In this document: piece by piece, positions 1 to 64,000 of the stretch | How positions within the stretch are numbered: the first letter of the stretch is position 1 | Layout: the number at the start of each line of letters is the position of its first letter | Assembly (NCBI GenBank): GCA_003353845.1 | Contig: PIVT01000010.1 | Location: 4,042 to 68,041 of the forward strand | Length of the DNA stretch: 64,000 bases | Reading direction: 5' to 3' | Source: Pseudomonadota bacterium | GTDB lineage: Bacteria; Myxococcota_A; UBA9160; JADFDR01 | The notes under the pieces: model-generated | What the model saw: the letters and a program-made list of their open reading frames with translations, nothing else | Told to the model about the DNA's origin: nothing | Databases searched by the model: none | Made by a program: the position numbers and the translations under genes

Positions 1-393
1 ATGAATTGCCACGGTGGTGGGTATAACAGAGTCATGGTCGATGGAAAAGGCGGTACGCACAACCTGATCGACAACCTGCAGTGGGGCGGGATTCACGGTA
101 TCCCGTATCTTGAGAATGACAGCAATCCCAATACCGTGGACTGGGTCGCCGGCCAGATGGATTTCACTTCTAGGGGTTTCGCACTCACGCCTCCCGATGT
201 GTTTATCTACGGAAGTGGGATAGGGGGTGTAAGCAACTGGAATCCTGATGGGAATCCTAGCTGTGGGGATTTTGGAGAAGCAAGCCAGATGAATAACTGC
301 GTCCATCACATGGGTAAGGATGGTCCCGGCGGGAATTACGATCGCCCGGCAGCCAACACGAGGAGCTATCGCGGCATACAATCGCGACCGTAA
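1..393 (+). CDS. 3' end of a hypothetical protein (ORF open to the left window edge)
   Basis: The frame is open from base 1 to the stop at 391-393. The product is Gly/Asn/Asp/Pro-rich with no motif I recognise. The ATG at base 1 is probably internal. Confidence 0.3.
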   Translation: MNCHGGGYNRVMVDGKGGTHNLIDNLQWGGIHGIPYLENDSNPNTVDWVAGQMDFTSRGFALTPPDVFIYGSGIGGVSNWNPDGNPSCGDFGEASQMNNCVHHMGKDGPGGNYDRPAANTRSYRGIQSRP

Positions 394-412
394 TCATATA
401 CGTTGGCACTCC

Positions 413-2464
413 TCATCTTTTCCCGGATGACGCTGCCAGGATGGGCTTGAGTAAGTTGACGTAGTCATCCGTCCACGCTGACCAGACCGGAAGCCCGCTC
501 GCATCATCCCCCAGCACCCAGCCCATGGCGAGCAGCGGCTCCAGTGTTTCGGACTCTCGGCTGAGCACGTAGTACTTGGATCGGGCTTCCCAGGGACCCA
601 AAAATTGGTTGCGAATCCGGTAGGCGCCGTAGGCCCCCACTGCATCCCCTGCGGCGCGCAGCACAGGTCGAAGGTCCAACCTCAGGCTGCTGATGTGGAA
701 GACCAGGTAGCCCCCAGGTGCCAGCTTGCGGAAGTATAACTCCATGGCTTCGCGCGTCAGAAGATGAGTCGGAATGGAGTCCCCCGAAAATGCATCCAGG
801 AGGATTACCTGGTAGGCCCCGTCGGGTTCAGCGCTTCGGGCGAGCTGAACCCGGGCATCACCGATCTCTATTTTGATATCGGCTTCGCAGTCCTCAAGAT
901 AGCTGAAGTAGGTCTGCGCAATTTCCACCACATGGGGATCCAGCTCGTAGAAGGTGAGTTCCTCTCCTTGTGTGAAGTAAGCGGCCGCCGCTCCAGTGCC
1001 CAACCCGACGACGGCAGCGCGGCTCGGTGTTGGAAGGATGCGCATCACCTCGCCCAGCGGTGACGTCGATGCGTAATAACCCATGGGTTGTCGGCGTAAG
1101 TCCGGCGCCAGGTTCTGTGCGCCGTGCTCAATGGAGTTATGCACGAGCACTCGCTGATCTTGATTGTTAAACCATTTGACCTGATACACGCCGTAAGCAT
1201 TGCGCTGCTGATGAAGAATTCCGGAAGTCGGATTCTCGGCCGGTGCACGCTGTAACCCGCTGCGAATGGACGGCGCCACTTGAACCCCGACGAACACGAG
1301 AAAGGCCAGCGAACCCACCAGCAAGAGACGGGGTTCATTGCGCAAAAAGTTTGTGAAGGGTCGCCAACGCCAGCTCAGCAGCGTGGCCACGACGCCCCCC
1401 ACCGCTATGGGATACTCCAATACGCTATCGAAGAGCCGGGGCGCGGCGAAAGCCACGAAGGCAGCCCCCGCCCAACCGCCGAGGGCCACCACGAGGTAGA
1501 AGCCAGTGAGCTTGGCCGGAGCTGGCCTGGACTCGTAGAGCGCAGAGTGGGCGGCAAGGCTTACGACAAAAAGCACGAGGAGATGGACGAACACGCTCCA
1601 TGGCTCAGGCTGTTGATCCACAAAGAAGAGGAAGACGCCAAGGACGGAAATTTCAAACCAGAAACGACGTAGGAGGGTGGGAACCCAAGCCCGCTCGCTA
1701 AAGACGAGGATGAAGCTTAGGAGGTAGAGGGCCAGGGGGACGACCCAGATTAAGGGGACGGAACCCAGGAGCTGTGCGATGAAGGCCGTGACCGCCAGCA
1801 GCAATACCGACGGCGTGGCTGAAAGCAGAAACCAAGCGAGTATGCGACGCCAAGGGTGCGCAGCATCCTCAGTTTTTTCACTCGGCTCTATCCCGCTGGA
1901 GGGAGCCGTGGCCGTCCCTTTTTCAGGCAGGCATCGCCACAAGAGGCCGAGGTAAAGTAGGTAGCCCGCGCTCCACAGCCAGCTCTGGGTATGAAGGGTG
2001 AGTAGCGGAGCCATCAGCAAAGGGTAGGCGAGTAAGCCCAGCAGCGATCCAGCATTGGAAGCCGCATAGAGCGTGTAGGGGTTTCGTGTCTCGGGCGTGC
2101 TTTGGGTTGTTGCCCAGCACTGCGCCAGCACACTGGTCGTCGAGAGCAAGATGAACGGAAGCCCGACACCCGCTGCAAGGCCGATTAAAATTGAAAGTTC
2201 CGGTGTGGCCGGATTCAAGTTTACGGCAGCGGCCACCGGCAAGAACCCCAGTGGCGCGCAAGCGACGAGGAAGTGCCAGCGGCCCATCCGCGGGCCGAGA
2301 AAGTGGCTGTAGAGATAGCCCACCACCAAGGCACCTTGGAAGAACATGAGGGTTGTTGACCAGGTGTGCGCCCCCCCGCCCGTTGCCGGAAGGATCATCT
2401 TTCCCGCCAGCGGTTCCAAGGCAAATAGCAAAAAGCCAGCGAGGAATACGAGAAGCCGCTTCAT
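413..2464 (-). CDS. Polytopic membrane protein fused to a spermidine-synthase-like (class I SAM/dcSAM-binding) domain
   Basis: The N-terminal ~450 aa are a run of hydrophobic helices. The C-terminus has VVGLGTGAAAAY (G-loop), ILLDAFSGDSIP and PGGYLVFH, typical of the spermidine synthase fold. I moved the start to MKRLLVFLAG (2464), 7 nt after the upstream stop; the ORF track gives 2515. Confidence 0.7.
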   Translation of the reverse strand: MKRLLVFLAGFLLFALEPLAGKMILPATGGGAHTWSTTLMFFQGALVVGYLYSHFLGPRMGRWHFLVACAPLGFLPVAAAVNLNPATPELSILIGLAAGVGLPFILLSTTSVLAQCWATTQSTPETRNPYTLYAASNAGSLLGLLAYPLLMAPLLTLHTQSWLWSAGYLLYLGLLWRCLPEKGTATAPSSGIEPSEKTEDAAHPWRRILAWFLLSATPSVLLLAVTAFIAQLLGSVPLIWVVPLALYLLSFILVFSERAWVPTLLRRFWFEISVLGVFLFFVDQQPEPWSVFVHLLVLFVVSLAAHSALYESRPAPAKLTGFYLVVALGGWAGAAFVAFAAPRLFDSVLEYPIAVGGVVATLLSWRWRPFTNFLRNEPRLLLVGSLAFLVFVGVQVAPSIRSGLQRAPAENPTSGILHQQRNAYGVYQVKWFNNQDQRVLVHNSIEHGAQNLAPDLRRQPMGYYASTSPLGEVMRILPTPSRAAVVGLGTGAAAAYFTQGEELTFYELDPHVVEIAQTYFSYLEDCEADIKIEIGDARVQLARSAEPDGAYQVILLDAFSGDSIPTHLLTREAMELYFRKLAPGGYLVFHISSLRLDLRPVLRAAGDAVGAYGAYRIRNQFLGPWEARSKYYVLSRESETLEPLLAMGWVLGDDASGLPVWSAWTDDYVNLLKPILAASSGKR

Positions 2465-2471
2465 CGTCACA

Positions 2472-3326
2472 TCAAGACTCCACCGCTTCGGCTGATTCCG
2501 GTTGACCTCGAACAAGCCTGTCTGCCGCTAGCCCTCCAGCCCAACCCAGCGTCATGGCCAGCAAGCTCAATAAGAGGAGCCGAGCGCCACGTGTCTCGCT
2601 GACGTTGAACAGGCCCCAGTGGCGGAGTTCGACAACTTTAAGCTCGTTGTTTCCAAATTTTACCGCCCCATCGATAGGCAAGAACGCTTCTCCGCTTCCC
2701 ACTTCGGGATCATCGGGCACGACCCGAACATGTAACACCGGGTTTCGAGGAGCCATGGAGCGCGAGTTCGGCCCCTCTGGCCCGGCCTGAAAATCGGGAT
2801 AGAAGCGCACCCAGGCGGTCGCGGGCGGCTGTTCAATGCGAAAGCTGTCTTCGAGAGCACCGGGACCCCACACATTCAGATTGACCACCATGGTGAAGGG
2901 GTTTGTTTCCGGGTCGGGTCGTATGGCGAACATGGGGGCGAGCCCCACATCGAGTAGGCTCACACGCACCCTGTTTACGACGATATCTCTTTGGTCGGAG
3001 AGCTTAAGATCTGTTGGGTTTTCACCCAGGACGCGGAGGTGCACCGCAGTGGCGACACGTTCCCCGGTCGGCCCATAATCGGGGACAATCTTTAGTGGTG
3101 CGAAGGCGATGTGAGGCAGAAGGGGATCGTCGGAAGGTTTCTCGTTGGGAGATTCAATGGACTGCTCGGGTCGTTTGTCAAAAGGTTGTCCCTCGGCGAG
3201 GATCATTTCCAATGAAATGGTGGATCCCACGCGCAGCACGATATCTACGAGGAGCAGAAGTACTCCCAAGCCGGCAAGGGTTCGGCTTGTTCCTCTGAGA
3301 GTGAACATTAAATTGGTTTTTTCCAC
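2472..3326 (-). CDS. Hypothetical bitopic envelope protein (N- and C-terminal TM helices, periplasmic middle)
   Basis: Hydrophobic segments sit at both ends (LAGLGVLLLLVDIVL and ARLLLLSLLAMTLGWAGGL). No catalytic motif was recognised. It is tightly linked to the downstream gene. Confidence 0.4.
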   Translation of the reverse strand: MEKTNLMFTLRGTSRTLAGLGVLLLLVDIVLRVGSTISLEMILAEGQPFDKRPEQSIESPNEKPSDDPLLPHIAFAPLKIVPDYGPTGERVATAVHLRVLGENPTDLKLSDQRDIVVNRVRVSLLDVGLAPMFAIRPDPETNPFTMVVNLNVWGPGALEDSFRIEQPPATAWVRFYPDFQAGPEGPNSRSMAPRNPVLHVRVVPDDPEVGSGEAFLPIDGAVKFGNNELKVVELRHWGLFNVSETRGARLLLLSLLAMTLGWAGGLAADRLVRGQPESAEAVES

Positions 3327-3393
3327 GGTACCCCGGATGATTGGCCTTGGGAACGGAGTCTACCAAGCACCTCCGAAGGCCGCACCGCCGCCC

Positions 3394-4173
3394 TTACTTT
3401 GCGAATGGGTTGGGCGGAATGGTTGGCTCCAGCCATTTTTCGATGAACTCATCCTTGAGTCGCGACGGATGTCCCCGCCATACGATCTTGCCGTTCTTGA
3501 CCATGGCGGCAGCGGGTACAGTGTTCACCGCATACCGCTTTGACATGGCCCCTGCATTGTCTTTAGCCATGGGGAAGGTGACCTTAAGCTCCTTGCTGAT
3601 AAAGGCTTCGAGCTTTTCGTCCGTGTAGAGGCTGCTCGCTGCTGTCACGCCTATGAGATTGAGCCCCTTGCCCTGGTATTTCTGATAGCGTTCCTCAAGC
3701 TTGGTAACCTCGCTCTGGCTATAAGGATCGAAAGGCCTCCAGAAGAGGAGCACCGTGATGCGGCCATCGCTCATCTTCGCATTCCCTGCAAACCACTTCT
3801 CGGCGTTGATCTCACCGGCGTCTTGTCCGAGAAGATTGATCTCGCGCAATTCTCGCTGTGCGCCAAGGACCTCCTCAGCCATGGGGTAGGTTTCGATTAA
3901 TTTTTTGAGGTTTTTCTTCGCGTCCTCGATATCACCGGTAGCCGCAAGCGTTTGCGCCGAACTTAGCAGTCCCTGCGCTGCGCGTTTTTCGGCAGCTTTC
4001 TGTGCCTGGCTCTTGACGTTATGCTCGACGATTACAATTCGCTCTTCGAGGGCTTGAATCTTCTGATCCCGAATTGCGGCTTCTTCCTTGAGCGACTCGA
4101 TCTCGCTGTCCCCTTGGCAAGAGACGAGCACAAAAGACGCACAGAGTACGACCCAAACCAGATTACTCTTCAT
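3394..4173 (-). CDS. Lipoprotein with a coiled-coil region and a C-terminal thioredoxin-fold (TlpA/AhpC-TSA-like) domain lacking the CXXC active site
   Basis: The lipobox FVLVSC follows MKSNLVWVVLCAS (start moved to 4173). The C-terminal region ITVLLFWRPFDPYSQSEV...NLIGV...YAVNTVPAAAMV..GKIVW aligns to the TlpA/ResA pattern, but DPYS replaces CxxC. Confidence 0.55.
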   Translation of the reverse strand: MKSNLVWVVLCASFVLVSCQGDSEIESLKEEAAIRDQKIQALEERIVIVEHNVKSQAQKAAEKRAAQGLLSSAQTLAATGDIEDAKKNLKKLIETYPMAEEVLGAQRELREINLLGQDAGEINAEKWFAGNAKMSDGRITVLLFWRPFDPYSQSEVTKLEERYQKYQGKGLNLIGVTAASSLYTDEKLEAFISKELKVTFPMAKDNAGAMSKRYAVNTVPAAAMVKNGKIVWRGHPSRLKDEFIEKWLEPTIPPNPFAK

Positions 4174-4539
4174 GCAAACCCCCACTCTCAACGTTTTGAG
4201 CCTTGCCTTTTTCAGGTGCTCAGGCGTGTGTTGCATGGCAAGGGTAGCAACACCGCCAGTCTCTTGGGAATGCCCGGTTCCCCACCGGCCAAGGGCAGAT
4301 GTCCGGGTTTGTTACCAAACGGCAGTTCACCGGTGACTCCTTCAGTAGGACTCTGACTTTACTGGGTAAGTGGCACTGCTCATTTTACGAGTAAAAGTTA
4401 CTTTTTTTGCTGATTTAACCGCGGGTGCGACATTTAATCGCGTTTACGAACCGGCCGAATGCCGATAAGTTAATAGGACGTAAACCTGCGTTTTTGGGGG
4501 GCAATTCGCGTTGTCTACAGGTTGCAAAAAGGTTGTAAT

Positions 4540-5676
4540 ATGAGAGTACAGGCCCTGGTGGTCTCCATATTGCTGCTGGCCGGACTGTTCGCCAACTCGG
4601 CCCATGCGGCAGTCATTTTTTTGAATAATGGTGGGTCACTGATCACCCTCAATGACGCCACGTATTCGGCCGATGACGTATACGTTCGAGATGCCACCTG
4701 CGGCGGTGAAGTCGACTTTCCCTACAGGCCTTGCCTTTCCCCGGGTGTATCAACGAACATCAACGTCGCCACCGGTGCTGTAGTGAATAAGCTTTCCGTC
4801 TTGGATTCCTCGAGCATTAGCATGAGCGATGGAACGGTCAACGGTTTATTGGCGGCTGCTGATTTCGGCAGTATCAACATGAGTGGTGGTGTGGTGGATG
4901 AATTGCTTGTCGAGCACGACGCCACCCTTGATCTGAATGGTGGAACGGTCAACCAGGGGCTCGAGGCTTGGGACGACAGCATTATTACCATGAATGACGG
5001 TCTAGCGGATGGTCTTTTGCTCGTGAATGACTCCCGCTTCATCATGAACGCCGGAACCGTGAACTACTTGGATTCTTGGCATACCTCCATTGCCACGATC
5101 TACGGTGGTACGGTTGGCGGAGGAGGGGGTGGGGATGATCTGAACGCCTGGGACTCCTCTGTGATTAAGTTCCTCGGTGGCACTGTGACCGGTTATTTAA
5201 ATGCCGGTGATTCTTCCACAGTGACGGTTGTCGGTGGCACGGTGGACTTGGACTTCGACTCTTGGTTCGAATCCAATGCGGCCTTTACTGGCGGTACGGT
5301 GAACGGAGACCTGGATGCTTGGGAAACTTCCAATATGGTGTGGAATGGAGGGACGCTTGTCGGAGAGTTGTTCGCGGGTGACGCAGCCATCCTTACGGTA
5401 CGAGGATTTGACTTTAGGGTCGACGGGGTTCCGGTTCCCGATGACTACGAGCTTGTTGCAACCACGGGCGTGCTCACCGGTACGCTTGAATCGGGGGATC
5501 CCATTAACAATGTATTCTACCAGGGTGGGCATGACTATTATGGGGATGGTTCATGGTTTGTCACTGGAACCATCACCCTTGTTCCCGAGCCTGGCAAGGT
5601 ACTGTTGCAGGCAATCGCTTTGTTGAGCATAGGGCTTCTCTCCGGCCGCCGAAAAGCGGTCGGCCCGCTTGCCTAG
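4540..5676 (+). CDS. PEP-CTERM-anchored secreted repeat protein
   Basis: There is a signal peptide (MRVQALVVSILLLAGLFANSAHA), about 10 degenerate GGTV(N/D)-type repeats, and a C-terminal VPEPG + hydrophobic helix + GRRK sorting signal. The ATG at 4540 is preferred over the TTG at 4522. Confidence 0.75.
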   Translation: MRVQALVVSILLLAGLFANSAHAAVIFLNNGGSLITLNDATYSADDVYVRDATCGGEVDFPYRPCLSPGVSTNINVATGAVVNKLSVLDSSSISMSDGTVNGLLAAADFGSINMSGGVVDELLVEHDATLDLNGGTVNQGLEAWDDSIITMNDGLADGLLLVNDSRFIMNAGTVNYLDSWHTSIATIYGGTVGGGGGGDDLNAWDSSVIKFLGGTVTGYLNAGDSSTVTVVGGTVDLDFDSWFESNAAFTGGTVNGDLDAWETSNMVWNGGTLVGELFAGDAAILTVRGFDFRVDGVPVPDDYELVATTGVLTGTLESGDPINNVFYQGGHDYYGDGSWFVTGTITLVPEPGKVLLQAIALLSIGLLSGRRKAVGPLA

Positions 5677-5739
5677 GGTATACTTCCCTCTGACGGCCCA
5701 GCTTCCACGCTTGCCTTTCTTGGGAAATCTTTTGAGCCT

Positions 5740-7176
5740 ATGACTACGACTCCGCTCTTCGTCAAGCTTCGCGTGCTGATTCTTTTCCTCGCGTCGGGTC
5801 GCTTGGCCGTGATGCTCCTGCCCGTGGTCATCACGGTGATGGCCATCTATCTATTTATCCCGCAGGTGGGCCAGAGCGACCCTGCGTGGGTCGAGCGTTG
5901 GGTGGAGCAGAAAGGCCTCGTCGGGCAGCTCTTCCACCGGCTGTGGCTAACGAATCTCCGTCACTCCTGGCTGTTCTTTTACACTCCCTATGGGCTGCTG
6001 TTCGTAAATCTGGTCTTCTGCATGATCAAGCGCTTTCCCGTGTTAATCCGCCAAAGTCGCTTCCCAAAAGGAGTGCCACGGGTTCCCGCGACCTCGTTTA
6101 CCTTGGCGCAGGAGCCACCGGTTGTCGGGGATATCGTCCGCTTGCTCAGCCGCAAAGGCTATCGAAGCCTGGGCGGGGACAGTTGTCTCTATGGTTTGCG
6201 CGGACGGTTTTCCTTGGTGGGGAGTTGGATATTTCACGTGAGCTTCCTCATCTTGATGGTGAGTGGCTTCTTCCTCATGACCAGCCCCGAAAATTTTCGC
6301 GGCAAGCTTGCCTTGGGTGAGGGGGAGCCTTTTGATTTGCACGCCACCTCGTTTCTCAGCGCTGAAGTTCGCCCCTCCCCGGATCTGCCCCCGCTGCAAT
6401 TTTGGATTGAAACCATCGAGTTTGTCACCGATGACGTCGATTTGCATCGTTTCGAATCCACGCTGGTATCGCCGGAAGGCACGCGAGCCACGGTGGGAAT
6501 CAACCGACCTTATCGCTCACCTCCCTACCAGGTGCTGGCCGAAGGGTTTGGCTATATGCCGGGCTGGATCATCAAGGACATGCGAGGGCGGGTGGTGAGC
6601 AGTGGATGGGTGAAGCTGGTTCCATTCCCCTTGGAAGTTGAGGATCTCTTCTCCTTGGGGGTCAGAGTGGGGGGGCTGGTTCGCGTGACCTTCTATCCGG
6701 ATTATGAAGAGATCGATGGGGAAGAGCGCAATCGGAGCTACGAAGCCCTAAACCCCAAATTCAAAACCCGCATCGAGATCGATGGAATATCGGTTTTCGA
6801 GGGCTTGCTCGAACCGGGACAAGAAGTGTCCATTGATAATGGGCGACTGCATTTTTTCTTCCTGCCCGAGATTCGGAAGTACACCATCCTGGACATCATC
6901 GAAGAGGAGGATTACGGCACGCCCTTCGCCTGCTTCGGGGGCATGATTCTGGGTCTCGTATTCCGATATGCTAGAATTCGAAAGGAAATTTGGGTCCAGA
7001 TCTCTGAAAACTCAGTCCAAATTGCAGGGCGTAGCGAGATTCTCCCGGCCCTGTTTCAAGAGGAGTTGGAAGCCTTTGCCGGTGACGTCGCGAAGCTGAG
7101 TCCTCGCCTGGATAATGGGAAAAGCCTGGGAAGTGGGAAGAAAATCCAGAGTCGAAAGGAGGAAGGTGTCACATGA
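5740..7176 (+). CDS. resB: ResB/CcsB-like cytochrome c biogenesis protein (compact form, set 1)
   Basis: N-terminal TM helices with HSWLFFYTPYGLLFVNLVFCMIKRF, a large periplasmic middle, and INRPYRSPPYQVLAEGFGY plus a C-terminal TM helix match ResB architecture. Its stop overlaps the ccsA start (ATGA). Confidence 0.65.
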   Translation: MTTTPLFVKLRVLILFLASGRLAVMLLPVVITVMAIYLFIPQVGQSDPAWVERWVEQKGLVGQLFHRLWLTNLRHSWLFFYTPYGLLFVNLVFCMIKRFPVLIRQSRFPKGVPRVPATSFTLAQEPPVVGDIVRLLSRKGYRSLGGDSCLYGLRGRFSLVGSWIFHVSFLILMVSGFFLMTSPENFRGKLALGEGEPFDLHATSFLSAEVRPSPDLPPLQFWIETIEFVTDDVDLHRFESTLVSPEGTRATVGINRPYRSPPYQVLAEGFGYMPGWIIKDMRGRVVSSGWVKLVPFPLEVEDLFSLGVRVGGLVRVTFYPDYEEIDGEERNRSYEALNPKFKTRIEIDGISVFEGLLEPGQEVSIDNGRLHFFFLPEIRKYTILDIIEEEDYGTPFACFGGMILGLVFRYARIRKEIWVQISENSVQIAGRSEILPALFQEELEAFAGDVAKLSPRLDNGKSLGSGKKIQSRKEEGVT

Positions 7177-8048
7177 GCCCACTCGAATACACGACCTTTT
7201 GGATTACCGTTGGTGCTTACAGCTTGGGCGCAGCCTTGGCCTTGTGGGGGATTGTCTTCCGTCGGGATCAACCTCTCGCGGTCGCCACATTCGTGTGTGG
7301 CGCTGGATTGCTGTCCAATTGTATTGCCATCGGCGCTCGCATCGCCTTTACGGGGCATCTGCCAGTCGCCAGTCGCTACGAGAATGTCTTGTTCGGTACC
7401 GCAGTGGTCATGCTCTTTAGCGTGGCTAGCCTCGTGAAACGACCGAGCCTTCGACCCATCCTCGTGTTCACCGCTCCCTTTGCCCTCTTGATGTTGGGCT
7501 ACGCGCTCTTGAACCAGCCGCGCTACACCACCATGTCCTTGGTGCTGGACAACCTCTGGATGTTTGTCCACGTATTTTTTGCCTGGCTGAGCTATGGCGC
7601 TTATTCGCTCGCGGCCGCTGTGGGTGTTCTTTATCTACTTCGCGCGCGCAAGTCCTTGGAGGGGCTGCCAGAGGAACAGATACCGACCATTTTCGCCCGA
7701 CTGCCCTCCATGCTCGTGCTGGAAGACTTGATCTTTCGCTACATCATTTTCGGCTTCATCACCCACGTGGTGATGATTGTTTCGGGTGCCATCTGGGCGC
7801 GAGACCTGTGGGGGAAGTACTGGAATTGGGACCCCGTAGAGACTTGGAGCTTGCTCTCGGTCTTGCTCTATGGGCTCTGGATTCATCTTCGCGTGACCTT
7901 GAACTGGGGTGGGAAACGAATGGCCGGGTTGGCCGTCGCTGCCATTATTACTGTGATCTTTGCCTATTGGGGGACGAGCTTGCTCAGCAGTACCGACCAT
8001 TCCCTCGATGACCTGAAACTGCGAACTCCGATGACGGAGGTGCAATGA
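7173..8048 (+). CDS. ccsA: Cytochrome c assembly protein CcsA (System II heme lyase subunit, set 1)
   Basis: It has the WWD domain WGKYWNWDPVETWSLLSVLLYGLWIHLR with the following His, plus TGHLPVASRYENVLF. It is polytopic. Confidence 0.85.
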   Translation: MSPLEYTTFWITVGAYSLGAALALWGIVFRRDQPLAVATFVCGAGLLSNCIAIGARIAFTGHLPVASRYENVLFGTAVVMLFSVASLVKRPSLRPILVFTAPFALLMLGYALLNQPRYTTMSLVLDNLWMFVHVFFAWLSYGAYSLAAAVGVLYLLRARKSLEGLPEEQIPTIFARLPSMLVLEDLIFRYIIFGFITHVVMIVSGAIWARDLWGKYWNWDPVETWSLLSVLLYGLWIHLRVTLNWGGKRMAGLAVAAIITVIFAYWGTSLLSSTDHSLDDLKLRTPMTEVQ

Positions 8049-8434
8049 GCCCCGATGAGATCAAAGGCATTCTTGTAATGCTCAACAACTATTTCCACGA
8101 CTTGGCTACCGCGGTCTTCGCGGTGAGCGCCTTGGGTGCCTATTTCTTGCAACGCACGCTGGCCATGAAGTCCGCGCCGGAAGTGGTGCGACCCGTGGCG
8201 GAGGGCCTTCGCAAGGTGGGGATTGTTGCACTGGTCTGGACTTTGGCCGGTGGCTACTTGCGGGGCCGATTCTACCATCAGTACGAGTACATGGAAGCTG
8301 CAGGACGAGGGCAGGTGCCTGCCCTGATTGCGAAACACGTCCTATTGGTTGTCTTGGTGACCTTGGGAGCCATCGTCTTATACAAAGTGCGAAGGACAAG
8401 CTACACTGGCGAGTGTAAAGAGGTTCATTCATGA
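8045..8434 (+). CDS. Small 3-4 TM membrane protein of unknown function
   Basis: The 129-aa product has hydrophobic segments and conserved-looking His/Tyr residues (LNNYFHD, FYHQYEY). ATGA overlaps occur at both ends (8045-8048 and 8431-8434). Confidence 0.45.
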   Translation: MSPDEIKGILVMLNNYFHDLATAVFAVSALGAYFLQRTLAMKSAPEVVRPVAEGLRKVGIVALVWTLAGGYLRGRFYHQYEYMEAAGRGQVPALIAKHVLLVVLVTLGAIVLYKVRRTSYTGECKEVHS

Positions 8435-9930
8435 GTCGTACCATCTTATTCATAACACCCCCCTACCACTGTGGCGTGGTCGAAGTCGCCGGGCATTGGA
8501 TGCCCTTGGGGCTAGTCTATCTAGCGGCCGCCGCGCGCCGGGCCGGTTGGACCCCGATGATCTACGATGCCATGACCAAGCGGCATGAGCACGCCCAGAT
8601 CCGCGAGCGCATCAAAGAGCTGAACCCCGATTGCGTTGCGACAACAGCCATTACGCCGACTTTTCCGGATTGCTTGGAACTCCTGCGCAATGCCAAGGAC
8701 GTGCTTCCCGATGTGATTACCATCATGGGGGGTGTCCATCCCACCTTCATGTTCAAGGATATTTTGCAGGAATCACCCGACGTGGTGGATTACATCGTCC
8801 GCGGAGAGGGCGAGGAGACCCTGGAAGAACTGTTGCGCTGCATCGCCCAGGACAATGACCCCGAGGACGTGAGAGGGCTCAGCTTTCCACGTGAGAGCGA
8901 GATCTTGTACACCCCGAGCCGCAAGTTCGCCAAGAGCATCGAGATGGCCCACGACGAGTGGGACCTTCTCGACTGGAATGACTACACCTACTTTGTGATT
9001 CCGAAATCTCGCTTGGCCGTGGTATCCACCTCGCGCGGCTGCTCCTTTAGCTGCACCTTTTGCTCGCAGCAGAAGTTCTGGGAGCAGAGTTGGCGTTCTC
9101 GTGGCCCTGGACTCGCCGCCGACGAAATTCTGAACTTGCAGAAAAAGTACGGCGCCAACGTCTTCTTGATTACCGATGAATACCCCACCCAAGACCAGGA
9201 TCGCTGGGAAGCGTTCCTGGATCGACTCATCTTTGCCAAGTTCGATGGCTACCTGCTCATTGAGACGCGGGCGGCGGATATCGTGCGCGATGCCCACCTG
9301 ATGGCGAAATACCGAAAAGCCGGTGTCATTCATATCTATATCGGGCTGGAGGCGACGGATCAGCAAACCCTGGATACGATCAATAAGGAGCTGGTGCTGG
9401 ACGAATCCAAGGAGTGTCTGCGCTTGATTCGCGAGCACGGCATGGTGAGCGAGACAGCCTTTGTGCTCGGCTTTCCCTGGGAGACGCCGGAGACCATTGC
9501 GGCCACGCTAAAGCTTTCACAGGAATACGATCCCGACTTCGCGCACTACCTGGCCATTACCCCCTGGCCCTACGCCGACATCTACGAAGAGATGAGGCCG
9601 CATATCCGCGATTTTGACTATCGCAAGTACAACTTGATCGACCCTGTGATCAAGCCCGAGAACATGACCTTGGAAGAGGTGGACCGCGCCATTGTGAATT
9701 GCTACCGCGATTTCTACATGGGCAAGCTGCCGCAGATTGCCAAGGACCCGGACCCCTTCCGCAAGCATTACTTGCTGGTCTCCATGCGTCTCATTATGCG
9801 CAGCTCCTTCTTGAAGAAGAAGATGGGCAACCTGGGGACGATTCCAGCGGAGGTCGACCGTATGCTCAAGCGCTTGGGAATCAAAAGCGAAGAAGCCAAA
9901 AAGAAGGCCGTGTGCCCGATCAAACATTGA
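8431..9930 (+). CDS. B12-binding-domain radical SAM enzyme (class B, BchE-like family)
   Basis: The N-terminus is Rossmann-like (ILFITPPY...PLGLVYLAAAARRAG...IMGGVHPT, the cobalamin-binding domain pattern). It is followed by the radical SAM cluster motif CSFSCTFC. Confidence 0.85.
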   Translation: MSRTILFITPPYHCGVVEVAGHWMPLGLVYLAAAARRAGWTPMIYDAMTKRHEHAQIRERIKELNPDCVATTAITPTFPDCLELLRNAKDVLPDVITIMGGVHPTFMFKDILQESPDVVDYIVRGEGEETLEELLRCIAQDNDPEDVRGLSFPRESEILYTPSRKFAKSIEMAHDEWDLLDWNDYTYFVIPKSRLAVVSTSRGCSFSCTFCSQQKFWEQSWRSRGPGLAADEILNLQKKYGANVFLITDEYPTQDQDRWEAFLDRLIFAKFDGYLLIETRAADIVRDAHLMAKYRKAGVIHIYIGLEATDQQTLDTINKELVLDESKECLRLIREHGMVSETAFVLGFPWETPETIAATLKLSQEYDPDFAHYLAITPWPYADIYEEMRPHIRDFDYRKYNLIDPVIKPENMTLEEVDRAIVNCYRDFYMGKLPQIAKDPDPFRKHYLLVSMRLIMRSSFLKKKMGNLGTIPAEVDRMLKRLGIKSEEAKKKAVCPIKH

Positions 9931-10059
9931 TGGAATATGATGTCATCGTAGTCAGTCCCTCATGGGCTGTGGAACTCGCTTCTGCTGCGCTCTTGACGGA
10001 CGAGTTCTTTCGTAGGGCCTTCTACGCGACTCACAGAGCAAGGGTCGATTTCGAGGAAA

Positions 10060-12012
10060 TCAACCAGCAGCTGATACCGCGTTGATTTCCTTCAGCATGT
10101 CGGCCAGTCGATAGGGTTTGACGAGAAAGCCGCTGGCCCCGAGCTGCATCAGCGCATTCTGCCTACCCTGTGAGCCGTAGGCGCTGCTCATGATGACTTT
10201 GACCTTGGGGTCGAGTGTGAGCAGCTTCTCCAGACACACCTGGCCACCCATTCCCGGCATGCCAATGTCGAGGATGACGACCTGGATTTCACGGCCGTGT
10301 TCTTCAAAAACCTCGACAGCCTTCTCCCCGCTATTGGCCGTGTGGACGATGTACCCCTGCTCTCGTAGTGCAACTCCCATGACCTCGACCATGTCCGCCT
10401 CATCGTCCACCAAGAGGAGGGTTTCGTTGCTGCGTACCTCCAGCTTGGAGGACTTCTGCTCCTTTTCGATTTTCAGGGAGCCTTCGGGAAGGGCAGGGAG
10501 GAAGATCTGAAAGGTGGTCCCGCTTCCCAGGGTGCTTTGGCAGTGGATTCGCCCACCGAAGTTTTTCACGATGTCATAGACCACGGCGAGTCCGAGGCCT
10601 GTCCCTACACCCAGCCCCTTGGTGGTGAAGAAGGGGTCGAAGATGCGGGCCACTGTTGCCGGATCCATTCCTTCGCCGTTGTCGCTGACACTTAGCCGGA
10701 TCCAGGCGCCTGGCAGCGCAGGTACGGAGCGCACGGGCAGGACGTCTGTTGCATCGACTTGAGCCGTCTCGATGCGCAGGAGACCCCCGTCGGGCATCGC
10801 GTCTTTGGCGTTGAGGGCGAGGTTGACGATACTGAGCTCGATCTGGGAGGGGTCTACGTTGACGGCGGGAAGCTGGTCTTGGAACGTGCTCTGGATGTCG
10901 ATGGTTCTTGAGATGGTTGTTCGAAGGATAGCCTCCACGCGCTGGACGAGCCCGTTGAGGTCGGTGGGCTCTAGCTGGGTCTCCGATTTGCTTCCGAAGG
11001 TGAGGAGGCGCCGTGAAAGGTCAGCCGCGCGGTGTGCGGCATCACTAATCATCCCCAGCTCTGGATGCTCCGTTCCCTGAAGGTTGCCCTTCATCCCGAG
11101 TAGGTCCGCACAGCTTTGTATGATCTGGATGGAGTTGCCGAACTCATGGGAGATTGCGGAAGCGAGCGTGCCGATGGCTTCCATTTTTTGCCCGTGCAAG
11201 AGCTGCGCCTGGAGTTCTTCTCTTTCATTGATCTGGGACTGGAGTTCGGCGTTGCTGTCTTCGAGCTGCGCATAACTCTCTTGAAGGGTTGTACTCATGG
11301 TATTGAAATGTTCGGCGAGCTTTTGGAACTCGGGATCCACGACATCTTCAATGCGATAGCTGAGGTCTCCCGACGCAATGATCTCCGTTGCGCCTACAAG
11401 TCGTTCGACAGGCCGGGTAAGAGATTTTACCAGCGAGGCAGTGACCACTATGCACAGAGTCATCGTGAAGAGCACCGTGATAAAGAGGATGATTCTCACC
11501 CGATTGATCTTGGTAATGGCTTCACCGGTCATCATGTCCAGCTTCTCACTTGCGGACATTGACATCCCTTCAGTGTGCACGAGGATCTGGTGACCGATGA
11601 TCTCGGCTTCTTGTTCGATTGCGTCGATGCGCTGTTTATTGGCGGATGCCGTGATGTAGTGACTCAGGGCAATTTTGTAATCACCTAGAAGGTCGTTGAC
11701 CTTATTGAGTTTTACTTCGATTTCGGGCCGATGGTGGCAGTTGCTGCATTCGGCAGCAGCCTGGTCGAGTTTCCTTACGCTGGCGATAATACCATCTAGA
11801 TTCCGCGCCATGGACGTATGCGTCGTGTGGACATCCACTTGGACCTCCTGCAGGCTGATCACGAGGTTTTGACGAAGTCCTTCGATCTCATGCAGGTTGA
11901 CGAGGTTTTGCAATTGATTCGTCGCGACGGAGACGTACCAGGAAGCAGCGGCTGCGCCGAGCGAGGAGAGTATGAAGAGGGCCAGGACTGAGATGACGAT
12001 TTTTCGTCGCAT
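10060..12012 (-). CDS. Hybrid sensor histidine kinase (periplasmic CXXCH-containing helical domain, HAMP, HisKA, HATPase, C-terminal receiver)
   Basis: It has TM1, ~150 aa containing ECSNCHH, then TM2. Further motifs are HAMP (LTRPVERLV..GDLSYRIE), an H-box (SAISHEFGNS), N/G boxes (DNGEGM, GTGLGLAVV) and a receiver (LLLVDDE...ILDIGMPGMGG...K). Confidence 0.85.
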   Translation of the reverse strand: MRRKIVISVLALFILSSLGAAAASWYVSVATNQLQNLVNLHEIEGLRQNLVISLQEVQVDVHTTHTSMARNLDGIIASVRKLDQAAAECSNCHHRPEIEVKLNKVNDLLGDYKIALSHYITASANKQRIDAIEQEAEIIGHQILVHTEGMSMSASEKLDMMTGEAITKINRVRIILFITVLFTMTLCIVVTASLVKSLTRPVERLVGATEIIASGDLSYRIEDVVDPEFQKLAEHFNTMSTTLQESYAQLEDSNAELQSQINEREELQAQLLHGQKMEAIGTLASAISHEFGNSIQIIQSCADLLGMKGNLQGTEHPELGMISDAAHRAADLSRRLLTFGSKSETQLEPTDLNGLVQRVEAILRTTISRTIDIQSTFQDQLPAVNVDPSQIELSIVNLALNAKDAMPDGGLLRIETAQVDATDVLPVRSVPALPGAWIRLSVSDNGEGMDPATVARIFDPFFTTKGLGVGTGLGLAVVYDIVKNFGGRIHCQSTLGSGTTFQIFLPALPEGSLKIEKEQKSSKLEVRSNETLLLVDDEADMVEVMGVALREQGYIVHTANSGEKAVEVFEEHGREIQVVILDIGMPGMGGQVCLEKLLTLDPKVKVIMSSAYGSQGRQNALMQLGASGFLVKPYRLADMLKEINAVSAAG

Positions 12013-12022
12013 GCGGTGTCTT

Positions 12023-12973
12023 TTATTTATTCCTGTATTCGTAGTTTTTCAGGTCGATACCCGCATTGGCCGCGGCATGGAAAACCGGAGCGTAGTCCTC
12101 CCGCGTCGTGGCAAGGAAGCGAATCGCCTCGAACCCCTCAAGTACGTCGCGCCCTTCGGGAACATGGTCCATGTTCAGGAGAGCATCTCTGAGCTTTGTC
12201 TTGATCTCTGGTTTGAGGTCCGGTCGTACGCCGAGCGCATTCGATGGAAATTCTTGGGAATGCGCGAGGATGAAAAGCTGATCTTCGATTTTCGGGTCGC
12301 GCCGAATGAGGTGGTGAAAGATCGTATTTTTCGCGCAGCCGATGTCTACTTTCTTGTTGAGTACTGCGGTGACGGCAGCGTCGTGGCTGCCGGCAAAATA
12401 ATGCTCCTTGAAGAAGCTGTTCACATCCGTGACGCCATGTTCGCCCAAGAACGCCATGGGGAAGATGTACCCGGCCGTTGTCGCCTTGTCGACGAAGACA
12501 ATGCTCCGGCCCTTCATGTCACTCACGTTCCTGATCCCACTGTCTCTGCGGGTGAATATGTAACCTCGGTAGCTGGACGTTTCATCCAGCCAGAGAGGGC
12601 GCACGAGAGGTTCGATGCCCAGATTTTCAATGGCGAGTGCACCCGTGAAGCTTCCCCAAAAAGCGCCGTCCATCTCATCTTTTGAGAAGCTCTCAACGAT
12701 GTTTCCGTAGCGCGACAGGATGCTGAACTTGACCTTTATGCCGGTCTTTTCTTGAATGTATCGCCCGATCGGTTCGTAGCGTTTCATTTGTTCGAAGACG
12801 TTTTGCTCTGGGATCAATCCGATGGTGATCTCCTCCGCAGAGGCGCTTGGAGAGATCATTACAAAGAGCAAGAGCAGGGCTGACACGACCCTGCGTAGCC
12901 TTTCGGCCGTCCTTGGTTCCGACGGGTCGGTGGGGTGAGGGTGCCGGGTCAGTGAAACGCCATGTGCCTGCAT
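12023..12973 (-). CDS. PhnD-like periplasmic substrate-binding protein (phosphonate/phosphate ABC-type SBP fold)
   Basis: ITIGLIPEQNVFEQMKRYEPIGRYIQEKTGIKVKF and ...VFVDKATTAGYIFP... are typical of PhnD-family SBPs. It lies 10 nt upstream of the kinase, and no ABC permease or ATPase is nearby. Confidence 0.7.
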   Translation of the reverse strand: MQAHGVSLTRHPHPTDPSEPRTAERLRRVVSALLLLFVMISPSASAEEITIGLIPEQNVFEQMKRYEPIGRYIQEKTGIKVKFSILSRYGNIVESFSKDEMDGAFWGSFTGALAIENLGIEPLVRPLWLDETSSYRGYIFTRRDSGIRNVSDMKGRSIVFVDKATTAGYIFPMAFLGEHGVTDVNSFFKEHYFAGSHDAAVTAVLNKKVDIGCAKNTIFHHLIRRDPKIEDQLFILAHSQEFPSNALGVRPDLKPEIKTKLRDALLNMDHVPEGRDVLEGFEAIRFLATTREDYAPVFHAAANAGIDLKNYEYRNK

Positions 12974-13250
12974 ACTTTCAGGTATCCTTCGGACGCTGGC
13001 GCTTTGCCCTGGCGAACCGCAAGAGGGTGGCCACGCCGTTATCTCGCGTCAGGCCAGTCTGAAAGGCGAATTATACCATGCGGAGAGCCCTGCCGCCCTC
13101 GCTTTGGGAGCGGGCCTCCAAGCGCGAGAATTCCGCCAAGGCGTCATCGTAGTGTTCCGCCTCGCATAGGAAGAATCCGACGTTGAATTGCGGATCGACT
13201 ACGAGAGTGCGTGAATCAATGCCGCCGTGCTGAAGGGTTTTTCGCGAGGC

Positions 13251-14051
13251 TCAGTCCGGTAGATCCGAGCCTTTGTTTCGACCCATCCATAACCCGACAA
13301 TGAAGGCCGCGGCGATGCCAAGAACGATGAGAGTAATATGGGTAGCACTGATTCCTGATGTGGGCTCCGTGACGGGCGGCGTCGACTGCTGGGGCTGGGC
13401 CGTGACGGGGGCTGCCGGTGTGGAAGGTGCGGCAGCCGGTGTTACGCTCAGTCGATCGTTCGGATTGCTGTAGGTCAATGCGATGGTCGTTTCTTGTGTG
13501 CTTGTGAGGGCTCCCAACCGCGCTTCTTGAACCATTACTCCGAAAGTCGTCATAGTCTCATTGGTAGGTGAGGGCATCACCGCGAGGTTTGATGCGTACT
13601 TGGGCTGCAATACTTCGTACTCAAACTGGGTGATTTCGAGTCCCCCGGGCCAACGGAAGATGAAGTTGCGGATTTCGCCCGTGGATAAGATCGGTGCATA
13701 GTACTCAAGCTGGAGGAAGGGGCTGTCGGTCGTGACCGTCACCGTGGCCCAGTCACCGTTAACCTCACGGGTGGATTCGGCGGTGTACAGGTTGCCGTCC
13801 GGGCCACGTCTGGCGATGGCATGTGGCATGCCGACATGGGTGGGGATGGGGAGTGCGACCTGAGCTGGCAACACGACGTCTGCTGCCAGTTGCAGGCGGT
13901 AGGTGACGAGTACCGCTGGGCGATCGTATTCTGGCCAGAGAGCGACGGTGAAGTTCTCGACTCTCGCAGCTTCCTCGCTCCATGCGGGCGAGGTGCCCCC
14001 AGCGAGGAAAAGACTCAGGAGGAGAAGGGCACGAGAAAAGTGAATTCGCAT
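13251..14051 (-). CDS. Hypothetical secreted protein with a Pro/Thr-rich linker and a C-terminal TM anchor
   Basis: The signal peptide is MRIHFSRALLLLSLFLAGGTSPAWS (start moved from 14144). The C-terminus reads PAAAPSTPAAPVTAQPQQSTPPVTEP followed by a hydrophobic helix. Confidence 0.4.
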   Translation of the reverse strand: MRIHFSRALLLLSLFLAGGTSPAWSEEAARVENFTVALWPEYDRPAVLVTYRLQLAADVVLPAQVALPIPTHVGMPHAIARRGPDGNLYTAESTREVNGDWATVTVTTDSPFLQLEYYAPILSTGEIRNFIFRWPGGLEITQFEYEVLQPKYASNLAVMPSPTNETMTTFGVMVQEARLGALTSTQETTIALTYSNPNDRLSVTPAAAPSTPAAPVTAQPQQSTPPVTEPTSGISATHITLIVLGIAAAFIVGLWMGRNKGSDLPD

Positions 14052-14181
14052 CGAGGTGACGCTTTGCCTTGGTTGTTGCACAGGGCCTCTCCTATTCGCT
14101 CCAAGAACAAGTCGCTCCGAGAACGAACTGCTCCGAAAAAGCAAGTGTCGACGTTCATGAAAGGAAGAGTAGGCGAATCGC

Positions 14182-14964
14182 TTACTCTACCGTGATGCTC
14201 GCCTTCTCAATGATCAGATCGTAGTTGTAGCCATAACCGAAATCTTTGTCGGCCGTGAGGATTCCCTTGACCAGCACCGTATCTCCCACCTTGGTTTGTG
14301 AATCTGTGGTGATGGTGAGATCGTTCACGCCGCTGGCAGAGGTTGTGCCGTCTTGGATGTGGACGAAGTTCGTTCCCATGATCCCGCCGCTGTACTTCAC
14401 AACCTTTCCTCGCAGGACGACTTCCTGGCCGACCAGGCTGCTCTTCCCATCGAAAAGCTCAGCGATGTCTTGTCCGCCTTGCGCCTTTTCGATTCCCGTT
14501 ATACCGACATCCTCAGCCGTGGTGTTTCCTTTGTATTCTGCGCTGGGTGCGTATCCTGCGCTGGCTGCTTGGGGGGCGGGCTGTCCTCCGACCTGGACCA
14601 TGCCAACGAAAAGGACTGAGTCGAAAGTACGTTGCAGCGTTTTGCTAAAGTAATTGTTCATGACTGCACCCTCAGGGATTGAGGCCTCGTCGCCTACTTT
14701 CACCTGGAAGCTGGGTGCCGCTGCCCAGATTTTCTCGCTGCCGGTGTCTACCAGAACGTAGGTGTATCCGCCCGCATCGATAGTCTCGATGACCTTTCCC
14801 GTCGCCCGCCAGTTTGTCATCTGAGGGGCAGGGGCGCCGGGGCTCCCGTCCACTACGGGGGGGTGGCCTTGGGGTACGGCCTCAGCATTCGAGAGGTGAG
14901 GGGCGAGGGTCAGGCCCATGGAAAGGGTTAGCCCTAATAAGATGGTCATCGGTGTCTTGTTCAC
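14182..14964 (-). CDS. Secreted protein with two beta-rich (OB-fold-like) modules
   Basis: It has a signal peptide, the motif GKVIETIDAGGYTYVLVDTGSEKIWAAAP, and a C-terminal half with LVGQEVVLRGKVVKYSG..NFVHIQDG. The family name is not certain. Confidence 0.45.
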   Translation of the reverse strand: MNKTPMTILLGLTLSMGLTLAPHLSNAEAVPQGHPPVVDGSPGAPAPQMTNWRATGKVIETIDAGGYTYVLVDTGSEKIWAAAPSFQVKVGDEASIPEGAVMNNYFSKTLQRTFDSVLFVGMVQVGGQPAPQAASAGYAPSAEYKGNTTAEDVGITGIEKAQGGQDIAELFDGKSSLVGQEVVLRGKVVKYSGGIMGTNFVHIQDGTTSASGVNDLTITTDSQTKVGDTVLVKGILTADKDFGYGYNYDLIIEKASITVE

Positions 14965-15129
14965 GGTCTTGTACTCCTAAGTGATGGCGACGAACGGCTG
15001 CATATAAAACGGCAGCATATGCTAAGGGGGCGCAAGATTATCCCAGCGACCTGCTGTCCGTCCAACCTTCCGGTAGTCTAACCTGTTCGGTATAATAGTT
15101 TCGGTAACTGCGACAAAAGGAGCCATATT

Positions 15130-15771
15130 GTGAGAGCAGGACTCAGCCCATTTCTCAGAGAGACTTTTATTGTAATCCTGGCACTCGTCGCCAGTGGTTG
15201 CACATCCATCAAGCTCGTCGATACCTGGAAAGATGGATCCTATGCAAAGCTTCCGATCCAGAAGATTCTGATCGTGATGACGGCTGAGGACGAGCGCAGC
15301 AGGCGATTGGCAGAAGACTCCGTCGTAACCGCTTTTCGTGTTGCCAATGTAGAGGCTGTTGCTGGCTACACACTCCTTCCGGGGGCGGTCCAGATCAATG
15401 AAGAGACCATTGCGAAGGCCATCGCGGGGAAAGGCTTTGACGTCGTCCTGATCACGAGTCACGAGAACACGGAGACAACCTCGGTTTATGTGCCCGGCGA
15501 GGTTCGAACCGAGGTGGTGGGCGCCCCGAATTACGGGGGGCGCGCAGGCTGGGGGCGTTACAATCGCCGAGAGTACCGAACCATCGAGCAGCCAGGTTAT
15601 TATCGAGAGGATAAGGTGGTGACCCTGGACACCAACTTGTACGAAACCAAGGCGGGGAATTTAATCTGGTCGGCACGTTCGCAGAGCCAGAATCCGCAGT
15701 CAGTCGCTGATCTCGTAGACCCCTTGGCCACGGAACTCATCAAACATCTGACGCTCGATGGGTTTTTGTAG
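15130..15771 (+). CDS. Lipoprotein of unknown function
   Basis: It starts at GTG and has the lipobox LALVASGC. No catalytic motif was recognised. Confidence 0.5.
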   Translation: MRAGLSPFLRETFIVILALVASGCTSIKLVDTWKDGSYAKLPIQKILIVMTAEDERSRRLAEDSVVTAFRVANVEAVAGYTLLPGAVQINEETIAKAIAGKGFDVVLITSHENTETTSVYVPGEVRTEVVGAPNYGGRAGWGRYNRREYRTIEQPGYYREDKVVTLDTNLYETKAGNLIWSARSQSQNPQSVADLVDPLATELIKHLTLDGFL

Positions 15772-16016
15772 TGAATATTGAAGTGCGCTGAGCAAGACGG
15801 CGTCGTGCAGTTCCGATAAAACTGTATTTACGTATCCGCGATGTCGTGCATATTGTCAGTCAGCCTGCGGCATTTTTACCCAATCCAAAGGAACGCAATC
15901 CGCCTAGAATACGCTGCGACAATCAGTTCGGGCTCCTGTGTGGAGTGTAAGTCCTGGTGTCTGGGCCCCTGTCGGAGCCTCGTAGTTCGCTGATCGGCAT
16001 TATGGAAAGGATGTTC

Positions 16017-17810
16017 ATGGAACACCGAAAGTCTCCCTTTATCCACTTTTTCCAGTTCTTAGGGAAAGTGCAGTTCACGATGGTCCTCCTCCTTCTCGGC
16101 GTCGTCGTGATGACGGTCGGTACGATTATTGAATCGCGCGAAAGTCGAGAGATTGCCCAGAGCGTAATTTACGGGGCTTTCTGGTTCGACACCTTTCTGT
16201 TTTTGATTGGCCTGAACCTCGTGATCTCCGTGATCAACCGGATTCCGATTCAACGTCACCAATGGGCCTTCGTCCTCGTCCATTTTTCCATCGTGATCCT
16301 GCTCATTGGTTCTTGGGTCTCCCACAGCATCGGTTACGAGGGCCAGGCCATGATCTACGAGGGCAGTACATCGAATCAGCTCTTTCTAGATACAAAACAG
16401 CTGCGTTTAGATTGGGTGGGGGGAGAGGCCATCTTTCCTATTGAGCCCGGTACCGATCTTACGGGTAAAATCCTCCAAGAAGAAGAAGGAACCCGCCCGG
16501 CCGTTCGGATCTTGGAATACATCCCACGTGGGACCCAAAAGGTTCTACTTGGCGAAGGGCGCCCGCAGGACCCTCCTGGAATCCGGTTCTCGATCACCGG
16601 TGATCAGGAGTTCGTCAACGATTGGGAGATCGCCAAAGGAGGGCGCGCGACGGTAAGAGACGTCGGCTCCTACGAAGTTGAGGTGGTGCCCGTCCCATCG
16701 GAAGCTTTTCTCGCAGCGCGTAGAGAGGCAAAGCCCAGCGCTGGCTACCGCGTCATCCTTCATGCCCGGGCGGATTCCAGCCCCGTCGAAATTCCATTGC
16801 CGGAGGGGCTGGGGAAGGACTTTCAAATCGGTGATGGGATCGTGGCAAAGGTAGAGAGCTTTTTTCTTAACGCGCGCTTGGTCAAAGGCGTACTTGAGGA
16901 TGTTCCCACCGCTGCCATCAACCCAGCGGTGATTGTCGAGATCCGCACAGCGTCGGGCAGTGAGCGCCACACCCTCTTTACGCAGTTTCCAGACTTTAAC
17001 GTCATCCACAACCGAGACCCGAATCAGAAGCGCATTGAACGCTTAGCCTTCGTCGGGGCCGCAAGTATCCCGAAGACTAGAATTTCTGTCTTGGTAGGTC
17101 CGGGTGAGCAACTCCACTTGCAGCTCACAACCGATAGTGGAATCGAGGCCGCGGTGCCCATCGCCGTCAAGGAAGGCATTCTCTTGCAATCCAGCGGAGT
17201 GAAGTTCGAGCTTACGGAACGCTTGCTCCATGCACGATCCAACCTCCGCGTTAAGCCAGTCCCAGACGGATGGCAGGGTGGGGAGAGTCCCTATCTCAAA
17301 GTTGAACTCAACTCCCAGGGGGTCGGCGAATCCTTTTGGATACAGTATGGATCGATGGCCCAGCACGAGTTGGCAGGGCAGGGGGTCGTGACTGTTTTTG
17401 GACAGGAAATTCGCACCTTGCCCTTTACCATCACGCTCAAAGAGTTTGAGGTATTGACGCACCCTGGCTCCAGTCGTCCATCGGAATACCGTAGCCAGAT
17501 CACCCTCACACCGGCATCGAAGTCGCTGCCGCCTCGCGAGGAGGTCATTTCCATGAACCGACCTCTGGACGAGCAAGGGTTTAGACTCTTTCAGAGCAGC
17601 TACAAACTTGGAAAAGGGAATGAACCCGACGCAACGATCCTCTCCATCTCACACGATCCCGGTGTGCCCATCGTCTACATTTCCTTTGGAATGCTTGTAT
17701 TGGGAATCACCTGGTATTTACGCAATCAGAGTCGGCAAGCCATGCTGCTCAGTCGAGCGGCGGATCGCGCGCGCGAGCAGTTGGCCCTGGCAGGGAATGA
17801 CGAGCGCTAA
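16017..17810 (+). CDS. resB: ResB/CcsB cytochrome c biogenesis protein (long form, set 2)
   Basis: A GGAAAGGA RBS precedes the ATG at 16017 (the ORF track starts at 15957). The N-terminus reads FLGKVQFTMVLLLLGVVVMTVGTIIES, followed by a large periplasmic domain. The C-terminus has SEYRSQITL...MNRPLDEQGFRLFQSSY plus a TM helix. Confidence 0.8.
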   Translation: MEHRKSPFIHFFQFLGKVQFTMVLLLLGVVVMTVGTIIESRESREIAQSVIYGAFWFDTFLFLIGLNLVISVINRIPIQRHQWAFVLVHFSIVILLIGSWVSHSIGYEGQAMIYEGSTSNQLFLDTKQLRLDWVGGEAIFPIEPGTDLTGKILQEEEGTRPAVRILEYIPRGTQKVLLGEGRPQDPPGIRFSITGDQEFVNDWEIAKGGRATVRDVGSYEVEVVPVPSEAFLAARREAKPSAGYRVILHARADSSPVEIPLPEGLGKDFQIGDGIVAKVESFFLNARLVKGVLEDVPTAAINPAVIVEIRTASGSERHTLFTQFPDFNVIHNRDPNQKRIERLAFVGAASIPKTRISVLVGPGEQLHLQLTTDSGIEAAVPIAVKEGILLQSSGVKFELTERLLHARSNLRVKPVPDGWQGGESPYLKVELNSQGVGESFWIQYGSMAQHELAGQGVVTVFGQEIRTLPFTITLKEFEVLTHPGSSRPSEYRSQITLTPASKSLPPREEVISMNRPLDEQGFRLFQSSYKLGKGNEPDATILSISHDPGVPIVYISFGMLVLGITWYLRNQSRQAMLLSRAADRAREQLALAGNDER

Positions 17811-17849
17811 GAAGGCTCTGGTATATCGAATGAAACGGAGATTACTAAC

Positions 17850-19502
17850 ATGAAGAAAAGTTTTCCTGCTCCTTTACACGGAATTTTGTTTGGGGTTCTC
17901 CTGCTCCTCTGTGCATTGACCTTGGCCCTACCTGCCAGTGCGGAGGGTGACAAGCTCCCCCTCGAAGAGACACGCGACTGGGCCGTGCTTGCAGATGGCC
18001 GCGTAAAACCGCTGCAAACCTTTGCGAACGAAACCGTATTGAGTGTCGTGGGTCGAAAGAAAATCGACGGGTTGAACGCGCTGGAGATCTTCTGGGGCTA
18101 TGCCTTGTCGCCGGAGGATTTCAAGGGTCGCCCGCTCATTCGCATTGAGAGCCCCACACTCAAGGAGGCGTTGGAATTCGATGCTGGGGCCCGTCGCTTC
18201 TCCTTTGACGATATCATGGGCAGTCTCCAGTTCCAGGAACTCGCGCGCTCCGCCATGGATCGGCAGCGCGACGACATGGATCTGACAAGCATGGAGAAGG
18301 ACGCTTTGAGCGTCTATAGCAAGGCCACGCGGGTCTCCGACTTGATGCGAGGGGATTCACTCACCATCATTCCTCTGCCAGACCGAGAAGGAAATTGGTC
18401 CACCCCGAGAGCCATTCAAGCCTCTCCCGACGCCAAGACGCAAACCATCTCAGGGAAATTTGCTGCAATGGCGATGGCCTACAACAAAGGCAATGTTGAG
18501 GTGTTTCGTTCGTCTGCCATTGAGCTCCGCAGTGATTTACGAAACCTCAACCCGAGCGTTTACCCGAGTGAGACCATTATTGAGCGAGAGGTTTTCTATG
18601 GGGACATAAACCCTTTTGGTAAAGCTTGGAAGTTCTATCTGGTAGGTACCCTCTTGATCTTCCTCCTTGGATTCTCCACGAAGCGTTGGTTGTATATCAG
18701 CGCACTGGCGCTGCTCGGTCTTGGCTTCGCCTGTCACACCATGGGCGTCGGTCTGCGCTGGTACATTGGCGGGCGCGCTCCCGTATCGAACATGTACGAG
18801 TCGCTCATCTTCATGGGATGGGGAATCATGGCCATCGGTTTCGTGCAAGAAGCGATCTACAAGAAACGCTTCTTTGCCTTGGCGGGGGGGTTGATGAGCT
18901 TTATCTGTCTCGCCTTCTCCGAGAATCTTCCCATCGACTCTTCCATCAGTCCACTGGTCCCTGTCCTGGCGCATACCTCTTGGCTGGCGATCCATGTCAT
19001 GACCATCATGCTTTCTTATTCGGCCTTTGCCCTGGCCATGATACTGGCTCATTTTGCGCTCTTTACACAATTGTGGAGGCCGAACAGGACAGACCTGGTT
19101 CAATCCCTGGCGCTGCTTCTTTACAATACGCTGCAGGTTGGCCTGCTCTTTCTCGCAGCCGGGATCATCTGTGGGGCTGTTTGGGCTAACGAAAGCTGGG
19201 GACGCTACTGGGGATGGGATCCCAAGGAAACCTGGTCGCTCATCACCTTCTTCATCTATCTCGCCATTGTGCACGGACGCTTTGCCGGCTGGCTAGAAGA
19301 GTTCGGATTGGCGGCGAGTTCGATCATCGGATTTTTGTCCGTGATCATGACCTACTACGGAGTAAACTTTATTCTGGCCGCAGGCATGCATTCCTATGGC
19401 TTCTCCGAGGGGGGCCAGTTCTGGATGCTCACGTTTACCCTTCTGGAACTCGGGGTGATTGCTATCGCCTTTGTGAGGCACCGCCGGCCGGCCGCGCCCT
19501 GA
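17850..19502 (+). CDS. ccsA: CcsA/ResC cytochrome c synthase subunit with a ~270-aa N-terminal periplasmic extension (set 2)
   Basis: It has the WWD domain WGRYWGWDPKETWSLITFFIYLAIVHGR and GGRAPVSNMYESLIFMGW. A signal/TM segment and a soluble extension precede the polytopic core. Confidence 0.85.
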   Translation: MKKSFPAPLHGILFGVLLLLCALTLALPASAEGDKLPLEETRDWAVLADGRVKPLQTFANETVLSVVGRKKIDGLNALEIFWGYALSPEDFKGRPLIRIESPTLKEALEFDAGARRFSFDDIMGSLQFQELARSAMDRQRDDMDLTSMEKDALSVYSKATRVSDLMRGDSLTIIPLPDREGNWSTPRAIQASPDAKTQTISGKFAAMAMAYNKGNVEVFRSSAIELRSDLRNLNPSVYPSETIIEREVFYGDINPFGKAWKFYLVGTLLIFLLGFSTKRWLYISALALLGLGFACHTMGVGLRWYIGGRAPVSNMYESLIFMGWGIMAIGFVQEAIYKKRFFALAGGLMSFICLAFSENLPIDSSISPLVPVLAHTSWLAIHVMTIMLSYSAFALAMILAHFALFTQLWRPNRTDLVQSLALLLYNTLQVGLLFLAAGIICGAVWANESWGRYWGWDPKETWSLITFFIYLAIVHGRFAGWLEEFGLAASSIIGFLSVIMTYYGVNFILAAGMHSYGFSEGGQFWMLTFTLLELGVIAIAFVRHRRPAAP

Positions 19503-19533
19503 CGGTACCTTTGATCGAGTGCCTTGAAGCTAG

Positions 19534-20205
19534 CTATTCAGCAGTCGTTGATGTGGGGTACTGCGCCCTGATTTCAGATTGAATCAAGTCCTGTAATTGC
19601 TGGTAGCCAAAGTTTTGGAGGGGTTTCCCATTCGCAAAGAAACCCGGCGTTTTCCGGACATTCAGCACTTTGGCGTCGGCTAGATCCTGTTCGATGATTT
19701 TTGTAAAGGCAGGATCACTCATGTCGATTTTGATCTTCTGTAGATCGAGTCCCTCTACCCGAGATAAAAATGGCCAGATCTTCGTCAGGTCCGGCTTGTG
19801 GTGACTCGCCCAGTAGCGTTGTGACTTGTACATGGCGTCCAACGTCTCCCAATACTTCCCTTGCTTCTTGGAGGCCTCGAGAATTCGTACAAAATCATCG
19901 GCGCCCTTGTGGAAAGGGGCATATCGAATCACTAGCTTGATTTTACCGGGGTTGGCGTCCATGATTTGCTTAACAAAAGTTGAAAAGGCCGCGCAGGTTT
20001 CGCAGGCAGGGTCCATGAACTCGACGAGATAAACTTTCGCATCATCACTGCCCAGGGTTTGAGAATGATCTCTGATAAAGAGTGAAGCATTTTCCTGGGC
20101 CATGAAGCCAAGTTTCTCGGCCTGTTGTTTTTTGTAGTAGGAAGTGCCGAACACGAATGCAAAGAGCAGCGCAAGACATGAAATTCCAAAGATTGCATAT
20201 TTCAT
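19534..20205 (-). CDS. DsbA-family thiol:disulfide oxidoreductase (membrane-anchored)
   Basis: It has an N-terminal anchor and a thioredoxin fold with the CETC active site (FMDPACETCAAF). Its start overlaps the stop of the upstream DsbB-like gene. Confidence 0.8.
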   Translation of the reverse strand: MKYAIFGISCLALLFAFVFGTSYYKKQQAEKLGFMAQENASLFIRDHSQTLGSDDAKVYLVEFMDPACETCAAFSTFVKQIMDANPGKIKLVIRYAPFHKGADDFVRILEASKKQGKYWETLDAMYKSQRYWASHHKPDLTKIWPFLSRVEGLDLQKIKIDMSDPAFTKIIEQDLADAKVLNVRKTPGFFANGKPLQNFGYQQLQDLIQSEIRAQYPTSTTAE

Positions 20206-20705
20206 TTAGAAGTCCTTTGTTTCAAGAAAATGAGAAGGGCGATGATGGTGGAAAAGGACAGTAGAGAAAGCATTGGGATTGTCAAAAAACCAAACAGGTC
20301 GATGTACTCTTCGGTGCAGGAGACGCCTTGACTGCAAGGTTGGACGCTCTCTGGGACAATTCCAGCAATCATCAGGTTTTGAAACAATGCGACCAGCCAG
20401 CCGACTACCGCCAAGGGCAGGGCATATTTCACAACGTTCTTATCAAAGGGGAAGAGCCCGGCTGCCAGGATCAGGACCAGAGGGAACAGGCATATTCTCT
20501 GGTACCAACACAAGACACAGGGTGCAAACGCCATCACGTAGCTGAAAAACAAGCTTCCCATGGCTGAGGTACTGACCAGGAGCCAGCATGCAAAAAGGAT
20601 GTTCCAGTTTACATTCGTTCTTGGATCGGTCTGAGGCATGTCAAAGGCTCGCTGCAATTGAGTGGGGAGATTGAATAACTCAGGATTCCAAGAGTTGAAA
20701 CCCAT
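20202..20705 (-). CDS. DsbB/BdbC-family disulfide bond formation protein
   Basis: It has four TM helices, the first Cys pair CVLCWYQR in TM1, and a second pair in the PCSQGVSC loop. An alternative start lies at 20639. Confidence 0.75.
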   Translation of the reverse strand: MGFNSWNPELFNLPTQLQRAFDMPQTDPRTNVNWNILFACWLLVSTSAMGSLFFSYVMAFAPCVLCWYQRICLFPLVLILAAGLFPFDKNVVKYALPLAVVGWLVALFQNLMIAGIVPESVQPCSQGVSCTEEYIDLFGFLTIPMLSLLSFSTIIALLIFLKQRTSK

Positions 20706-20767
20706 GAGGGATGCTGTGATTCACTGAAGTGAAGTATATCACAGCTCCCTCGTTCTCTCCTTGACTC

Positions 20768-22360
20768 TTAGAGATCCTCGTAGGCCGCGAATCCACCATC
20801 GTGGCAATCTGTACAGATCGTGAAGTCGTCAAAGTCTTCGTCGTCGTCGAGGTGAACGAACACTTGCCCCTCTTTGAAGTTGGAGAGTGTCTCGATAACC
20901 TCTTCGCCCTGCGCAAGGATCGAGTGACACTTCGTGCAATCGGTGAAGATGGTGTCACCCTCGACAGACTCCATGACATCGTTGTGGCAGCGGAAGCAGC
21001 CGGGGGCATCGCGATGCCCGATGTTGTCCGGATGGGCAGACCAGTCGGCCTTCATTTCTGGGAAAATCGTCCGGCGATAGATTTCCTGGAGGGCCGTGAC
21101 AGCCCGCTGGAGTTCTTCCCTTTGCTCCGTGAGGACCTCAGGATACTCTTCATTGTAATACCCGCTCAGACCGTAGGAGATCTCCTTGAGCGCTTCAGCC
21201 TTGGTCTCGTATCGGCTATCGAGCAACTTGAGACCCTGATACTTGATATAAGGGAGCTCACGCGAGATCTTGCCAGCCAGAATGGCGTCATTGATGGAGT
21301 CCATGGGTTTGGCGAATTGGTGCGCGGGACGGCTGTGGCAATCCAGGCACTCGACTTGGTGGGTCTCTAGCGAAGTTCTCTCTTCATCGCTAAGAGGCTC
21401 GTCAGTATTATTATATTCAGTGATCTTGCCATCCGGAGCAGTGACACGCACATATGGGATTTCTTGACGCCTGTGGTCGCGTGCGATGAACTCGATTTTA
21501 TTCTGGCTCAACATATGGTAGTGGATCCCTGCACCGTCAATCAGGCCAGCGCCTTTTTCCTGGCCGCCGATCTTTAGTAGAAGCTTGATCTCGGAGGGGG
21601 TGCTTTCCTCGTCGGCATGGAAGTATTGGCGCGACAGCACTTTGTAATCGACGAATCGGTCCTTCCAGTGGCAGCTCTCACACATCTCCAATGAAGATCT
21701 CCGATTGTGAATGGGCGTGGGGATCGGCCGGCTAAAGTCTCCAGAGACGACACCGTAGACTTGTCGGAGTCCGTTTACCTTGGCCTCAATAAATCCCTTA
21801 GCGCCATGACCTACATGGCACTCGACACACGCGACGCGCGCATGTGGCGAATCTTCATAAACCATGGCCTCCGGGCTCATGACAAAATGACAGGTATTTG
21901 CACAGAATGCATTTGACTCCGTGTATTCCACCATGGCGATGGATCCGGCCCCGAGCGTCATCAAAGTCAGTGTTACACCGATAGTCGTGAGCAGTGCGAT
22001 CAAGACGATCTTGGGATGCGTAAAGAGGCCGAGATTGAGTTCCACATGCCATTGCCCGCTGATGGTTGGCGGTTTGCCGTGCGCGCGATGCTTTTTTTCG
22101 GCCACTCTGCCGAGCAGGGCGACGCCGATACCGGCCAGAGTAAGCGCTACTGGTGCGATGTACATCACACCGGCATACCCGCCCGCGTCATGGCTGATGA
22201 GATCGAGGATGATAAAGAAAAACAGACTGGAGAACGAACCAATGGCAAGGATGATCCCGGCAATACTGATCCCATTGAAGACCAGCCGGGGAGGGGGCGG
22301 CCGCTCGTCATCATCTAGGTGTGAATGGTCGTCGTGTTTTCTTCGGATACGGATGGGCAT
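20768..22360 (-). CDS. Inner-membrane heptaheme c-type cytochrome (three N-terminal TM helices; NapC/NirT/ImcH-like)
   Basis: It carries seven CXXCH motifs (CANTCH, CVECH, CESCH, CLDCH, CFRCH, CTKCH, CTDCH) after three hydrophobic helices. Confidence 0.85.
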   Translation of the reverse strand: MPIRIRRKHDDHSHLDDDERPPPPRLVFNGISIAGIILAIGSFSSLFFFIILDLISHDAGGYAGVMYIAPVALTLAGIGVALLGRVAEKKHRAHGKPPTISGQWHVELNLGLFTHPKIVLIALLTTIGVTLTLMTLGAGSIAMVEYTESNAFCANTCHFVMSPEAMVYEDSPHARVACVECHVGHGAKGFIEAKVNGLRQVYGVVSGDFSRPIPTPIHNRRSSLEMCESCHWKDRFVDYKVLSRQYFHADEESTPSEIKLLLKIGGQEKGAGLIDGAGIHYHMLSQNKIEFIARDHRRQEIPYVRVTAPDGKITEYNNTDEPLSDEERTSLETHQVECLDCHSRPAHQFAKPMDSINDAILAGKISRELPYIKYQGLKLLDSRYETKAEALKEISYGLSGYYNEEYPEVLTEQREELQRAVTALQEIYRRTIFPEMKADWSAHPDNIGHRDAPGCFRCHNDVMESVEGDTIFTDCTKCHSILAQGEEVIETLSNFKEGQVFVHLDDDEDFDDFTICTDCHDGGFAAYEDL

Positions 22361-22461
22361 TTGGCAAGTTCTCCAGGCAGCATAAATAGATGAACCGTTA
22401 CTTTAAGCGCCCTGATGCCGACACAATAGTGTGATAAGGTGCTCATTTTTCCAGGCAGACC

Positions 22462-23304
22462 CTACTCTGACGGGGCCTTCTTGCTCTCTTCTTTACTTGC
22501 TTTTCGTATTTCATCGCGCTTGGACTTCAGTTGGTCGAGTACCTCTTTTGTCTCAGCCTCGATGGCATCCAAGTCAAAGGTATGCCACGTAATGGAAAGA
22601 TGGCTGAGCTTCTGGTCGACTTCCTTGAAGAACGCCCGGCTTTCACTCGGGTCGATCCGATGGCTGAGATAGCGGTAGTAGTGGCTAATGGAGAGAAAGC
22701 GGTTGATGAGATGCTCAGCTTTTTCTGGATTCTCTGGATGGTTGTCGGTTTCCTCATTGTGACAACGCACGCAGGATTCTGCGACGGAGCTTACGTTGAG
22801 AATCTCAACGTTGATGGAACCGTGACAGGTAACGCAGGTAGGACCTTGATCCTCGATTTTTTCTGCGACCACGTGTTTGAAGTGCTCGCTTTCTTTGAAG
22901 CCCTCTAGAATGTCGTCGTGGCAGTCGCCGCATGTTTCGCTGACATTCGTGAAGTAGACGCCGCTGGCTTCATCTGTTGAAGCGACCCCCGCGCCATGGG
23001 AATCTTTCTTCTTGGAGGCTCGGGGATTTCCACCGTGGCAATCGTCACAGCTGACGCTTTCCAGGGAGTGAATGGATGTTTCCCATTGTTGGAAGTAGTC
23101 GTACAGCTTCTTGTTTCGCACGAGGAAGGTCTTGTTTCCGTGACATTCGATACAAGTGTTTTTTTCGGCTTCAGCTGCGGAGAGATCGATTTGAGGAATG
23201 AACCCGATGGTGAGTATGAGTACGAGGCGAAGAAGCGCAGGTAGGCCTTCGACTATTCGGATACGGATACGAGCAGGATTTTGGCTGTTGTATTGAAAGG
23301 GCAT
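22462..23304 (-). CDS. Pentaheme c-type cytochrome with a helical C-terminal region
   Basis: It carries five CXXCH motifs (CIECH, CDDCH, CGDCH, CVTCH, CVRCH) and a signal/anchor segment LPALLRLVLILTIGFIP. The start at 23304 is favoured by a GAGAGGA RBS; the ORF track gives 23397. Confidence 0.85.
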   Translation of the reverse strand: MPFQYNSQNPARIRIRIVEGLPALLRLVLILTIGFIPQIDLSAAEAEKNTCIECHGNKTFLVRNKKLYDYFQQWETSIHSLESVSCDDCHGGNPRASKKKDSHGAGVASTDEASGVYFTNVSETCGDCHDDILEGFKESEHFKHVVAEKIEDQGPTCVTCHGSINVEILNVSSVAESCVRCHNEETDNHPENPEKAEHLINRFLSISHYYRYLSHRIDPSESRAFFKEVDQKLSHLSITWHTFDLDAIEAETKEVLDQLKSKRDEIRKASKEESKKAPSE

Positions 23305-23801
23305 TTCCATTCCTCTCGGTTTCTTGAAGCTGTGAGAACGAAGATCGGCGCGAGGTTTGGAGCCATCGTGTGAAAGTCGGCGAACCCCACTCGTCACGCT
23401 CTATTTCTCCAGTCAGCCCGCCTTTCAGATTCAGGGGGAAGATCAAATTTGAGTCAGAGACCCTTAATTTTGAGGGCATTTCCCGCGCATTAAATCCCCA
23501 ATCAGACGGAAAAAATGTTAGCAAGAAGCATGGGTTGCAGCCACGCGGCTCGCTCCTGCAATGGGACTAATTTGTCGCACCCAGGCTTTTTAGCACGGAA
23601 TTCGGGTCTTCTAGCGTGCCGGTTTTAGGCGGTCGTGGATGATTCCCGGACCGTACACAATTTTGTCATCAAAGTGCAAAGCGAGACAAAATACAGGTGC
23701 CGGTTTGCAGGAGTGAAGAAAGTTTTACGGATGCGTTCGTCGTGAACCCTTGATCGGCGTTTGTTGTAGCGTTCGCTCGTGTCAGATGCTGATTCAGGTA
23801 C

Positions 23802-25148
23802 TTGAAGATCAAGTTTCGATCTGGGCATCTGACTCTACTTTCCTTACTCTTCCAGAAGCTTCATACTTGGGTTCCGGCCAATAGGCGGACCTGTCTTGCT
23901 GGCACTGCGCAGTTGGCGCCGATCCGGCAGAGGAGATTCTTGAGCTTTTCTGGGTCCCTTAAAGTTGTGCGTCGAGCACTGGAGAGCTTGAGCCGTCTCT
24001 CGCTAGACGCCGTGCTCGATCCCTTTGGTGGCGCAATCCCGCTATCTCCTGAACGCGTTGCGACGCCAAAATTTTTGACTTCACTTCTCCGAGATCACGC
24101 GGTTGACCCGACCCTGCGAGGCTTGCAGGTTGAGCACGCTTCCCTGCTGGATATCAAATCCATCAGTAGCAACTGCAATAACTCTGTCTTGTCCATCGAA
24201 GGGCATGGCGTTGATGCGGTGTCGGTCTCGACCAGTCTGTTTATGAAACAGCCGGCCCCCGAGCTACTTACCCGCGCTTTTTGCAATATGATTCGCATCT
24301 GGGAGCTTGAGTGCCGCTTCTACCGACGGGTAGCGCCCCAGCTTCCCATCCGTACCCCCAAGGCCTGGGCAGTGGCCCATCGCGGTACTCGCTTTGTGAT
24401 GTTACTCGAGAACCTCCACGCCGACCCGGAGGTACAGCTCTTTACGAACCCTGACATGCTGAAGGGCCCGTCTATTCCGCAAGTGAAACGCTGCCTTGCC
24501 ACCTTGGCGAAACTGCACGCCTCCTTTGCAGGTCAGACGGCAGCGCAACGCGAGGAGTTGTTGCCCAGGGTGCTTCATCCGTACCTCTCTCCGGACATGC
24601 GTGAGATTTCCAAGGCCATTGCCGCGGTGTCCATCGACCCCTGTCAGAAGAAGGCCCCGCATGTGCTCACCGCTGAGTACGTCACGCTCTTGAAACGAGT
24701 CATGGCCCGTTGGGATGTGCTGCTGGACTGCTGGTACCAGGAACCGCTTACTCTGGTTCACGGGGACAGCCATCTTGGCAACTTTTTCGTGAGTGGTGAC
24801 GACATGGGCATGCTCGATTGGCAGGCCGTGCAATGGGGCAAAGGAATACGCGATGTGCAGTACCTGCTCATCGATTCGCTGCCCGCTGAGATTCTCGCCG
24901 CCCATGAAGAAGGGCTCGTGCTCTATTACCTGTCCGAATTGGCAGAGCAGGGCGTATCGCTGCCCTTTGACGAGGCTTGGGAGCAGTACCGCGCTTATTC
25001 CTTCCAGACTTTCATTACCATCGTTGTCTCTCTGGGCTCTGGCAGTATGCTGGGGATGGACGAGGTGATGATCGAGATCCTTGCGCGCTGCATTGCGGCC
25101 ATGGAGCGTTTAGACTTTTCAGGCTGGGCCGACGCCAACCTGGGCTGA
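23802..25148 (+). CDS. Aminoglycoside-phosphotransferase/choline-kinase-fold small-molecule kinase (CHK/EcKL-like)
   Basis: It has the catalytic loop VHGDSHLGNFF and the downstream MLDWQ (metal-binding Asp). The start is uncertain: a TTG at 23940 preceded by AGGAG is an alternative. Confidence 0.65.
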   Translation: MKIKFRSGHLTLLSLLFQKLHTWVPANRRTCLAGTAQLAPIRQRRFLSFSGSLKVVRRALESLSRLSLDAVLDPFGGAIPLSPERVATPKFLTSLLRDHAVDPTLRGLQVEHASLLDIKSISSNCNNSVLSIEGHGVDAVSVSTSLFMKQPAPELLTRAFCNMIRIWELECRFYRRVAPQLPIRTPKAWAVAHRGTRFVMLLENLHADPEVQLFTNPDMLKGPSIPQVKRCLATLAKLHASFAGQTAAQREELLPRVLHPYLSPDMREISKAIAAVSIDPCQKKAPHVLTAEYVTLLKRVMARWDVLLDCWYQEPLTLVHGDSHLGNFFVSGDDMGMLDWQAVQWGKGIRDVQYLLIDSLPAEILAAHEEGLVLYYLSELAEQGVSLPFDEAWEQYRAYSFQTFITIVVSLGSGSMLGMDEVMIEILARCIAAMERLDFSGWADANLG

Positions 25149-25181
25149 TCGCGCTTCAACGAATAGATTGAAAAGAGCTGA

Positions 25182-26525
25182 ATGAGCAATAGAAATCACC
25201 CCGAAGAAGTTCGCTTTACTGATATTGCTGATCCCGAACTTGGTTGGCAGCAAAAATTGGCTTTGTACTTTGGTGAAAAGCAGAAGGTTTCTTTTACGCA
25301 GGCTGCGGTTTTGGCTCAGGCACAAAAGAGAACGGGACTTTCTGACTTCGGAGCCGAAGACTTTCATGAGCCGTTACAAGTCTTACTCGATGAATACAAG
25401 GGCGATGATGGGCTTACGGCTTTAAATCGTCAAATCCTGTTCAACAATCTAGTCCGCTATGCAAGCAATCGCCTGCTAATCGAGGATGTTCTCAAAAGGC
25501 ATCCTGAAATTCACGATATTGAAATAAGAAAACCAACTGTGGTGGTAGGTCTCCCGCGTTCGGGGACCACTCATTTGTTGAATCTCCTTGCGGCAGACCA
25601 GCGTTTTCGCTCCCTGCCACTCTGGGAATCCTATGAGCCACTTCATGTCCCGGGAAAAGAAAAGCCAGAGGCTTTGCGTGCTGCGTTGATCAAGCTTGTT
25701 GACGGGATACGTACCTTGCGAGAAAAAGATTTTACTCCTTCCTCGAATCAGTTTGATCCACGTTATCGTCGTTGTGATTTTGAATGGAAGATGATGCAAG
25801 TCATGGCGCCGCACATTGCAGCGATGCATCCCATGAATCCAGATCACATTCACGAAGAATTAGAATTGATGGGTCCGGATTTTTCTTCGTATATCTTTGA
25901 GTGGACGGCCATGGTGCCGAACTATCGTGATTATTATTACAAGACAGATCAGGCCCCTCATTATGAGTACATGAAAAAAGTGCTCAAAATTTTGCAGTGG
26001 CAAAAAGGTCCTGATCGCTGGGTGCTGAAATGTCCGCAACACTTAGAGCAGCTTCCGGTGCTGCAGAAGACCTTTCCAGATGCCACTTTTGTGGTGACAC
26101 ACCGTGACCCCATTGCGGTCATTCAATCTGCAGTCACGATGATGGCCTATGCTCAGCGGATGGGTCGCAAGAAGGTTGAAACAAAAAAACTGATTGAATA
26201 TTGGACCGATCGAATTGAGCATTTGCTACGCGCCTCGATTCGGGATCGTCATGTTCTTCCCGACGCGCAGACAATCGATGTCTTGTTCCACGAATTCATG
26301 GCGGATGATCTGGGCATGATTGAGAAGATCTATGCAAAAGCAGGTGTTGAGATGACCTCCGAGGCGAAAGAACAGCTGGAAGGGTTCGTTCGCGATCATC
26401 CACGCGGGAAGCATGGTCGTGTCGTTTATGATCTGAAGAATAACTTTGGCGTTGATCCCAAATCGCTACAGGAACGTTTTGATTTCTATTACAATCAATT
26501 CCCGGTTAGAAAAGAGCACGGATAA
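25182..26525 (+). CDS. PAPS-dependent sulfotransferase family protein
   Basis: It has the 5'-PSB loop GLPRSGTTHLLNLL and a 3'-PB-like VVTHRDPIAVIQS. Confidence 0.8.
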   Translation: MSNRNHPEEVRFTDIADPELGWQQKLALYFGEKQKVSFTQAAVLAQAQKRTGLSDFGAEDFHEPLQVLLDEYKGDDGLTALNRQILFNNLVRYASNRLLIEDVLKRHPEIHDIEIRKPTVVVGLPRSGTTHLLNLLAADQRFRSLPLWESYEPLHVPGKEKPEALRAALIKLVDGIRTLREKDFTPSSNQFDPRYRRCDFEWKMMQVMAPHIAAMHPMNPDHIHEELELMGPDFSSYIFEWTAMVPNYRDYYYKTDQAPHYEYMKKVLKILQWQKGPDRWVLKCPQHLEQLPVLQKTFPDATFVVTHRDPIAVIQSAVTMMAYAQRMGRKKVETKKLIEYWTDRIEHLLRASIRDRHVLPDAQTIDVLFHEFMADDLGMIEKIYAKAGVEMTSEAKEQLEGFVRDHPRGKHGRVVYDLKNNFGVDPKSLQERFDFYYNQFPVRKEHG

Positions 26526-26542
26526 AGGTTTTGGGGGCACGA

Positions 26543-28416
26543 TGTTTCAAGCGAAGTCGAATCGGTTGGATGGAAAAGTGTGCATGGTTACAGGACCGAC
26601 AAGTGGCATCGGTCGGGAAGTCGCTCTTGAGTTGGCTTCTCTAGGCGCGAAGCTCATCCTCGTAGGGCGCAACCCCGGTAAATGCGAGCAGTTAAAGCGG
26701 GACATCCTGGCTAAAGGTGGAGGAGCACCTGAAATTATTATCTGTGATATGGGATCAATCAAACAGGTGGCACAAGCGGCCCGGCAGTTCTTGGATCTGG
26801 GTTTGCCATTGCATGTCTTGGTGAATAACGCGGGTCTTTTAAATCAGAGACGAATTGAAACGGACGAGGGGCTTGAGCAGGCCATGGCTGTGAATTACTT
26901 CTCAGCTTTCCAATTAACGCTTTCACTTCTTGACTGTATGAAGAAAAGTGCTCCTGCGCGAATCATAAATGTTGCCTCAAGCAGTTATCCCTTGGGAAAG
27001 ATCAACTTTGAAAATCTGAACTTCGAAAGATCCTATGGCCCCATCAAGAGCTATGCGGCTTCGAAGTTGGCGACGATTCACTTCACTCGTTTGCTGGCTA
27101 AAAAACTTGAAGGCACGCGGGTCACTGCAAATGTTTATAATCCAAAAATGATCTACACCAATCTGGCCGTTAGCAACAACGAGGGTCCATTGGTGAAATT
27201 TGCTGATTTCTTCTGGAAGCGAATCGCGGAGCCCCTGGAGTTTGGGAAAGTCACACCCGTGTTTCTTGCAACGTCGCCTCGGGTGGCCGATGTGTCGGGG
27301 AAATTCTTTGAGGACTGCAGGCAAGTGCCCTTGAAAAAGAAGGCACTTGATGATCGGGTGGCGAAAAGGCTTTGGCACAGAAGTGAAGTGATTGTTAACG
27401 CAAGATCAGGGTCCGACACACCTCTTGAAGAGGGTGTGATTAATATCGGCATTCTAGGGGCGGCAAGAATCGCTCCCTTTGCTTTGTTGAAACCCGCCAG
27501 GTCGATTCTAGGCGTGAAGGCCTATGCGGTAGCCGAGGAGTACCAACCCACTGAAGCCTTGCAGGAATTTGCCATAAAGCATGACATCCCATACACGTAT
27601 CCTCGATTCGATGAGCTCTTGCAAGATGCTCAGATTGATGCCGTATACATTCCTCAACCGATCAGCATGCATGCAAAGTGGGTGCTTCAAGCCATTCGTG
27701 CGGGTAAGCATGTTCTTTGTGAAAAACCTCTCGCCGCCAATGCTGAAGAAGCGCAAGAAATACATGATGCTGCCCGGGGAACAGGCTTGGTCGTGAGTGA
27801 GGCCATGCATTTCTGCTATCACCCCATGGTTGATCGAGTAAAAGAAGTGATCGCAAGTGGGGAAATCGGAAGGCTTGAGCATATCGATGCCAGCTTCAGC
27901 GCCTTTCTACCCTTTAATGATTTCCGCTTTAACTACGATTTGGGGGGAGGCTGCACCATCGATATGGGTTGCTATCCCATCGGTTTTATCCGCGCAGTGA
28001 CAGGGATGGAACCCGAAGTGGTTTCCGCAAAGGCGGGTCTGCACGGAGACAAGATTGATCGATGGATGGATGCAGATCTGCAATTTGCGGATCAGAGCAC
28101 AGCCAAGATCTACATGGGGATGCGTTCTCGTAAAGTTCTCAGTGTTTCGATGAAGATCATCGGAGAGCGTGGGACTATCGACATTGTGAATTTCATCAAG
28201 CCCGAACTCTATCACCGGCTTGTGATTAAAACCGATCGGATGAAGCGCCGTGAAACCATTTACGGAAAATCAACCTATGCCGCTCAATTGGAGGCCTTTG
28301 TGCGGGCCGTCAAGACGAAAACTCCCATTTTGACTTCGACTGAAGATGCTGTGAAGAATATGCGCGTGATCGATGCGGTCTATTTAAAGGCGGGCCTTCC
28401 GGTACGTGGTAGTTGA
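26543..28416 (+). CDS. Fusion protein: N-terminal classical SDR plus C-terminal Gfo/Idh/MocA oxidoreductase
   Basis: The SDR half has TGPTSGIGREV, NNAG and YAASK. After ~300 aa the Gfo/Idh/MocA half has IGILGAARIA and HVLCEKPLA (EKP motif). The ATG at 26543 is preferred; the ORF-track start at 26446 overlaps the sulfotransferase. Confidence 0.8.
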
Positions 28417-28573
28417 TCCTGATTCATTGCCTCCGCGGCAGCAGCGATGAAGGCAAGTTGGAAATCGAAATTCCGTTTGTTATTGGGATTCGGAGGGTTA
28501 CCTTATTCCAAGGGGATGCACCGGGCAGCCCCTTTACCTGCGTAACCGAGAGAGCCTCTCCGGGAGCCGACCC

Positions 28574-29446
28574 TTGTTGAACGAACCCTCCATCGCCGTC
28601 TTCATCGATTTCGAAAACCTCGCCTTGGGCGTCCGCGACGTGAAAGGTGAAAAATCCTTCAAAATTGAGCTGATCTTGAAGCGACTGCTTCAGAAGGGGC
28701 GCGTGGTCTACAAACGCGCGTATAGCGATTGGAGCAGTTACCGCGGCGAAGTACAGGATTTTCACCGTCAAGGGATCGAGTTGGTGGATATTCCACAGAG
28801 TAAGATGAGTGGCAAGAACTCCGCCGATATCCGCATGGTGGTTGACGCCATCGACCTGTGTCACACCAAGGACAATATCGACATCTTTGCGCTGATTTCA
28901 GGCGACAGCGATTTCTCGCCACTGGTTTCCAAGCTGAAGGAGAACAACAAGCGCGTCATCGGCTGCGGCATCAAGAACTCCACCTCGAACCTGCTGGTCT
29001 CCAACTGCGACGAGTTCATCTACTACGATGACCTGGTTCGGGCCACCGCGGAGGCACCGCGCAAGAAGGACGCCAGCGCGAAACCCGAGAAGACGACCAA
29101 GACGACCAAGGTAAGCAAGGCCAGTAAGGTTACCAAGGCCAGCAAGGCGAAGCGGGCTGAAACCGACAAAAAGGCCGAGGCGGAGGGCAAGCCAGGCGCC
29201 GAGGAGCGCAATAAGGCGCTCATGCAGGTGGTGGAAATTGTTCGCTCCCTCCAGGCCGATTACGATCCCTTGTGGGGCTCCATGGTGAAGCAGACCATCC
29301 GGCGCGTGTACCCCGGCTTCAACGAGGTGTATTACGGATACAGCGCCTTTGCCGAGGTGTTGGAGGACGTCGAAGATTTGGGCTACATCGATTTGGAATT
29401 CGATCAGCACCGCGGGAATTACAAGGTGAGCCTCGTTCGTGACTGA
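28574..29446 (+). CDS. NYN (LabA-like) nuclease-fold domain protein with a Lys-rich linker and a C-terminal OST-HTH/LOTUS domain
   Basis: The NYN part has IAVFIDFENL and LISGDSDFSPLVSKLKENNKRVIG. The linker reads KPEKTTKTTKVSKASKVTKASKAKRAE. The C-terminal part reads LWGSMVKQTIRRVYPGFNEVYYGYSAFAEVLEDV. It starts at TTG. Confidence 0.8.
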   Translation: MLNEPSIAVFIDFENLALGVRDVKGEKSFKIELILKRLLQKGRVVYKRAYSDWSSYRGEVQDFHRQGIELVDIPQSKMSGKNSADIRMVVDAIDLCHTKDNIDIFALISGDSDFSPLVSKLKENNKRVIGCGIKNSTSNLLVSNCDEFIYYDDLVRATAEAPRKKDASAKPEKTTKTTKVSKASKVTKASKAKRAETDKKAEAEGKPGAEERNKALMQVVEIVRSLQADYDPLWGSMVKQTIRRVYPGFNEVYYGYSAFAEVLEDVEDLGYIDLEFDQHRGNYKVSLVRD

Positions 29447-29452
29447 CTGGCG

Positions 29453-29482
29453 CGCACCGAGGGCACTGTGGCCCTCGGTGCG
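29453..29482 (+). terminator. Stem-loop immediately downstream of the NYN gene (possible terminator)
   Basis: A perfect 12-bp stem (cgcaccgagggc / gccctcggtgcg) has a 6-nt loop and begins 7 nt after the stop. It is followed by ttctcgc rather than a clean U-tract. Confidence 0.45.
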
Positions 29483-29488
29483 TTCTCG

Positions 29489-29537
29489 CTAAAGACAAAC
29501 TAAAAGACAAACTAAAAGACAAACTAAAAGACAAACT
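29489..29537. repeat. Tandem repeat, 12-bp unit ctaaaagacaaa x ~4
   Basis: Read directly from the sequence: one 11-nt copy, three perfect 12-nt copies and a partial copy. It lies in the convergent intergenic gap between two stop codons. Confidence 0.9.
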
Positions 29538-29583
29538 CTCTAGTCTGGCGCAACGTCGCTACCAGGCATTTTTGTCTCGTTAC

Positions 29584-30069
29584 TTATTTCTGAGGTGCAG
29601 CAACGTCGGGTCGAACCAGTGGAATGATCCCTGCCAACTCGTAGTTGATGACGGAGTCGAGTTTGTTTTCGATTTGGAAGTAGCGCACCACCGTTTTGGG
29701 CGGCAGAACTTTATTGAATTTTTTGATGTACTTCGTTTTTAGTTTCGTTCTGTCGGCTTCGATCTTGAGCGAGGTCTTCAGCATCTCTTGGGATCGGTCG
29801 CCATCCAGTGTTTCGAACTCTTTGGCGAGATCGAGAATCAGGTTGGCGCGCTTGTCATTGAGCTTTCGTAAAGCTACTTGAAATTCATCGTATACTGGCC
29901 AGAACGCCTTGCTCTGCTCGTCGGTCAAGCTCAGATTGTTGGCAACGATCATCTTGCGTTCAACTTCGATAATGGACTGTGTAAGGGCGAGATTGTCCCT
30001 GGTTTCCCCGGCGAGTGCCGGTGACGCCACGAATACCGCTAATAAAATCGCAATGCCTAGACGCTTCAT
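29584..30069 (-). CDS. Small periplasmic all-helical protein (unknown function)
   Basis: It has the signal peptide MKRLGIAILLAVFVASPALA after a GGAGAAAG RBS (start moved from 30189). The product is helical and charged, with no Cys or His motif. Confidence 0.45.
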   Translation of the reverse strand: MKRLGIAILLAVFVASPALAGETRDNLALTQSIIEVERKMIVANNLSLTDEQSKAFWPVYDEFQVALRKLNDKRANLILDLAKEFETLDGDRSQEMLKTSLKIEADRTKLKTKYIKKFNKVLPPKTVVRYFQIENKLDSVINYELAGIIPLVRPDVAAPQK

Positions 30070-30240
30070 TCTTTCTCCTTCTTGCAGGTGAGGTGTCTCG
30101 AAAAAGTTCAGCGATTCTAATAGAAAGGCTTGCGGGATGTCTACCGATAAATCTCTCTGTTGAATATTCCTTGGATTAACGGTGTACACTTCTCTGAAGA
30201 AGTTCGTATCTAGTAGCCACTCTGCCTGGGCATAGGTGTT

Positions 30241-30933
30241 CTAAAGCTCAAACAAGATGACTACAAGCCCTGAGGTCGCCACCGCAACGCCCGCCAGGGC
30301 ATGTCCCCATTTCTCGGTCCAGCGGAAGGAGAGGCGTTCCAGCCCGGCCATTCCCAGGGCGGTCAGAGAAAGCATGGTTACGAGGGTAACCACACTGAAC
30401 ACGACGGCGGTCAGCAGCGCCAGGTCCCATAGGCCACGGCTCGCAGGCAAGATAAAGAGCGGCACCAAGGGTTCACAGGGGCCCAGAACAAAGACGAGCA
30501 AGAGCATCCAGAACGTCAGCGTGTCACCGTTCGTGTCGTCGTGTCCGTGTGGCTCGGATGCGTGTTGGTGAATATGGACGTGGCCCATATGCCTGTGCGC
30601 CTGCAGGTCTCGCTTGTTGCGCAATGCAATCCGCAGGCCCCACATGGCGTAGGCAAAACCAAAGGCCACCAATAGCCAGGCCGCCCAATCGCCACGCCAG
30701 GCTTGGATTTGATCGACGTTGGCGACGCTGGCACCGATGGCGAGGCCGGCGACACCGAGCAGGAGGGATCCCGCCACATGTCCCAGGCCGCAGATCCCGG
30801 CCACGGCCAGCGTGCGCGTCCAACTCCACTTGCGTGCGGCCGCCAGCATGAGGAAGGGAAGATAGTGGTCGGGACCCATGATCGTATGGAGAAATGCCAC
30901 ACCCGCGGCAGCGCTCAGCAATAATCCATCCAT
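30241..30933 (-). CDS. Metal (Ni/Co-type) permease-like membrane protein with a His-rich cytoplasmic loop
   Basis: It is a 6-TM-like protein. It has FLHTIMGPDHYLP in the first half and LGPCEPLVP in the second, with a central loop HRHMGHVHIHQHASEPHGHDD. It resembles the NicO/RcnA-type organisation; the family call is tentative. Confidence 0.5.
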   Translation of the reverse strand: MDGLLLSAAAGVAFLHTIMGPDHYLPFLMLAAARKWSWTRTLAVAGICGLGHVAGSLLLGVAGLAIGASVANVDQIQAWRGDWAAWLLVAFGFAYAMWGLRIALRNKRDLQAHRHMGHVHIHQHASEPHGHDDTNGDTLTFWMLLLVFVLGPCEPLVPLFILPASRGLWDLALLTAVVFSVVTLVTMLSLTALGMAGLERLSFRWTEKWGHALAGVAVATSGLVVILFEL

Positions 30934-30952
30934 TTTTCTTGCCTCAAAACCG

Positions 30953-31750
30953 CTACGCCAAGACGTAGTTTCCGATGAGTTCGCGAACCGCGGACAAGCC
31001 CGGCGAATCCGCGGGAAGATCGGTGACCGGCCGCCCGATGAGATCGTGTTCAGTAATGATCTCGTCGAAGGGAATCATCCCTGCGATGTCCAAATCCAAT
31101 TTTGCTGCCGCATCCCGCAAGAGTTCCTCGTTTCCTCGCACGCGGTTGAACACCAACCCGAGCTTCTGACACTCCATGATATTGTCGACGCGGATCATGC
31201 GTTGAATCACATCGGCGGTCTCCAGGCCACGCGCCGTCGGGTCGGTAATGATCAGCAAGCTGTGGAGTTCACGTACGACCTGTCGATTGATTTGCTCAAG
31301 TCCAGCCTCACCATCGATGAGGATGGTGTCGAAGTTCTTGGAGAGTGCCTCGATGGAACCGCGGAGCAGAGAGTTTACCGGGCAATAGCAGCCCAAGGTT
31401 TCCGTCCTGCCCATGGCCAACACGGAATAGTCGTCCGCCTCGGTCAGGGCCTCCAGCAGCATGTATTCGATCATGTCGCCGATATGAGCTTTTTCCTCTT
31501 CCTTGCCGCGCTTGGCGGTCTTGATGATCTCCTCGCGAACCTCACCCATGGTTCGTCGAACACTCACACCGAGAGCACTGAGAAGTCCCATGGCTGGATC
31601 CGCATCGATGAGCAACAGCCTGCCGGCTCGCCCATCTTCGACGAGTGCGCGCGCCATCATGGCGATGGAGGCGGTCTTACCCGTTCCGCCTTTTCCACAC
31701 ACTGCAATCAGCTTTTTTTCTTTTTCCATCGTTTCCACAGACTCCGACAT
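30953..31750 (-). CDS. cooC: CooC/AcsF-type nickel-insertion ATPase (MinD/ParA superfamily)
   Basis: It has a deviant Walker A (CGKGGTGKTA), a metal-bridging CxC motif (LGCYCPVN), and a size (265 aa) typical of CooC. Confidence 0.75.
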   Translation of the reverse strand: MSESVETMEKEKKLIAVCGKGGTGKTASIAMMARALVEDGRAGRLLLIDADPAMGLLSALGVSVRRTMGEVREEIIKTAKRGKEEEKAHIGDMIEYMLLEALTEADDYSVLAMGRTETLGCYCPVNSLLRGSIEALSKNFDTILIDGEAGLEQINRQVVRELHSLLIITDPTARGLETADVIQRMIRVDNIMECQKLGLVFNRVRGNEELLRDAAAKLDLDIAGMIPFDEIITEHDLIGRPVTDLPADSPGLSAVRELIGNYVLA

Positions 31751-31781
31751 AAAAACCTTCTTGCGTCTTCCCGCACCTTGT

Positions 31782-32603
31782 TTAAGGCACGCTCTCCGCG
31801 TTCACTTGATCCACTGGGTTGTCGACGACACGCAACTCGTCGGACTCTTCATCGGACGAGGTGCTGTGGACAATGTCTCGAATATCGTCACAGACTTCTT
31901 GATCATGGCAGGACGCGCAATCCACTTCACAGTCGATATCGAATCCGCGCTCCTTCCAGGTTTCCTTGATCATTTCCCGACCGATGCTTCGCGTCTCACT
32001 CACAATCAAGTCCAGACCTTTTACGTCTTTCTTCGAACTCGTGATGAAGATGATCTCCATGGCGCTAACGCTAGGTACCTTGGATTTTACGAGGCTCATC
32101 AAAGCGCGACCCAGAGTCTCGAAATCAAAACCCTTGGCACCGGCCTCCTTGCTCACTCGGGCCCAGATATGCTCTGAGGTGCTTCGCAACATATAGCCGT
32201 CGATGTGATCCCCGACGTGTTGTGAACCCTTCAGGCGTTCGTGATCTGCCGGCGTCAGCTTTGGACCCGATACCAGCAAAACCTGGCCAAAGGGTAGGCT
32301 GCCGCCCTCGGATTCAGGAATGTCCGGCCCGATGAGTGTCATTTTGCCGTCGCTCACCAGGGCGGAGTCGGTCGTCCAGAGCAGGTGTGAGGCCGACCCC
32401 ATCTCAGGATTCCCCAGTTCTGCGAAGGTATCTCCGCGCAAGATGATTCCTTGATTCGCGTTCACGCCGATCTGAACTGGCAAGCCTTCGCGAAGCTGTT
32501 CCGGGTCATTGGGGAACTGGAGGCTCTTCGCAGGCCTGTCCTGCTCTTGTAAGAGCTCGACGTAGCGGCAAACGCCCTCGATAAATTCATCGAAGGTTGG
32601 CAT
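31782..32603 (-). CDS. Truncated acetyl-CoA synthase (AcsB/CdhC middle-domain)-like protein with a C-terminal Cys4 motif and acidic tail
   Basis: It is colinear with my recollection of the ACS/CdhC pattern: FAELGNP.., GKMTLIGPDIPE, ..HIDGYML.....HIWARVSKEAGAKGFDFETLGRALMSLVK..., EIIFITS. That is followed by CEVDCASCHDQEVC. It lacks the C-terminal Cys-Gly-Cys Ni-site region. A GAGGTG RBS precedes the ATG at 32603. Confidence 0.55.
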   Translation of the reverse strand: MPTFDEFIEGVCRYVELLQEQDRPAKSLQFPNDPEQLREGLPVQIGVNANQGIILRGDTFAELGNPEMGSASHLLWTTDSALVSDGKMTLIGPDIPESEGGSLPFGQVLLVSGPKLTPADHERLKGSQHVGDHIDGYMLRSTSEHIWARVSKEAGAKGFDFETLGRALMSLVKSKVPSVSAMEIIFITSSKKDVKGLDLIVSETRSIGREMIKETWKERGFDIDCEVDCASCHDQEVCDDIRDIVHSTSSDEESDELRVVDNPVDQVNAESVP

Positions 32604-32656
32604 CAAGGCACCTCATGACACATCTCCATTCCAAACGGTTCAAGCACACAACGCGT

Positions 32657-33982
32657 CTAAGCGAGACCCATACCCTTGAAGAAGTCTGTAACTTTCTCCT
32701 TTACTTCATCAACACTGGTATATCGCTTATCAAAGAGGTCGAGACCGATGTGCATGAAGGGCACGCCCAGCTCACGACAGGTCTCACGCATGATACCTAT
32801 GGTGGCAGAGCCGTCTTTGTGCCCCATATGCCCGGGCCAGATCACGCAATCGATCCGGTAATCCGTCACCATGCGCCGAATGTCCTCCGAGAAATTCTCG
32901 GCTGTACTTCGCGCCTGGCGAATCATGGGAGCATCGAGCAGGTTGCGCTTGGCGAGATCGTGGAAGATCGTTTCTTCTGAGGACGTGTCAATCAAGGTGT
33001 ATGGGAAATTCCCAAACATATCCATCACGATTACCGCGCCAAATTCCGTCTCAAGCCAGGGCATGAACTCGAACACCCAGCCGTAGGGCATGATGTCGAA
33101 CCAGAGCAAGCGAATCTTCTCTGTCCAGCCCTCGGCGGTGTTCGCGCCCTGACCGGCCTTCACTCGTGCTTCGCCGCATTTATAGAGTTGCTCGAACCAT
33201 GCGGTACATCGGGGATCGCCTGCTACGAAGCATTGGCTGATGGCGAAGGCCTGCGCTCCACCGATCTCCCATCCGTGCGGGCTGGGGACATTGCGCCGCA
33301 ACTCATTATAGTCCTGCCACTTGCTATAGGTCTTATTGGACTCGTCACACACCGTGACGAGTTTGTCCATGTCCAAGGTCTTGCCTGTGTGCTCCTCCAA
33401 AAATTTCGACATACGCCGCAACTCATCGGCGAAATACTCCACCGCGCGCTCATCGGATTTATAGGGAGGATCACAGCTATAGATCGGGACATTTTTCCAG
33501 GCTTCATTGTGCTGGAGCACCTGATGCAGCATGGGCGCGCCGTCACAGGGGTAGAGCAGGCCGAGAACGGCCGTAGGCATGGGCATGAGCCCGTTCTCGA
33601 TGTAGTACATGGGGAGTCGAATGGCGGTGCATAGATCCGTCCCCAATCCCATTTCTTCCGCACCCTCGATATCGTTGATCAAGTAGGGTGCTGTCGCTGC
33701 CAGGAATGGCGTTTCCATAACCATGAACCAGGGCAGGTCCATAGCCGTGAACAGCTCCGGCGCGTTGCAGAAATAGCCACCGATGAAGGGCTTATCGTTT
33801 TCGACGCAGTCGACAACGGTTTCCTTGGAATCCAGAAGGATTTCAAGCAGCTTTGCTTGAAGTGCGTTTTCCTCTCCAGGCATCACCTTCGCTGCGCTGA
33901 GCAGCAGCTTGAAATAGTCTCGTTCTTCTTTGTATCGCGATAAGGACTTGGCCTTGATCTCTTCAATATCCATCTTTGCCAT
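32657..33982 (-). CDS. HGD-D family protein (2-hydroxyacyl-CoA dehydratase beta / BcrB-BadE-like subunit)
   Basis: It has conserved Cys contexts (GGYFCNAPE, TDLCTAIR, YPCDGAP) and a length and layout typical of HGD-D components. The start MAKMDIEE lies 5 nt after the upstream stop, with a GGAGAAC RBS. Confidence 0.75.
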   Translation of the reverse strand: MAKMDIEEIKAKSLSRYKEERDYFKLLLSAAKVMPGEENALQAKLLEILLDSKETVVDCVENDKPFIGGYFCNAPELFTAMDLPWFMVMETPFLAATAPYLINDIEGAEEMGLGTDLCTAIRLPMYYIENGLMPMPTAVLGLLYPCDGAPMLHQVLQHNEAWKNVPIYSCDPPYKSDERAVEYFADELRRMSKFLEEHTGKTLDMDKLVTVCDESNKTYSKWQDYNELRRNVPSPHGWEIGGAQAFAISQCFVAGDPRCTAWFEQLYKCGEARVKAGQGANTAEGWTEKIRLLWFDIMPYGWVFEFMPWLETEFGAVIVMDMFGNFPYTLIDTSSEETIFHDLAKRNLLDAPMIRQARSTAENFSEDIRRMVTDYRIDCVIWPGHMGHKDGSATIGIMRETCRELGVPFMHIGLDLFDKRYTSVDEVKEKVTDFFKGMGLA

Positions 33983-33986
33983 CAGT

Positions 33987-35141
33987 TTAGTTCTCCGCCG
34001 CTTCGAGCTTTTCCAAGAATGCTTGTACACGTGTTCTGAGTTGCCCTTTGCCGCTCAGAATGTATTCCCGATCAAGTGCCATGAAGGGGATGCCATCGTC
34101 TTTGAGGTCGAGATTCGTCATGTAATGTTCGACGAGCCACTGATCACAGAAGAGCAAGCGCTCGCCAATGATGCCGTCCACATTGAATTCCTTGGCCATC
34201 TCCCGCGTGTAGTCGATGCGACGTTCTTGATCGCCATACATTCGGGGGCAGGAGGGTCGATCGTAGATGTAGTAGCTCGCCAGGGCCTGTACCGGGTCGA
34301 GATTGTCTTCGTCCACGGGCCGCCACATCAACCGGGTACCGAAACAAGTGGAATCGGTAACGACGAGTCCCCCTTGTTCCTCGATGATCTTGATGTACTC
34401 GGGATCGTCGAGTTCGCCGCCCACGATCATGATTCGGGCTCGGTACTTCCCCGTCCCTTCGTGGCCGCTAAGGTCTTCGAGTAGTTCTTCCAGTAAAGCC
34501 TTGTACTGAGGTCTTGGCATGGCCGTGCCAGCCACCATGACGGCGAGGGTTTCCGTGCCGGTAATGGGCGGATTATCAACCTTCCTCAGCTCATACAGTT
34601 GCTTTTGTAAGCTGCGAATCTCATTGTGGAGCTTGATGGCATCACGCAGATTCTTATCCGTAATCTCTACTTTGAAGTGCTCTTCAATTTGACCCTTTAA
34701 AACATTGATTTCATCGCGGTACCAATCGATCTGAGGTTGCTCGATCTTGCGAGGAAGGCTCATGACCTCGACGAAGGGTGTCTTCAGGTGACGAATCCAG
34801 TTGTCGTAGATGCGCCGGACGTGATCACAGCTGTTGATGCAAATCAGACCGTCGAGAAAATCATATTCGCCCTTGAGAGCTTGATTCATCGTATGCCGAG
34901 GGAAGCTGCAGTTGATGGCGCTGAAGCAGGAGTCCGAGAGTTCCGTCCCCGTGCTCCCCGTCCCGCGCATTCGGAAGGGCATGATCCCAGCTGCCGTGAA
35001 AATCTCTTCGGGTACCGTCGAGCAGAAAAAACCGGCGACCTTGCCACCCTGTTCCTTCCACGCTTCGATCTCGGGATTGAGAATACAGCTACTGGCCTGA
35101 ACAAACTTGTCAAATGCATCCGACTTGATCGACGTTTCCAA
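33987..35141 (-). CDS. HGD-D family protein (2-hydroxyacyl-CoA dehydratase alpha / BcrC-BadD-like subunit)
   Basis: It has GFFCSTVPEEIFTAAG, INCSFPRH and INSCDHVRR, plus a C-terminal FCDQW... pattern typical of HgdA/BcrC. It starts at TTG with an AAGGAG RBS. Confidence 0.8.
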   Translation of the reverse strand: METSIKSDAFDKFVQASSCILNPEIEAWKEQGGKVAGFFCSTVPEEIFTAAGIMPFRMRGTGSTGTELSDSCFSAINCSFPRHTMNQALKGEYDFLDGLICINSCDHVRRIYDNWIRHLKTPFVEVMSLPRKIEQPQIDWYRDEINVLKGQIEEHFKVEITDKNLRDAIKLHNEIRSLQKQLYELRKVDNPPITGTETLAVMVAGTAMPRPQYKALLEELLEDLSGHEGTGKYRARIMIVGGELDDPEYIKIIEEQGGLVVTDSTCFGTRLMWRPVDEDNLDPVQALASYYIYDRPSCPRMYGDQERRIDYTREMAKEFNVDGIIGERLLFCDQWLVEHYMTNLDLKDDGIPFMALDREYILSGKGQLRTRVQAFLEKLEAAEN

Positions 35142-35193
35142 TATACAGCTCCTTCATGCGGGAAGAGTGACGCCCGCGCATCGTTATTCCGTA

Positions 35194-35982
35194 TCAATCC
35201 GCCTTGTCTAAGCGCTCGGCGGCGAATAGCGCGGCGCCCAGAGCCCCCGCGATTTGTGGATCCTCTGGCAGTTTTTGCAGCGTGATATCAAGCTTGTCTG
35301 CCAGGGCTTTCGCCAAGCCGTAATTCTTGGAACAGCCACCCGTCAGTGCGACATCCTCAATGACACCGACCCGCCGCGACATGGACATCAATCGAGAGGC
35401 TACGGAGTTGTTGATGCCGGCAATGATGTTCTTGACGTCAATGCCCTCGTTCACCAGGGTGACCACCTCCGACTCTGCGAAGACGCTGCACTGATTACTG
35501 ATCGTGCAAGGATTGTCGCCCTGATTTTCCAAGGCCGAGATCCCTTCGAGTCCGCAGTCGAGCGCTCGTGCCATGGCTTCGAAGAATCGCCCCGTACCCG
35601 CCGCACATCGGTCATTCATGGAGAATTCGAGCACCGCCCCTTTGGGTGAAACGGAAATCACTTTGCAATCCTGGCCACCGATGTCGATGACAGTTCGCAG
35701 AGAAGGGGTCATCCAGTGCGCACCCTTTGCGTGACAGGTGATTTCGGACATGTTTTCCGATGCATAGGGGATCTGAAGTCGCCCATAGCCAGTTACGACA
35801 ACGTTTTCGAGATGGTCGACGGAAGGCAATCCCGCTTGTTCAAGCGCTTGCCCCATGGCCTCGTCCGCTGTGATCACCGGGTTGGTAGTGGATTTGATAA
35901 CCTGCTGGCCGACAATGTCGCCATCCTTGAGGATGACTGCCTTACCGGTGGCAGAGCCTATGTCGATTCCTCCAACAATCAT
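35194..35982 (-). CDS. HgdC/BcrAD-BadFG-type ATPase (activase, [4Fe-4S]-bridged archerase)
   Basis: It has the ASKHA motifs GIDIGSATGKAV and DIGGQDCKVI, the cluster-ligand contexts NDRCAAGTGRF and SNQCSVFAESE, and a size of 262 aa. Confidence 0.9.
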   Translation of the reverse strand: MIVGGIDIGSATGKAVILKDGDIVGQQVIKSTTNPVITADEAMGQALEQAGLPSVDHLENVVVTGYGRLQIPYASENMSEITCHAKGAHWMTPSLRTVIDIGGQDCKVISVSPKGAVLEFSMNDRCAAGTGRFFEAMARALDCGLEGISALENQGDNPCTISNQCSVFAESEVVTLVNEGIDVKNIIAGINNSVASRLMSMSRRVGVIEDVALTGGCSKNYGLAKALADKLDITLQKLPEDPQIAGALGAALFAAERLDKAD

Positions 35983-36231
35983 TCAATCGCTTCCTTTTTG
36001 TAGGGGTGAGTCCGAGTCGGGCTTGAGAGGGTGGGGTGCGCTGAATTCGAAGCGGGGAGTTTCTTTTCGCCCTACGTTATGAACGTCGTAAGGCGTCGGA
36101 ATAAGGGTCACTTGGAAGGTTTTGAATTCATTCATATAAAGCAGCCACCGTAGTTGGATCAAAATAAGAATAAACGTTCGTTAGTTTTTTTGCTAGTGTC
36201 TAAAGGCGAAAAAACCTAGAAATATCAGTAG

Positions 36232-36255
36232 TTTAGAAAGTGTTTACTTTCTAAA
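36232..36255. promoter_or_regulatory. Perfect 10-bp inverted repeat TTTAGAAAGT-gttt-ACTTTCTAAA in the divergent intergenic region (candidate regulator binding site)
   Basis: Read directly from the sequence. An extra TCTAAAG half-site at 36199-36205 repeats 51 nt upstream of the one at 36250-36256. The region is A/T-rich and lies between the activase operon and the His-rich/CooT genes. Confidence 0.4.
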
Positions 36256-36348
36256 GTCAATAGACAACCATCGATTGTGACGGTTGAAAACAGGAAATGA
36301 CGCCTTCTATTCACCTAGAAGGCCTAGACGTGTCCGCAGAGAGGAAAG

Positions 36349-36571
36349 CATGGATTTTCTAGAAAAAGCTTCCACCCGCCTGAAACACTGGCTGGAGCAT
36401 AATCACCATCACGAGGCCGATTACGAGAGCTTCGCCCGCCAACTTGAGGAGGCGAACCAGGACGCCAGCGCGCAATGCATTCGAGATATGATTGCCTTGA
36501 CGCGAAAGAGCAGCGACTGTCTCACAAAGGCCTTGGAGTCCCTTGAGAGTTCTTCAAGCGGGAACAAGTGA
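36349..36571 (+). CDS. Small helical protein with a His cluster (possible metal-binding protein)
   Basis: The 74-aa product reads MDFLEKASTRLKHWLEHNHHHEADYE... and has two Cys further on. A GAGAGGAAAG RBS precedes the ATG at 36349; the ORF track starts at 36284. Confidence 0.45.
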
Positions 36572-36611
36572 AGAACCGTGACGGTTCGCAATCTAGACTA
36601 GGAGCACGGCC

Positions 36612-36806
36612 ATGTGCGATACGAATGCATTCCTTGTGAAACAAGGCGTTCAAGAAAAAATTTTGGAGAGCGTCGACCGTGTCGAATTTCTGGATGGTGA
36701 AATTCGGTTGACGAATATCTTCGGCGAGCAGAGTACGCTGCGCGCAAAGCCGACGCTCTTTGATAACACCCAGGGAGTTCTTCTTTTCGAACCCATCGAC
36801 GGGTAA
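36612..36806 (+). CDS. cooT: CooT-family small nickel-binding protein
   Basis: The 64-aa product starts MCDTNAFLV (invariant Cys2) and continues ...ILESVDRVEFLDGEIRLTNIFGEQ..., matching the CooT-family beta-barrel pattern. A GGAG RBS is present. Confidence 0.6.
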   Translation: MCDTNAFLVKQGVQEKILESVDRVEFLDGEIRLTNIFGEQSTLRAKPTLFDNTQGVLLFEPIDG

Positions 36807-36858
36807 TGGCGCACTTGGCTCTCGACTGATTATTCTGAAGAGGTTTGGAGAGAGTCTC

Positions 36859-38283
36859 CTAAGACTCGGACTCACCAAGATCGGTGGGTTCTTTGTCCCC
36901 GTCTTCGAGGTAGGGGGCGAGGTCCTCATAGCGGCGGTACAGGGTTCGTCGGTCGATGCCGAGAATTCGGGCCGCCTGCATTTTGTTGCCATCGGTACGC
37001 TTGAGAACTTCAGCGATGTATCGGTCTTCGAGTTCTTGAAGCTTCGGTAGGTCTTCGATCGAGTGTTCGAAGAGGTTACCTTGGTTTAGAAGGTTTGTGC
37101 CTAGCTCCTCCTCGTCGAGGAAAGGAAATGCATCTGCATCGATCTCTAAATAATCGGAAAGCGTAATGGCGCGCTCGATGGCATTTTCCAACTCTCGGCC
37201 GTTTCCTTTCCAGGGCGCGGATGCAAGCTTCTTGATCGCCCCCGGTGTAAGACGTTGGCGAGGATCGACTTCATGTCTGCGAAGAAACGCCTCGGCCAAG
37301 ACGCTGATGTCTTCGGGACGTTCTCTGAGGGGGGGGATGTGAATGGGGATGACGCTCAAGCGGTAGTATAGATCTTCTCTGAAGTCTTCTGTCTCAATAC
37401 GGCTTCGCAGGTTTTGATTGGTTGCGGCAATCAGGCGGACATTGGTCCGAAAGGAACGAGTGGCACCGACGGGTCTGACCTCACCGTCTTGCAGGACGCG
37501 CAATAGCTTCGCTTGCATCAAGGGGCTGATATCACCGATTTCATCAAGGAATAGCGTGCCGTCATTCGCTTCCTCGAAGAGGCCTTTCTTTGCAGTGTGG
37601 GCTCCGGTAAAGGCGCCGCGGACGTGCCCGAAAAGTTCACTCTCAAGGAGATTTTCAGGTAGTGCAGTGCAATTGACAGGGATGAAGGCCTCAGACGCAC
37701 GGTCGCTTGAGAAGTGTATCGCTCGTGCCACCACCTCTTTCCCAGTGCCACTTTCGCCTGTGATCAAAACGGTGCTGCGATTAAGCGCAACTTTACGCAC
37801 GACGGCAAAGATCTCGCGCATTGCGGGGCTCTCTCCAAGCAAATCACCATAGGAACTTGTTTGAGCTGCGACAGTTCGCCGTAACTTCGTGTTTTCGTCC
37901 GCAAGGAGCCGATATTCGAAGGCGCGCTCAAGCGTGATGAGCACTTCCTTTCGTTTGAAAGGCTTTGTGATGTAGTGAAATGCCCCAAGTCGCATGGCTT
38001 CCACAGCAGTATCAATTCGCCCAAAGGCGGTCATGAGTATGACTGGTGTGGATGGCCGAAGCTCACGGATTTCACCCAGCAGCTCAATCCCTGATTTGCC
38101 CGGCATTCGAATGTCACTGAGAATGGCCGTGACATCACGGCCTTGAAGAAGCTCTATGGCTTCATCGGCGGAAGAAACGGGAATTCCCTCGATGTTCTCT
38201 TCTTCGAGCATTGAGCAAAGCGTACTTCGCATTGCCGAGTCGTCGTCAACAATCAGGACTGAATGAAGTTTGTTCGTGGTCAT
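36859..38283 (-). CDS. Sigma54-dependent response regulator (NtrC family: receiver, AAA+, Fis-type HTH)
   Basis: It has VLIVDDDSAMR...DIRMPGKSG (receiver), GESGTGKEVVARAIH (Walker A), GAFTGA, ESELFGH and a C-terminal AARILGIDRRTLYRR. Confidence 0.9.
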   Translation of the reverse strand: MTTNKLHSVLIVDDDSAMRSTLCSMLEEENIEGIPVSSADEAIELLQGRDVTAILSDIRMPGKSGIELLGEIRELRPSTPVILMTAFGRIDTAVEAMRLGAFHYITKPFKRKEVLITLERAFEYRLLADENTKLRRTVAAQTSSYGDLLGESPAMREIFAVVRKVALNRSTVLITGESGTGKEVVARAIHFSSDRASEAFIPVNCTALPENLLESELFGHVRGAFTGAHTAKKGLFEEANDGTLFLDEIGDISPLMQAKLLRVLQDGEVRPVGATRSFRTNVRLIAATNQNLRSRIETEDFREDLYYRLSVIPIHIPPLRERPEDISVLAEAFLRRHEVDPRQRLTPGAIKKLASAPWKGNGRELENAIERAITLSDYLEIDADAFPFLDEEELGTNLLNQGNLFEHSIEDLPKLQELEDRYIAEVLKRTDGNKMQAARILGIDRRTLYRRYEDLAPYLEDGDKEPTDLGESES

Positions 38284-38512
38284 TCGTTACAAGATCTCTT
38301 TGTCGTTCGGTTCCGCTGCCAGGCGGATGCATTAGCTGGAAGTCGAAGCTTAACAATTGTTGAAGAAACTATCGACTCGATCAGCTGCCTTGCGGGCAGG
38401 GAAGGATTAGTGAGGAATTCTGCGGTCATGCGCGAGAAGTGCTTCCTTTGAGCCCCTCGTTTTTTGCATAGACTGTAGTGAGCCGAGGGGAGGACTGGTG
38501 TGGGTTTCTTGC

Positions 38513-39514
38513 TCAGTACTTCTTGTTTCCCAGTTTCTGTTGATGTCGGAACCAGCGTGCAGCTTCGGCGATGGATTCTTCAACCGGTCGGGGATTCCAA
38601 TGAAGTTCGTTTCGAGCTTTGCTGTTGTCGAAATCCTGAATGATTCGCGTCAGGCGAAGGCTTTTCACAGACACTTGGGTTTCCCGACCCAATAACCAGT
38701 GAGCCCGTTCAGAAAGCCAGCAACTCAGGTACATCACCCACATGGGCACGCTGGGCACAGGCCAGCGTAGGCCTGTGGCCTTGGCGGCAATGTCCCAGAT
38801 TTGCTTGAGGCTAAGCGTTCGGTCGGTAATCAAGTAGCGCTCGCCGAGGCGGCCATGCTTCTCCGCCAGAACCATGGCGTTGGCGGCATCTTGAATCCCA
38901 ACGGCACTGAAGCGCCCACCCCAAGCGGGCAGCAAGCCGCGAATGACCTCGGTGATCATCCAGCCGTGAGGTGTGGGTTGGAGGTCTTCGGCACCGTAGG
39001 TCATGGCGACATTGCAGGCGACGCCGGGTAGGCCGCGCTTGCAATAGTCGAGAAAAAGCTCCTCGGCTTCGACACGCACGCATACGTATTCCGAAGCTTG
39101 GTCCGCCCAGTTGAAGGCGTCGGCTTCCGTGGCTATCCCCGTTGGATTCAAGCCCAAGGTCATGAAGGTACTGGTATAGATGAAGCGCTCGACGCCGACA
39201 TCCAGAGCCGCGTCCAAGACATTGCGCAAGCCTTCGACGTTGGTGACGCGCAGGGGGGCAGGGTCTTTTAGCCAGGCTCGCGTGTCCACCACGCAATAAT
39301 AGATGGTGGAACAGCCCTGCATGGCTTCGCGTAGCGAGTCTGCGTCGCACACATCACCAATCGCGCGCTCAACTTTTAGATGATCGATGGCCGAAGTGTC
39401 GCTCGTCGCACGAGTGAAGATGCGGATCTCGCGGCCATCCTTGGCCAGTGTCCTGACGACGTGACTGCCGAGAAACCCGCTGGCGCCCATTACCAGGGCT
39501 TTTCCTTCTGACAT
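38513..39514 (-). CDS. Extended-SDR NAD(P)-dependent epimerase/dehydratase or 3beta-hydroxysteroid dehydrogenase-like reductase
   Basis: It has VMGASGFLGSHVV (the GxxGxxG of extended SDRs). The start is moved to MSEGKALVMG (39514); the ORF track gives 39577. Confidence 0.75.
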   Translation of the reverse strand: MSEGKALVMGASGFLGSHVVRTLAKDGREIRIFTRATSDTSAIDHLKVERAIGDVCDADSLREAMQGCSTIYYCVVDTRAWLKDPAPLRVTNVEGLRNVLDAALDVGVERFIYTSTFMTLGLNPTGIATEADAFNWADQASEYVCVRVEAEELFLDYCKRGLPGVACNVAMTYGAEDLQPTPHGWMITEVIRGLLPAWGGRFSAVGIQDAANAMVLAEKHGRLGERYLITDRTLSLKQIWDIAAKATGLRWPVPSVPMWVMYLSCWLSERAHWLLGRETQVSVKSLRLTRIIQDFDNSKARNELHWNPRPVEESIAEAARWFRHQQKLGNKKY

Positions 39515-39584
39515 GCTTATCCTTTGCTGCGGGTGTCTGGCACGCTGGGGTGGAAGGTGGAAGGTACCTTTCTTCAATTCAGGA

Positions 39585-41393
39585 TCAAGCGAGAGGCGGA
39601 GTACCGGTCACGTGGCGTGCCGCTCGGTAGCCAAAGGTCATGGAGGGGCCAATGGTGCCGCCAGCGCCGGGGTAGCTGGCCCCCATCACGGAGGCGGAAC
39701 AATTACCCGTGGCATACAGCCCGGGGATGGGGCTGTCATCTTCGCGAAGCACACGGGCATGGGCGTCGGTGCGCAATCCGCCCTTGGTGCCGAGGTCTCC
39801 CGGCACCACTTTGATGGCATAGAAGGGCGGTTTCTCAATGGGGGCGATACAGGGATTGGGTTTGACTAGAACATCGCCATAGTAACGGTCGATGGTTGTT
39901 TCGCCGCGTCGAAAATCAGGATCTTGTCCCTTGCGGGCAGAGGCATTGTATCGTTCGAGTTCACTCGCAAGGCCTTGGGGATCGATGCCGCACTGGCGAG
40001 CGAGGTCTTCGATACTGTCGGCCTTCTTCAAAAAACCACTTTTTATATATTTCTTCGTGGGCATGCCCAGCATGATCGGGCCGAGGGGATAACGCATGTG
40101 GAAGCGGTGATCGGCAATTTGGAAGGCGGGAATGGCCTTAGCGCCCTGGCGGTGATGCTCCAATTGGGCGTGACCCACATCTAGATAGGGAGCCGCTTCG
40201 TTGGTAAAACGATGGCCCGCTGCATCGACGATGATGGTTCCAGGCAGTGTACGTTCAGGCAAAAGGAACCAGGGAAAATCCTTTCCTTGTTCACGACTGA
40301 GTTCTGTCCACCAGGAGCCCTTGGCGTACCAGGGGAGGAGATGTCCGGGAACCATGGTCGTAGGCATCCACCAAGCTTCGTCCATATTGCCCAGGGAGGC
40401 GCCGACCTCCACGCCCATGCGGATGGCGTCCCCCGTGTTTTCGGGACTACCCGACGACCAGGTCGCGCAATCACTAGAAAAATGGTGGGCTTGTCGCAAC
40501 GTGGGATTTTTGTCAAAGCCACCCGCCGCAATGATGACGCCTTGACGCGCGCGAATTCGGATCGGTTGGCCGCAGCGAGTGGCTTCGACTCCGACAACGC
40601 GCTCGCCTTCGCTAATGAGTTTCGTCACCGGGCTTTCGAGCCAGAGCGGGATGGAACGTTCCATCAGGGCCAGTCGCAGCGCTCCGCACAGCGCATTTCC
40701 AAGCGTGAGGCGCGTGTCTCTCCGAGCAAAAGAGCGTGTGGGGTTTAGAAGGTAGGAGGCGAAGCTAGTCAGAATCGCGAAGCGGGCGCGAAGAGAGGCG
40801 CTTACCATGTCGCGAGCCTCGGCGCTGCGGATCATCCAGCGCCCGAGGATCAAGAGATGTGGTCCGGGAACGCGAAGCTCTTTTCCCCGCTCTCCTAGTT
40901 TTCGCAGGTTGAAGGGCAGAGATTCAAGAGTACGACCTCCCTCGGGTTTGCTGCCCTCCACATGGGGGTAGTAATCGGGGTAATCGCTAGAGATTTCAAA
41001 GCGGAGCGGGCTGTTTTTTTCCAGGTAAGCGACAACTTCAGGGCTGGATTCGACATAGGCTTGGAGCAGTTCTTCTGCGACGCAGCCAGAAGTGATACTT
41101 CGCAGATAGCTAAGCGCTTCCCCTGGAGAGTCACTTAACTGAGCCTTGGCCATGAGGTGGTTATTGGGGATCCAGATGGAGCCGCCCGAAATAGCGGTGG
41201 AGCCGCCAAACACTGAGCTTTTTTCGAGGACCAGGGTCTTGCTGCCGCAGTCTTTTGCCACGAGCGCCGCGGTCATGGCGCCGCCACCAGATCCGATCAC
41301 GACGACATCAACCTCTTCATCCCAATCTGCCACGGTGCCTTTGGTCCTTTCTATAGCGGGGGTTGACTCGTACCGGGAGGGAGAGATTAGCAC
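39585..41393 (-). CDS. FAD-binding flavoprotein, 3-ketosteroid delta1-dehydrogenase/fumarate-reductase-like (FAD_binding_2)
   Basis: It has the dinucleotide fold VDVVVIGSGGGAMTAAL...LEKSSVFGGSTAISGG and the C-terminal GLYATGNCSASVMGASYPGAGGTIG. Confidence 0.8.
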   Translation of the reverse strand: MLISPSRYESTPAIERTKGTVADWDEEVDVVVIGSGGGAMTAALVAKDCGSKTLVLEKSSVFGGSTAISGGSIWIPNNHLMAKAQLSDSPGEALSYLRSITSGCVAEELLQAYVESSPEVVAYLEKNSPLRFEISSDYPDYYPHVEGSKPEGGRTLESLPFNLRKLGERGKELRVPGPHLLILGRWMIRSAEARDMVSASLRARFAILTSFASYLLNPTRSFARRDTRLTLGNALCGALRLALMERSIPLWLESPVTKLISEGERVVGVEATRCGQPIRIRARQGVIIAAGGFDKNPTLRQAHHFSSDCATWSSGSPENTGDAIRMGVEVGASLGNMDEAWWMPTTMVPGHLLPWYAKGSWWTELSREQGKDFPWFLLPERTLPGTIIVDAAGHRFTNEAAPYLDVGHAQLEHHRQGAKAIPAFQIADHRFHMRYPLGPIMLGMPTKKYIKSGFLKKADSIEDLARQCGIDPQGLASELERYNASARKGQDPDFRRGETTIDRYYGDVLVKPNPCIAPIEKPPFYAIKVVPGDLGTKGGLRTDAHARVLREDDSPIPGLYATGNCSASVMGASYPGAGGTIGPSMTFGYRAARHVTGTPPLA

Positions 41394-41423
41394 CTTGATC
41401 GGTACCCGGCCTCCATCGAGGGT

Positions 41424-42209
41424 TCAGGTGGCCGCTAAAAGCCGTTGGATCACTTCGTAGACTTTTGGATTTAACGCAAAGCCCATGTGCGAGGAGTCGA
41501 CTTCAATGTATTCAACGCAGGGCTGATTCTTGAGTCGGGCTGCGGAACTTGGGACGATGCCGTCTCTCTCGCTGTATATGACTTTGATGGGCACATCATT
41601 GGTTTTCAAGCGGCGCAGTTTTAGCCAAACCCCAAAGTCTTGTTCTTCCAGGGGGACGTCCGATCCTTTGACTCGATTTAGTAATTTGTAAAGCGATGTG
41701 CTGCGCGGGTCCCCGTAAGGTGCTCCCATAGTAATCACGTTGCGCGTCAGGTCAGGAACTTCTTGTGAGGCGTCCAAGGCATAAGCACCGCCCATGCTCC
41801 AGCCGACGAGGGAGACTTTTCTCTTTTCAGATTGATAAATTTCTTTGATGCGCTCGACGACAAGACCGCTCATTTTTTTACGGAAGGCGGCGGCCTCCTC
41901 GATTCGGTGGATGCTGTCTTCAGCAGTATCAAAGTTGACGCCTAGCTTCAAGGGGTGCGCTTGGTAACCGATCTTGTTGAGGTAATGTCGAATCAGACCC
42001 ATGGACCCGTCACCCGCGCCATAGCCGGGCAGCGTTAACACAGGGTGTCCATCACCGGGGTGGGCTTTCTTGATCAGTCGCGGCATGCCTACCAGCAGCC
42101 GCGCTACTTCTGCGCCTGAGCGCGGGAACTCACTTAGGGCAAGGGATAGACTCGGTGGTGTTGGGTGGTCGAGCACCAATTCGGATGAAGTCATCCGTTG
42201 ATTGTACAC
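41424..42209 (-). CDS. Alpha/beta-fold hydrolase
   Basis: It has the nucleophile elbow VSLVGWSMGGAYA and a C-terminal D...H pattern (SERDGIV, DSSHMGF). The start is uncertain. Confidence 0.65.
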   Translation of the reverse strand: MYNQRMTSSELVLDHPTPPSLSLALSEFPRSGAEVARLLVGMPRLIKKAHPGDGHPVLTLPGYGAGDGSMGLIRHYLNKIGYQAHPLKLGVNFDTAEDSIHRIEEAAAFRKKMSGLVVERIKEIYQSEKRKVSLVGWSMGGAYALDASQEVPDLTRNVITMGAPYGDPRSTSLYKLLNRVKGSDVPLEEQDFGVWLKLRRLKTNDVPIKVIYSERDGIVPSSAARLKNQPCVEYIEVDSSHMGFALNPKVYEVIQRLLAAT

Positions 42210-42218
42210 CCTGAGAGT

Positions 42219-43883
42219 CTATTGACCCAAGGTTTCTACCAATCTCTTGCTACTCGCATGGTTCGCAGCGCGGCGACCCGAAAAGACGCAATCGGCGATG
42301 GAAAGCCCGCTGACATAACCACTGGAAGAGACACCCACAGCCGTGCGACCCGCGGCGTAGAGTCCATGAATTTCCGAACCATCCTCGCGTTTGACTTCAC
42401 CCGTTTCTTCGTTGACCACGAGTCCGCCCAGGGTCAAGGTGGCTCCGGCAAAGGCGTCGAGGGAGATGTTGATACCGACGAAAGGCGGTTTGAGTTCGTG
42501 GAAGAAGGCTGGCATTTTGCCCATGGGATCGCCTTCGCCGTTATTACGAGCCAAGGCGTTGTATTCTTCGATGGTCTCTATCAGTGTGTCTGCTGGAATG
42601 CCAAAGCGTTTTCCCAGTTGTTCAACACTGCCCGCTCGCTTCCCTGTGTAAAGGAACAAGGTGGTGAGCATGGACTGAAACCACTTGGCTCGATCGGGAA
42701 GGAGGCCTCTGTGGGCTTGTCGCCAGAGTTTGGTGTCAATGATGAGAATGCCTTGGGTTGCATTCTCTTCATTGCACATGAATTCGCCAGCCTTGGCACC
42801 GTAGTACTGCTCATTGCAAATGCGCTTGCCCTTGCGATTGACCAGGATGCCCTTGGGAAAGGCATCAGGAGGATTGATGAAACGCCAAAAGGAAACGTTT
42901 CCCATCATGTCCGTCGCGCCACCAGCGTTACACCCCAGTTGAATACCGCTGCCATCGTCGCCTTGAGAACCCAGTGGGATACCGGCCAGATAACGCGGGG
43001 CATGTTCTTTGAGCATCTCACGGTTGTAAATGAAACCGCCGGATGAAAGGATCACACCTGACTTTGCCCGGATGCGCTTGGGGACTGCAAAGCGCTCGGC
43101 CAGCGCATACAAGAAGAGGGCGATATAGCGGAAGGGCGGGAAGCCCAGGGTGACATAACGTGTGTTGTATTCAAATGCGCCGACGAAGTTGTGGAAGCGC
43201 GCCCAAAAGCTGTCTTCCGGAATCACTGCGGCTTCAACGCCGATAGTGTTTCCGTCTTCGCCAGTAAGGATGCGCGTTACTTTACTCTGGCAGCGAATGC
43301 GCACACCTTTTTGAACGGCGGCGCTGCGCAATGGATCATAGAAATCTCGCCCGCCCATGCCCTTGCCAATGGGTTTGTGGCCGCGGGGTGCGGGCTCGGA
43401 GGTTTGCGTGTAGGGGAGAAAGGACTCGTTCCCCGAGTAGTAGAGATTGTACTTGTCGATGGGGTAAGAGGTTTTGAAGGTGCAAAAATTCGGTCCGAAG
43501 ACGACGCCGTTGTCTTCTAGAAATTGCAGGTTGTCCGGGCTCTCATCGCAGAACTTTCGCAGCGTTTCGTCTTTCACAACGCCTCGCGTTTCTTGGGTCA
43601 GGTAATTAAACATGTTTTCGGGTGTGTCATCGAAGCCCGCCTCTTTCTGATAGGGGGTGCCGCCCCCGCCATAGAAGACACCGCCACTCATGCGCGTGGC
43701 GCCTCCCCCGGCATAGCGTTCCAGCACCAGGGTATCGGCTCCGTTGTCGGCGGCTTCGAGAGCGGCTGAAACGCCCGCTCCCCCAAATCCGACCACGATG
43801 ACATCGGCCTCATCATCCCAGGGCTGGGAGGGGGTAGGTTGGAAGGAAGTGTGTTCAGGGGAGGTGGCTTCGGATGACGGCAT
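42219..43883 (-). CDS. FAD-binding flavoprotein, KstD/fumarate-reductase-like (second copy)
   Basis: It has ADVIVVGFGGAGVSAALEAA...LERYAGGGATRMSGG and the C-terminal GLYAAGRTAVGV. Confidence 0.8.
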   Translation of the reverse strand: MPSSEATSPEHTSFQPTPSQPWDDEADVIVVGFGGAGVSAALEAADNGADTLVLERYAGGGATRMSGGVFYGGGGTPYQKEAGFDDTPENMFNYLTQETRGVVKDETLRKFCDESPDNLQFLEDNGVVFGPNFCTFKTSYPIDKYNLYYSGNESFLPYTQTSEPAPRGHKPIGKGMGGRDFYDPLRSAAVQKGVRIRCQSKVTRILTGEDGNTIGVEAAVIPEDSFWARFHNFVGAFEYNTRYVTLGFPPFRYIALFLYALAERFAVPKRIRAKSGVILSSGGFIYNREMLKEHAPRYLAGIPLGSQGDDGSGIQLGCNAGGATDMMGNVSFWRFINPPDAFPKGILVNRKGKRICNEQYYGAKAGEFMCNEENATQGILIIDTKLWRQAHRGLLPDRAKWFQSMLTTLFLYTGKRAGSVEQLGKRFGIPADTLIETIEEYNALARNNGEGDPMGKMPAFFHELKPPFVGINISLDAFAGATLTLGGLVVNEETGEVKREDGSEIHGLYAAGRTAVGVSSSGYVSGLSIADCVFSGRRAANHASSKRLVETLGQ

Positions 43884-44066
43884 CTACGTATCTCCGATTG
43901 GATTGAAGTAGTGGGGTTAAAACTGTAGCAGGTCTGATGAGAACGTAATGAGGCAAAGACTGGAATGACAAATTGCCGCGAGGGGGTGGGTTCGGTTATG
44001 TATAGGTTCACGGATCGAGCCCTGCGGGCTGGCCGGATCTGGAATGATGAAAGGATCTACCCTTAA

Positions 44067-44933
44067 ATGCGATATTCCTATAGCGAAAACATGTGTGATC
44101 CCAGCTATTACCTCCCCCTGGCCAAGGCAGCCGAAGAAGCAGGCTACGCCTCTATGGCTGTTCCAGACAGCCTCTGTTACCCCAAGGTCACCGACAGCGA
44201 ATATCCCTACTTCGGCGACGGGACCAACGATTTTCTAGAGGGCAAACCCTTTATTGAGCCCTTTTCCCTGATTCCAGCCATGGGTGCCGTGACGACGAAA
44301 CTTCGCTTTACCACCTTCGTGATGAAACTGCCGATTCGGCAGCCCGTGCTGGTGGCAAAATCGGCTAGCTCAGTTGCCGTGCTTACCAATAATCGCTTTG
44401 GGTTTGGCATCGGATTGTCTCCCTGGCCCGAGGATTTCAAGGTCTGTGGTGAACGTTGGAAAGGGCGTGGAAAGCGCATGGATGAGATGATTGAGATTAT
44501 TCGTGGGCTCACTACGGGTGAGTTCTATGAGTTCCATGGGAAGTACTACGATTTTGATGCCATCAAGATCTGTCCGACACCCAGCGAGCCCATCCCCCTG
44601 CTGATCGGTGGACACAGCGATGCCGCGCTGCGACGCGCCGCTTTTATCGGGGACGGCTGGATGCACGCGGGCGGGGAAGAAGACGAACTCATCGGTATGG
44701 TGCAGCGGCTTCAGGAGTTGCGCCGTGAAGCGGGTAGAGAGAATGAGCCTTTCGAAGTGCACGCCATTGCCATGGCGGGTTACACGCTGGACGGTGCCAA
44801 ACGGCTTGAGGATCTTGGCGTGACAGATTTGATTGTCGCTTTTCGAAATCTGTACGAGGCCGATGAACAGAGCCTGGAGCAAAAACTCAGTATCTTGAAC
44901 CAGTTTGCCGACGATGTGGTTTCGAAGATCTGA
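44067..44933 (+). CDS. Luciferase-like monooxygenase (LLM) class flavin/F420-dependent oxidoreductase, paralog 1
   Basis: It follows the TIM-barrel LLM pattern (F.EPF..I.AMG..TTKLRF.T.V.KLP.R.P.LVAK; WKGRGKRMDE; LLIGGHSDAALRRAA). It shares this with ORFs 45822 and 49252. Confidence 0.75.
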   Translation: MRYSYSENMCDPSYYLPLAKAAEEAGYASMAVPDSLCYPKVTDSEYPYFGDGTNDFLEGKPFIEPFSLIPAMGAVTTKLRFTTFVMKLPIRQPVLVAKSASSVAVLTNNRFGFGIGLSPWPEDFKVCGERWKGRGKRMDEMIEIIRGLTTGEFYEFHGKYYDFDAIKICPTPSEPIPLLIGGHSDAALRRAAFIGDGWMHAGGEEDELIGMVQRLQELRREAGRENEPFEVHAIAMAGYTLDGAKRLEDLGVTDLIVAFRNLYEADEQSLEQKLSILNQFADDVVSKI

Positions 44934-44945
44934 TTGGTTTCCGTG

Positions 44946-45620
44946 CTACTTTTTTTCCAGGGTTTGCAGGTATGCCGTAAGGACATCCGCGAGGGCTTCG
45001 CGCTCGTGTTTGTAATCGTAGTTACTGGGATATTGCATGTATTCAAAGGCGAAACCCCGCAACGCTGAAATGAAAACACGCTGCGCTTTTTTAGGCGGCT
45101 GTTTCTGGCCTAGCGTTTGCGCCAGTAACTGATCACTGCTTTCCTTTAACTCTTTGGCGACGACGAGCAGTCGGTCGCGGGAAGCGGAGCGCGGCGTCAT
45201 CTCGCTGCGTGTCGCTAAAATAATCTCGAAGCATGCGCGCGCGATGGGTGCGCCAAAGATGTCCCAGCCCACATCGACCAACCCTTGGACGCGTTCTTGA
45301 AGGTTGTCCCCACGAATCTCGATTTCTTGAAGGCGGCGTGTGAGATGTTCGTAACCCGCGTCGAGTACGGCCGAGAGCAGGCCGCCGCGGTCTCCAAAGT
45401 GGTATTGCATCACGCCCCAGGTGACACCGGCGCGCGCCGCGATGCGCTTCATGGTGGTGGCCGCAAATCCCTCCGTGCAGATGCAATCCACGGCGGCTTC
45501 GATGACCAGGATTCGAGTTTCGGTCCCCCGCGTGGTGGGCCGCCGCTTTTGTTTGTGTTGTCCGGGGGTTACGCGGTGGCTTCGCAATGCGGTTTTCTGT
45601 GGCTTTGGCTCAGGACTCAT
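44946..45620 (-). CDS. TetR family transcriptional regulator
   Basis: It has the N-terminal HTH ILVIEAAVDCICTEGFAATTMKRIAARAGVTWGVMQYHFG. Confidence 0.85.
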   Translation of the reverse strand: MSPEPKPQKTALRSHRVTPGQHKQKRRPTTRGTETRILVIEAAVDCICTEGFAATTMKRIAARAGVTWGVMQYHFGDRGGLLSAVLDAGYEHLTRRLQEIEIRGDNLQERVQGLVDVGWDIFGAPIARACFEIILATRSEMTPRSASRDRLLVVAKELKESSDQLLAQTLGQKQPPKKAQRVFISALRGFAFEYMQYPSNYDYKHEREALADVLTAYLQTLEKK

Positions 45621-45652
45621 GTTGTTTCCTAGCGGGAAAACGTGATTTTTGA

Positions 45653-45672
45653 ATTATTGCACAGACAATAAT
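45653..45672. promoter_or_regulatory. Inverted repeat ATTATTG-N6-CAATAAT (candidate TetR operator)
   Basis: Read directly from the sequence. It lies 33 nt upstream of the tetR start, in the divergent region shared with LLM paralog 2. Confidence 0.4.
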
Positions 45673-45821
45673 CTTAGGCTATAAAAGAATCGAAGTCGCA
45701 ATGTTTTGCGTTGCTCATTCTTTACCCAAGCCAGCGATTTTTTGCTGCAACTTCCGCCCGTTCGGGGTAGGAGAGAGCAGCGCTTCGTCAAACCTTCCTA
45801 CTCTTAACAGGAGATCGACTG

Positions 45822-46694
45822 ATGAAATTTTCAATGACCCTCACCTTTAATCCCATCGACGATTACATCCCGCTGGCCAAAGTAGCCGAAGCGGAGGGCT
45901 GGGATTCGGTCAACGCAGGTGATGGCTTGTTTTTCTACGACGAAACCACTGTGAAGTATCCATACTCCGATAGCGGTGCGCGTTACTGGAGCGCCAATAC
46001 GCCTTTCCTGGATCCCTTCAATGTGATTTCGGCCATGGGGCAGGTCACTGAGAATATTCGATTCCTCATCAATGTGTTGAAGCTGCCTGTGCGCAATCCC
46101 ATGCTGGTGGCCAAGATGGCGGGTACCACGGCGTACCTGACGCAGGATCGACTCGACCTGGGCGTGGGCCTCAGTGTTTGGCCAGAAGATTTTTCCATCA
46201 CCCAAACCGAGATGAAGAACCGCGGGGTTCGCTGCTCGGAAGCCATTGAAATTATGCGCAAAGCTTTCACGGGTGAGTTCTTTGAGCATCATGGAAAGTA
46301 CTATGACATTCCGTCCTGCTCCATCAACCCGGTTCCAGGCAAGCACCTGCCCATCATCATTGGTGGCACGGCTGATCTGGCCTTGAGGCGGGCCGCACGT
46401 CTCTGCGATGGTTTTGTTTCTCCCAATACCACCTCGGACAAGATCGACGAAATGGTTCAGAAGATTCACGGCTACCGAAAAGAATACGGTACCGATGACA
46501 AACCCTTCGAGATGACTTCGGTGGCCATTGATGCCTTCGATCTCGATGGGCACCGACGTTTGGAGGCCATGGGAATCGATCAGGCTTGTGACATGCCCTG
46601 GCTGTACTACGGCGGCAAGTTTAATTCACCGTTGGACTTCAAGATTGATGCCGTGAAGCGCTTTGGAGACGAAGTGATTTCCAAGATGAAATAG
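45822..46694 (+). CDS. LLM class flavin/F420-dependent oxidoreductase, paralog 2
   Basis: It has the same motif set as 44067 (FLDPFNVISAMGQVTENIRFLINVLKLPVRNPMLVAK; IIIGGTADLALRRAA). Confidence 0.75.
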   Translation: MKFSMTLTFNPIDDYIPLAKVAEAEGWDSVNAGDGLFFYDETTVKYPYSDSGARYWSANTPFLDPFNVISAMGQVTENIRFLINVLKLPVRNPMLVAKMAGTTAYLTQDRLDLGVGLSVWPEDFSITQTEMKNRGVRCSEAIEIMRKAFTGEFFEHHGKYYDIPSCSINPVPGKHLPIIIGGTADLALRRAARLCDGFVSPNTTSDKIDEMVQKIHGYRKEYGTDDKPFEMTSVAIDAFDLDGHRRLEAMGIDQACDMPWLYYGGKFNSPLDFKIDAVKRFGDEVISKMK

Positions 46695-46710
46695 TCGAGA
46701 TCAGGACCCA

Positions 46711-48777
46711 GTGAGCATGTCTTCGAGTGCGATGAAGCTATTTAGCCCGGTGTCCATTGGAACCATGACGCTGCGCAATCGTATCGTCATGGCGCCGATC
46801 ACGACCAATTACGGGACTGAGGATCAAGAGCCTTCGGAGCGATTGGTTCGATATCTCGAAGAGCGGGCCAAAGGTGGCGTGGGCTTGATCACCGCCGAAG
46901 TGTGTTCGGTAGACCTCAAGCATCGCTATCAAACCAACTCGCTGAGCCTGGCGCATGATCGCTACATCGATCAGCACCGTCAGCTCGTCGATGTGATTCA
47001 TCGTCACGGCGCAAAAATTCAACCGCAGATTACCCACCCCGGGCCGGAATCCATGTCGATTTGGATGGAGGACACACCGGGGCTTGGCCCTTCCTCGATT
47101 TGCGGTTTGGGGAATCGCCCCCCGTGCCGTGAGTTGGCGCTGGAAGAATTGCCGGCCATCGTCGAGCAGTACGCTCAGGCGGCCCGACGCGCACAAGAGG
47201 CTGGTTATGACGGCATGGAATTACATGCGGCCCATGCCTATATGCTTTTGGCATCCTTCCTGACGCCTTGGCGCAATAAACGAAGCGATGAGTACGGCGG
47301 CAAGAAACCCGAAGGGCGCTTCCGCTTCTTGCTCGAAGTGATCCGCGCGATGAAGCAAAGCACCGGCGGAAATTTCCCATTAACCCTGCGTATTTCAGGC
47401 TACGAGCGATTAAAAGGCGGCCGGGAGTTGAACGAAACCCAAGCCATGGCTCCTATTATGGTGGAAGCAGGTGTCGATGCCTTTCATCTCACGGGCGGCT
47501 ACGCGGGGGACGCCGAAGCAGCCAGCACCATCTGTGGGTCGGAGTACGATTTCGGTTATAACGTTTCCGAGGCAAAAGCCTTGAAACAAGTGGTCGACGT
47601 GCCGGTCATGGCCGTAGGTCGCATCCACGATCCGAAACACGCCGAACAAATTCTCCAAAGTGGTGGGGCGGACTTGGTGGTGATGGGGCGACCCTTGCTG
47701 GCCGACCCCGAGCTTCCGCTCAAGGCACAGCAGGGTCGGTTCCAGGAAATTCGCCGCTGTATTTCCTGCCAGAACTGTGTCGATACCCTGATCGTTATGG
47801 ATATGAACTGCGCGGTGAATGCGCGTTCCGGGCGAGAGACGCAATATAGTGTGGGGCTTGCTTCTTCCTCAAAGAAAGTGTTGGTCATTGGTGGCGGTAC
47901 GGCGGGGATGGAGGCTGCACGGGTGGCAGCCTTGCGCGGGCATCGCGTGACCTTGTGTGAACAGGGTCAGCGCCTGGGTGGTTCGCTCACCCTGGCCTCT
48001 ACGGTGCACAGCGATAACGAAGCCTTTCTTAGCTATTTAACCGGAGAGGTGAAGCGGCTGCCCATCTCGCTGCGCCTGGGTCACAAAGCTTCACCAGCGT
48101 TCGTGCGAGATTTTGCACCCGATGCGGTGATCGTTGCCAGCGGGATGCGGCTAGAGGAACCGAAGATTCCGGGAGCTGACTTGCCTCAGGTGTTGAGCGG
48201 ATCTCAGATGAGACGCTTGTTGTCGGGGGATGTGCAACCGGTGGAGCAGGGCGTGCCCGCATGGATGACGAAATTGTTGCAGTTGGCTGGAGATAAGATT
48301 CAGAGACATATTACGCCTCAGCGCTTGCGTCAGTTGTCGAAACTCTGGATGCCACTGGGTTCTCGCGTAGCCATCATCGGTGCTGACCTGGCGGGGATAG
48401 AACTGGCTGAGTTCCTGGCTGAGCGCGGTCGCGAGGTGTTTTTGTTGGACGAAGGCAAACGCATTGCACTTGATGTGGGCTTGCGGCGGCGTGCCGACCA
48501 CATGGATCGCTTGGATCGCTTGGGTGTTATTGTGAATACCTCTGTGACGGTGGAGCGAATCACGCCCGAGGGTGTGTGGATTCAGAATCAATTGGGTGGC
48601 AAGCATAGGGTCGAAGTGGATAGCGTGATCCTGTCCGGAACACCGGTTGCAGACACGCGTCTATTTGAAGAGATTTCGCCCTTGGTCCCAGAGGCGTATG
48701 CCATCGGTGATTGTACGGGCCTGGGTTTAATCGCCAAGGCGACAACCGAGGCCATGCGTGTTGCATGCTTGCTGTAG
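46711..48777 (+). CDS. OYE-FeS-FAD three-domain NAD(P)H:flavin oxidoreductase (2,4-dienoyl-CoA reductase FadH / BaiCD-BaiH family), copy 1
   Basis: It has an OYE TIM barrel (LRNRIVMAPITTNY; HAAHAYMLLASFLTPWRNKRSDEYGG), a Cys cluster (CISCQNC), FAD (VLVIGGGTAGMEAA) and NAD (VAIIGADLAGIELAE) folds. Confidence 0.85.
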   Translation: MSMSSSAMKLFSPVSIGTMTLRNRIVMAPITTNYGTEDQEPSERLVRYLEERAKGGVGLITAEVCSVDLKHRYQTNSLSLAHDRYIDQHRQLVDVIHRHGAKIQPQITHPGPESMSIWMEDTPGLGPSSICGLGNRPPCRELALEELPAIVEQYAQAARRAQEAGYDGMELHAAHAYMLLASFLTPWRNKRSDEYGGKKPEGRFRFLLEVIRAMKQSTGGNFPLTLRISGYERLKGGRELNETQAMAPIMVEAGVDAFHLTGGYAGDAEAASTICGSEYDFGYNVSEAKALKQVVDVPVMAVGRIHDPKHAEQILQSGGADLVVMGRPLLADPELPLKAQQGRFQEIRRCISCQNCVDTLIVMDMNCAVNARSGRETQYSVGLASSSKKVLVIGGGTAGMEAARVAALRGHRVTLCEQGQRLGGSLTLASTVHSDNEAFLSYLTGEVKRLPISLRLGHKASPAFVRDFAPDAVIVASGMRLEEPKIPGADLPQVLSGSQMRRLLSGDVQPVEQGVPAWMTKLLQLAGDKIQRHITPQRLRQLSKLWMPLGSRVAIIGADLAGIELAEFLAERGREVFLLDEGKRIALDVGLRRRADHMDRLDRLGVIVNTSVTVERITPEGVWIQNQLGGKHRVEVDSVILSGTPVADTRLFEEISPLVPEAYAIGDCTGLGLIAKATTEAMRVACLL

Positions 48778-48809
48778 ATTGGTTTGAGAATAAATGGAAG
48801 GAGTAGAAC

Positions 48810-49232
48810 ATGGCGGAGGAACATCCCGCACGTGCGGCGTCTTTTAAATCCCGAGAGTGCGTTCATAACCACGACAAGGAAGGTTGGCTATCGCTGTATG
48901 CGGAGAATGCAGTCATCGAAGATCCTATTGGCGTTTCTCCTTTGGATAAAGCCGGAAAGGGTTACGGAACACCCGAAGAGCGCGAAGCTTTTTGGGAACG
49001 CAATATCGCCAATTCCGACATCAAGATTACCATCCACAAGTCCTATGCCTGCGGAAACGAGTGCGCCAATATCGTTACGCTGAATATCATCATCAACCTG
49101 GGTGAGAAAAAACTGTCACAGCAAGTCGATGGCATTTTTACCTATGAAGTGAATGATGCTGGCAAGCTGCTTTCATTGCGTGGCTTCTGGGAGTTCGACG
49201 AAGCCATGAAGGCCATGAAGACCATCGAATAA
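48810..49232 (+). CDS. SnoaL/NTF2-fold protein (ketosteroid-isomerase-like)
   Basis: The 140-aa product matches the SnoaL-like pattern in its N-terminus (AASFKSRECVHNHDKEGWLSLYAENAVIEDPIG) and size. The function is inferred only from fold class. Confidence 0.5.
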   Translation: MAEEHPARAASFKSRECVHNHDKEGWLSLYAENAVIEDPIGVSPLDKAGKGYGTPEEREAFWERNIANSDIKITIHKSYACGNECANIVTLNIIINLGEKKLSQQVDGIFTYEVNDAGKLLSLRGFWEFDEAMKAMKTIE

Positions 49233-49251
49233 GGAAGCGGAAGGGGAAAAC

Positions 49252-50154
49252 GTGAAGCACTGGATATCGCTGGTCAATGTTCCGGAAGTAGAGCAGTACG
49301 TAGAGATTGCTCAGTTTGCAGAAGAGGTGGGCTTCTACGGCATTACCATTGCTGATCACCTCGTAATGCCGACAAACATCACGCAGTCCAAGTATCCCTA
49401 TACGCCCGATGGGAAAATGTGGTGGCCCGAAGACACACCGTGGCCCGATCCCTGGGTGACGCTTACGGCCATGGGGGTGGCGACAACGAAATTGCGCCTG
49501 GCCACCAATATCTATCTGGCTGCGCAGCGAGATCCTTTTGTTTCAGCGCGTGCCATTGCGGCTGCTTCGGTTTATACCAAGGGCCGCGTCGTGTGTGGCG
49601 TCTCTTCGGGATGGATCAAAGAAGAGTACGAAATGGTGGGTGTCGATTTTCATACACGCGGACGTCGCTTGGATGAAACGGTAGAGGTGATGAAGAAACT
49701 GTGGACCGGGAAAGATGTCAGCCATAAGGGAGAGTTCTTTTCCTTCGAGCATGCGCTCCTGTCGCCCAAGCCTCATGCTGAGGTTCCGGTCTGGAGTGGA
49801 GGTGCCAGTAAGGCCGCCTTGCGGCGCGCTGCGCAAAACGACGGATGGCTCGGCATCCCGATGCTGGCTACCCAACTCGAAGAAGTGGTCAAAGAGTTGT
49901 TCGTCCTGCGCGAGAAGATGGGTAAGAGCGATGAGCCCTTTGATATCTGTGCCAGTCTTTTTGAGCCACTCAAGCCCGATTTGCAAGAACACTTGGAAGG
50001 GTTGGGTGTACAGAATAACATGGTGCTGCCCTGGATTGTAACGCCTTGGGGGCGAGCCGGTTGGTTGGAAGAAGGCGAAGACCCCGCGGAACTCGATGTG
50101 AAAAAGCGTGTCATGGAGCGCTTTGCGCATAAGGTAATACATCGACGGTCGTAA
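49252..50154 (+). CDS. LLM class flavin/F420-dependent oxidoreductase, paralog 3
   Basis: It starts at GTG. It has WPDPWVTLTAMGVATTKLRLATNIYLAAQRDPFVSAR and VWSGGASKAALRRAA, parallel to the other two LLMs. Confidence 0.75.
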   Translation: MKHWISLVNVPEVEQYVEIAQFAEEVGFYGITIADHLVMPTNITQSKYPYTPDGKMWWPEDTPWPDPWVTLTAMGVATTKLRLATNIYLAAQRDPFVSARAIAAASVYTKGRVVCGVSSGWIKEEYEMVGVDFHTRGRRLDETVEVMKKLWTGKDVSHKGEFFSFEHALLSPKPHAEVPVWSGGASKAALRRAAQNDGWLGIPMLATQLEEVVKELFVLREKMGKSDEPFDICASLFEPLKPDLQEHLEGLGVQNNMVLPWIVTPWGRAGWLEEGEDPAELDVKKRVMERFAHKVIHRRS

Positions 50155-50226
50155 TTTTCCGTCAGTGAAGCAGGTTTTATTTTTGTGATGAACTCAGATC
50201 AGCCAATGGTTTCGTAGGAGACGTCG

Positions 50227-52194
50227 ATGTCAAATCTCGAAAAATTGTTAAGCCCCATAAAAATCGGTTCCATGGAAATCCGTAATCGGTTGGCCATGTC
50301 TCCCATGACCGTTGACACGGCCAACGACAATGAGACGCCGTCCGATCGACAAATTGAGTATTATGCAGAACGAGCCAAGGGTGGGGCGGCTTTGATCCGA
50401 GTCGAAGTGACCACCATCGATCGCGCGCACCGCTACCAGAGGCGCTCTCTAGGCCTGTACCATGACGATCTCATTCCCGGGCACAAGAAGCTTGTCGACG
50501 CCGTTCATGCGCATGGCGCGAAAATACAGCCACAGCTTGCACACACAGGGCCAGAATCCCTGGCGCCATTCTATGAGGGCATGGAACCGCTAGGTGCGTC
50601 GGTGATTCGCACGCAAACCACCAAGCAAGTTTGCCGGGAAGCGACCGTAGAGGAACTCGAGGCTATTATTGAAATGTACGGTGATGCCGCTCGCCGAACC
50701 CAAGAAGCAGGGTACGACGGTCTCGAACTTCATGCCGCACATAGTTATATGCTCTTGGGTTCCTTCTTGTCGCCCCTGCGAAACTTCCGTCAGGATGAAT
50801 ACGCCGGTCATAAGTTCGAAGGTCGAGCCAAGCTCTTACTTCAGGTGATCGAGAAGGTGCGTAAAACGGTAGGACCGGATTTCCCCATTACGCTTCGGGT
50901 GTCGGGCTTTGAAAAAGAGGCAGGAGGTCGTGAAGTCAACGACACGCAGCGCCTTGCACCGCTTCTGGTTGCGGCAGGTGTGGATTGCTTTGACGTGAGT
51001 GGCGGTGTGGGAGATGCCAATATCACGCAAATTATTACGGGAGCCGAATACGGACCAGGGTATAACCTGGGAGCTGCCATTGCCATCAAGCAGGTGGTGG
51101 ATGTCCCGGTCATGGTTGTGGGTCAGAACATGGATCCCGCTTTTGCGGAGTCCATCTTGCAGGACGGAAAAGTCGATGTCATTGCCATGGGTCGTGCGCT
51201 ACTCGCGGATCCCGAACTGCCGATGAAAGCGAGCCAGGGCAACTTGGCTGGAATCAACCGCTGTACGCTTTGCCAGGACTGTATCGATTCGATGATGACC
51301 TTGGGTGACGGAGTGAAGTGCGCGGTGAACCCCCGTTGTGGGAACGAAGCGGATTTCCCCGTCGAGCAGGCAAAGACCAAAAAGAAAGTACTCGTGATTG
51401 GTGGAGGCCCTGGTGGGTTGGCGGCCGCGCAGATTGCTTGTGAGAGAGGCCACCAGGTGACGCTGATGGAAAAGCAGAGTGAACTTGGGGGTGCCTTCCG
51501 CTGGGCCTCGACGGTTTTTCCACACAACCAGGTATTCTTGGATTATCTCACGCACCAAGTAGAGTCTCTTCCCATTGAAATCAAATTGGGGCAAGAGGCG
51601 ACGGATGTGTCCATCAAGGAGATTGCTCCAGACGCGATCATTGTCGCGACGGGAGGAAAAATTGATGTACCCCAAATTCCCGGAGGCGATTTGCCTCATG
51701 TGATCAGTGGGTCCCGCATTCAAGAGTTTATCCAAGCTGTGCGTGGGGTGGAGGAAGGCTCGACCTTGAACATCGAAGGTCCGGTGGCCATTATCGGTGC
51801 CAATCTCATCGGCTTGGAACTAGCCGAGTTCATCGCCAGGCGTGGCAAGGATGTGCGGCTGCTTGAACCCAGTCGAAGGTTTGCTGTGCCAGCAGGGAAA
51901 AAGCGTCGTGGGGATCACGCCAAGCGCTTGGACCTACTCGGTGTCAGTGTGAACACGGGAATGGCTATTGAGGAAATTACGACGGAAGGAGTGAAGATTC
52001 GCATCGATGACGGCAGCGAGCATTTGGTGAAAGCCAAATCTGTCTTCGTGATGGGCACGCCCTTGGAAGAGCCACGCTTCCTGGAAAGCGTGCAGGGGGC
52101 CGCGGCAGAAGTCTATGGCATCGGCGATTGCACAGGTTTTGGTCTCTCCAAGAAGGCCGTGGCTGAGGCGATGTCTTCGATTTACAAGCTCTGA
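50227..52194 (+). CDS. OYE-FeS-FAD three-domain oxidoreductase (FadH/BaiCD-BaiH family), copy 2
   Basis: It has IRNRLAMSPMTV, HAAHSYMLLGSFLSPLRNFRQDEYAG, CTLCQDC, VLVIGGGPGGLAAA and VAIIGANLIGLELAE. Confidence 0.85.
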   Translation: MSNLEKLLSPIKIGSMEIRNRLAMSPMTVDTANDNETPSDRQIEYYAERAKGGAALIRVEVTTIDRAHRYQRRSLGLYHDDLIPGHKKLVDAVHAHGAKIQPQLAHTGPESLAPFYEGMEPLGASVIRTQTTKQVCREATVEELEAIIEMYGDAARRTQEAGYDGLELHAAHSYMLLGSFLSPLRNFRQDEYAGHKFEGRAKLLLQVIEKVRKTVGPDFPITLRVSGFEKEAGGREVNDTQRLAPLLVAAGVDCFDVSGGVGDANITQIITGAEYGPGYNLGAAIAIKQVVDVPVMVVGQNMDPAFAESILQDGKVDVIAMGRALLADPELPMKASQGNLAGINRCTLCQDCIDSMMTLGDGVKCAVNPRCGNEADFPVEQAKTKKKVLVIGGGPGGLAAAQIACERGHQVTLMEKQSELGGAFRWASTVFPHNQVFLDYLTHQVESLPIEIKLGQEATDVSIKEIAPDAIIVATGGKIDVPQIPGGDLPHVISGSRIQEFIQAVRGVEEGSTLNIEGPVAIIGANLIGLELAEFIARRGKDVRLLEPSRRFAVPAGKKRRGDHAKRLDLLGVSVNTGMAIEEITTEGVKIRIDDGSEHLVKAKSVFVMGTPLEEPRFLESVQGAAAEVYGIGDCTGFGLSKKAVAEAMSSIYKL

Positions 52195-52241
52195 CTTTTA
52201 CAAGCGCTGACATTTACAAAGCCTGAACCGGGCACATGGAT

Positions 52242-52700
52242 TCAGGCCGCATCTCCATCATCGTTTGACGAAAAGTAGGAGCTCAGCACCTGGGCTAAAC
52301 TGCGACAAATGTCCGTTGTGGATAGGATCCCTACGAGTTTTTCATGCTTGACGACAACGGCACAGCCCACATGGCACTTGGCCATGGCGGTAACGACCTG
52401 GTCTAAAGGTGTATCCATCTCTACGATGAAAGGATCGGGCAGCAAAATATCGCGCGCGCAGATCGTGGCTTTGTCGACCTGGGGCAGGGCGGGGTTGACC
52501 AGTCGGTGGAGGTCGCGCTCAGAGATTAAGCCCATCACACGTCCTCCCTCCTGAACCGGGACGTGACGAATGCCATGCTCTTGCATCAATCGCTCAACGA
52601 AAACCGCGGAATCAGCTGTGCGAACAAAGTGAGGGAAGGGTGTCATGACGCCCCCTACGGCAGGCATGCGTTTGTACTTGCTTAAGTCCATTTTCGTCAT
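52242..52700 (-). CDS. CBS-domain pair protein
   Basis: It has two CBS repeats (..IRHVPVQEGGRVMGLISERDL.. and ..VGCAVVVKHEKLVGILSTTDI..). Confidence 0.8.
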   Translation of the reverse strand: MTKMDLSKYKRMPAVGGVMTPFPHFVRTADSAVFVERLMQEHGIRHVPVQEGGRVMGLISERDLHRLVNPALPQVDKATICARDILLPDPFIVEMDTPLDQVVTAMAKCHVGCAVVVKHEKLVGILSTTDICRSLAQVLSSYFSSNDDGDAA

Positions 52701-52715
52701 TTTGATCCCATTGGC

Positions 52716-52943
52716 TTAGAAACGCGGGGTAATGCCATAATAGAGAATTATCTGGAACACGGCATAGGAAAGAAAGAAGGCCAGAAGGGAAACAAGTGCG
52801 CGGCGCAATCCCTTTTGGCGCGTAAAAAGAGCAGTTGTTCCAGCGACCATCACGGCCGAAAAAATAAACATGTGACTGAAGATGTCTAAGAGGTGTGCAT
52901 CTTCGGGGGAAAGGCTGCTAAGCAGGACGACGTAGGATCCCAT
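52716..52943 (-). CDS. Small two-TM membrane protein (hypothetical)
   Basis: The 75-aa product has two hydrophobic helices. It lies 15 nt upstream of the CBS gene. Confidence 0.3.
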   Translation of the reverse strand: MGSYVVLLSSLSPEDAHLLDIFSHMFIFSAVMVAGTTALFTRQKGLRRALVSLLAFFLSYAVFQIILYYGITPRF

Positions 52944-53069
52944 TCAGTCTTCCAGTTCTTTTGCCGTAGGGCTAGCGACGTGCACTGGGTCATCCCTTTT
53001 TGAGAGGGGTGTCGAATGCGTAGTTTATCGGATACAAGCGATATGACCATGCGCCCTGATTATGACTAG

Positions 53070-54359
53070 ATGGTCCGGCTGGATCTGAAATTTCGCATGT
53101 TCTATCATATGCAGGATGCAGGAGAGCAGATTTTGTCGAAACCTGAAGATTTTGATCCCTTTGATCCTGAGACCATCGTCAATCCCTTTCCTTTCTACGC
53201 CGCCCTTCGCAAACACGCACCGGTCTTTGAAATGCGACGCTGTGGCTACTACTTGGTGACGCGTTTTGCTGATGTACGTGCTGCGGCCCTCGATACACAG
53301 ACCTTCTCTTCAAACCTCGTAGCCATCGTCACCGAAGGTGTCGCCGATGGGCCACAAATACTCGACCTGACCAACTCACCTCGCCCAGCGGATGTATTGG
53401 CCATTGCAGATGCTCCAACGCATACCCGCCAGCGCAAGCTCACCAACAAGGCCTTTTCGTTCCGGCGCGTCGCTAAGCTGGAACCTTTTGTGAAGGGGCT
53501 CATGGATGAACTTTTTACGACCCTGAGAGAAACTTCGGAAGTCGATTGGATGGAGGCTGTGGGTCTGCCTTTTCCAATGCGCATCATTTCAGAACTCGTT
53601 GGCTTTCCTCCTGAAGATGCAGATCGGATTCAACGTTGGTCGGATGATGCCTTGGATTTGCTTTCGGGTATTCAATCCCAGGAGAAACTTGGCAGGAATG
53701 CGCTTAGCGTCATTGAGTTGAGTCGATACCTCGGAATTTTGGTTGTCGCGGCCAAAGCCGACCCGGGCGAGAATGTATTGGGTGACTTGGTTCGAGCAAC
53801 CCAAGGGGATGAAGAGGCATTGAGTGACGAGGAAGTGGTTTCCATCTTGGTGCAGTTGGCTACGGCAGGACAAGAAACCACGGGAAGTCTTATCGCAAGT
53901 GCGGCGATGTATCTGGCGAGGGATCCCGAACTGCAAGAACGGTTACGGGCTGAGCCTCAGCGAATTCCTGACTTCATTGAGGAGGCCGTCCGTCTAGAGT
54001 CCCCTTTCTATGGACATTTTCGACAGACCACGCGTGATACGGAAATTGCTGGAGTGGCATTGCCCGAAGGGGCGCGCGTAATGCTTTGCTGGGCATCGGC
54101 CAATCGTGACGAAGATGAGTTCACTAATCCTGAACAAGTCGATCTCGATCGCAGCAACACTCATCTGGGGTTCGGGTTCGGGCCACATTTGTGCATTGGT
54201 GCTTCACTGGCGCGCCTCGAAGCGCGAGTTGCCTTGGAGACCTTGTTGGCACGCACCAGAGAATTCTCCTTGGCGAGGCCGGAAGAACCTTTGCAATATG
54301 TCGAGAGTCTTTTTCTGCGAAGGCTAAAAGCTTTGCCTTTAAGGCTGACCTATTCCTAA
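53070..54359 (+). CDS. Cytochrome P450
   Basis: It has the heme-thiolate loop FGFGPHLCIGASLAR, the I-helix AGQETTGS and the ExxR motif (EAVRLESP). The start is uncertain, with internal Met candidates at 53097 and 53109. Confidence 0.9.
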   Translation: MVRLDLKFRMFYHMQDAGEQILSKPEDFDPFDPETIVNPFPFYAALRKHAPVFEMRRCGYYLVTRFADVRAAALDTQTFSSNLVAIVTEGVADGPQILDLTNSPRPADVLAIADAPTHTRQRKLTNKAFSFRRVAKLEPFVKGLMDELFTTLRETSEVDWMEAVGLPFPMRIISELVGFPPEDADRIQRWSDDALDLLSGIQSQEKLGRNALSVIELSRYLGILVVAAKADPGENVLGDLVRATQGDEEALSDEEVVSILVQLATAGQETTGSLIASAAMYLARDPELQERLRAEPQRIPDFIEEAVRLESPFYGHFRQTTRDTEIAGVALPEGARVMLCWASANRDEDEFTNPEQVDLDRSNTHLGFGFGPHLCIGASLARLEARVALETLLARTREFSLARPEEPLQYVESLFLRRLKALPLRLTYS

Positions 54360-54608
54360 GCGTGCTTGTTTGAGAAAGTCAACCTGCGTCCATCTTTCAA
54401 GAGAGGCGCCAACCCGGAATGTATTAGCGCGGCTCCTGCCCGATCAAACGCTACCCTTGGGGAGTCCTTCTATCTATATAGCTAGATAGAGAACCTGGCG
54501 GGCCAGCCCCTTGCGGTTAGTTGTCGCTCTTTGAATTTTTAGGTGCTGCGGGGCTTCTACGTGATTTAAATTATCTTTGATGGTGGATCGTGATTTCGAG
54601 GTGAAGTG

Positions 54609-54959
54609 ATGTTGAATGTCACATTCGTGCGAATTGAGGAGGGCGGCATTGAGCGTTTGCAGCAGTGGCTGGCCAAACTCCCCGAGCGAAAATCTGAATT
54701 GAAAGAGAGCTACATCGAGCAAGGAACGCGTCAGGAGCTTTTTTACGTTTTGCAAGGCAGGCGCGGCCCCGTTTTGGCCATGATTACAGAGCTTAAAGAC
54801 GTAGAGAAAGGATGTGTGTCTTTCTTGAAGTCAGAGAACCTGTTGGACATTGAATTTAAGGAACTCATTCAAGAGATTTCCTTGGGCTCACCCGCAAACA
54901 TTGAGACGATCTATGATTCTCTCGATTGTATAAAGCCACTTTCCTTCTTGCCTTCGTGA
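54609..54959 (+). CDS. Hypothetical small protein
   Basis: A GAGGTG RBS precedes the ATG at 54609. I recognised no motif. Confidence 0.35.
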   Translation: MLNVTFVRIEEGGIERLQQWLAKLPERKSELKESYIEQGTRQELFYVLQGRRGPVLAMITELKDVEKGCVSFLKSENLLDIEFKELIQEISLGSPANIETIYDSLDCIKPLSFLPS

Positions 54960-54980
54960 GTAACCCACTTTATTGAAAGC

Positions 54981-56351
54981 CTAGGGGTCAGACGATCGGG
55001 TCGACCCTTCGCCAGTGGTTAGCAACCCATGACGGAACAGGATGGGTCCGCAGAGTTGGTTGATGAAGATGGTGCCGATGAGCACTTCCCGAACGGGCGC
55101 TGCCCAAGAGGTATGGCTAAAGGCCTCACTGATCACCGTAACCAACACCAGAGACACGCCGGCTTGTGAGACCATCCCAAGCCAAAGATATTTTGTCCAG
55201 GAACCTCTTTCTGCAGACAGTCGCACGCCGTAGGCGATGCCTACCCAGGTGGCGGCAAGGCGTACCGCCGCGAGGCAAAGGGATAAATGCCAAAGCGAAG
55301 TAAGCGCTCCCAAGTCGATCTTGGCAGCGGCCAATGCAAAGAAAATGCAATACACGGGCAGGCTGGTGATTTCGACGGCGTGAAACAGGGCCCGACTGCG
55401 TTCTGGCCAGAGATTCTTGAGTAGCAATCCTGAAGAGAGGGCCATGAGCAAGGGCTCAACATGTACTTGTTGGCCTTCGAGGCCGGGGAGTTGAAAGTGG
55501 TGTTCGCCGAGCACCGCCACAAAAAGACACCATCCGCTCAGAAAGATGGGTAGGTGGACCCGAACTTTGGCCACATAGAGTCCCATGACCAAACCGAGGA
55601 TGGCGCCGACGGTCAGGGAGCCAATGAGTTGAATGCCCACGGCCCACATGAAGTCTCCAGAAATCTGGCTATTGCCGAGGAGTCCCTTGCTCACCGCCAT
55701 GACGACGGAAAACATAATGATGAGGACTAGATCCTTTAAGACGGTGATGACGAGTGTGGTTTGGCTGAGTGGGCCAACGGCTTTGTAATCGTTGATCATG
55801 GCGATGGTGACCGCCGGACTCTTGGCAACCATGACGACGGCACACAGCATGGCGACTACGAACACCGATTCTGGTGTCAAGTCAGCGAGGAAGGGTACCC
55901 AAGACCGTGTCAGCCAAATTGCAGCGGCAACGGCCACCATGAGTGTGGCCATGTGTACGAGTAAAATGACGGACACGTTTCGAAAGTGGCTCTTGAGAAA
56001 ATCAATACGTATTTCACCACCCGCGGTCAGGGCAATAAGCGCGATGGCCATGTCGCTTACAAACTGAAGAGGTGGGATTTTTCCGCCCTCCGAACGAAGG
56101 ATCATGCCCTTGTCGACCAGGTCGAGAATCTCTGGTCCCACGATGACGCCCAGGATGAGGTAGCCCGTGATGGCCGGTACCTGAACACGCTCGGCCAACT
56201 TTCCGCTCATCCATCCGCCGAGCAAAAGCAAACCGATGAGCATGACAGCCCGAGTCGGCTGGGCGCTTTCACCCATCATGCTGGGATGGGAAAAATATTT
56301 TACCAAGGTCGCGAGAAGCAGCATGCCCGCCAGACTGAAGAGTTCCTTCAT
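54981..56351 (-). CDS. Cation:proton antiporter (Na_H_Exchanger/CPA family) membrane protein, paralog B
   Basis: It is polytopic. VPAITGYLILGVIVGPEILDL is typical of the CPA N-terminus. Its start overlaps the upstream stop (ATGA at 56348-56351). Confidence 0.75.
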   Translation of the reverse strand: MKELFSLAGMLLLATLVKYFSHPSMMGESAQPTRAVMLIGLLLLGGWMSGKLAERVQVPAITGYLILGVIVGPEILDLVDKGMILRSEGGKIPPLQFVSDMAIALIALTAGGEIRIDFLKSHFRNVSVILLVHMATLMVAVAAAIWLTRSWVPFLADLTPESVFVVAMLCAVVMVAKSPAVTIAMINDYKAVGPLSQTTLVITVLKDLVLIIMFSVVMAVSKGLLGNSQISGDFMWAVGIQLIGSLTVGAILGLVMGLYVAKVRVHLPIFLSGWCLFVAVLGEHHFQLPGLEGQQVHVEPLLMALSSGLLLKNLWPERSRALFHAVEITSLPVYCIFFALAAAKIDLGALTSLWHLSLCLAAVRLAATWVGIAYGVRLSAERGSWTKYLWLGMVSQAGVSLVLVTVISEAFSHTSWAAPVREVLIGTIFINQLCGPILFRHGLLTTGEGSTRSSDP

Positions 56352-57661
56352 GCGCCAACCCCCTGCCCAGGCAGTTTTGAGAGAGGCGGTTTTGAGACAG
56401 GCGGTTTAGAGCCATGCGTTTTCGAGAAGTGAATGTCTTGATACTCCTTGGTCAGAATCAATGAACTTAAATCCGAAATGAAACCGACAACGATGAGTAC
56501 CATGAGGAGTTGGGATGCGAGAACCGGCGAAGCCTCAGCACGTCCCAAGGTGGAAATGGTATAACCAGCAGCAATGGCAATAGAGACAGGGTTGGGTCTC
56601 AGCAAGCCGATAAGGGAGGGGGTAGGGGCCGGGTGGTCGAGTTTTGATCGAAACACTTGCTGAATCAGGCCCGATTTAAGTAGCCCGCGTGTAACCAACA
56701 AGAAAACGATGAGTGCCAGGGCCAGTTTTGGCTCAGCCAGCAAAATGGAAGGGTCAGCCATGAGTCCGATGGCCAGCATCAAGATCATGGCCATGGGTTG
56801 TTCACCGTCGATGATCACCCGCTTTAGACGCGCAAGGGAAATTTTGGGTAGGTTGACCAGGACGGCGCCCAGCAGCATGGCGACAAAGAGGGGCAGCTGG
56901 TCCATCAGCGTTGCGGCACCCGCCGTAAAACAAATCATCCCCAATAAGACAACAAGAAATTGGCCTTTGTCCTGCTCTGTCATCTTGAAGATCCAAGGCC
57001 CTGCAAATCCCACAGCCACTGCAATCAGGATCGGTGCGAAAACTCCCAGGCTTAGTTGGGAGAAGGAAATGGCATAGAACGGTTCTCCGCCCGGAGTGAC
57101 TCGGAAGGCGTTGATTAGCAGCGTGTACAAAACCACCATGAGGATCGATCCCATTCCCGCACCTCCGCGAATGAGAAGGCCTGTTTGCATGCGAATGGCC
57201 GGGTTGGCTCTTAAGCTGCGCAATTCCGGTGACCAGCTAATGGAACAAATGCCTAGCAACAGCGAGTGGGGAAGAACGCTCCACGCAGATTCGTGAAGAA
57301 TCCACATGAATACGGTCATTGCGATGGAGGTTGTGAGAATGAGGCTGAGACAGGCGTCCAAGAGGGCGATGCTGAGAATCCAGTGAGGGACCACCTTGGG
57401 TAGGCGCCGGTCCACTTGGAAGCCGATGATCAGTCCAATCCACCCCAGGCAGAAAATAACCAGTGGATGATGCAACGCGATTTGACTGGACTCGATGACA
57501 CCCGTGCCATGTGGGCCAAGTAGAATTCCGATGCCAATCAGGAGCCAGCCTCCAGAGAAGAGCGTGGCACCGGTGGGTCTTCGGCGAAAGGCCCAGAACT
57601 TCCTGCTGGAAGCCATGAGCGCCAGGATCAGGAGGATGGAGAGTGCTAGGAGTATTCGCAT
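56348..57661 (-). CDS. Cation:proton antiporter-like membrane protein, paralog A
   Basis: It is polytopic, with LLIGIGILLGPHGTGVI. The start is moved to MRILLALSILL (57661); the ORF track gives 57730. Confidence 0.65.
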   Translation of the reverse strand: MRILLALSILLILALMASSRKFWAFRRRPTGATLFSGGWLLIGIGILLGPHGTGVIESSQIALHHPLVIFCLGWIGLIIGFQVDRRLPKVVPHWILSIALLDACLSLILTTSIAMTVFMWILHESAWSVLPHSLLLGICSISWSPELRSLRANPAIRMQTGLLIRGGAGMGSILMVVLYTLLINAFRVTPGGEPFYAISFSQLSLGVFAPILIAVAVGFAGPWIFKMTEQDKGQFLVVLLGMICFTAGAATLMDQLPLFVAMLLGAVLVNLPKISLARLKRVIIDGEQPMAMILMLAIGLMADPSILLAEPKLALALIVFLLVTRGLLKSGLIQQVFRSKLDHPAPTPSLIGLLRPNPVSIAIAAGYTISTLGRAEASPVLASQLLMVLIVVGFISDLSSLILTKEYQDIHFSKTHGSKPPVSKPPLSKLPGQGVGA

Positions 57662-57684
57662 GAGTTTTGACTCCAGCCAGTGGC

Positions 57685-58032
57685 TTAGCTGCGAATCCCA
57701 CGAAACTCTTCGATGGGCAGGGTAAAGCAAATCACGGAGTGTGCTTCCTCTTGGGTGCCGACCAATTCATCGATGAGATCAAAAACAGGTTGAATAATGG
57801 ACTGCGGCATGGCAGAGAGGATCATACGACTGCCGCTGGTTTCAGGAAACAGGCCCGCGAGCCCGGCGAAAATCGGCATGTCTTGGCGCACAATCTGGCC
57901 CATGCCCCTTGTTTCAACCACGGTGGCACCGCGTACTCCAATTTCGAGGAAGCCGGTGATGAGGGCATCGGTTAAATCCGGGTCATCGACGATGATGACG
58001 CATAGCTTGTTGAGTTCCTCGGCGTCAGGCAT
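57685..58032 (-). CDS. PII-like small regulatory protein
   Basis: The 115-aa product reads MPDAEELNKLCVIIVDDPDLTDALITGFLEIGVRGATVVETRGMGQ..., a beta-alpha-beta ferredoxin-like pattern with a T-loop-like segment. Only the 3' third of ORF-track entry 57685..58404 is used. The ATG overlaps the EIIA stop by 8 nt. Confidence 0.5.
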   Translation of the reverse strand: MPDAEELNKLCVIIVDDPDLTDALITGFLEIGVRGATVVETRGMGQIVRQDMPIFAGLAGLFPETSGSRMILSAMPQSIIQPVFDLIDELVGTQEEAHSVICFTLPIEEFRGIRS

Positions 58033-58489
58033 GGTTACCGTCCTCGCTCTGGATGCGCTCGAACAAGTCATCTCCGTCTGTGGCGCAGCGTAGATTGGCG
58101 AGGGCATTCGGTTTCCGGCAAATACGGGCAATGTGCGCCAAGAGGCGAAGGTGGTCCCATTCGCTTCCCGGTGGGCCCAGGAGGAGAAAAAGGATGTTGC
58201 AGGGAGTGTCGTCTGCTTCGCTGAAATTGACGGGTTGCTCCAATAGGCTAACGGCGACGATGGATTGATCGAGTCCTTCAATAACGGTGTGTGGAAAAGC
58301 GACCCCTTCTGGGGTGGCTGTGGATCCGCGGTTTTCGCGTTCGAGTAGAGCCTCGAAAAGATCTGAGGCCTGAACGCCCGAATTCTTGGCCGCAATCTTT
58401 TCACTCAACTCGCGCAGTACATCATCCCGTGAGCTAACATTTTTTAAGATCCAACATAACTCGGGTGAGGTTAAATCTGGAATTCTCAT
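58025..58489 (-). CDS. PTS EIIA type-2 (EIIA-Ntr/PtsN-like) domain protein
   Basis: It has ...ERENRGSTATPEGVAFPHTVIEG... with the phosphorylatable His context (AFPH). Its 154-aa size is typical. Confidence 0.75.
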   Translation of the reverse strand: MRIPDLTSPELCWILKNVSSRDDVLRELSEKIAAKNSGVQASDLFEALLERENRGSTATPEGVAFPHTVIEGLDQSIVAVSLLEQPVNFSEADDTPCNILFLLLGPPGSEWDHLRLLAHIARICRKPNALANLRCATDGDDLFERIQSEDGNHA

Positions 58490-58601
58490 TCAATGTCCTT
58501 CATCGGTTCATGTAAGAAAAGGATTCCCCGGTAGCCCTGAACTAGATGTTACTGTTGGTTAAATTGATCGCAACGTAAGGGCGAAAAGAAGCGCGTAGAG
58601 C

Positions 58602-60620
58602 ATGCTTTGGGCATGGCTCAATAAAAGGGAGACTGTGGAGCAACCAAGGTTCGTCTTGGACATTCTGATCGTATTGCTTTCCGCTGGAGTGGGTGGAGCG
58701 ATCTTTGAAAAGATGCGGCTGCCGGGAGTTATCGGCTTCTTGTTGACAGGGGCCCTGGTGGGTCCCGGTGGATTGCAGTTGATTTCCGACCCTGAACAAG
58801 TTCGCACCTTTGCCGAGTTCGGCGTCGCATTCCTGTTGTTTGAAATTGGAATCGAGTTGCCCCTGGGTGAGCTGCGCCACAGCTTCCGGAAACTGGTTAT
58901 TTCCGGCTTCCTGCAAGTCACGGCCACGCTTGGCATTGCCACAGGGCTTTGTGTTTTTTTGGGGCGGCCGTTAAATACCTCCATCATCATGGGCATGTTG
59001 GTGACCATGTCCAGTACTGCGGTGGTGATGCGAATCCTGAGCCAGCGTGGAGAAGTGGATGCTCCCCATGGTCGGCTGTCCTTGGGGATTCTCCTTTTTC
59101 AAGACCTCTGCATCATCCCATTTCTTTTGGCCGTGCCCCTGTTGGCAGCGGATACTCATGGCTCGGTGGCTTCCCTGGGCCTGGCCTTTGTAAAAGCAAT
59201 TGTGGTGTTGCTGCTCTTTGCCCTGGCTTCGCGTTTTGTCTTGCAGTGGGTGATGAAACAAATCGCACATCTGCGCTCGCCAGATCTGTTTAGTATTTTT
59301 GCCTTTCTCCTGGCCATGGGCTCGGCAGTATTGGCCGAGGAGATCGGGCTCACCCTTGCTGCCGGCGCCTTTGTGGCAGGCCTGGTGTTGAATTCTTCCG
59401 CCTACGGGCATCAACTTTTCGCAGAGATTGTCCCATGGCGCGGTGTGCTCCTGGGCGTCTTCTTTACGACCGTGGGAATGTTGCTGGATGTTCAAGGTGC
59501 GCTGCCCCTTTGGGACGAGATTCTGCTTTTCTTAGGGGGCGTAATCATACTGAAATCCGTGGTGGTGGTTGTTGTCCTGTACGGCGTGATGCGCGAACGG
59601 TTGGGGCAGGCCATTCAAACGGGGTTGACCTTGGCGCAGGCGGGAGAGTTTTCCTTTGTGCTGGCGACGGCTGCGGCTGTGGCTGGTTTGATCGACGAAC
59701 CCACGGAGCAAGTGTTTATTGCGGGCTCAATTCTATCGCTGATTTTTACGCCCGGTTTAATTGCTGCAGGGCCGCGCTTGGCCACCTTTGGAAGCATGCC
59801 CATTGAGAAGATGCGCGAGAAGGTGACAGGAAAGGCCAAACCGCCTCAGCGAGTGGAAGTCAAAGAGAATCATGTGGTGATCATTGGCTACGGAATGGCA
59901 GGACGTACGCTGGGGCAAATTTTAGGTTCCTTGGGGCTGGCGTATCACATCGTCGACAGCAACCCCTATACCGAAGCTAAACTGAGAGACTCTGGAGAGC
60001 CTTTCACGTTCGGGGATGCGACGCGACTCGTGATTCTCAAGGCGGTGGGGGTCGAGCGAGCCAAGGCAGTGGTCATTGCAATCTCCGACCCAATAGCGAC
60101 TCGACGTTGCATTGCGATGATTCGATCGCTGGCCCCCGACGTTCACATCGTGGTACGAACACGCTACGCACGAAACCTTGATCACTTGTTGGAGGACGGA
60201 GCCTCTGAAGTGGTAGCCGAAGAATTCGAGTCCACCATTGACTTGTTCAGTAAGGTGCTGCGCCTATACGAAGTTTCTTCTCAATCCATCGGAGATTTTG
60301 CGCAAGAAATGCGTGCCGAGGGCTATACCTTCTTGCTTGAAGCAAGCGACAGAGCCGTGGATCCCTGGCTCGTCGACTTGTTAAAGGGTGTCTCGACCCA
60401 TTGGATCGAGGTGCCACAAGACTTTGTGGGAGGTCGCTCCATTGCAGAACTTAGCGTGCGCGCAACCACGGGTGTCAATATTGTCGCTGTGCGCCATAAC
60501 GGAAGAATGGTGACCAACCCACCTCCTGAGTATTGCATCGAAGAGGGAGACGAGTTGCTGATTTTGGGGACGGGGGCAGCGGTGGCTAAGTTTCGAGGTC
60601 TCTTAGAAAACGTCCAATAA
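58602..60620 (+). CDS. CPA2 monovalent cation:proton antiporter with C-terminal RCK (TrkA-N + TrkA-C) domains (KefB/YbaL-like)
   Basis: The membrane domain has LPGVIGFLLTGALVGPGGL. It is followed by VVIIGYGMAGRTLGQIL (Rossmann GxGxxG) and a C-terminal GRSIAELSVRATTGVNIVAVRHNGRMV...GDELLILG. Confidence 0.85.
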   Translation: MLWAWLNKRETVEQPRFVLDILIVLLSAGVGGAIFEKMRLPGVIGFLLTGALVGPGGLQLISDPEQVRTFAEFGVAFLLFEIGIELPLGELRHSFRKLVISGFLQVTATLGIATGLCVFLGRPLNTSIIMGMLVTMSSTAVVMRILSQRGEVDAPHGRLSLGILLFQDLCIIPFLLAVPLLAADTHGSVASLGLAFVKAIVVLLLFALASRFVLQWVMKQIAHLRSPDLFSIFAFLLAMGSAVLAEEIGLTLAAGAFVAGLVLNSSAYGHQLFAEIVPWRGVLLGVFFTTVGMLLDVQGALPLWDEILLFLGGVIILKSVVVVVVLYGVMRERLGQAIQTGLTLAQAGEFSFVLATAAAVAGLIDEPTEQVFIAGSILSLIFTPGLIAAGPRLATFGSMPIEKMREKVTGKAKPPQRVEVKENHVVIIGYGMAGRTLGQILGSLGLAYHIVDSNPYTEAKLRDSGEPFTFGDATRLVILKAVGVERAKAVVIAISDPIATRRCIAMIRSLAPDVHIVVRTRYARNLDHLLEDGASEVVAEEFESTIDLFSKVLRLYEVSSQSIGDFAQEMRAEGYTFLLEASDRAVDPWLVDLLKGVSTHWIEVPQDFVGGRSIAELSVRATTGVNIVAVRHNGRMVTNPPPEYCIEEGDELLILGTGAAVAKFRGLLENVQ

Positions 60621-60663
60621 GTCGGGTATGGTAAGGTGATTCTCTTAGCCTTCGGAACCCTCG

Positions 60664-62193
60664 ATGCCCCAGTTTGTTCAAGTCACCCTTGCACCAAGTA
60701 ACCAGACGATTCAGGTTCCCTACGGTGCTGATCTGAAGGAAGTGTTGCATCGGTTTGGTGTCGAATTTCCCTGTGGTGGACGAGGGAGGTGTGGGGCCTG
60801 TCGCATCAAGGTGATTCAGGGGGTGCTGCCACTGTCGCAGGCCTGTGCCAGTATCTTGTCCAAAGAAGAAATCGATGCGGGTTGGCGTTTCGCCTGTCGA
60901 CATCGAGCAGAGCAAGATATTACTTTCGAACTCGGGCAGCGCGAAGCCCCGGTGTTGACCGAGCACGGTGCCTTTCATGTGGAGGCTCGGGACGGGACGG
61001 CGGTTGTCATCGACCTCGGCACGACAACTCTTGTGGCGCAGTTGCTCGATCTTCAATCGGGCCACGTCCTCGCGGTGGAGACCGCGCTCAACCCCCAGGC
61101 GGTGCATGGCGCCGATTTGATGACGCGTGTTGACTATGGCCTGCGCGCGTCCGGTCGGGAGCAGCTTACGCAAAGCATACGCGAGAAACTTGGCGAGTTG
61201 ATTCACGGACTGATTGCGCTTGCGCCTTCCACAATGGATCCGCCTGGAAGTGTGTTGCTAGCGGGCAACACTGTGATGCACCATTTGTTCTGCGGACTTG
61301 ACCTGAGCCCCTTGTCGCAGCCTCCTTTTGAAAGCTCGCAACTCGCAGCTCGACAATTTACTGCTCGGGAATTGGGCTGGGAACTTCCATATGATCCCGA
61401 GGTGGCGTTTCTTCCTTGTCTCGGAGGGTTTGTCGGCAGCGATATTCTGGCGGGCATTCTCGCTACGCAGATGCATGACAGTGAGGAATTGATCGGTTTC
61501 GTCGATTTGGGGACCAATGGGGAAATCGCCATTGGGAATCGACATGGCATCTTTTGTACCTCTACGGCGGCGGGCCCGGCCTTTGAAGCGGGAGGCATCG
61601 AAATGGGTATGCGCGCCGCCACTGGCGCTATTGTCGAAGTCGAAAAGGATCAAGAGAAGGAAGTCTTGTGTCACGTGCTCGGAGGAGGTCAGGCGCAAGG
61701 GGTTTGCGGTAGTGGTCTTGTCGACGCCGTCGCCACGGGCTTGGACCTGGGATTCATCAGCCCCAGCGGTCGCTTGCGCAACGACCATCGGCCCTTTCAC
61801 TTAAAGGATGCCGTTTCCATTACTCAACATGATATTCGGCAGCTGCAACTCGCCAAGGGAGCCATTGCGGCGGGGATTTCAATTTTGCTCAAAGAAGCCA
61901 ACGCAGGGCCTTCCGATCTCAGTGCCTTTTATCTGGCTGGCGCCTTTGGAAACTATGTGAAAAGTGAAAGTGCGAGAAGAGTGGGCTTGCTCCCATTTTC
62001 ACAGGAGCAGATTCAATCTGCTGGAAATACATCATTGCATGGATTGAAAACCGTGATCTTCTCCGAAACACGTCCTGATTTCGATCCAGTGCTGGAAAAA
62101 GTTCGGCATGTCTCGCTGGCCAGTGACGGAGAGTTTCAAGAGACCTTTATTAAAAAGACATCCTTTCCGGAAAACGAGAGGCTAAAGGACTGA
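60664..62193 (+). CDS. RACo-type reductive activator of corrinoid proteins (2Fe-2S ferredoxin domain + ASKHA ATPase)
   Basis: It has the N-terminal FPCGGRGRCGACRIKV...WRFACRH (plant-type 2Fe-2S). ASKHA phosphate motifs VVIDLGTTTLVAQLLD and GFVDLGTNGEIAIG follow. Confidence 0.8.
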   Translation: MPQFVQVTLAPSNQTIQVPYGADLKEVLHRFGVEFPCGGRGRCGACRIKVIQGVLPLSQACASILSKEEIDAGWRFACRHRAEQDITFELGQREAPVLTEHGAFHVEARDGTAVVIDLGTTTLVAQLLDLQSGHVLAVETALNPQAVHGADLMTRVDYGLRASGREQLTQSIREKLGELIHGLIALAPSTMDPPGSVLLAGNTVMHHLFCGLDLSPLSQPPFESSQLAARQFTARELGWELPYDPEVAFLPCLGGFVGSDILAGILATQMHDSEELIGFVDLGTNGEIAIGNRHGIFCTSTAAGPAFEAGGIEMGMRAATGAIVEVEKDQEKEVLCHVLGGGQAQGVCGSGLVDAVATGLDLGFISPSGRLRNDHRPFHLKDAVSITQHDIRQLQLAKGAIAAGISILLKEANAGPSDLSAFYLAGAFGNYVKSESARRVGLLPFSQEQIQSAGNTSLHGLKTVIFSETRPDFDPVLEKVRHVSLASDGEFQETFIKKTSFPENERLKD

Positions 62194-62278
62194 GGGATCG
62201 CAGCTTTCTCGATTGCTCTGGAGGCACTCTGAAATTAAACTAGAGTCATAGGCTGAGAAGAGAAGCTGGGGAGATTCG

Positions 62279-62926
62279 ATGTCAGCGCAAGAAATGGAGA
62301 AACTCAAAGAGGCTTTGCTCGATCTCAACAAAGCTGGCGTGTTGGAAGTGGTGAGCGCTACGGCCACTACGGCGGACCTCCAAGCAGCCAAGCTGGCAGT
62401 GGAAGCCATCGCAGGCGCTTTGCAAGTGGTTGGAAAGCGCTTCCAGGAGGGGGAGTGGTTTCTGGACGAACTCGTGTATTCGGGTGAGATTGCCAAACAG
62501 GCCATGGAGAAACTTTCACCGATTTTGTGTGATGAAACGCAGCCAACTCAAGGCTGTGTGGTGATCGGGACGGTCTTCGGGGATCTCCATGATTTGGGCA
62601 AGGATATTTTTATTAATTTCGCGACGAGTGCCGGTTTTAAAGTGATTGACTTGGGTGTCAATGTTTCGGTGGAAGCCTTTACCAAGGCAGTCCTGGAGCA
62701 TCAGCCGGTGGCGTTAGGGATTTCCTGCCTGCTCACCCCGGCTGCCGGTGGCATTCCACAGGTCATTCAAGACCTCGTTGAGAAAGGGGTTCGTGAGTCG
62801 CTAAAAATCATCGTTGGTGGCGCCGCACTTACAGAGAAGTTTTCACTCGAAGTGGGGGCGGATGCTTTTGCGCCTGACGCGGTTACGGGAACGGACATTA
62901 TTCGCGCTTGGAGTGAAGGACAGTGA
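62279..62926 (+). CDS. Cobalamin-binding corrinoid protein (MtaC/MtbC/MttC-like)
   Basis: It has a helical cap domain, then a B12-binding Rossmann domain with the DxHxxG motif (GDLHDLGKD), SxL (ISCLL) and GG (IIVGGAAL). Confidence 0.85.
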   Translation: MSAQEMEKLKEALLDLNKAGVLEVVSATATTADLQAAKLAVEAIAGALQVVGKRFQEGEWFLDELVYSGEIAKQAMEKLSPILCDETQPTQGCVVIGTVFGDLHDLGKDIFINFATSAGFKVIDLGVNVSVEAFTKAVLEHQPVALGISCLLTPAAGGIPQVIQDLVEKGVRESLKIIVGGAALTEKFSLEVGADAFAPDAVTGTDIIRAWSEGQ

Positions 62927-64000
62927 ATTTCAAGGAACGTATTCTGACTACCTTGAACCATGAAGAACCGGACCAGATCCCTGTCATGGGACTGATCATG
63001 GATCCCTCCACCGTGAGTCAAGTAACGGGAAAGAGCGCAACCAATATCGTAAATTTTCTGGACAAGCCTGTATTGGGCAAGGTGGCAAAAGGGCTGGTCA
63101 ATACCAACTGGTTTTGGAACCGGATGTATTACGGGAACTTTGCACTGGCCATGGAAAGCTCCATTCAACTGGGGTTCGATGCCAACTGGTCGATCTATGC
63201 CTTGATGAAACTCTATGAGGATCCCGCCTCCACCCTGGGAACGGCGATGCACGATGCCTACGGAAGAGTCTGGGAAATGGGCACCAATGATCGCGGCGAT
63301 CTATCCGTCGATTACAGTCGCGCACTGTGTCCCACCGAAGCCGAATGGGAAGCCTGGGTGGACGCGAAAGCTCCTCTCTTCGATCAGTTGGTAAAAAACG
63401 CGACGGGATTTCACAAGAAGCTGGCCGACAAGTATTCCCATCGAATCATGCCCATTGGCTACGCAGCTCCTGGGATCTTCGAAAATAGTTGGCAGGCCAT
63501 TGGTTTCGTCAACTTTACGAAACTTGTTTATGAGAACCCGGAGTTCGTCAAACGAGTTGTGGCATTTCAAACGGATCTTTACCTGCGCTATCTCGAAGGG
63601 GTAATGGACTCCGGTGTCGAGGTGGTTCTCGGTGGTGATGATTTGGGACAGAAAACGGGTCCGCTCATGCGTCCGGCATTGATCGACAAGTTTTTCGGAG
63701 AGAGCTATCGCCGCGTCGCTGAATTGGTGCACAGCCGAGGGCGAAAATTCATCTTTCACTCTTGCGGAAAGATCTATCAGTTCTTGGACATGTTTATTGA
63801 CTGGGGCTTTGATGGGATCATTACCATGGAACCCACAGCGGATATGGATCTCGCTCGCGTGCGAGAGCAGGTGGGGCATAAACTGGCACTGGTTGGGAAC
63901 CTCGATGTTTCTCATCTCCTGGTTCGAGGTTCGCACAAAGAGGTAGACCAAGCCGTGAGAGATGCCATTCGCGCGGCAGGGCCGGGCGGAGGCTACATCT
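62923..64000 (+). CDS. URO-D-family methyltransferase (MtaA/CmuA-like corrinoid methyltransferase), 3' end beyond window
   Basis: My own translation from the GTG at 62923 (overlapping the upstream TGA) gives VNFKERILTTLNHEEPDQIPVMGLIMDP...GGDDLGQKTGPLMRP...FIFHSCGKIYQFLD...ITMEPTADMD. The frame is open to base 64000. The HxCG motif and overall pattern match URO-D-like MT2 enzymes. This ORF is not in the supplied track. Confidence 0.75.
   Translation, partial: MNFKERILTTLNHEEPDQIPVMGLIMDPSTVSQVTGKSATNIVNFLDKPVLGKVAKGLVNTNWFWNRMYYGNFALAMESSIQLGFDANWSIYALMKLYEDPASTLGTAMHDAYGRVWEMGTNDRGDLSVDYSRALCPTEAEWEAWVDAKAPLFDQLVKNATGFHKKLADKYSHRIMPIGYAAPGIFENSWQAIGFVNFTKLVYENPEFVKRVVAFQTDLYLRYLEGVMDSGVEVVLGGDDLGQKTGPLMRPALIDKFFGESYRRVAELVHSRGRKFIFHSCGKIYQFLDMFIDWGFDGIITMEPTADMDLARVREQVGHKLALVGNLDVSHLLVRGSHKEVDQAVRDAIRAAGPGGGYI

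Follow-up and report, generated by a model that had tools for sequence, protein, structure and literature searches.

The stretch of DNA analyzed (64,000 nucleotides, referred to here as the window) contains, at positions 38513-54359, an island of 13 genes, all of which were recovered with their stated domains from the open reading frame (ORF) listing and Pfam (Table 1). Every item in the gene list of an earlier note on this DNA was found in place, with none missing or invented; that list departs from strict positional order. In the minus-strand operon FAD2 is the first gene and the extended SDR the last.

Table 1. Features of the island and its left flank
Feature	Position	Strand	Basis or remark
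Left flank: two HGD-D proteins, BcrAD-type ATPase, sigma54 response regulator	32657..38283	-	Pfam, NCBIfam
Extended SDR (HpnA/3beta-HSD-like)	38513..39577	-	Pfam Epimerase 87 bits, 3Beta_HSD 68 bits
FAD1, AcmB-type 3-ketosteroid delta1-dehydrogenase homologue	39585..41333	-	582 aa from ATG at 41333
Serine alpha/beta hydrolase, uncharacterized esterase/lipase subfamily	41424..42209	-	GWSMG elbow; weak Pfam matches only
FAD2, 3-ketosteroid delta4-(5alpha)-dehydrogenase-like flavoprotein	42219..43883	-	FAD_binding_2 125 bits; GFGGAG
LLM1, luciferase-like oxidoreductase, F420_Rv2161c subfamily	44067..44933	+	Bac_luciferase 141 bits
TetR-family regulator	44946..45620	-	TetR_N 39.7 bits; divergent from LLM2-OYE1 operon
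LLM2, luciferase-like oxidoreductase	45822..46694	+	Bac_luciferase 119.7 bits; immediately upstream of OYE1
OYE1, Fe-S flavoenzyme	46711..48777	+	Oxidored_FMN 248 bits + Pyr_redox_2
KSI-fold (SnoaL/NTF2) protein, Rv0760c type	48810..49232	+	SnoaL_2 36.8 bits
LLM3, luciferase-like oxidoreductase	49252..50154	+	Bac_luciferase 150 bits; upstream of OYE2
OYE2, second Fe-S flavoenzyme	50227..52194	+	Oxidored_FMN 223 bits + Pyr_redox_2
Stand-alone CBS-pair protein	52242..52700	-	CBS 68.7 bits
Cytochrome P450	53070..54359	+	p450 115 bits; FGFGPHLCIG, AGQETT

The mechanical ORF for FAD1 (39585-41393, minus strand) reaches a GTG at 41393, and a database protein (P0001) that is 100% identical to FAD1 over 582 aa starts at 41333. 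FAD1 has a FAD_binding_2 domain (281 bits) with the motif GSGGGAM. It matched AcmB (7P18), an anaerobic 3-ketosteroid delta1-dehydrogenase, at 519 bits (47% identity) and KstD1 at 307 bits, whereas fumarate and urocanate reductases scored only 83-93 bits and the NCBIfam model for tricarballylate dehydrogenase TcuA 153 bits. FAD1 retains each of the four catalytic residues of KstD: Tyr121, Tyr383, Tyr554, and Gly558 correspond to KstD1 Tyr119, Tyr318, Tyr487, and Gly491. An extra loop region found in AcmB and FAD1 is missing from KstD1. The NCBIfam KstD models gave 581 and 555 bits, short of the 789 and 788 bits set as cutoffs. Enzymes of the KstD family also accept non-steroid cyclic ketones, and the ChcC1 and ChcC2 models of NCBIfam matched at about 350 bits, a point against a steroid substrate.

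The best solved homologue of FAD2 was the Rhodococcus delta4-(5alpha)-dehydrogenase (4AT0; 230 bits, 37% identity), compared with 95 bits or less for flavocytochromes. FAD2 keeps all three active-site residues of 4AT0 (Tyr319, Tyr466, and Ser468) as Tyr361 and, within SSGYVSG, Tyr523 and Ser525, and it exceeded the cutoff for NCBIfam PRK07121.1-4 (644 versus 466 bits). Thus, of the two flavoproteins previously described as KstD-like, FAD1 is delta1-KstD-like, but FAD2 is of the delta4-(5alpha) type. FAD2 orthologues beside FAD1 orthologues were not found in other loci, which argues against the steroid interpretation. The hydrolase gene sits between the two flavoprotein genes. Its Ser138-Asp216-His241 was invariant among 40 homologues, and Foldseek comparison of its AF2 model (pLDDT 92.5) returned generic lipases, esterases, and MCP hydrolases only (TM 0.5-0.6).

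OYE1 and OYE2 are paralogues (49% identity) that share the CxxCxxC...C and HxxHxY motifs. OYE1 combines an FMN-binding OYE domain, a [4Fe-4S] cluster, and an FAD/NAD(P)H domain, with Cys350, Cys353, Cys356, Cys367, and H172-x-x-H175-x-Y177 invariant. Their family includes BaiCD/BaiH, OsrA/OsrB, and 5beta-delta4-KSTD1 and thus holds proven steroid delta4/delta1 reductases and dehydrogenases. The 5beta-delta4-KSTDs come from environmental bile-salt degraders, and in Sphingobium Chol11 an OYE enzyme gene adjoins A-ring oxidation genes. However, the best solved homologue of both island enzymes was 2-naphthoyl-CoA reductase (NCR; 296 bits for OYE1, 292 bits for OYE2), a non-steroid enzyme, with FadH at 247 bits for OYE1. 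Membership in the BaiCD/BaiH family, as earlier proposed, stands, but neither enzyme reached any NCBIfam equivalog cutoff (BaiCD model, 424 and 412 bits against 825). More generally, FAD1, OYE1, OYE2, and the SDR all scored below every function-specific NCBIfam cutoff, which also counts against a steroid role. We infer that OYE1 is a 3-oxosteroid ene-reductase/dehydrogenase.

The assignment of the SDR as a 3beta-HSD did not hold at the level of validated models: the best match was HpnA, below its cutoff (259.8 versus 367.65 bits), and SdmB was also below (159 versus 600 bits). Its best solved homologue was 3WJ7. The SDR gene lies directly downstream of a KstD homologue in loci L001 (86% identity) and L082 (74%); two related MAGs thus preserve the pairing of FAD1 and SDR. 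The SDR may be a 3-hydroxysteroid dehydrogenase.

The SnoaL protein matched the "putative steroid isomerase" Rv0760c (E=3e-22), 5Z3R (E=1.5e-19), and C. testosteroni KSI (E=7e-4). Its Asp38 and Asp107 align with what we take to be Asp38 and Asp99 of KSI; the position presumed to be KSI Tyr14 is a Ser, which speaks against the steroid interpretation. Rv0760c-type proteins are doubtful isomerases that may lack the native activity. Thus, the KSI fold earlier noted was confirmed, but an isomerase role is uncertain because the closest solved proteins are of the Rv0760c type and the Tyr14 equivalent is missing.

LLM1 (185.2 bits) and LLM3 (201.3 bits) exceeded the TIGR03619 cutoff of 166.9, and LLM2 (148.5 bits) did not. 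Every LLM gene is linked to a gene for an Fe-S flavoenzyme or lies close to one. LLM1 homologues (54-69% identity) adjoin OYE-KSI genes in L100, L111, and L117. L090 (96% identity) and Halioglobus L089 preserve the LLM2-OYE adjacency, which is rearranged in L111 and L117 (72-74%). LLM3 is 57% identical to the L089 protein, whose gene overlaps the OYE gene, and 71-73% identical to its L111 and L117 counterparts. The three paralogues are candidate F420- or FMN-dependent hydroxysteroid/ketosteroid oxidoreductases. The TetR regulator had been suggested to be of the KstR type, but the KstR model gave only 26.7 bits where its cutoff is 280, a further point against a steroid role; the best NCBIfam model was the ScbR family (64.8 bits, below 150). 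A search for a convincing operator palindrome found none.

The island grouping is more than chance because its parts recur elsewhere as conserved gene neighborhoods. Of 70 metagenome loci, 34 have the KSI-fold gene directly downstream of the OYE1 homologue, as in the island, and in 11 of 50 the OYE1-KSI-fold pair directly follows a gene for a Kst4D-like PRK07121 flavoprotein. In 16 of 80 reference-genome loci, OYE/Fe-S genes are found no more than 10 kb from a KstD. L111 and L117 contain the entire plus-strand gene set in rearranged order, including OYE2 orthologues (61-63% identity), with a CoA ligase, paired acyl-CoA dehydrogenases, a hydratase, an aldehyde:ferredoxin oxidoreductase, and a molybdoenzyme as neighbors. 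A hydrolase homologue (52% identity) and a 65% OYE1 homologue share a contig in L087. L125 and L131 carry a corrinoid steroid methyltransferase set (AbeB/AbeA/AbeC-sized, AbeABC/EmtAB-like), two KstD paralogues, an SRPBCC protein, SDRs, and three OYE/Fe-S enzymes, of which the central one of the L125 cluster is 52% identical to OYE1. This gene set matches the published enzymatic logic of testosterone fermentation under anaerobic conditions. In the Desulfobacterales MAG L002, an MtmB-family (EmtA/AbeA-like) gene is directly upstream of tandem KstD genes (53% and 51% identity to FAD1).

L002 also has the gene order KstD, sigma54 activator, HGD-D pair (54% and 45% identity) found here, an order that no other related locus showed. 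The left flank is possibly associated with the island. The window encodes a 2-hydroxyacyl-CoA-dehydratase/benzoyl-CoA-reductase-type pair accompanied by a BcrAD ATPase, as well as multiheme cytochromes c, a B12-radical SAM protein, RACo, and a corrinoid protein. All of these bear out the anaerobe-like context previously remarked on, and the uncultured host bacterium is probably anaerobic.

A Pfam scan of the roughly 60 ORFs of the window found no Rieske oxygenase or extradiol dioxygenase domain and no acyl-CoA dehydrogenase, hydratase, or thiolase domain. Therefore, the statement that ring-cleavage and beta-oxidation genes are lacking holds for the window. Nor does the window contain a side-chain, AtcABC-type ring-cleavage, or MtmB-type methyltransferase gene, which weighs against the steroid interpretation.

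The island enzymes match best those that add or remove ring-A steroid double bonds, which suggests that they act on such rings. The proposal that the island modifies a steroid-type polycyclic ketone rather than mineralizing it builds on the earlier note, which regarded grouping of the flavoproteins with non-steroid clades as contrary to a steroid or terpenoid role; steroid enzymes instead scored far above the fumarate, urocanate, and tricarballylate enzymes for FAD1 and the flavocytochromes for FAD2. Homology, catalytic residues, and synteny support the proposal at the sequence level, and it withstood each test applied here; the terpenoid alternative gained no specific support. We regard the island as a variant within a known class of systems, the steroid A-ring redox clusters, and consider it reasonably likely that it serves as a redox toolkit for ring A (C1-C5) of 3-oxygenated steroids, probably in an anaerobic host. 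This points to steroid transformation by a bacterial group in which it was previously unstudied.

In such a toolkit, the extended SDR would oxidize a 3-hydroxysteroid to the 3-ketone, and the KSI-fold protein might conceivably shift delta5 to delta4. FAD2, by its family assignment, would interconvert saturated 5alpha 3-ketosteroids and 4-en-3-ones, if these are its substrates. OYE1 and OYE2 may act likewise on the 5beta series or on delta1/delta6 bonds, on the model of BaiCD/BaiH, OsrA/OsrB, and 5beta-delta4-KSTD1. FAD1 would make or remove the 1,2 double bond to give a 1,4-dien-3-one "quinonic" ring A. The known oxygen-independent routes start from a ring A of this type and proceed by hydrolytic 2,3-seco cleavage or by corrinoid-dependent transfer of the C19 methyl group. 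The hydrolase may be an esterase that acts on steroid conjugates or esters, and TetR is assumed to be a local repressor. The core enzymes are all reversible and could run in either net direction; as a working commitment, the net flow would be oxidative activation to the dienone within an anaerobic steroid transformation.

The CBS protein, with no homologue seen in any related locus, probably lies outside the pathway. The I-helix of the P450 is of the O2-activating type, which is odd for an anaerobe and counts against the steroid interpretation. Linkage of the P450 to the island is uncertain. It matched CYP144 (229 bits), the CYP125 ancestor (202 bits), a vitamin D3 hydroxylase (198 bits), and CYP142 (175 bits), and in 12 of 80 loci P450 genes with 24-37% identity are found no more than 6 kb from an OYE1 homologue.

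The gene inventory that the earlier note had proposed for the island at 38513-54359 was reproduced by an ORF map and by Pfam scans, and all of the motifs quoted there were found in the island proteins (see the table). Compared with the database proteins, two mechanical ORFs start earlier: FAD1, the first of the two FAD_binding_2 flavoproteins, has 582 amino acids from an ATG rather than 602, and the Fe-S flavoenzyme OYE1 has 686 amino acids, not 688 (46711-46717). The island probably constitutes a toolkit for redox chemistry on ring A of 3-oxygenated steroids. The extended SDR would form the 3-ketone, the Kst4D-like FAD2 would act on the 4,5 bond in the 5alpha series, the two Fe-S flavoenzymes OYE1 and OYE2 would act on the same bond in 5beta steroids or on other ene bonds, and the AcmB-type FAD1 would act on the 1,2 bond. 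A 1,4-dien-3-one ring, the start of both known oxygen-independent routes, would be either product or substrate. The family assignments and conserved residues were observed directly; the substrate and the direction of reaction are inferred, as are any roles of the luciferase-like oxidoreductases (LLM1 to LLM3), the hydrolase, and the P450 in this chemistry.

Genes of the island and of its surroundings
Feature	Position	Strand	Remarks
ResB/CcsA cytochrome c biogenesis pairs	5740-8048; 15957-19502; 20768-23397		Two separate pairs; these stretches also hold two multiheme cytochromes (c7/c3/MtrC-like; NapC/NirT-like) and a DsbA/DsbB pair
Three-gene run	23802-28416		EcKL/APH-type kinase (23802-25148), Sulfotransfer_3 protein, SDR-GFO/IDH/MocA fusion
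Two ORFs	29584-30933		Unannotated; follow the CdhC and CbiA/CooC-like genes
CdhC-like protein and CbiA/CooC-like ATPase	30953-32606		Downstream of the HGD-D genes
HGD-D/BcrAD region	32657-38283	-	Two HGD-D proteins, BcrAD-type ATPase, NtrC-type sigma54 response regulator; adjoins the island on the left
Extended SDR	38513-39577	-	Last gene of the operon FAD2, hydrolase, FAD1, SDR
FAD1	39585-41333	-	Mechanical ORF from 41393
Alpha/beta hydrolase	41424-42209	-
FAD2	42219-43883	-	First gene of the minus-strand operon
LLM1	44067-44933		Divergent from the FAD2-to-SDR operon
TetR gene	44946-45620	-	After LLM1
LLM2-OYE1-KSI-fold-LLM3-OYE2 operon	45822-52194	+	Tight spacing, gaps of 16-72 bp
OYE1	46711-48777	+
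KSI-fold protein	48810-49232	+
OYE2	50227-52194	+
CBS-pair gene			Opposite strand to OYE2; followed by the P450
P450	53070-54359
Na+/H+ exchanger-family genes	54981-60620		Two genes, one with TrkA-N/C domains; right of the P450
RACo, corrinoid protein, ORF	60664-64000		Corrinoid protein of 215 aa; the ORF runs past the window end

FAD1 is a KstD/AcmB-type flavoprotein by family and by conserved residues, and delta1-dehydrogenation is its predicted reaction. It matched PF00890 with 281 bits and carries the N-terminal dinucleotide motif GSGGGAM. The match to AcmB, the anaerobic 3-ketosteroid delta1-dehydrogenase of Sterolibacterium denitrificans (7P18), reached 519 bits with 47% identity over 546 aligned residues, compared with 307 bits for Rhodococcus KstD1 and at most 93 bits for urocanate and fumarate reductases. 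The NCBIfam KstD models NF009478 and NF005882 gave 581.5 and 555.3 bits, below their cutoffs of 789 and 788, but because these models are clade specific the shortfall speaks against orthology to those clades and not against KstD chemistry. In a HMMER alignment to KstD1 (4C3X), Tyr121, Tyr383, Tyr554, and Gly558 of FAD1 align with Tyr119, Tyr318, Tyr487, and Gly491. Of these, Tyr318 serves as base, and the 3-keto group is bound by Tyr487 (PMC8220720). A region of about 40 residues is common to FAD1 and AcmB and is missing from KstD1.

The best solved homolog of FAD2 was the 3-ketosteroid delta4-(5alpha)-dehydrogenase of R. jostii (4AT0; 230 bits, 37% identity). FAD2 keeps all three of the residues aligned with Tyr319, Tyr466, and Ser468 of that enzyme, which van Oosterwijk et al. 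2012 reportedly identified as active-site residues. FAD2 also passes NF005511 (PRK07121.1-4) with 644 bits against a cutoff of 466, a model that has no functional name. The earlier note had reasoned that a closer relationship of the two flavoproteins to tricarballylate or urocanate enzymes would speak against a steroid function. Scores and residues of both proteins favor KSTD-type enzymes instead; for example, FAD1 scored 153 bits with TcuA and no more than 93 bits with urocanate enzymes, versus 581 bits with KstD.

OYE1 and OYE2, which are 49% identical, each have an N-terminal OYE FMN domain (PF00724, 248 and 223 bits), a C-terminal FAD/NAD(P)H domain (PF07992, 78 and 87 bits), the HxxHxY motif, and a second Rossmann domain. 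The [4Fe-4S] cysteines of OYE1 (Cys350, Cys353, Cys356, and Cys367) are invariant in alignment A1, and OYE2 has the same motif from residue 346. Scores with the models of named subfamilies were far under cutoff for the BaiCD equivalog NF041087 (424.3 and 411.9 bits; cutoff, 825), the mycofactocin OYE_2 model (439 and 423 bits; cutoff, 793), and the bilirubin reductase model (384 and 360 bits; cutoff, 750). Thus, OYE1 and OYE2 belong to no named subfamily, and by sequence they are roughly equidistant from all characterized members. Proven steroid enzymes of this family are of four kinds, namely, BaiCD/BaiH, the 3-oxo-delta1 reductase OsrA with the 3-oxo-delta4 reductase OsrB, the 5beta-delta4-KSTD1 of Sphingobium Chol11, and CasH of R. 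jostii; they are only about 28% identical to one another. The Chol11 gene adjoins A-ring oxidation genes. Consistent with that arrangement, an OYE/Fe-S gene was found within 10 kb of KstD at 16 of 80 reference-genome KstD loci.

Among solved structures, the best match of both enzymes was 2-naphthoyl-CoA reductase (NCR; PDB 6QKG), with 296 bits for OYE1 and 292 bits for OYE2 over 650-690 residues, compared with 247 and 218 bits for FadH, and NCR has the same three-cofactor architecture. The substrate might instead be an alicyclic or polycyclic compound other than a steroid, such as a cyclic terpenoid ketone or a cyclohexane-carboxylate-type or reduced naphthoyl-CoA-type intermediate of anaerobic hydrocarbon degradation, with OYE1 and OYE2 acting as NCR/DHNCR-like enzymes and the HGD-D/BcrAD system as an ATP-dependent reductase. 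Consistent with such substrates, the island has a benzoyl-CoA-reductase/2-hydroxyacyl-CoA-dehydratase-type pair with its ATPase at a distance of 3 kb, the KstD genes of a Desulfobacterales MAG (L002) have a similar pair as neighbors, FAD1 gave about 350 bits with the models for the oxocyclohexanecarboxylate desaturases ChcC1 and ChcC2, and terpenoid ketones are substrates of LLM-family enzymes. However, FAD1 scored 581 bits with KstD and is 47% identical to AcmB. The relationship of OYE1 and OYE2 to NCR is distant (about 295 bits), whereas OYE1 is 47-56% identical to genes that have KSI-fold and Kst4D-like genes as partners in aerobic bacteria of the sea and of soil, and the partners in the island are likewise KSI-fold and KSTD-type genes. 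Steroid methyltransferase sets like EmtAB/AbeABC co-locate with OYE1-clade genes, and CoA ligase/transferase, aryl-carboxylase, and other aryl-CoA pathway genes are absent from the window. A nonsteroid substrate is decidedly unlikely in our judgment.

The same enzymes might also act on steroids in the other net direction, which would still be a form of the steroid reading. The electron sinks would then be delta1- and delta4-3-ketosteroids, or 3-oxidized sterols, and the products would be 5alpha/5beta-saturated ketones and then 3-hydroxy stanols, as OsrABC yields in the gut or as testosterone fermentation yields in its androstanediol branch. The second Rossmann domain of the Fe-S flavoenzymes is of the NAD(P)H type, and their characterized gut relatives are reductases. 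AcmB is reported also to run in reverse as a 1,2-hydrogenase (PMC9736390), and strain TUW77 takes testosterone as an electron acceptor. As the earlier note had observed for ring-cleaving and beta-oxidation genes, no Rieske, extradiol oxygenase, or beta-oxidation gene was found by Pfam among about 60 scanned ORFs of the window, which also fits a reductive function. Furthermore, general bioenergetics suggests that ketone desaturation would be hard to couple to low-potential acceptors in anaerobes of the sulfate-reducer type. Against net reduction, KstD- and Kst4D-type FAD enzymes are classically dehydrogenases, and one metagenome locus (L111) sets the same genes among CoA ligase, acyl-CoA dehydrogenase, and hydratase genes in what looks like a catabolic context; nothing in the sequence fixes the direction. 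We regard a net reductive role as possible but somewhat unlikely.

Conservation of gene order in related loci provided the strongest new evidence. The pair of FAD1 and SDR genes is kept in two related MAGs (93% and 86% identity in L001; 71% and 74% in L082), and because the sequence past the SDR diverges in both, the left edge of the operon is fixed there. Eighty metagenome loci were collected with an alignment of OYE proteins (OYE1 as a single query retrieved none), of which 70 reach at least 450 bp downstream and 50 at least 1,500 bp upstream of the OYE1 homolog. A KSI-fold gene lies directly downstream of the OYE1 homolog (47-56% identity), on the same strand, in 34 of the 70, and a PRK07121-type (Kst4D-like) flavoprotein gene lies directly upstream in 11 of the 50. 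P450 genes are present in 12 of the 80 loci and LLM genes in 7. The gene order LLM2-OYE1-KSI-LLM3 is retained in L090 (88% identity). Loci L111 and L117 hold the full plus-strand set in rearranged order (54-74% identity for the three LLM proteins, 61-63% for OYE2, 50-51% for OYE1, and 44-46% for the KSI-fold protein), together with an additional 492-aa flavoprotein. L111 is an anaerobic catabolic setting, since its flanks encode an acyl-CoA ligase, a pair of adjacent acyl-CoA dehydrogenases, and a hydratase, along with an SDR, an aldehyde:ferredoxin oxidoreductase, and a molybdopterin enzyme.

The pair of Fe-S flavoenzyme and Rv0760c-type KSI-fold protein recurs across L090 to L169, where the contig names (Ga…, TARA, and WGS prefixes) belong to several metagenome projects, and it is often preceded by a PRK07121.1-3 flavoprotein. 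We found no published description of this gene pair in the literature searched.

Locus L125 is a single-strand array that begins with a corrinoid protein of 216 aa, an MtmB-family methyltransferase of 447 aa, and a pterin-binding methyltransferase of 268 aa, which match AbeB, AbeA, and AbeC in size and family. Genes 4 to 7, with two KstD paralogs counted as one entry, encode these paralogs, an SRPBCC protein, an OYE/Fe-S enzyme, and a second OYE/Fe-S enzyme that is 52% identical to OYE1; the array ends with an SDR, a third OYE/Fe-S enzyme, a second MtmB-family methyltransferase, and a second SDR. L125:214-17329 is syntenic with L131 at 70-82% identity. AbeABC strips C19 from KstD-activated 1-dehydrotestosterone in an anaerobic Peptococcaceae strain that also reduces testosterone to androstanediol, and the reverse-acting estradiol methyltransferase EmtA is also an MtmB relative. 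Each of L125 and L131 is a candidate for a complete cluster that serves both reduction and the interconversion of androgens and estrogens under anaerobic conditions.

In L002, the gene immediately upstream of a KstD tandem (53% and 51% identity to FAD1) is of the MtmB family. In this stretch of the Desulfobacterales MAG PL23a_bin.99 (L002:6732-17412), the MtmB-family (EmtA/AbeA-like) gene and the two KstD genes are followed by genes for a 4HBT thioesterase, a sigma54 activator, and a ferredoxin-domain protein, and then by two HGD-D genes with 54% and 45% identity to their counterparts in the window. The window and L002 share the succession of KstD, sigma54 regulator, and HGD-D pair. The AT-rich gap of 677 bp that precedes the MtmB-like gene showed no gene for a corrinoid protein. 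L083 has a URO-D methyltransferase and a corrinoid protein/RACo set similar to that of the window (41% and 52% identity) 7 kb from a 65% KstD homolog. In the JGI metagenome loci L084, L085, and L086, the neighbors of a 60% FAD1 homolog are an AraC regulator and a protein of the F420H2-dependent quinone reductase family, along with two family-III CoA transferases, a pair of adjacent acyl-CoA dehydrogenases, a CoA ligase, and a hydratase, a layout that resembles the CoA chemistry of a steroid side chain or rings C/D.

Among cultured organisms, OYE1, LLM3, and the hydrolase find their closest relatives (about 50-57% identity) in the aerobic marine genera Halioglobus, Pseudohalioglobus, Seongchinamella, and Litorivivens of the Halieaceae. 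In Halioglobus japonicus (L089:9090-12058), the LLM stop codon overlaps the start of the OYE gene, an arrangement that points to a two-protein unit and to an old horizontal exchange between these lineages. GC content is uniform along the window and shows no sign of a recent transfer of the island (0.53-0.57 in the island, 0.49-0.585 in the window).

The remaining island proteins were less specific. The KSI-fold protein has an NTF2/SnoaL fold related to KSI; it matched PF12680 with 36.8 bits and was closest to M. tuberculosis Rv0760c (E=3e-22), with E=7e-4 for the C. testosteroni KSI. Its Asp38 and Asp107 align with Asp38 and Asp99 of a KSI reference sequence, and Ser14 occupies the position of Tyr14; Tyr14, Asp38, and Asp99 are the catalytic residues in C. 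testosteroni numbering (PMC13470385). A mycobacterial homolog reportedly needed re-engineering before it showed KSI activity. LLM1 (185.2 bits) and LLM3 (201.3 bits) pass the F420_Rv2161c model TIGR03619 at its cutoff of 166.9, and LLM2 (148.5 bits) falls below it; F420H2_quin_red genes occur near homologs in L084 and L088. The earlier note's comparison of the TetR regulator with KstR did not hold, with 26.7 bits on NF033703 against a cutoff of 280, and inverted-repeat scans of five intergenic regions gave no credible or common palindrome as a shared TetR operator. The P450 has a normal O2-type I-helix and passes no curated model. Its CYP-family assignment is ambiguous (CYP144, 229 bits; CYP125 ancestor, 202; vitamin D3 hydroxylase, 198; CYP142, 175), with the steroid C26-monooxygenase families CYP125 and CYP142 scoring below CYP144. 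The hydrolase has an invariant Ser-Asp-His triad and a model pLDDT of 92.5, and its Foldseek matches are generic (TM 0.5-0.6, 12-20% identity). As these matches do not separate esterase, lipase, and C-C hydrolase, a role as ring-A beta-diketone hydrolase was dropped.

The extended SDR aligned to PF01073 with 68 bits over profile positions 1-125 of 280 only, and its best models were the hopanoid-associated HpnA (259.8 bits) and SdmB of sterol C4 demethylation (159 bits). These matches could mean that the island tailors an endogenous polycyclic lipid, in the biosynthesis or modification of bacterial sterols or hopanoids, and not exogenous steroids. In the same vein, OYE locus L088 has FA_hydroxylase, 3beta-HSD-type SDR, and GMC oxidoreductase genes, and L087 has two FA_hydroxylase genes. 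However, both SDR scores are far under cutoff (367.65 and 600, respectively), and cyclase, Rieske SdmA, squalene, and hpn genes are absent from the window. Hopanoids do not have the 3-oxygen function that KstD chemistry requires, and divergent TetR-controlled operons are typical of catabolic or detoxification loci. Tailoring of an endogenous lipid is highly improbable.

Clusters for steroid A-ring oxidation and reduction are a known kind of system. The A-ring gene sets of Sphingobium sp. Chol11 (5beta-delta4-KSTD1 and kstD genes), R. jostii RHA1 (CasH), and Comamonas testosteroni (TesH/TesI/KSI) bring the same families together in one neighborhood, namely, a delta1-KSTD, a 5alpha-delta4-KSTD-type flavoprotein, an OYE Fe-S flavoenzyme with FMN, FAD, and [4Fe-4S], a 3-hydroxysteroid dehydrogenase, and a KSI-fold protein. 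Unlike these sets, the island is in a host that looks like an anaerobic member of the Desulfobacterota, has two Fe-S flavoenzymes that each adjoin an LLM gene and are only 25-36% identical to those of sphingomonad clusters, and has a regulator that is not KstR, with KshAB, HsaABCD, and side-chain genes absent from the window. AcmA/AcmB of the oxygen-independent cholesterol catabolism of Sterolibacterium denitrificans is similar in the catalytic residues and extra loop of the delta1-dehydrogenase and in its NAD-dependent dehydrogenase gene partner, but the island SDR is of the extended, HpnA-like type, and the S25DH-type molybdoenzyme and AtcABC are absent from the window. Like the island, the reductive gut pathways of BaiCD/BaiH (bile-acid 7-dehydroxylation) and of OsrABC from Clostridium steroidireducens have two paralogous PF00724 plus PF07992 Fe-S flavoenzymes, the gut enzymes reducing 3-oxo-delta4/delta1 steroids under anoxic conditions. 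In contrast, the BaiCD scores are about half of the cutoff (424 and 412 versus 825), the BaiB, BaiE, and BaiF context is not present in the island, and FAD-type KSTDs and LLM proteins are present only in the island.

AbeABC of Phosphitispora sp. TUW77 and EmtABCD of Denitratisoma sp. DHT3 are anaerobic corrinoid steroid methyltransferase systems that need a KstD-made 1,4-dien-3-one ring A. L125 and L131 in the OYE1 clade, and in part L002 in the FAD1 clade, share with them an MtmB-family MT1 beside KstD. The window differs in that tblastn detected no MtmB-family MT1 at E<1e-3, although a corrinoid protein and RACo are present, and their tie to the island is only putative.

New features of the island are its lineage and anaerobic setting, the duplicated LLM-Fe-S-flavoenzyme units, and the widespread Fe-S-flavoenzyme/KSI-fold pair, which metagenomes link to AbeABC-like clusters. 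In the literature found, oxygen-independent steroid transformations are described for a few denitrifying Proteobacteria, gut Firmicutes, and one Peptococcaceae isolate; a limited search found no description of steroid metabolism in Desulfobacterota. The window is part of a 79.7-kb MAG contig at NCBI, the source of the database proteins P0001 and P0121 with 100% identity. The nearest named relatives are "Deltaproteobacteria bacterium" MAG proteins (84-87% identity), and among species-representative genomes the best matches are Desulfobacterales and Thermodesulfobacteriota MAGs (53-55%). Tentatively, although we think it rather unlikely, the island might be the ring-A module of a steroid metabolism, so far undescribed, in Desulfobacterota of the sulfate-reducer type from anoxic sediments. 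One option is respiration or hydrogenation of steroids, which would supply the microbial agent of sterol-to-stanol conversion that has long been sought. Alternatively, it could be anaerobic catabolism or interconversion of sex steroids, in which the KstD-made dienone could feed a corrinoid methyltransferase, as in AbeABC and EmtAB, and/or the neighboring sigma54-controlled, ATP-dependent HGD-D/BcrAD radical enzyme, with the steroid nucleus as its target. Under this reading, LLM and Fe-S-flavoenzyme genes in pairs would encode a new two-protein, F420/FMN-linked ene-reductase unit. More generally, a steroid A-ring redox function in this lineage would bring steroid turnover to the dominant organisms of sulfidic sediments, with a bearing on the fate of sterol and stanol biomarkers and of hormone pollutants under anoxia. 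The synteny survey also defined three gene modules that are a source of candidate steroid ene-reductases and dehydrogenases for biocatalysis: the Fe-S flavoenzyme with the KSI-fold protein, which is widespread in soil, marine, and sediment metagenomes; the LLM-Fe-S-flavoenzyme pairs; and AbeABC-like genes with KstD paralogs and three Fe-S flavoenzymes.

The surroundings of the island look anaerobic, as the earlier note had said, with the two HGD-D proteins and the BcrAD ATPase, multiheme cytochromes c, and two ResB/CcsA pairs. Further neighbors of anaerobic type are RACo with a corrinoid protein, a CdhC-like protein, and a B12-radical SAM enzyme. With the double-cubane, BzdN, and HadC models, the HGD-D proteins stayed under the cutoffs; it is possible that an ATP-driven radical HGD-D enzyme cooperates with the steroid genes. 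A scan for a sigma54 promoter pattern gave 6 matches where 5.1 were expected, none of them upstream of the island operons. CdhC (acetyl-CoA synthase beta subunit) is the sole domain of its 274-aa protein. The RACo/corrinoid set is 6 kb downstream of the island, and the suspicion that the ORF at the window end is a URO-D/MtaA-type methyltransferase like that of L083 gained no support from tblastn, which gave no similarity. A 460-aa unannotated ORF and a protein with a weak P-II domain lie between the two Na+/H+ exchanger-family genes.

Homologs of the sulfotransferase in the three-gene run occur near OYE1-clade genes in L120 (two copies, 52% and 29%) and L088 (32%) and near KstD genes in L024, L074, and L055 (25-30%), a recurrence that hints at steroid sulfation. 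In L087, an APH-type kinase adjoins the OYE gene. S. denitrificans has a 25-hydroxysteroid kinase that is likewise annotated as a "phosphotransferase family" protein.

What the first reader, a model, noticed from the sequence alone, without database searches (positions are those of the whole stretch)
54981..60620. EIIA(Ntr)-like and PII-like regulators translationally coupled to a pair of CPA antiporter paralogs, divergent from a KefB/RCK antiporter
Seen:
- The minus-strand operon is an EIIA type-2 protein (GVAFPH His context), a 115-aa PII-like protein, CPA paralog A and CPA paralog B.
- The PII-like ATG overlaps the EIIA stop (ATGCCTGA). CPA paralog B starts within an ATGA overlap at 56348-56351.
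- 112 bp away, on the opposite strand, is a CPA2 antiporter with its own TrkA-N/TrkA-C gating domains.

Known:
- EIIA-Ntr (PtsN) modulates K+ transport (TrkA, KdpD) according to its phosphorylation state.
- PII-like proteins such as SbtB gate transporters in response to adenine nucleotides.

Inference:
- This is a cation/proton exchanger, possibly heteromeric from two CPA paralogs, under dual control by PTS-Ntr phosphorylation and a nucleotide-sensing PII-like protein.
- I am not aware of a characterised CPA system with this regulator pair.
- The long ORF-track entry 57685..58404 hides the real small PII-like gene.
Basis: partly seen in the sequence, partly recalled or inferred. Interest (0 to 1): 0.55.

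Follow-up and report, generated by a model that had tools for sequence, protein, structure and literature searches.

The report
EIIA and PII-like regulators with antiporter pair
A four-gene operon conserved in Phycisphaerae bacteria joins a phosphotransferase-type sensor (EIIA) and a PII-like signal protein to two related ion-exchanger membrane proteins, one of which has lost its ion-binding residue, and this looks like an undescribed way of switching an ion/proton exchanger on and off.

Summary
On the minus strand lie an EIIA-2 gene (58025-58489), a 115-aa PII-fold gene (57685-58032), a 437-aa membrane protein I call memA (56348-57661) and a CPA antiporter I call cpaB (54981-56351). The ATGCCTGA and ATGA overlaps are as described.

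Main results:
- **Conservation.** The four-gene order recurs in 27 of 50 related genome loci, mostly Phycisphaerae. The 8-nt EIIA/PII overlap is kept in 23 of those 27.
- **memA.** It is a real but very divergent CPA paralog. Pfam and BLASTP find nothing, but profile comparison gives 98.5% probability and the AlphaFold model matches NhaP, KefC and NapA. It lacks the TM5 ion-binding Asp that cpaB keeps.
- **EIIA–PII link.** EIIA and the PII-like domain are fused into one protein in Kiritimatiellia/PVC loci next to a CPA gene. Firmicutes and Caldisericota carry a simpler PII-like + single CPA pair.
- **KefB/RCK neighbour.** This divergent gene is not conserved and is incidental.

Best reading, inferred and not shown: cpaB and memA form an asymmetric cation/proton exchanger. 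The T-loop of the PII-like protein gates it, and EIIA phosphorylation tunes that gate.

The closest precedents are PtsN inhibiting YcgO and SbtB gating SbtA. I rate it a new variant of known kinds, of moderate to high interest.

The parts
58025..58489 (-). EIIA-2 (PtsN-like) regulator, 154 aa; phosphorylatable His67 in GVAFPH and second His113
   Evidence: PF00359 scores 89.8 bits. The best NCBIfam match is PtsN TIGR01419 at 74.7 bits, below its 138.7 cutoff. His67 and His113 are invariant in the 29 Phycisphaerae-type orthologs and His67 is also kept in the two fusion proteins.
58025..58032 (-). 8-nt overlap ATGCCTGA: the PII-like start codon lies inside the last codons and stop of EIIA (translational coupling)
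   Evidence: Read directly. The same -8 overlap is found in 23 of 27 four-gene loci.
57685..58032 (-). PII-like protein, 115 aa, with a long, nearly invariant T-loop (RGMGQIVRQDMPIFAGLAGLFPETSGS) and a degenerate B-loop
   Evidence: PF00543 scores 24.1 bits against a cutoff of 25. The AlphaFold2 model has pLDDT 74 and a beta-alpha-beta-beta-alpha-beta topology. All top Foldseek hits are PII, PstA, SbtB or CPII. The family alignment is A1.
56348..57661 (-). memA: divergent CPA-fold paralog, 437 aa, lacking the TM5 ion-binding Asp (Gly171) and with Gln82 in place of the conserved Glu; conserved E146, R148, R165, R325, K329, R355
   Evidence: No Pfam or NCBIfam hit. A profile search reaches PF00999 proteins. 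The AlphaFold2 model has pLDDT 87.3. Top Foldseek hits are PaNhaP, KefC, MjNhaP1 and NapA. hhalign against the cpaB family gives 98.5% probability, E 2e-15, over 401 columns.
56348..56351 (-). ATGA overlap: memA stop and cpaB start (translational coupling)
   Evidence: Read directly. A -4 overlap was assigned in 12 of 27 loci by my start-picking rule. From the ORF coordinates, a start codon is available at -4 in about 22 of 27.
54981..56351 (-). cpaB: CPA2-like cation/proton antiporter, 456 aa, with E113, S178-P179, K206-D207, N313, R364 and Q396-A-G motifs intact
   Evidence: PF00999 scores 70.5 bits. hhalign against the window's Kef-type gene gives 97.3% probability. D207 is conserved in 36 of 38 sequences, E113 in 35 of 38, and R364 in 37 of 38.
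58490..58601 (.). 112-bp intergenic region upstream of the operon (presumed promoter region, shared with the divergent Kef gene)
   Evidence: Coordinates. No Rfam element and no consensus sigma-70 match here.
58602..60620 (+). Kef-type CPA2 antiporter with TrkA_N and TrkA_C (RCK) domains, 672 aa; a neighbour, NOT part of the conserved module
   Evidence: PF00999 189.5, TrkA_N 69.5 and TrkA_C 46.9 bits. KefC and KefB NCBIfam scores are below their cutoffs. No Kef/RCK-type gene was found in any of the 50 loci.

Best explanation
The region is a conserved four-gene operon: EIIA(Ntr-like), PII-like, memA, cpaB.

**Shown**
- The four products belong to the EIIA-2, PII-fold and CPA-fold (twice) families.
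- The order and the start/stop overlaps are conserved across Phycisphaerae.
- EIIA keeps its phospho-histidine.
- cpaB keeps the CPA ion-binding residues, and memA has lost them.
- EIIA and the PII-like domain occur fused in other lineages next to a CPA gene.
- A simpler PII-like + CPA pair exists in Firmicutes and Caldisericota.

**Inferred mechanism**
1. cpaB is the transporting protomer of a monovalent cation (K+ or Na+)/H+ exchanger.
2. CPA proteins work as dimers. Here cpaB pairs with its degenerate paralog memA, made in step with it through the ATGA overlap. This gives an asymmetric dimer with one active and one structural or regulatory protomer.
3. The PII-like protein docks on the cytoplasmic face through its long, invariant, hydrophobic T-loop and gates transport, as GlnK does on AmtB and SbtB on SbtA.
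4. EIIA binds the PII-like protein, and its phosphorylation state at His67, set by a PTS-Ntr-type relay encoded elsewhere, decides whether the gate is closed. Ion and pH homeostasis would thereby be tied to carbon/nitrogen status. In E. coli, unphosphorylated PtsN acts similarly, inhibiting the CPA1 exchanger YcgO through YcgO's built-in CorC domain.

The Kef/RCK gene on the other strand is an unrelated neighbour.
For: - **Family assignments:**
- **memA/cpaB homology:** hhalign 98.5% probability, E 2e-15, 401 columns. A profile search reaches PF00999 proteins.
- **Loss of the TM5 Asp in memA:** G/A/S/C in 26 of 27 sequences. Gln replaces the conserved Glu in 26 of 27. cpaB keeps D207 (36/38) and E113 (35/38).
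- **memA is still under selection:** about 32% mean identity across 26 loci, with conserved charged residues, so it is not a pseudogene.
- **Synteny:** 27 of 50 loci have all four genes. The -8 overlap is kept in 23 of 27, and the -4 overlap in at least 12 of 27.
- **An earlier state:** a Myxococcales-labelled MAG (L026) has the four genes with -8/-4/-4 overlaps. Its first CPA still passes PF00999 at 59.4 bits and keeps the Asp. This fits duplication followed by degeneration of one copy.
- **EIIA::PII fusions next to a CPA gene:** L044 and L045. Three more fusion clusters, P0108, P0139 and P0197.
- **PII-like + single DD-motif CPA pairs:** L041-43 and L046-50.
- **T-loop conservation:** M52, P53, F55, G57 and L58 are invariant.
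- **Precedents:** unphosphorylated PtsN binds and inhibits YcgO through its CorC domain (PMC11808508; bioRxiv 10.64898/2026.08.14.744764). PTS-Ntr genes are reported in Planctomycetales (PMC13104625).
Against: - No interaction, transport activity or ligand has been tested. Every mechanistic step is inferred.
- CPA proteins are dimers and PII proteins are normally trimers, so docking cannot copy the 3:3 symmetry of GlnK-AmtB or SbtB-SbtA.
- The closest relative with context available (L051, PII 75% identical) has PII-memA-cpaB but no adjacent EIIA. L016 has EIIA-PII with no adjacent CPA. EIIA is therefore not obligatory in cis, nor is the transporter.
- Thirteen Gemmatimonadota relatives of the PII-like protein, with a similar T-loop motif, are not next to any CPA.
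- The B-loop nucleotide-binding motif is degenerate, so the PII-like protein may sense no nucleotide at all.
- No HPr, NPr or EI was found in the window or the loci.
- memA's conserved Arg-rich centre (R148, R165, R355) could mean it carries a different substrate rather than being inert.
Confidence: 0.55

Rival explanations
1. There are two independent transporters under common regulation. memA and cpaB would each form homodimers. cpaB would exchange cations for protons, and memA, with its Arg-rich centre and no TM5 Asp, would move a different substrate such as an anion. The operon would only co-express them with shared regulators.
For: - memA keeps a full-length, confidently predicted CPA fold.
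- It has strongly conserved charged residues at the crossover helices: E146, R148, R165, R355.
- Some loci carry extra cpaB copies downstream, which shows flexible stoichiometry (L004, L010, L012).
Against: - memA never occurs without cpaB in the 27 loci. The stop/start overlap implies matched synthesis.
- Every characterised member of the fold that matched (NhaP, KefC, NapA, NHE) uses the TM5 carboxylate that memA lacks.
Confidence: 0.2
2. EIIA acts directly on the transporter and the PII-like protein is an independent sensor. As in PtsN-YcgO, EIIA would bind the membrane proteins itself. The PII-like protein would separately report an adenine nucleotide or c-di-AMP signal. This is two parallel inputs rather than an EIIA-to-PII relay.
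For: - PtsN binds its targets directly in E. coli (PMC11808508; PMC13104625).
- The G35-A36-T37 and R/K-G-M-G motifs match nucleotide-contacting positions of canonical PII.
- Top fold matches include the c-di-AMP receptor PstA and its relative 3m05.
- L051 works without an adjacent EIIA.
Against: - Recurrent EIIA::PII fusions and the conserved 8-nt overlap point to a physical EIIA-PII unit.
- The B-loop GDGK motif and the K90 equivalent are missing.
- memA and cpaB have no cytoplasmic domain like the CorC domain that PtsN binds in YcgO (PMC11808508).
Confidence: 0.15
3. The regulators' main target lies elsewhere. EIIA and the PII-like protein would control a cytoplasmic enzyme or a transcription factor, and would merely be co-transcribed with ion transporters as part of a stress regulon.
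For: - L016 has EIIA-PII without a CPA.
- Gemmatimonadota homologs sit next to murA and DUF948 genes instead.
- Canonical PII proteins have many soluble targets (general knowledge of the family).
Against: The PII-like gene is directly adjacent to a CPA gene in 37 of 50 loci, across labels spanning Planctomycetota, a Myxococcales-labelled MAG, Kiritimatiellia/PVC, Caldisericota and Firmicutes. Gene order and fusion state differ between them, which is hard to explain without a direct functional link.
Confidence: 0.1

Closest known systems
PtsN (EIIA-Ntr) inhibition of the CPA1 K+/H+ antiporter YcgO (CvrA) in E. coli
   Same: - An EIIA-2 family protein with a phosphorylatable His controls a CPA-fold cation/proton exchanger.
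- Control passes through a small cytoplasmic module rather than the membrane domain. In YcgO that module is the fused CorC domain (PMC11808508; bioRxiv 10.64898/2026.08.14.744764).
   Different: - The transporter proteins here have no RCK or CorC domain.
- The intermediary would be a separate PII-fold protein, coupled or fused to EIIA.
- The EIIA is encoded in the transporter operon, not next to rpoN, and scores below the PtsN equivalog cutoff.
- The exchanger is CPA2-like and apparently built from two unlike paralogs.
SbtB-SbtA (PII-like protein gating a bicarbonate transporter) and GlnK-AmtB
   Same: - A small PII-fold protein is encoded beside the transporter it regulates.
- A long T-loop is the likely contact element.
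- SbtB structures are among the fold matches.
   Different: - SbtA and AmtB are trimers that match the PII trimer, whereas CPA proteins are dimers.
- The T-loop sequence here (DMPIFAGLAxLFPE) is unrelated.
- The nucleotide-binding B-loop is degenerate.
- No EIIA partner is known for SbtB or GlnK.
Kef systems (KefC/KefF, KefB/KefG) and KhtSTU/AmhMT-type CPA2 antiporters with accessory subunits
   Same: CPA2-type exchangers gated by soluble cytoplasmic regulators. KefC structures are top fold matches for memA. The accessory-subunit systems are cited from general knowledge, not tested here.
   Different: Those systems use RCK/KTN domains with glutathione adducts, NAD(H) or c-di-AMP as signals, and homodimeric membrane domains. 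Here there is no RCK domain, two unlike membrane subunits, and PII-like plus EIIA regulators.
PstA/DarA c-di-AMP receptors (PII-like)
   Same: PII-like fold. 3m05 and PstA 4wk1 have the best E-value and the best TM-score respectively.
   Different: - PstA has a short T-loop and a long B-loop. This protein has the reverse, the canonical PII layout.
- There is no PF06153 hit for the window protein.

Membership tests
PII superfamily (PF00543-like signal proteins) | Ferredoxin-like beta-alpha-beta-beta-alpha-beta fold with a T-loop between beta2 and beta3 | tested here: met
   The AlphaFold2 model has E8-15, H18-31, E37-40, a loop, E69-76, H77-92 and E100-106. There are 72 PDB matches at E<=1e-3, and the top 50 are all PII, PstA, SbtB or CPII family structures.
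PII superfamily (PF00543-like signal proteins) | Pfam PF00543 gathering score | tested here: inconclusive
   The window protein scores 24.1 bits against a cutoff of 25. Relatives L029 (45.7) and L041 (30.3) pass. Several close homologs carry a precomputed PF00543 assignment.
PII superfamily (PF00543-like signal proteins) | B-loop nucleotide-binding motif (T-G-x-x-G-D-G-K-I-F) and basic residues for phosphate binding | tested here: not met
   The aligned segment is QEEAHSVICF, with no Gly pair and no Lys90 equivalent. The G-A-T and RGMG motifs and a C-terminal Arg are retained.
PII superfamily (PF00543-like signal proteins) | Homotrimer; binds ATP/ADP, 2-oxoglutarate or another effector | not testable with these tools
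   Only a monomer model could be made, and no ligand assay is available.
PTS EIIA-2 / PtsN (EIIA-Ntr) | PF00359 domain with the active-site His | tested here: met
   89.8 bits against a cutoff of 27. His67 in GVAFPH and His113 are invariant in the 29 Phycisphaerae-type orthologs and His67 is also kept in the two fusions.
PTS EIIA-2 / PtsN (EIIA-Ntr) | PtsN equivalog score (TIGR01419 / NF008145) | tested here: not met
   74.7 bits against 138.7, and 64.6 bits against 221. PtsN is the best-scoring model, but FruA-type IIA is close at 70.4 bits.
PTS EIIA-2 / PtsN (EIIA-Ntr) | Phosphorelay partners (EI-Ntr/PtsP and NPr/PtsO) present; gene linked to rpoN | tested here: inconclusive
   No HPr/NPr homolog in the 64-kb window or in the 50 loci. 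Whole genomes could not be examined. The gene is in a transporter operon, not an rpoN cluster. PTS-Ntr is reported for Planctomycetales (PMC13104625).
CPA superfamily antiporter (PF00999), cpaB | PF00999 score, TM4/TM11 crossover motifs and the TM5 ion-binding Asp | tested here: met
   70.5 bits against a cutoff of 26.2. S178-P179, K206-D207 and Q396-A-G align with SSTA, QD and QAG of the window's Kef-type protein. D207 is conserved in 36 of 38 sequences. CPA2 subfamily TIGR00932 scores only 45.4 against 238.3.
CPA superfamily antiporter (PF00999), memA | PF00999 score | tested here: not met
   No hit even at E<=1 for the window protein. Only 3 of 14 family members hit.
CPA superfamily antiporter (PF00999), memA | 13-TM NhaP/NapA/KefC-type fold | tested here: met
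   pLDDT 87.3 and pTM 0.88. Top Foldseek hits are PaNhaP 4cz9 (TM 0.65), KefC, MjNhaP1 and NapA. hhalign to cpaB gives 98.5% probability.
CPA superfamily antiporter (PF00999), memA | TM5 carboxylate that binds the cation/proton | tested here: not met
   The aligned position is Gly171. Across 27 sequences it is G13, A6, S5, C2 and D1, and the single Asp is in the L026 outgroup.
Kef-type glutathione-gated K+ efflux system (58602..60620) | CPA2 membrane domain plus a C-terminal RCK (TrkA_N/TrkA_C) domain; KefB/KefC equivalog score | tested here: inconclusive
   The domain architecture is met. KefC scores 320 bits against 752, and KefB 279 against 804, both below cutoff. It is not part of the conserved module.

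The most novel reading that the evidence does not exclude
memA and cpaB form an obligate asymmetric CPA heterodimer. A catalytically dead protomer has been kept as the docking and allosteric platform for a regulatory couple not described before. In that couple the PTS protein EIIA passes its phosphorylation state to a PII-fold protein, and the T-loop of the PII-fold protein plugs or releases the active protomer. This would be the first heteromeric CPA1/CPA2-type exchanger and the first direct wiring of the PTS to the PII superfamily. I found no description of either in the searches I ran.
Probability: 0.3. Interest if true: 0.78.

Novelty: new variant of a known kind. Interest (0 to 1): 0.6.

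Why it matters
**For ion-exchanger biology.** CPA exchangers set cell pH, volume and K+/Na+ balance in all life. How they are switched is known for only a few, through RCK domains, calmodulin-like proteins and, very recently, PtsN on YcgO. This operon suggests a further solution: a free-standing PII-fold adaptor that receives a PTS phosphorylation signal.

**For signalling.** The PTS and the PII family are the two large bacterial signalling families that report carbon/nitrogen status. The EIIA::PII fusion proteins (L044, L045, and the fusion clusters P0108, P0139 and P0197) are the kind of evidence that normally marks a physical partnership. A direct link between these two families would interest both fields.

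**For transporter evolution.** The pairing of an intact CPA protein with a paralog that has lost its ion site would, if it is a heterodimer, give a natural system for studying how the two protomers of an elevator-type dimer communicate.

**Testability.** The module is compact at four genes and about 3.5 kb. It is conserved in at least 27 species-level genomes, including a complete genome from a named strain (Planctomycetales bacterium ZRK34, L013). It is therefore directly testable.

Tried and rejected
1. **Pairwise BLASTP of memA against cpaB and the Kef gene.** No significant similarity. I did not conclude from this that memA is not a CPA, because profile and fold methods showed homology.
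2. **KefB/RCK gene as part of the system.** Rejected. No Kef/RCK-type gene was found in any of the 50 loci, and the only KefB matches are weak secondary hits on cpaB-type ORFs.
3. **A riboswitch or other RNA element upstream** (for example a c-di-AMP riboswitch, common before K+ transporters). Nothing meaningful in Rfam for 54000-61000. The two hits are eukaryotic or archaeal families far below their gathering scores.
4. **Promoter and terminator consensus scan.** Counts were at or below the shuffled expectation, so it was uninformative.
6. **PII-like Cys102 as a phospho-acceptor for EIIA~P, by analogy with EIIB cysteines.** Rejected. The Cys is conserved only in the closest subgroup. It is Ala, Gly or Val in most of L017-L027 (Cys in L019 and L020) and Met in the fusion proteins.
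7. **Apparent long ORFs spanning memA+cpaB (L004, L007, L026, L030).** These are upstream extensions of the cpaB frame across memA in high-GC DNA, not fusions. This comes from my inspection of the coordinates.
8. **Identifying the source record of the window by exact-protein look-up.** Nothing on record for memA or cpaB. The taxonomy is therefore inferred from relatives.
9. **Literature searches for a PII-like + CPA system, an EIIA-PII fusion, or heteromeric CPA2.** No relevant paper beyond PtsN-YcgO and SbtB-SbtA. The library lacks most subscription journals, so this is not proof of absence.

Full report
**1. What is in the sequence**

ORF listing and direct reading show four co-directional minus-strand genes.

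| Gene | Coordinates | Length | Notes |
|---|---|---|---|
| EIIA | 58025..58489 | 154 aa | GAAGGA upstream of the ATG |
| PII-like | 57685..58032 | 115 aa | ATG sits inside ATGCCTGA, which holds the EIIA stop |
| memA | 56348..57661 | 437 aa | 23 nt after the PII-like stop, GGAG upstream |
| cpaB | 54981..56351 | 456 aa | ATG overlaps the memA stop in ATGA at 56348-56351 |

- The next gene downstream (54606..54959, plus strand) is convergent, so the operon has four genes.
- 112 bp upstream, on the other strand, is a 672-aa protein (58602..60620).
- The listed 239-aa ORF 57685..58404 is the PII-like frame run backwards over the EIIA gene. All 21 homologs begin at the aligned Met.
- The TTG at 57730 is likewise not the memA start. 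A 100%-identical 437-aa protein is in the database, and the family consensus begins MRILL.

**2. Family assignments**

- **EIIA.** PF00359 scores 89.8 bits. PtsN models are the best NCBIfam matches but fall below their cutoffs. His67 (GVAFPH) and His113 are invariant in the 29 Phycisphaerae-type orthologs, and His67 is also kept in the two fusion proteins.
- **PII-like protein.**
  - PF00543 scores 24.1 bits, just under the cutoff of 25.
  - A family profile weakly matches solved PII proteins over its full length.
  - The AlphaFold2 model (pLDDT 74; the T-loop is the low-confidence part) has the beta-alpha-beta-beta-alpha-beta topology.
  - It retrieves only PII-family structures: GlnB/GlnK, PstA, SbtB and CPII.
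  - The G-A-T and R-G-M-G motifs align with nucleotide-contacting positions of canonical PII. The B-loop GDGK motif is missing.
  - The roughly 24-residue T-loop, with core D-M-P-I-F-A-G-L-A-x-L-F-P-E, is the most conserved part of the family.
- **cpaB.** PF00999 scores 70.5 bits. Aligned to the window's own Kef-type protein, it keeps the conserved Glu (E113), the TM4 crossover S-P (for SSTA), the TM5 Asp (K206-D207 for Q-D), R364, and the TM11 Q-A-G.
- **memA.**
  - No Pfam or NCBIfam hit and no pairwise similarity to cpaB or Kef.
  - A profile of its homologs reaches PF00999-annotated proteins at E 1e-19 to 1e-10.
  - hhalign of the memA and cpaB families gives 98.5% probability, E 2e-15, over 401 columns.
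  - The AlphaFold2 model (pLDDT 87.3, pTM 0.88) matches PaNhaP, KefC, MjNhaP1, NapA and NHE structures.
  - The position aligned with cpaB D207 is Gly, Ala, Ser or Cys in 26 of 27 memA sequences. The conserved Glu is Gln in 26 of 27.
  - Conserved charges are E146 and R148 (TM4 crossover), R165 (TM5), R325 and K329, and R355-Q356 (TM11 crossover).
  - memA is therefore a CPA-fold paralog without the canonical ion site. It is conserved, at about 32% mean identity over 26 loci, so it is not a decaying gene.

**3. Conservation**

A scan of one genome per GTDB species returned 50 loci that encode a relative of the PII-like protein. I called ORFs in each and searched them with the five window proteins.

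| Context | Loci | Lineage as labelled |
|---|---|---|
| EIIA - PII-like - memA - cpaB, same order | 27 | Phycisphaerae and other Planctomycetota MAGs, the complete genome of Planctomycetales bacterium ZRK34, and one Myxococcales-labelled MAG (L026) |
| PII-like + one CPA gene with a D-D motif | 8 | Caldisericota and Firmicutes |
| CPA gene followed by a 274-aa EIIA::PII-like fusion | 2 | Kiritimatiellia/PVC (L044, L045) |
| PII-like next to murA and a DUF948 membrane protein, no CPA | 13 | Gemmatimonadota |
| EIIA - PII-like only | 1 | L016 |

- The EIIA/PII-like 8-nt overlap is present in 23 of the 27 four-gene loci. The memA/cpaB 4-nt overlap is present in at least 12. From the ORF coordinates, a start codon is available at that position in about 22.
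- An exhaustive profile search found three more EIIA::PII fusion clusters. It also sized the family: 226 representatives at E<=1e-10, but only 3 at E<=1e-30.
- The closest relative for which I could see context (L051, PII-like 75% identical) has PII-like, memA and cpaB, but no EIIA.
- No Kef/RCK-type gene was found in any locus.
- In L026 the gene at the memA position still passes PF00999 (59.4 bits) and keeps the TM5 Asp. Phycisphaerae memA proteins do neither. This suggests duplication first, then loss of the ion site in one copy.

**4. Mechanism**

The functional linkage of the four genes is well supported. The evidence is conserved order, conserved overlaps, fusion of two of the partners, and independent PII-like + CPA pairing in distant phyla.

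The mechanism itself is inferred.
1. cpaB transports.
2. memA is its degenerate dimer partner.
3. The PII-like T-loop gates the transporter.
4. EIIA phosphorylation modulates the PII-like protein.

The logic follows two characterised systems.
- Unphosphorylated PtsN binds the CorC domain of the CPA1 exchanger YcgO and inhibits K+/H+ antiport (PMC11808508; bioRxiv 10.64898/2026.08.14.744764). Here the transporter proteins have no cytoplasmic domain, and a separate PII-fold protein could fill that role.
- SbtB and GlnK gate SbtA and AmtB through their T-loops (cited in PMC10710835; SbtB structures appear).

Weak points:
- the dimer/trimer symmetry mismatch;
- the absence of EIIA in L051;
- the Gemmatimonadota relatives that have no CPA neighbour;
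- the degenerate nucleotide site;
- my inability to check for EI and NPr in whole genomes.

**5. Novelty**

PTS control of a CPA exchanger and PII-like gating of a transporter are each known. Three features did not turn up in the literature I searched:
- the combination of EIIA and a PII-like protein;
- the EIIA::PII fusions;
- an intact/degenerate CPA paralog pair.

That library lacks most subscription journals.

I file this as a new variant of known kinds, with interest 0.6. Its interpretation needs the corrections listed under the first-reader verdict.

Noticed in passing
L044 7530-8354 and L045 7530-8354 (Kiritimatiellia/PVC MAGs); also proteins P0108, P0139, P0197: EIIA-2 and the PII-like domain are fused in one protein of about 275 aa. 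In L044 and L045 it is encoded immediately after a CPA gene, with a 4-nt overlap. I found no description of an EIIA::PII domain architecture.
   Followed up: partly
L028-L040 (Gemmatimonadota), e.g. L029 7998-8342, 8433-9059, 9438-10403: A sister group of the PII-like protein scores higher on PF00543 (45.7 bits), has a similar P-[IV]-F-A-G T-loop and keeps a PGxGI B-loop. It sits between murA and a DUF948 membrane protein plus a Zn-dependent phospholipase C-like gene, with no CPA nearby. Its target is unknown.
   Followed up: partly
window 58025-58040 and the equivalent site in 23 loci: The EIIA C-terminus is almost always E-D-x-x-H-[A/V/G]-stop. The His and the following residue are dual-coded with the PII-like ATG (CAT GNN TGA). 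This probably explains part of the conservation.
   Followed up: partly
L004 10942-12270, L010 11233-12675, L012 7718-9106: Some Phycisphaerae loci carry an additional cpaB-type gene directly downstream of the four-gene operon.
   Followed up: no
L051 11194-13704: In the closest relative with visible context, the EIIA-less PII-memA-cpaB cluster is followed by feoA-feoA-feoB and a ferritin gene. The upstream neighbours are DUF3604, NMT1-type binding-protein and dCache genes.
   Followed up: no
window 60664-62926: Downstream of the Kef-type gene lie a RACo-type corrinoid reductive activase (Fer2 + RACo middle + ASKHA C-terminal domain, 509 aa) and a B12-binding corrinoid protein (215 aa). These point to a corrinoid-dependent methyltransferase system.
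   Followed up: partly
window 50227-54959: Flanking genes on the other side are an Old-Yellow-Enzyme/FAD-NAD reductase fusion of the 2,4-dienoyl-CoA reductase type (655 aa), a CBS-pair protein (152 aa), a cytochrome P450 (429 aa), and a 117-aa protein weakly similar to DUF6176.
   Followed up: partly
window 54981-56351 (residues K206-D207) compared with L041-L050: cpaB in Phycisphaerae has Lys-Asp where the PII-associated CPA proteins of Firmicutes and Caldisericota have the classical Asp-Asp and the window's Kef-type protein has Gln-Asp. A Lys at this position may change ion/proton stoichiometry.
   Followed up: no
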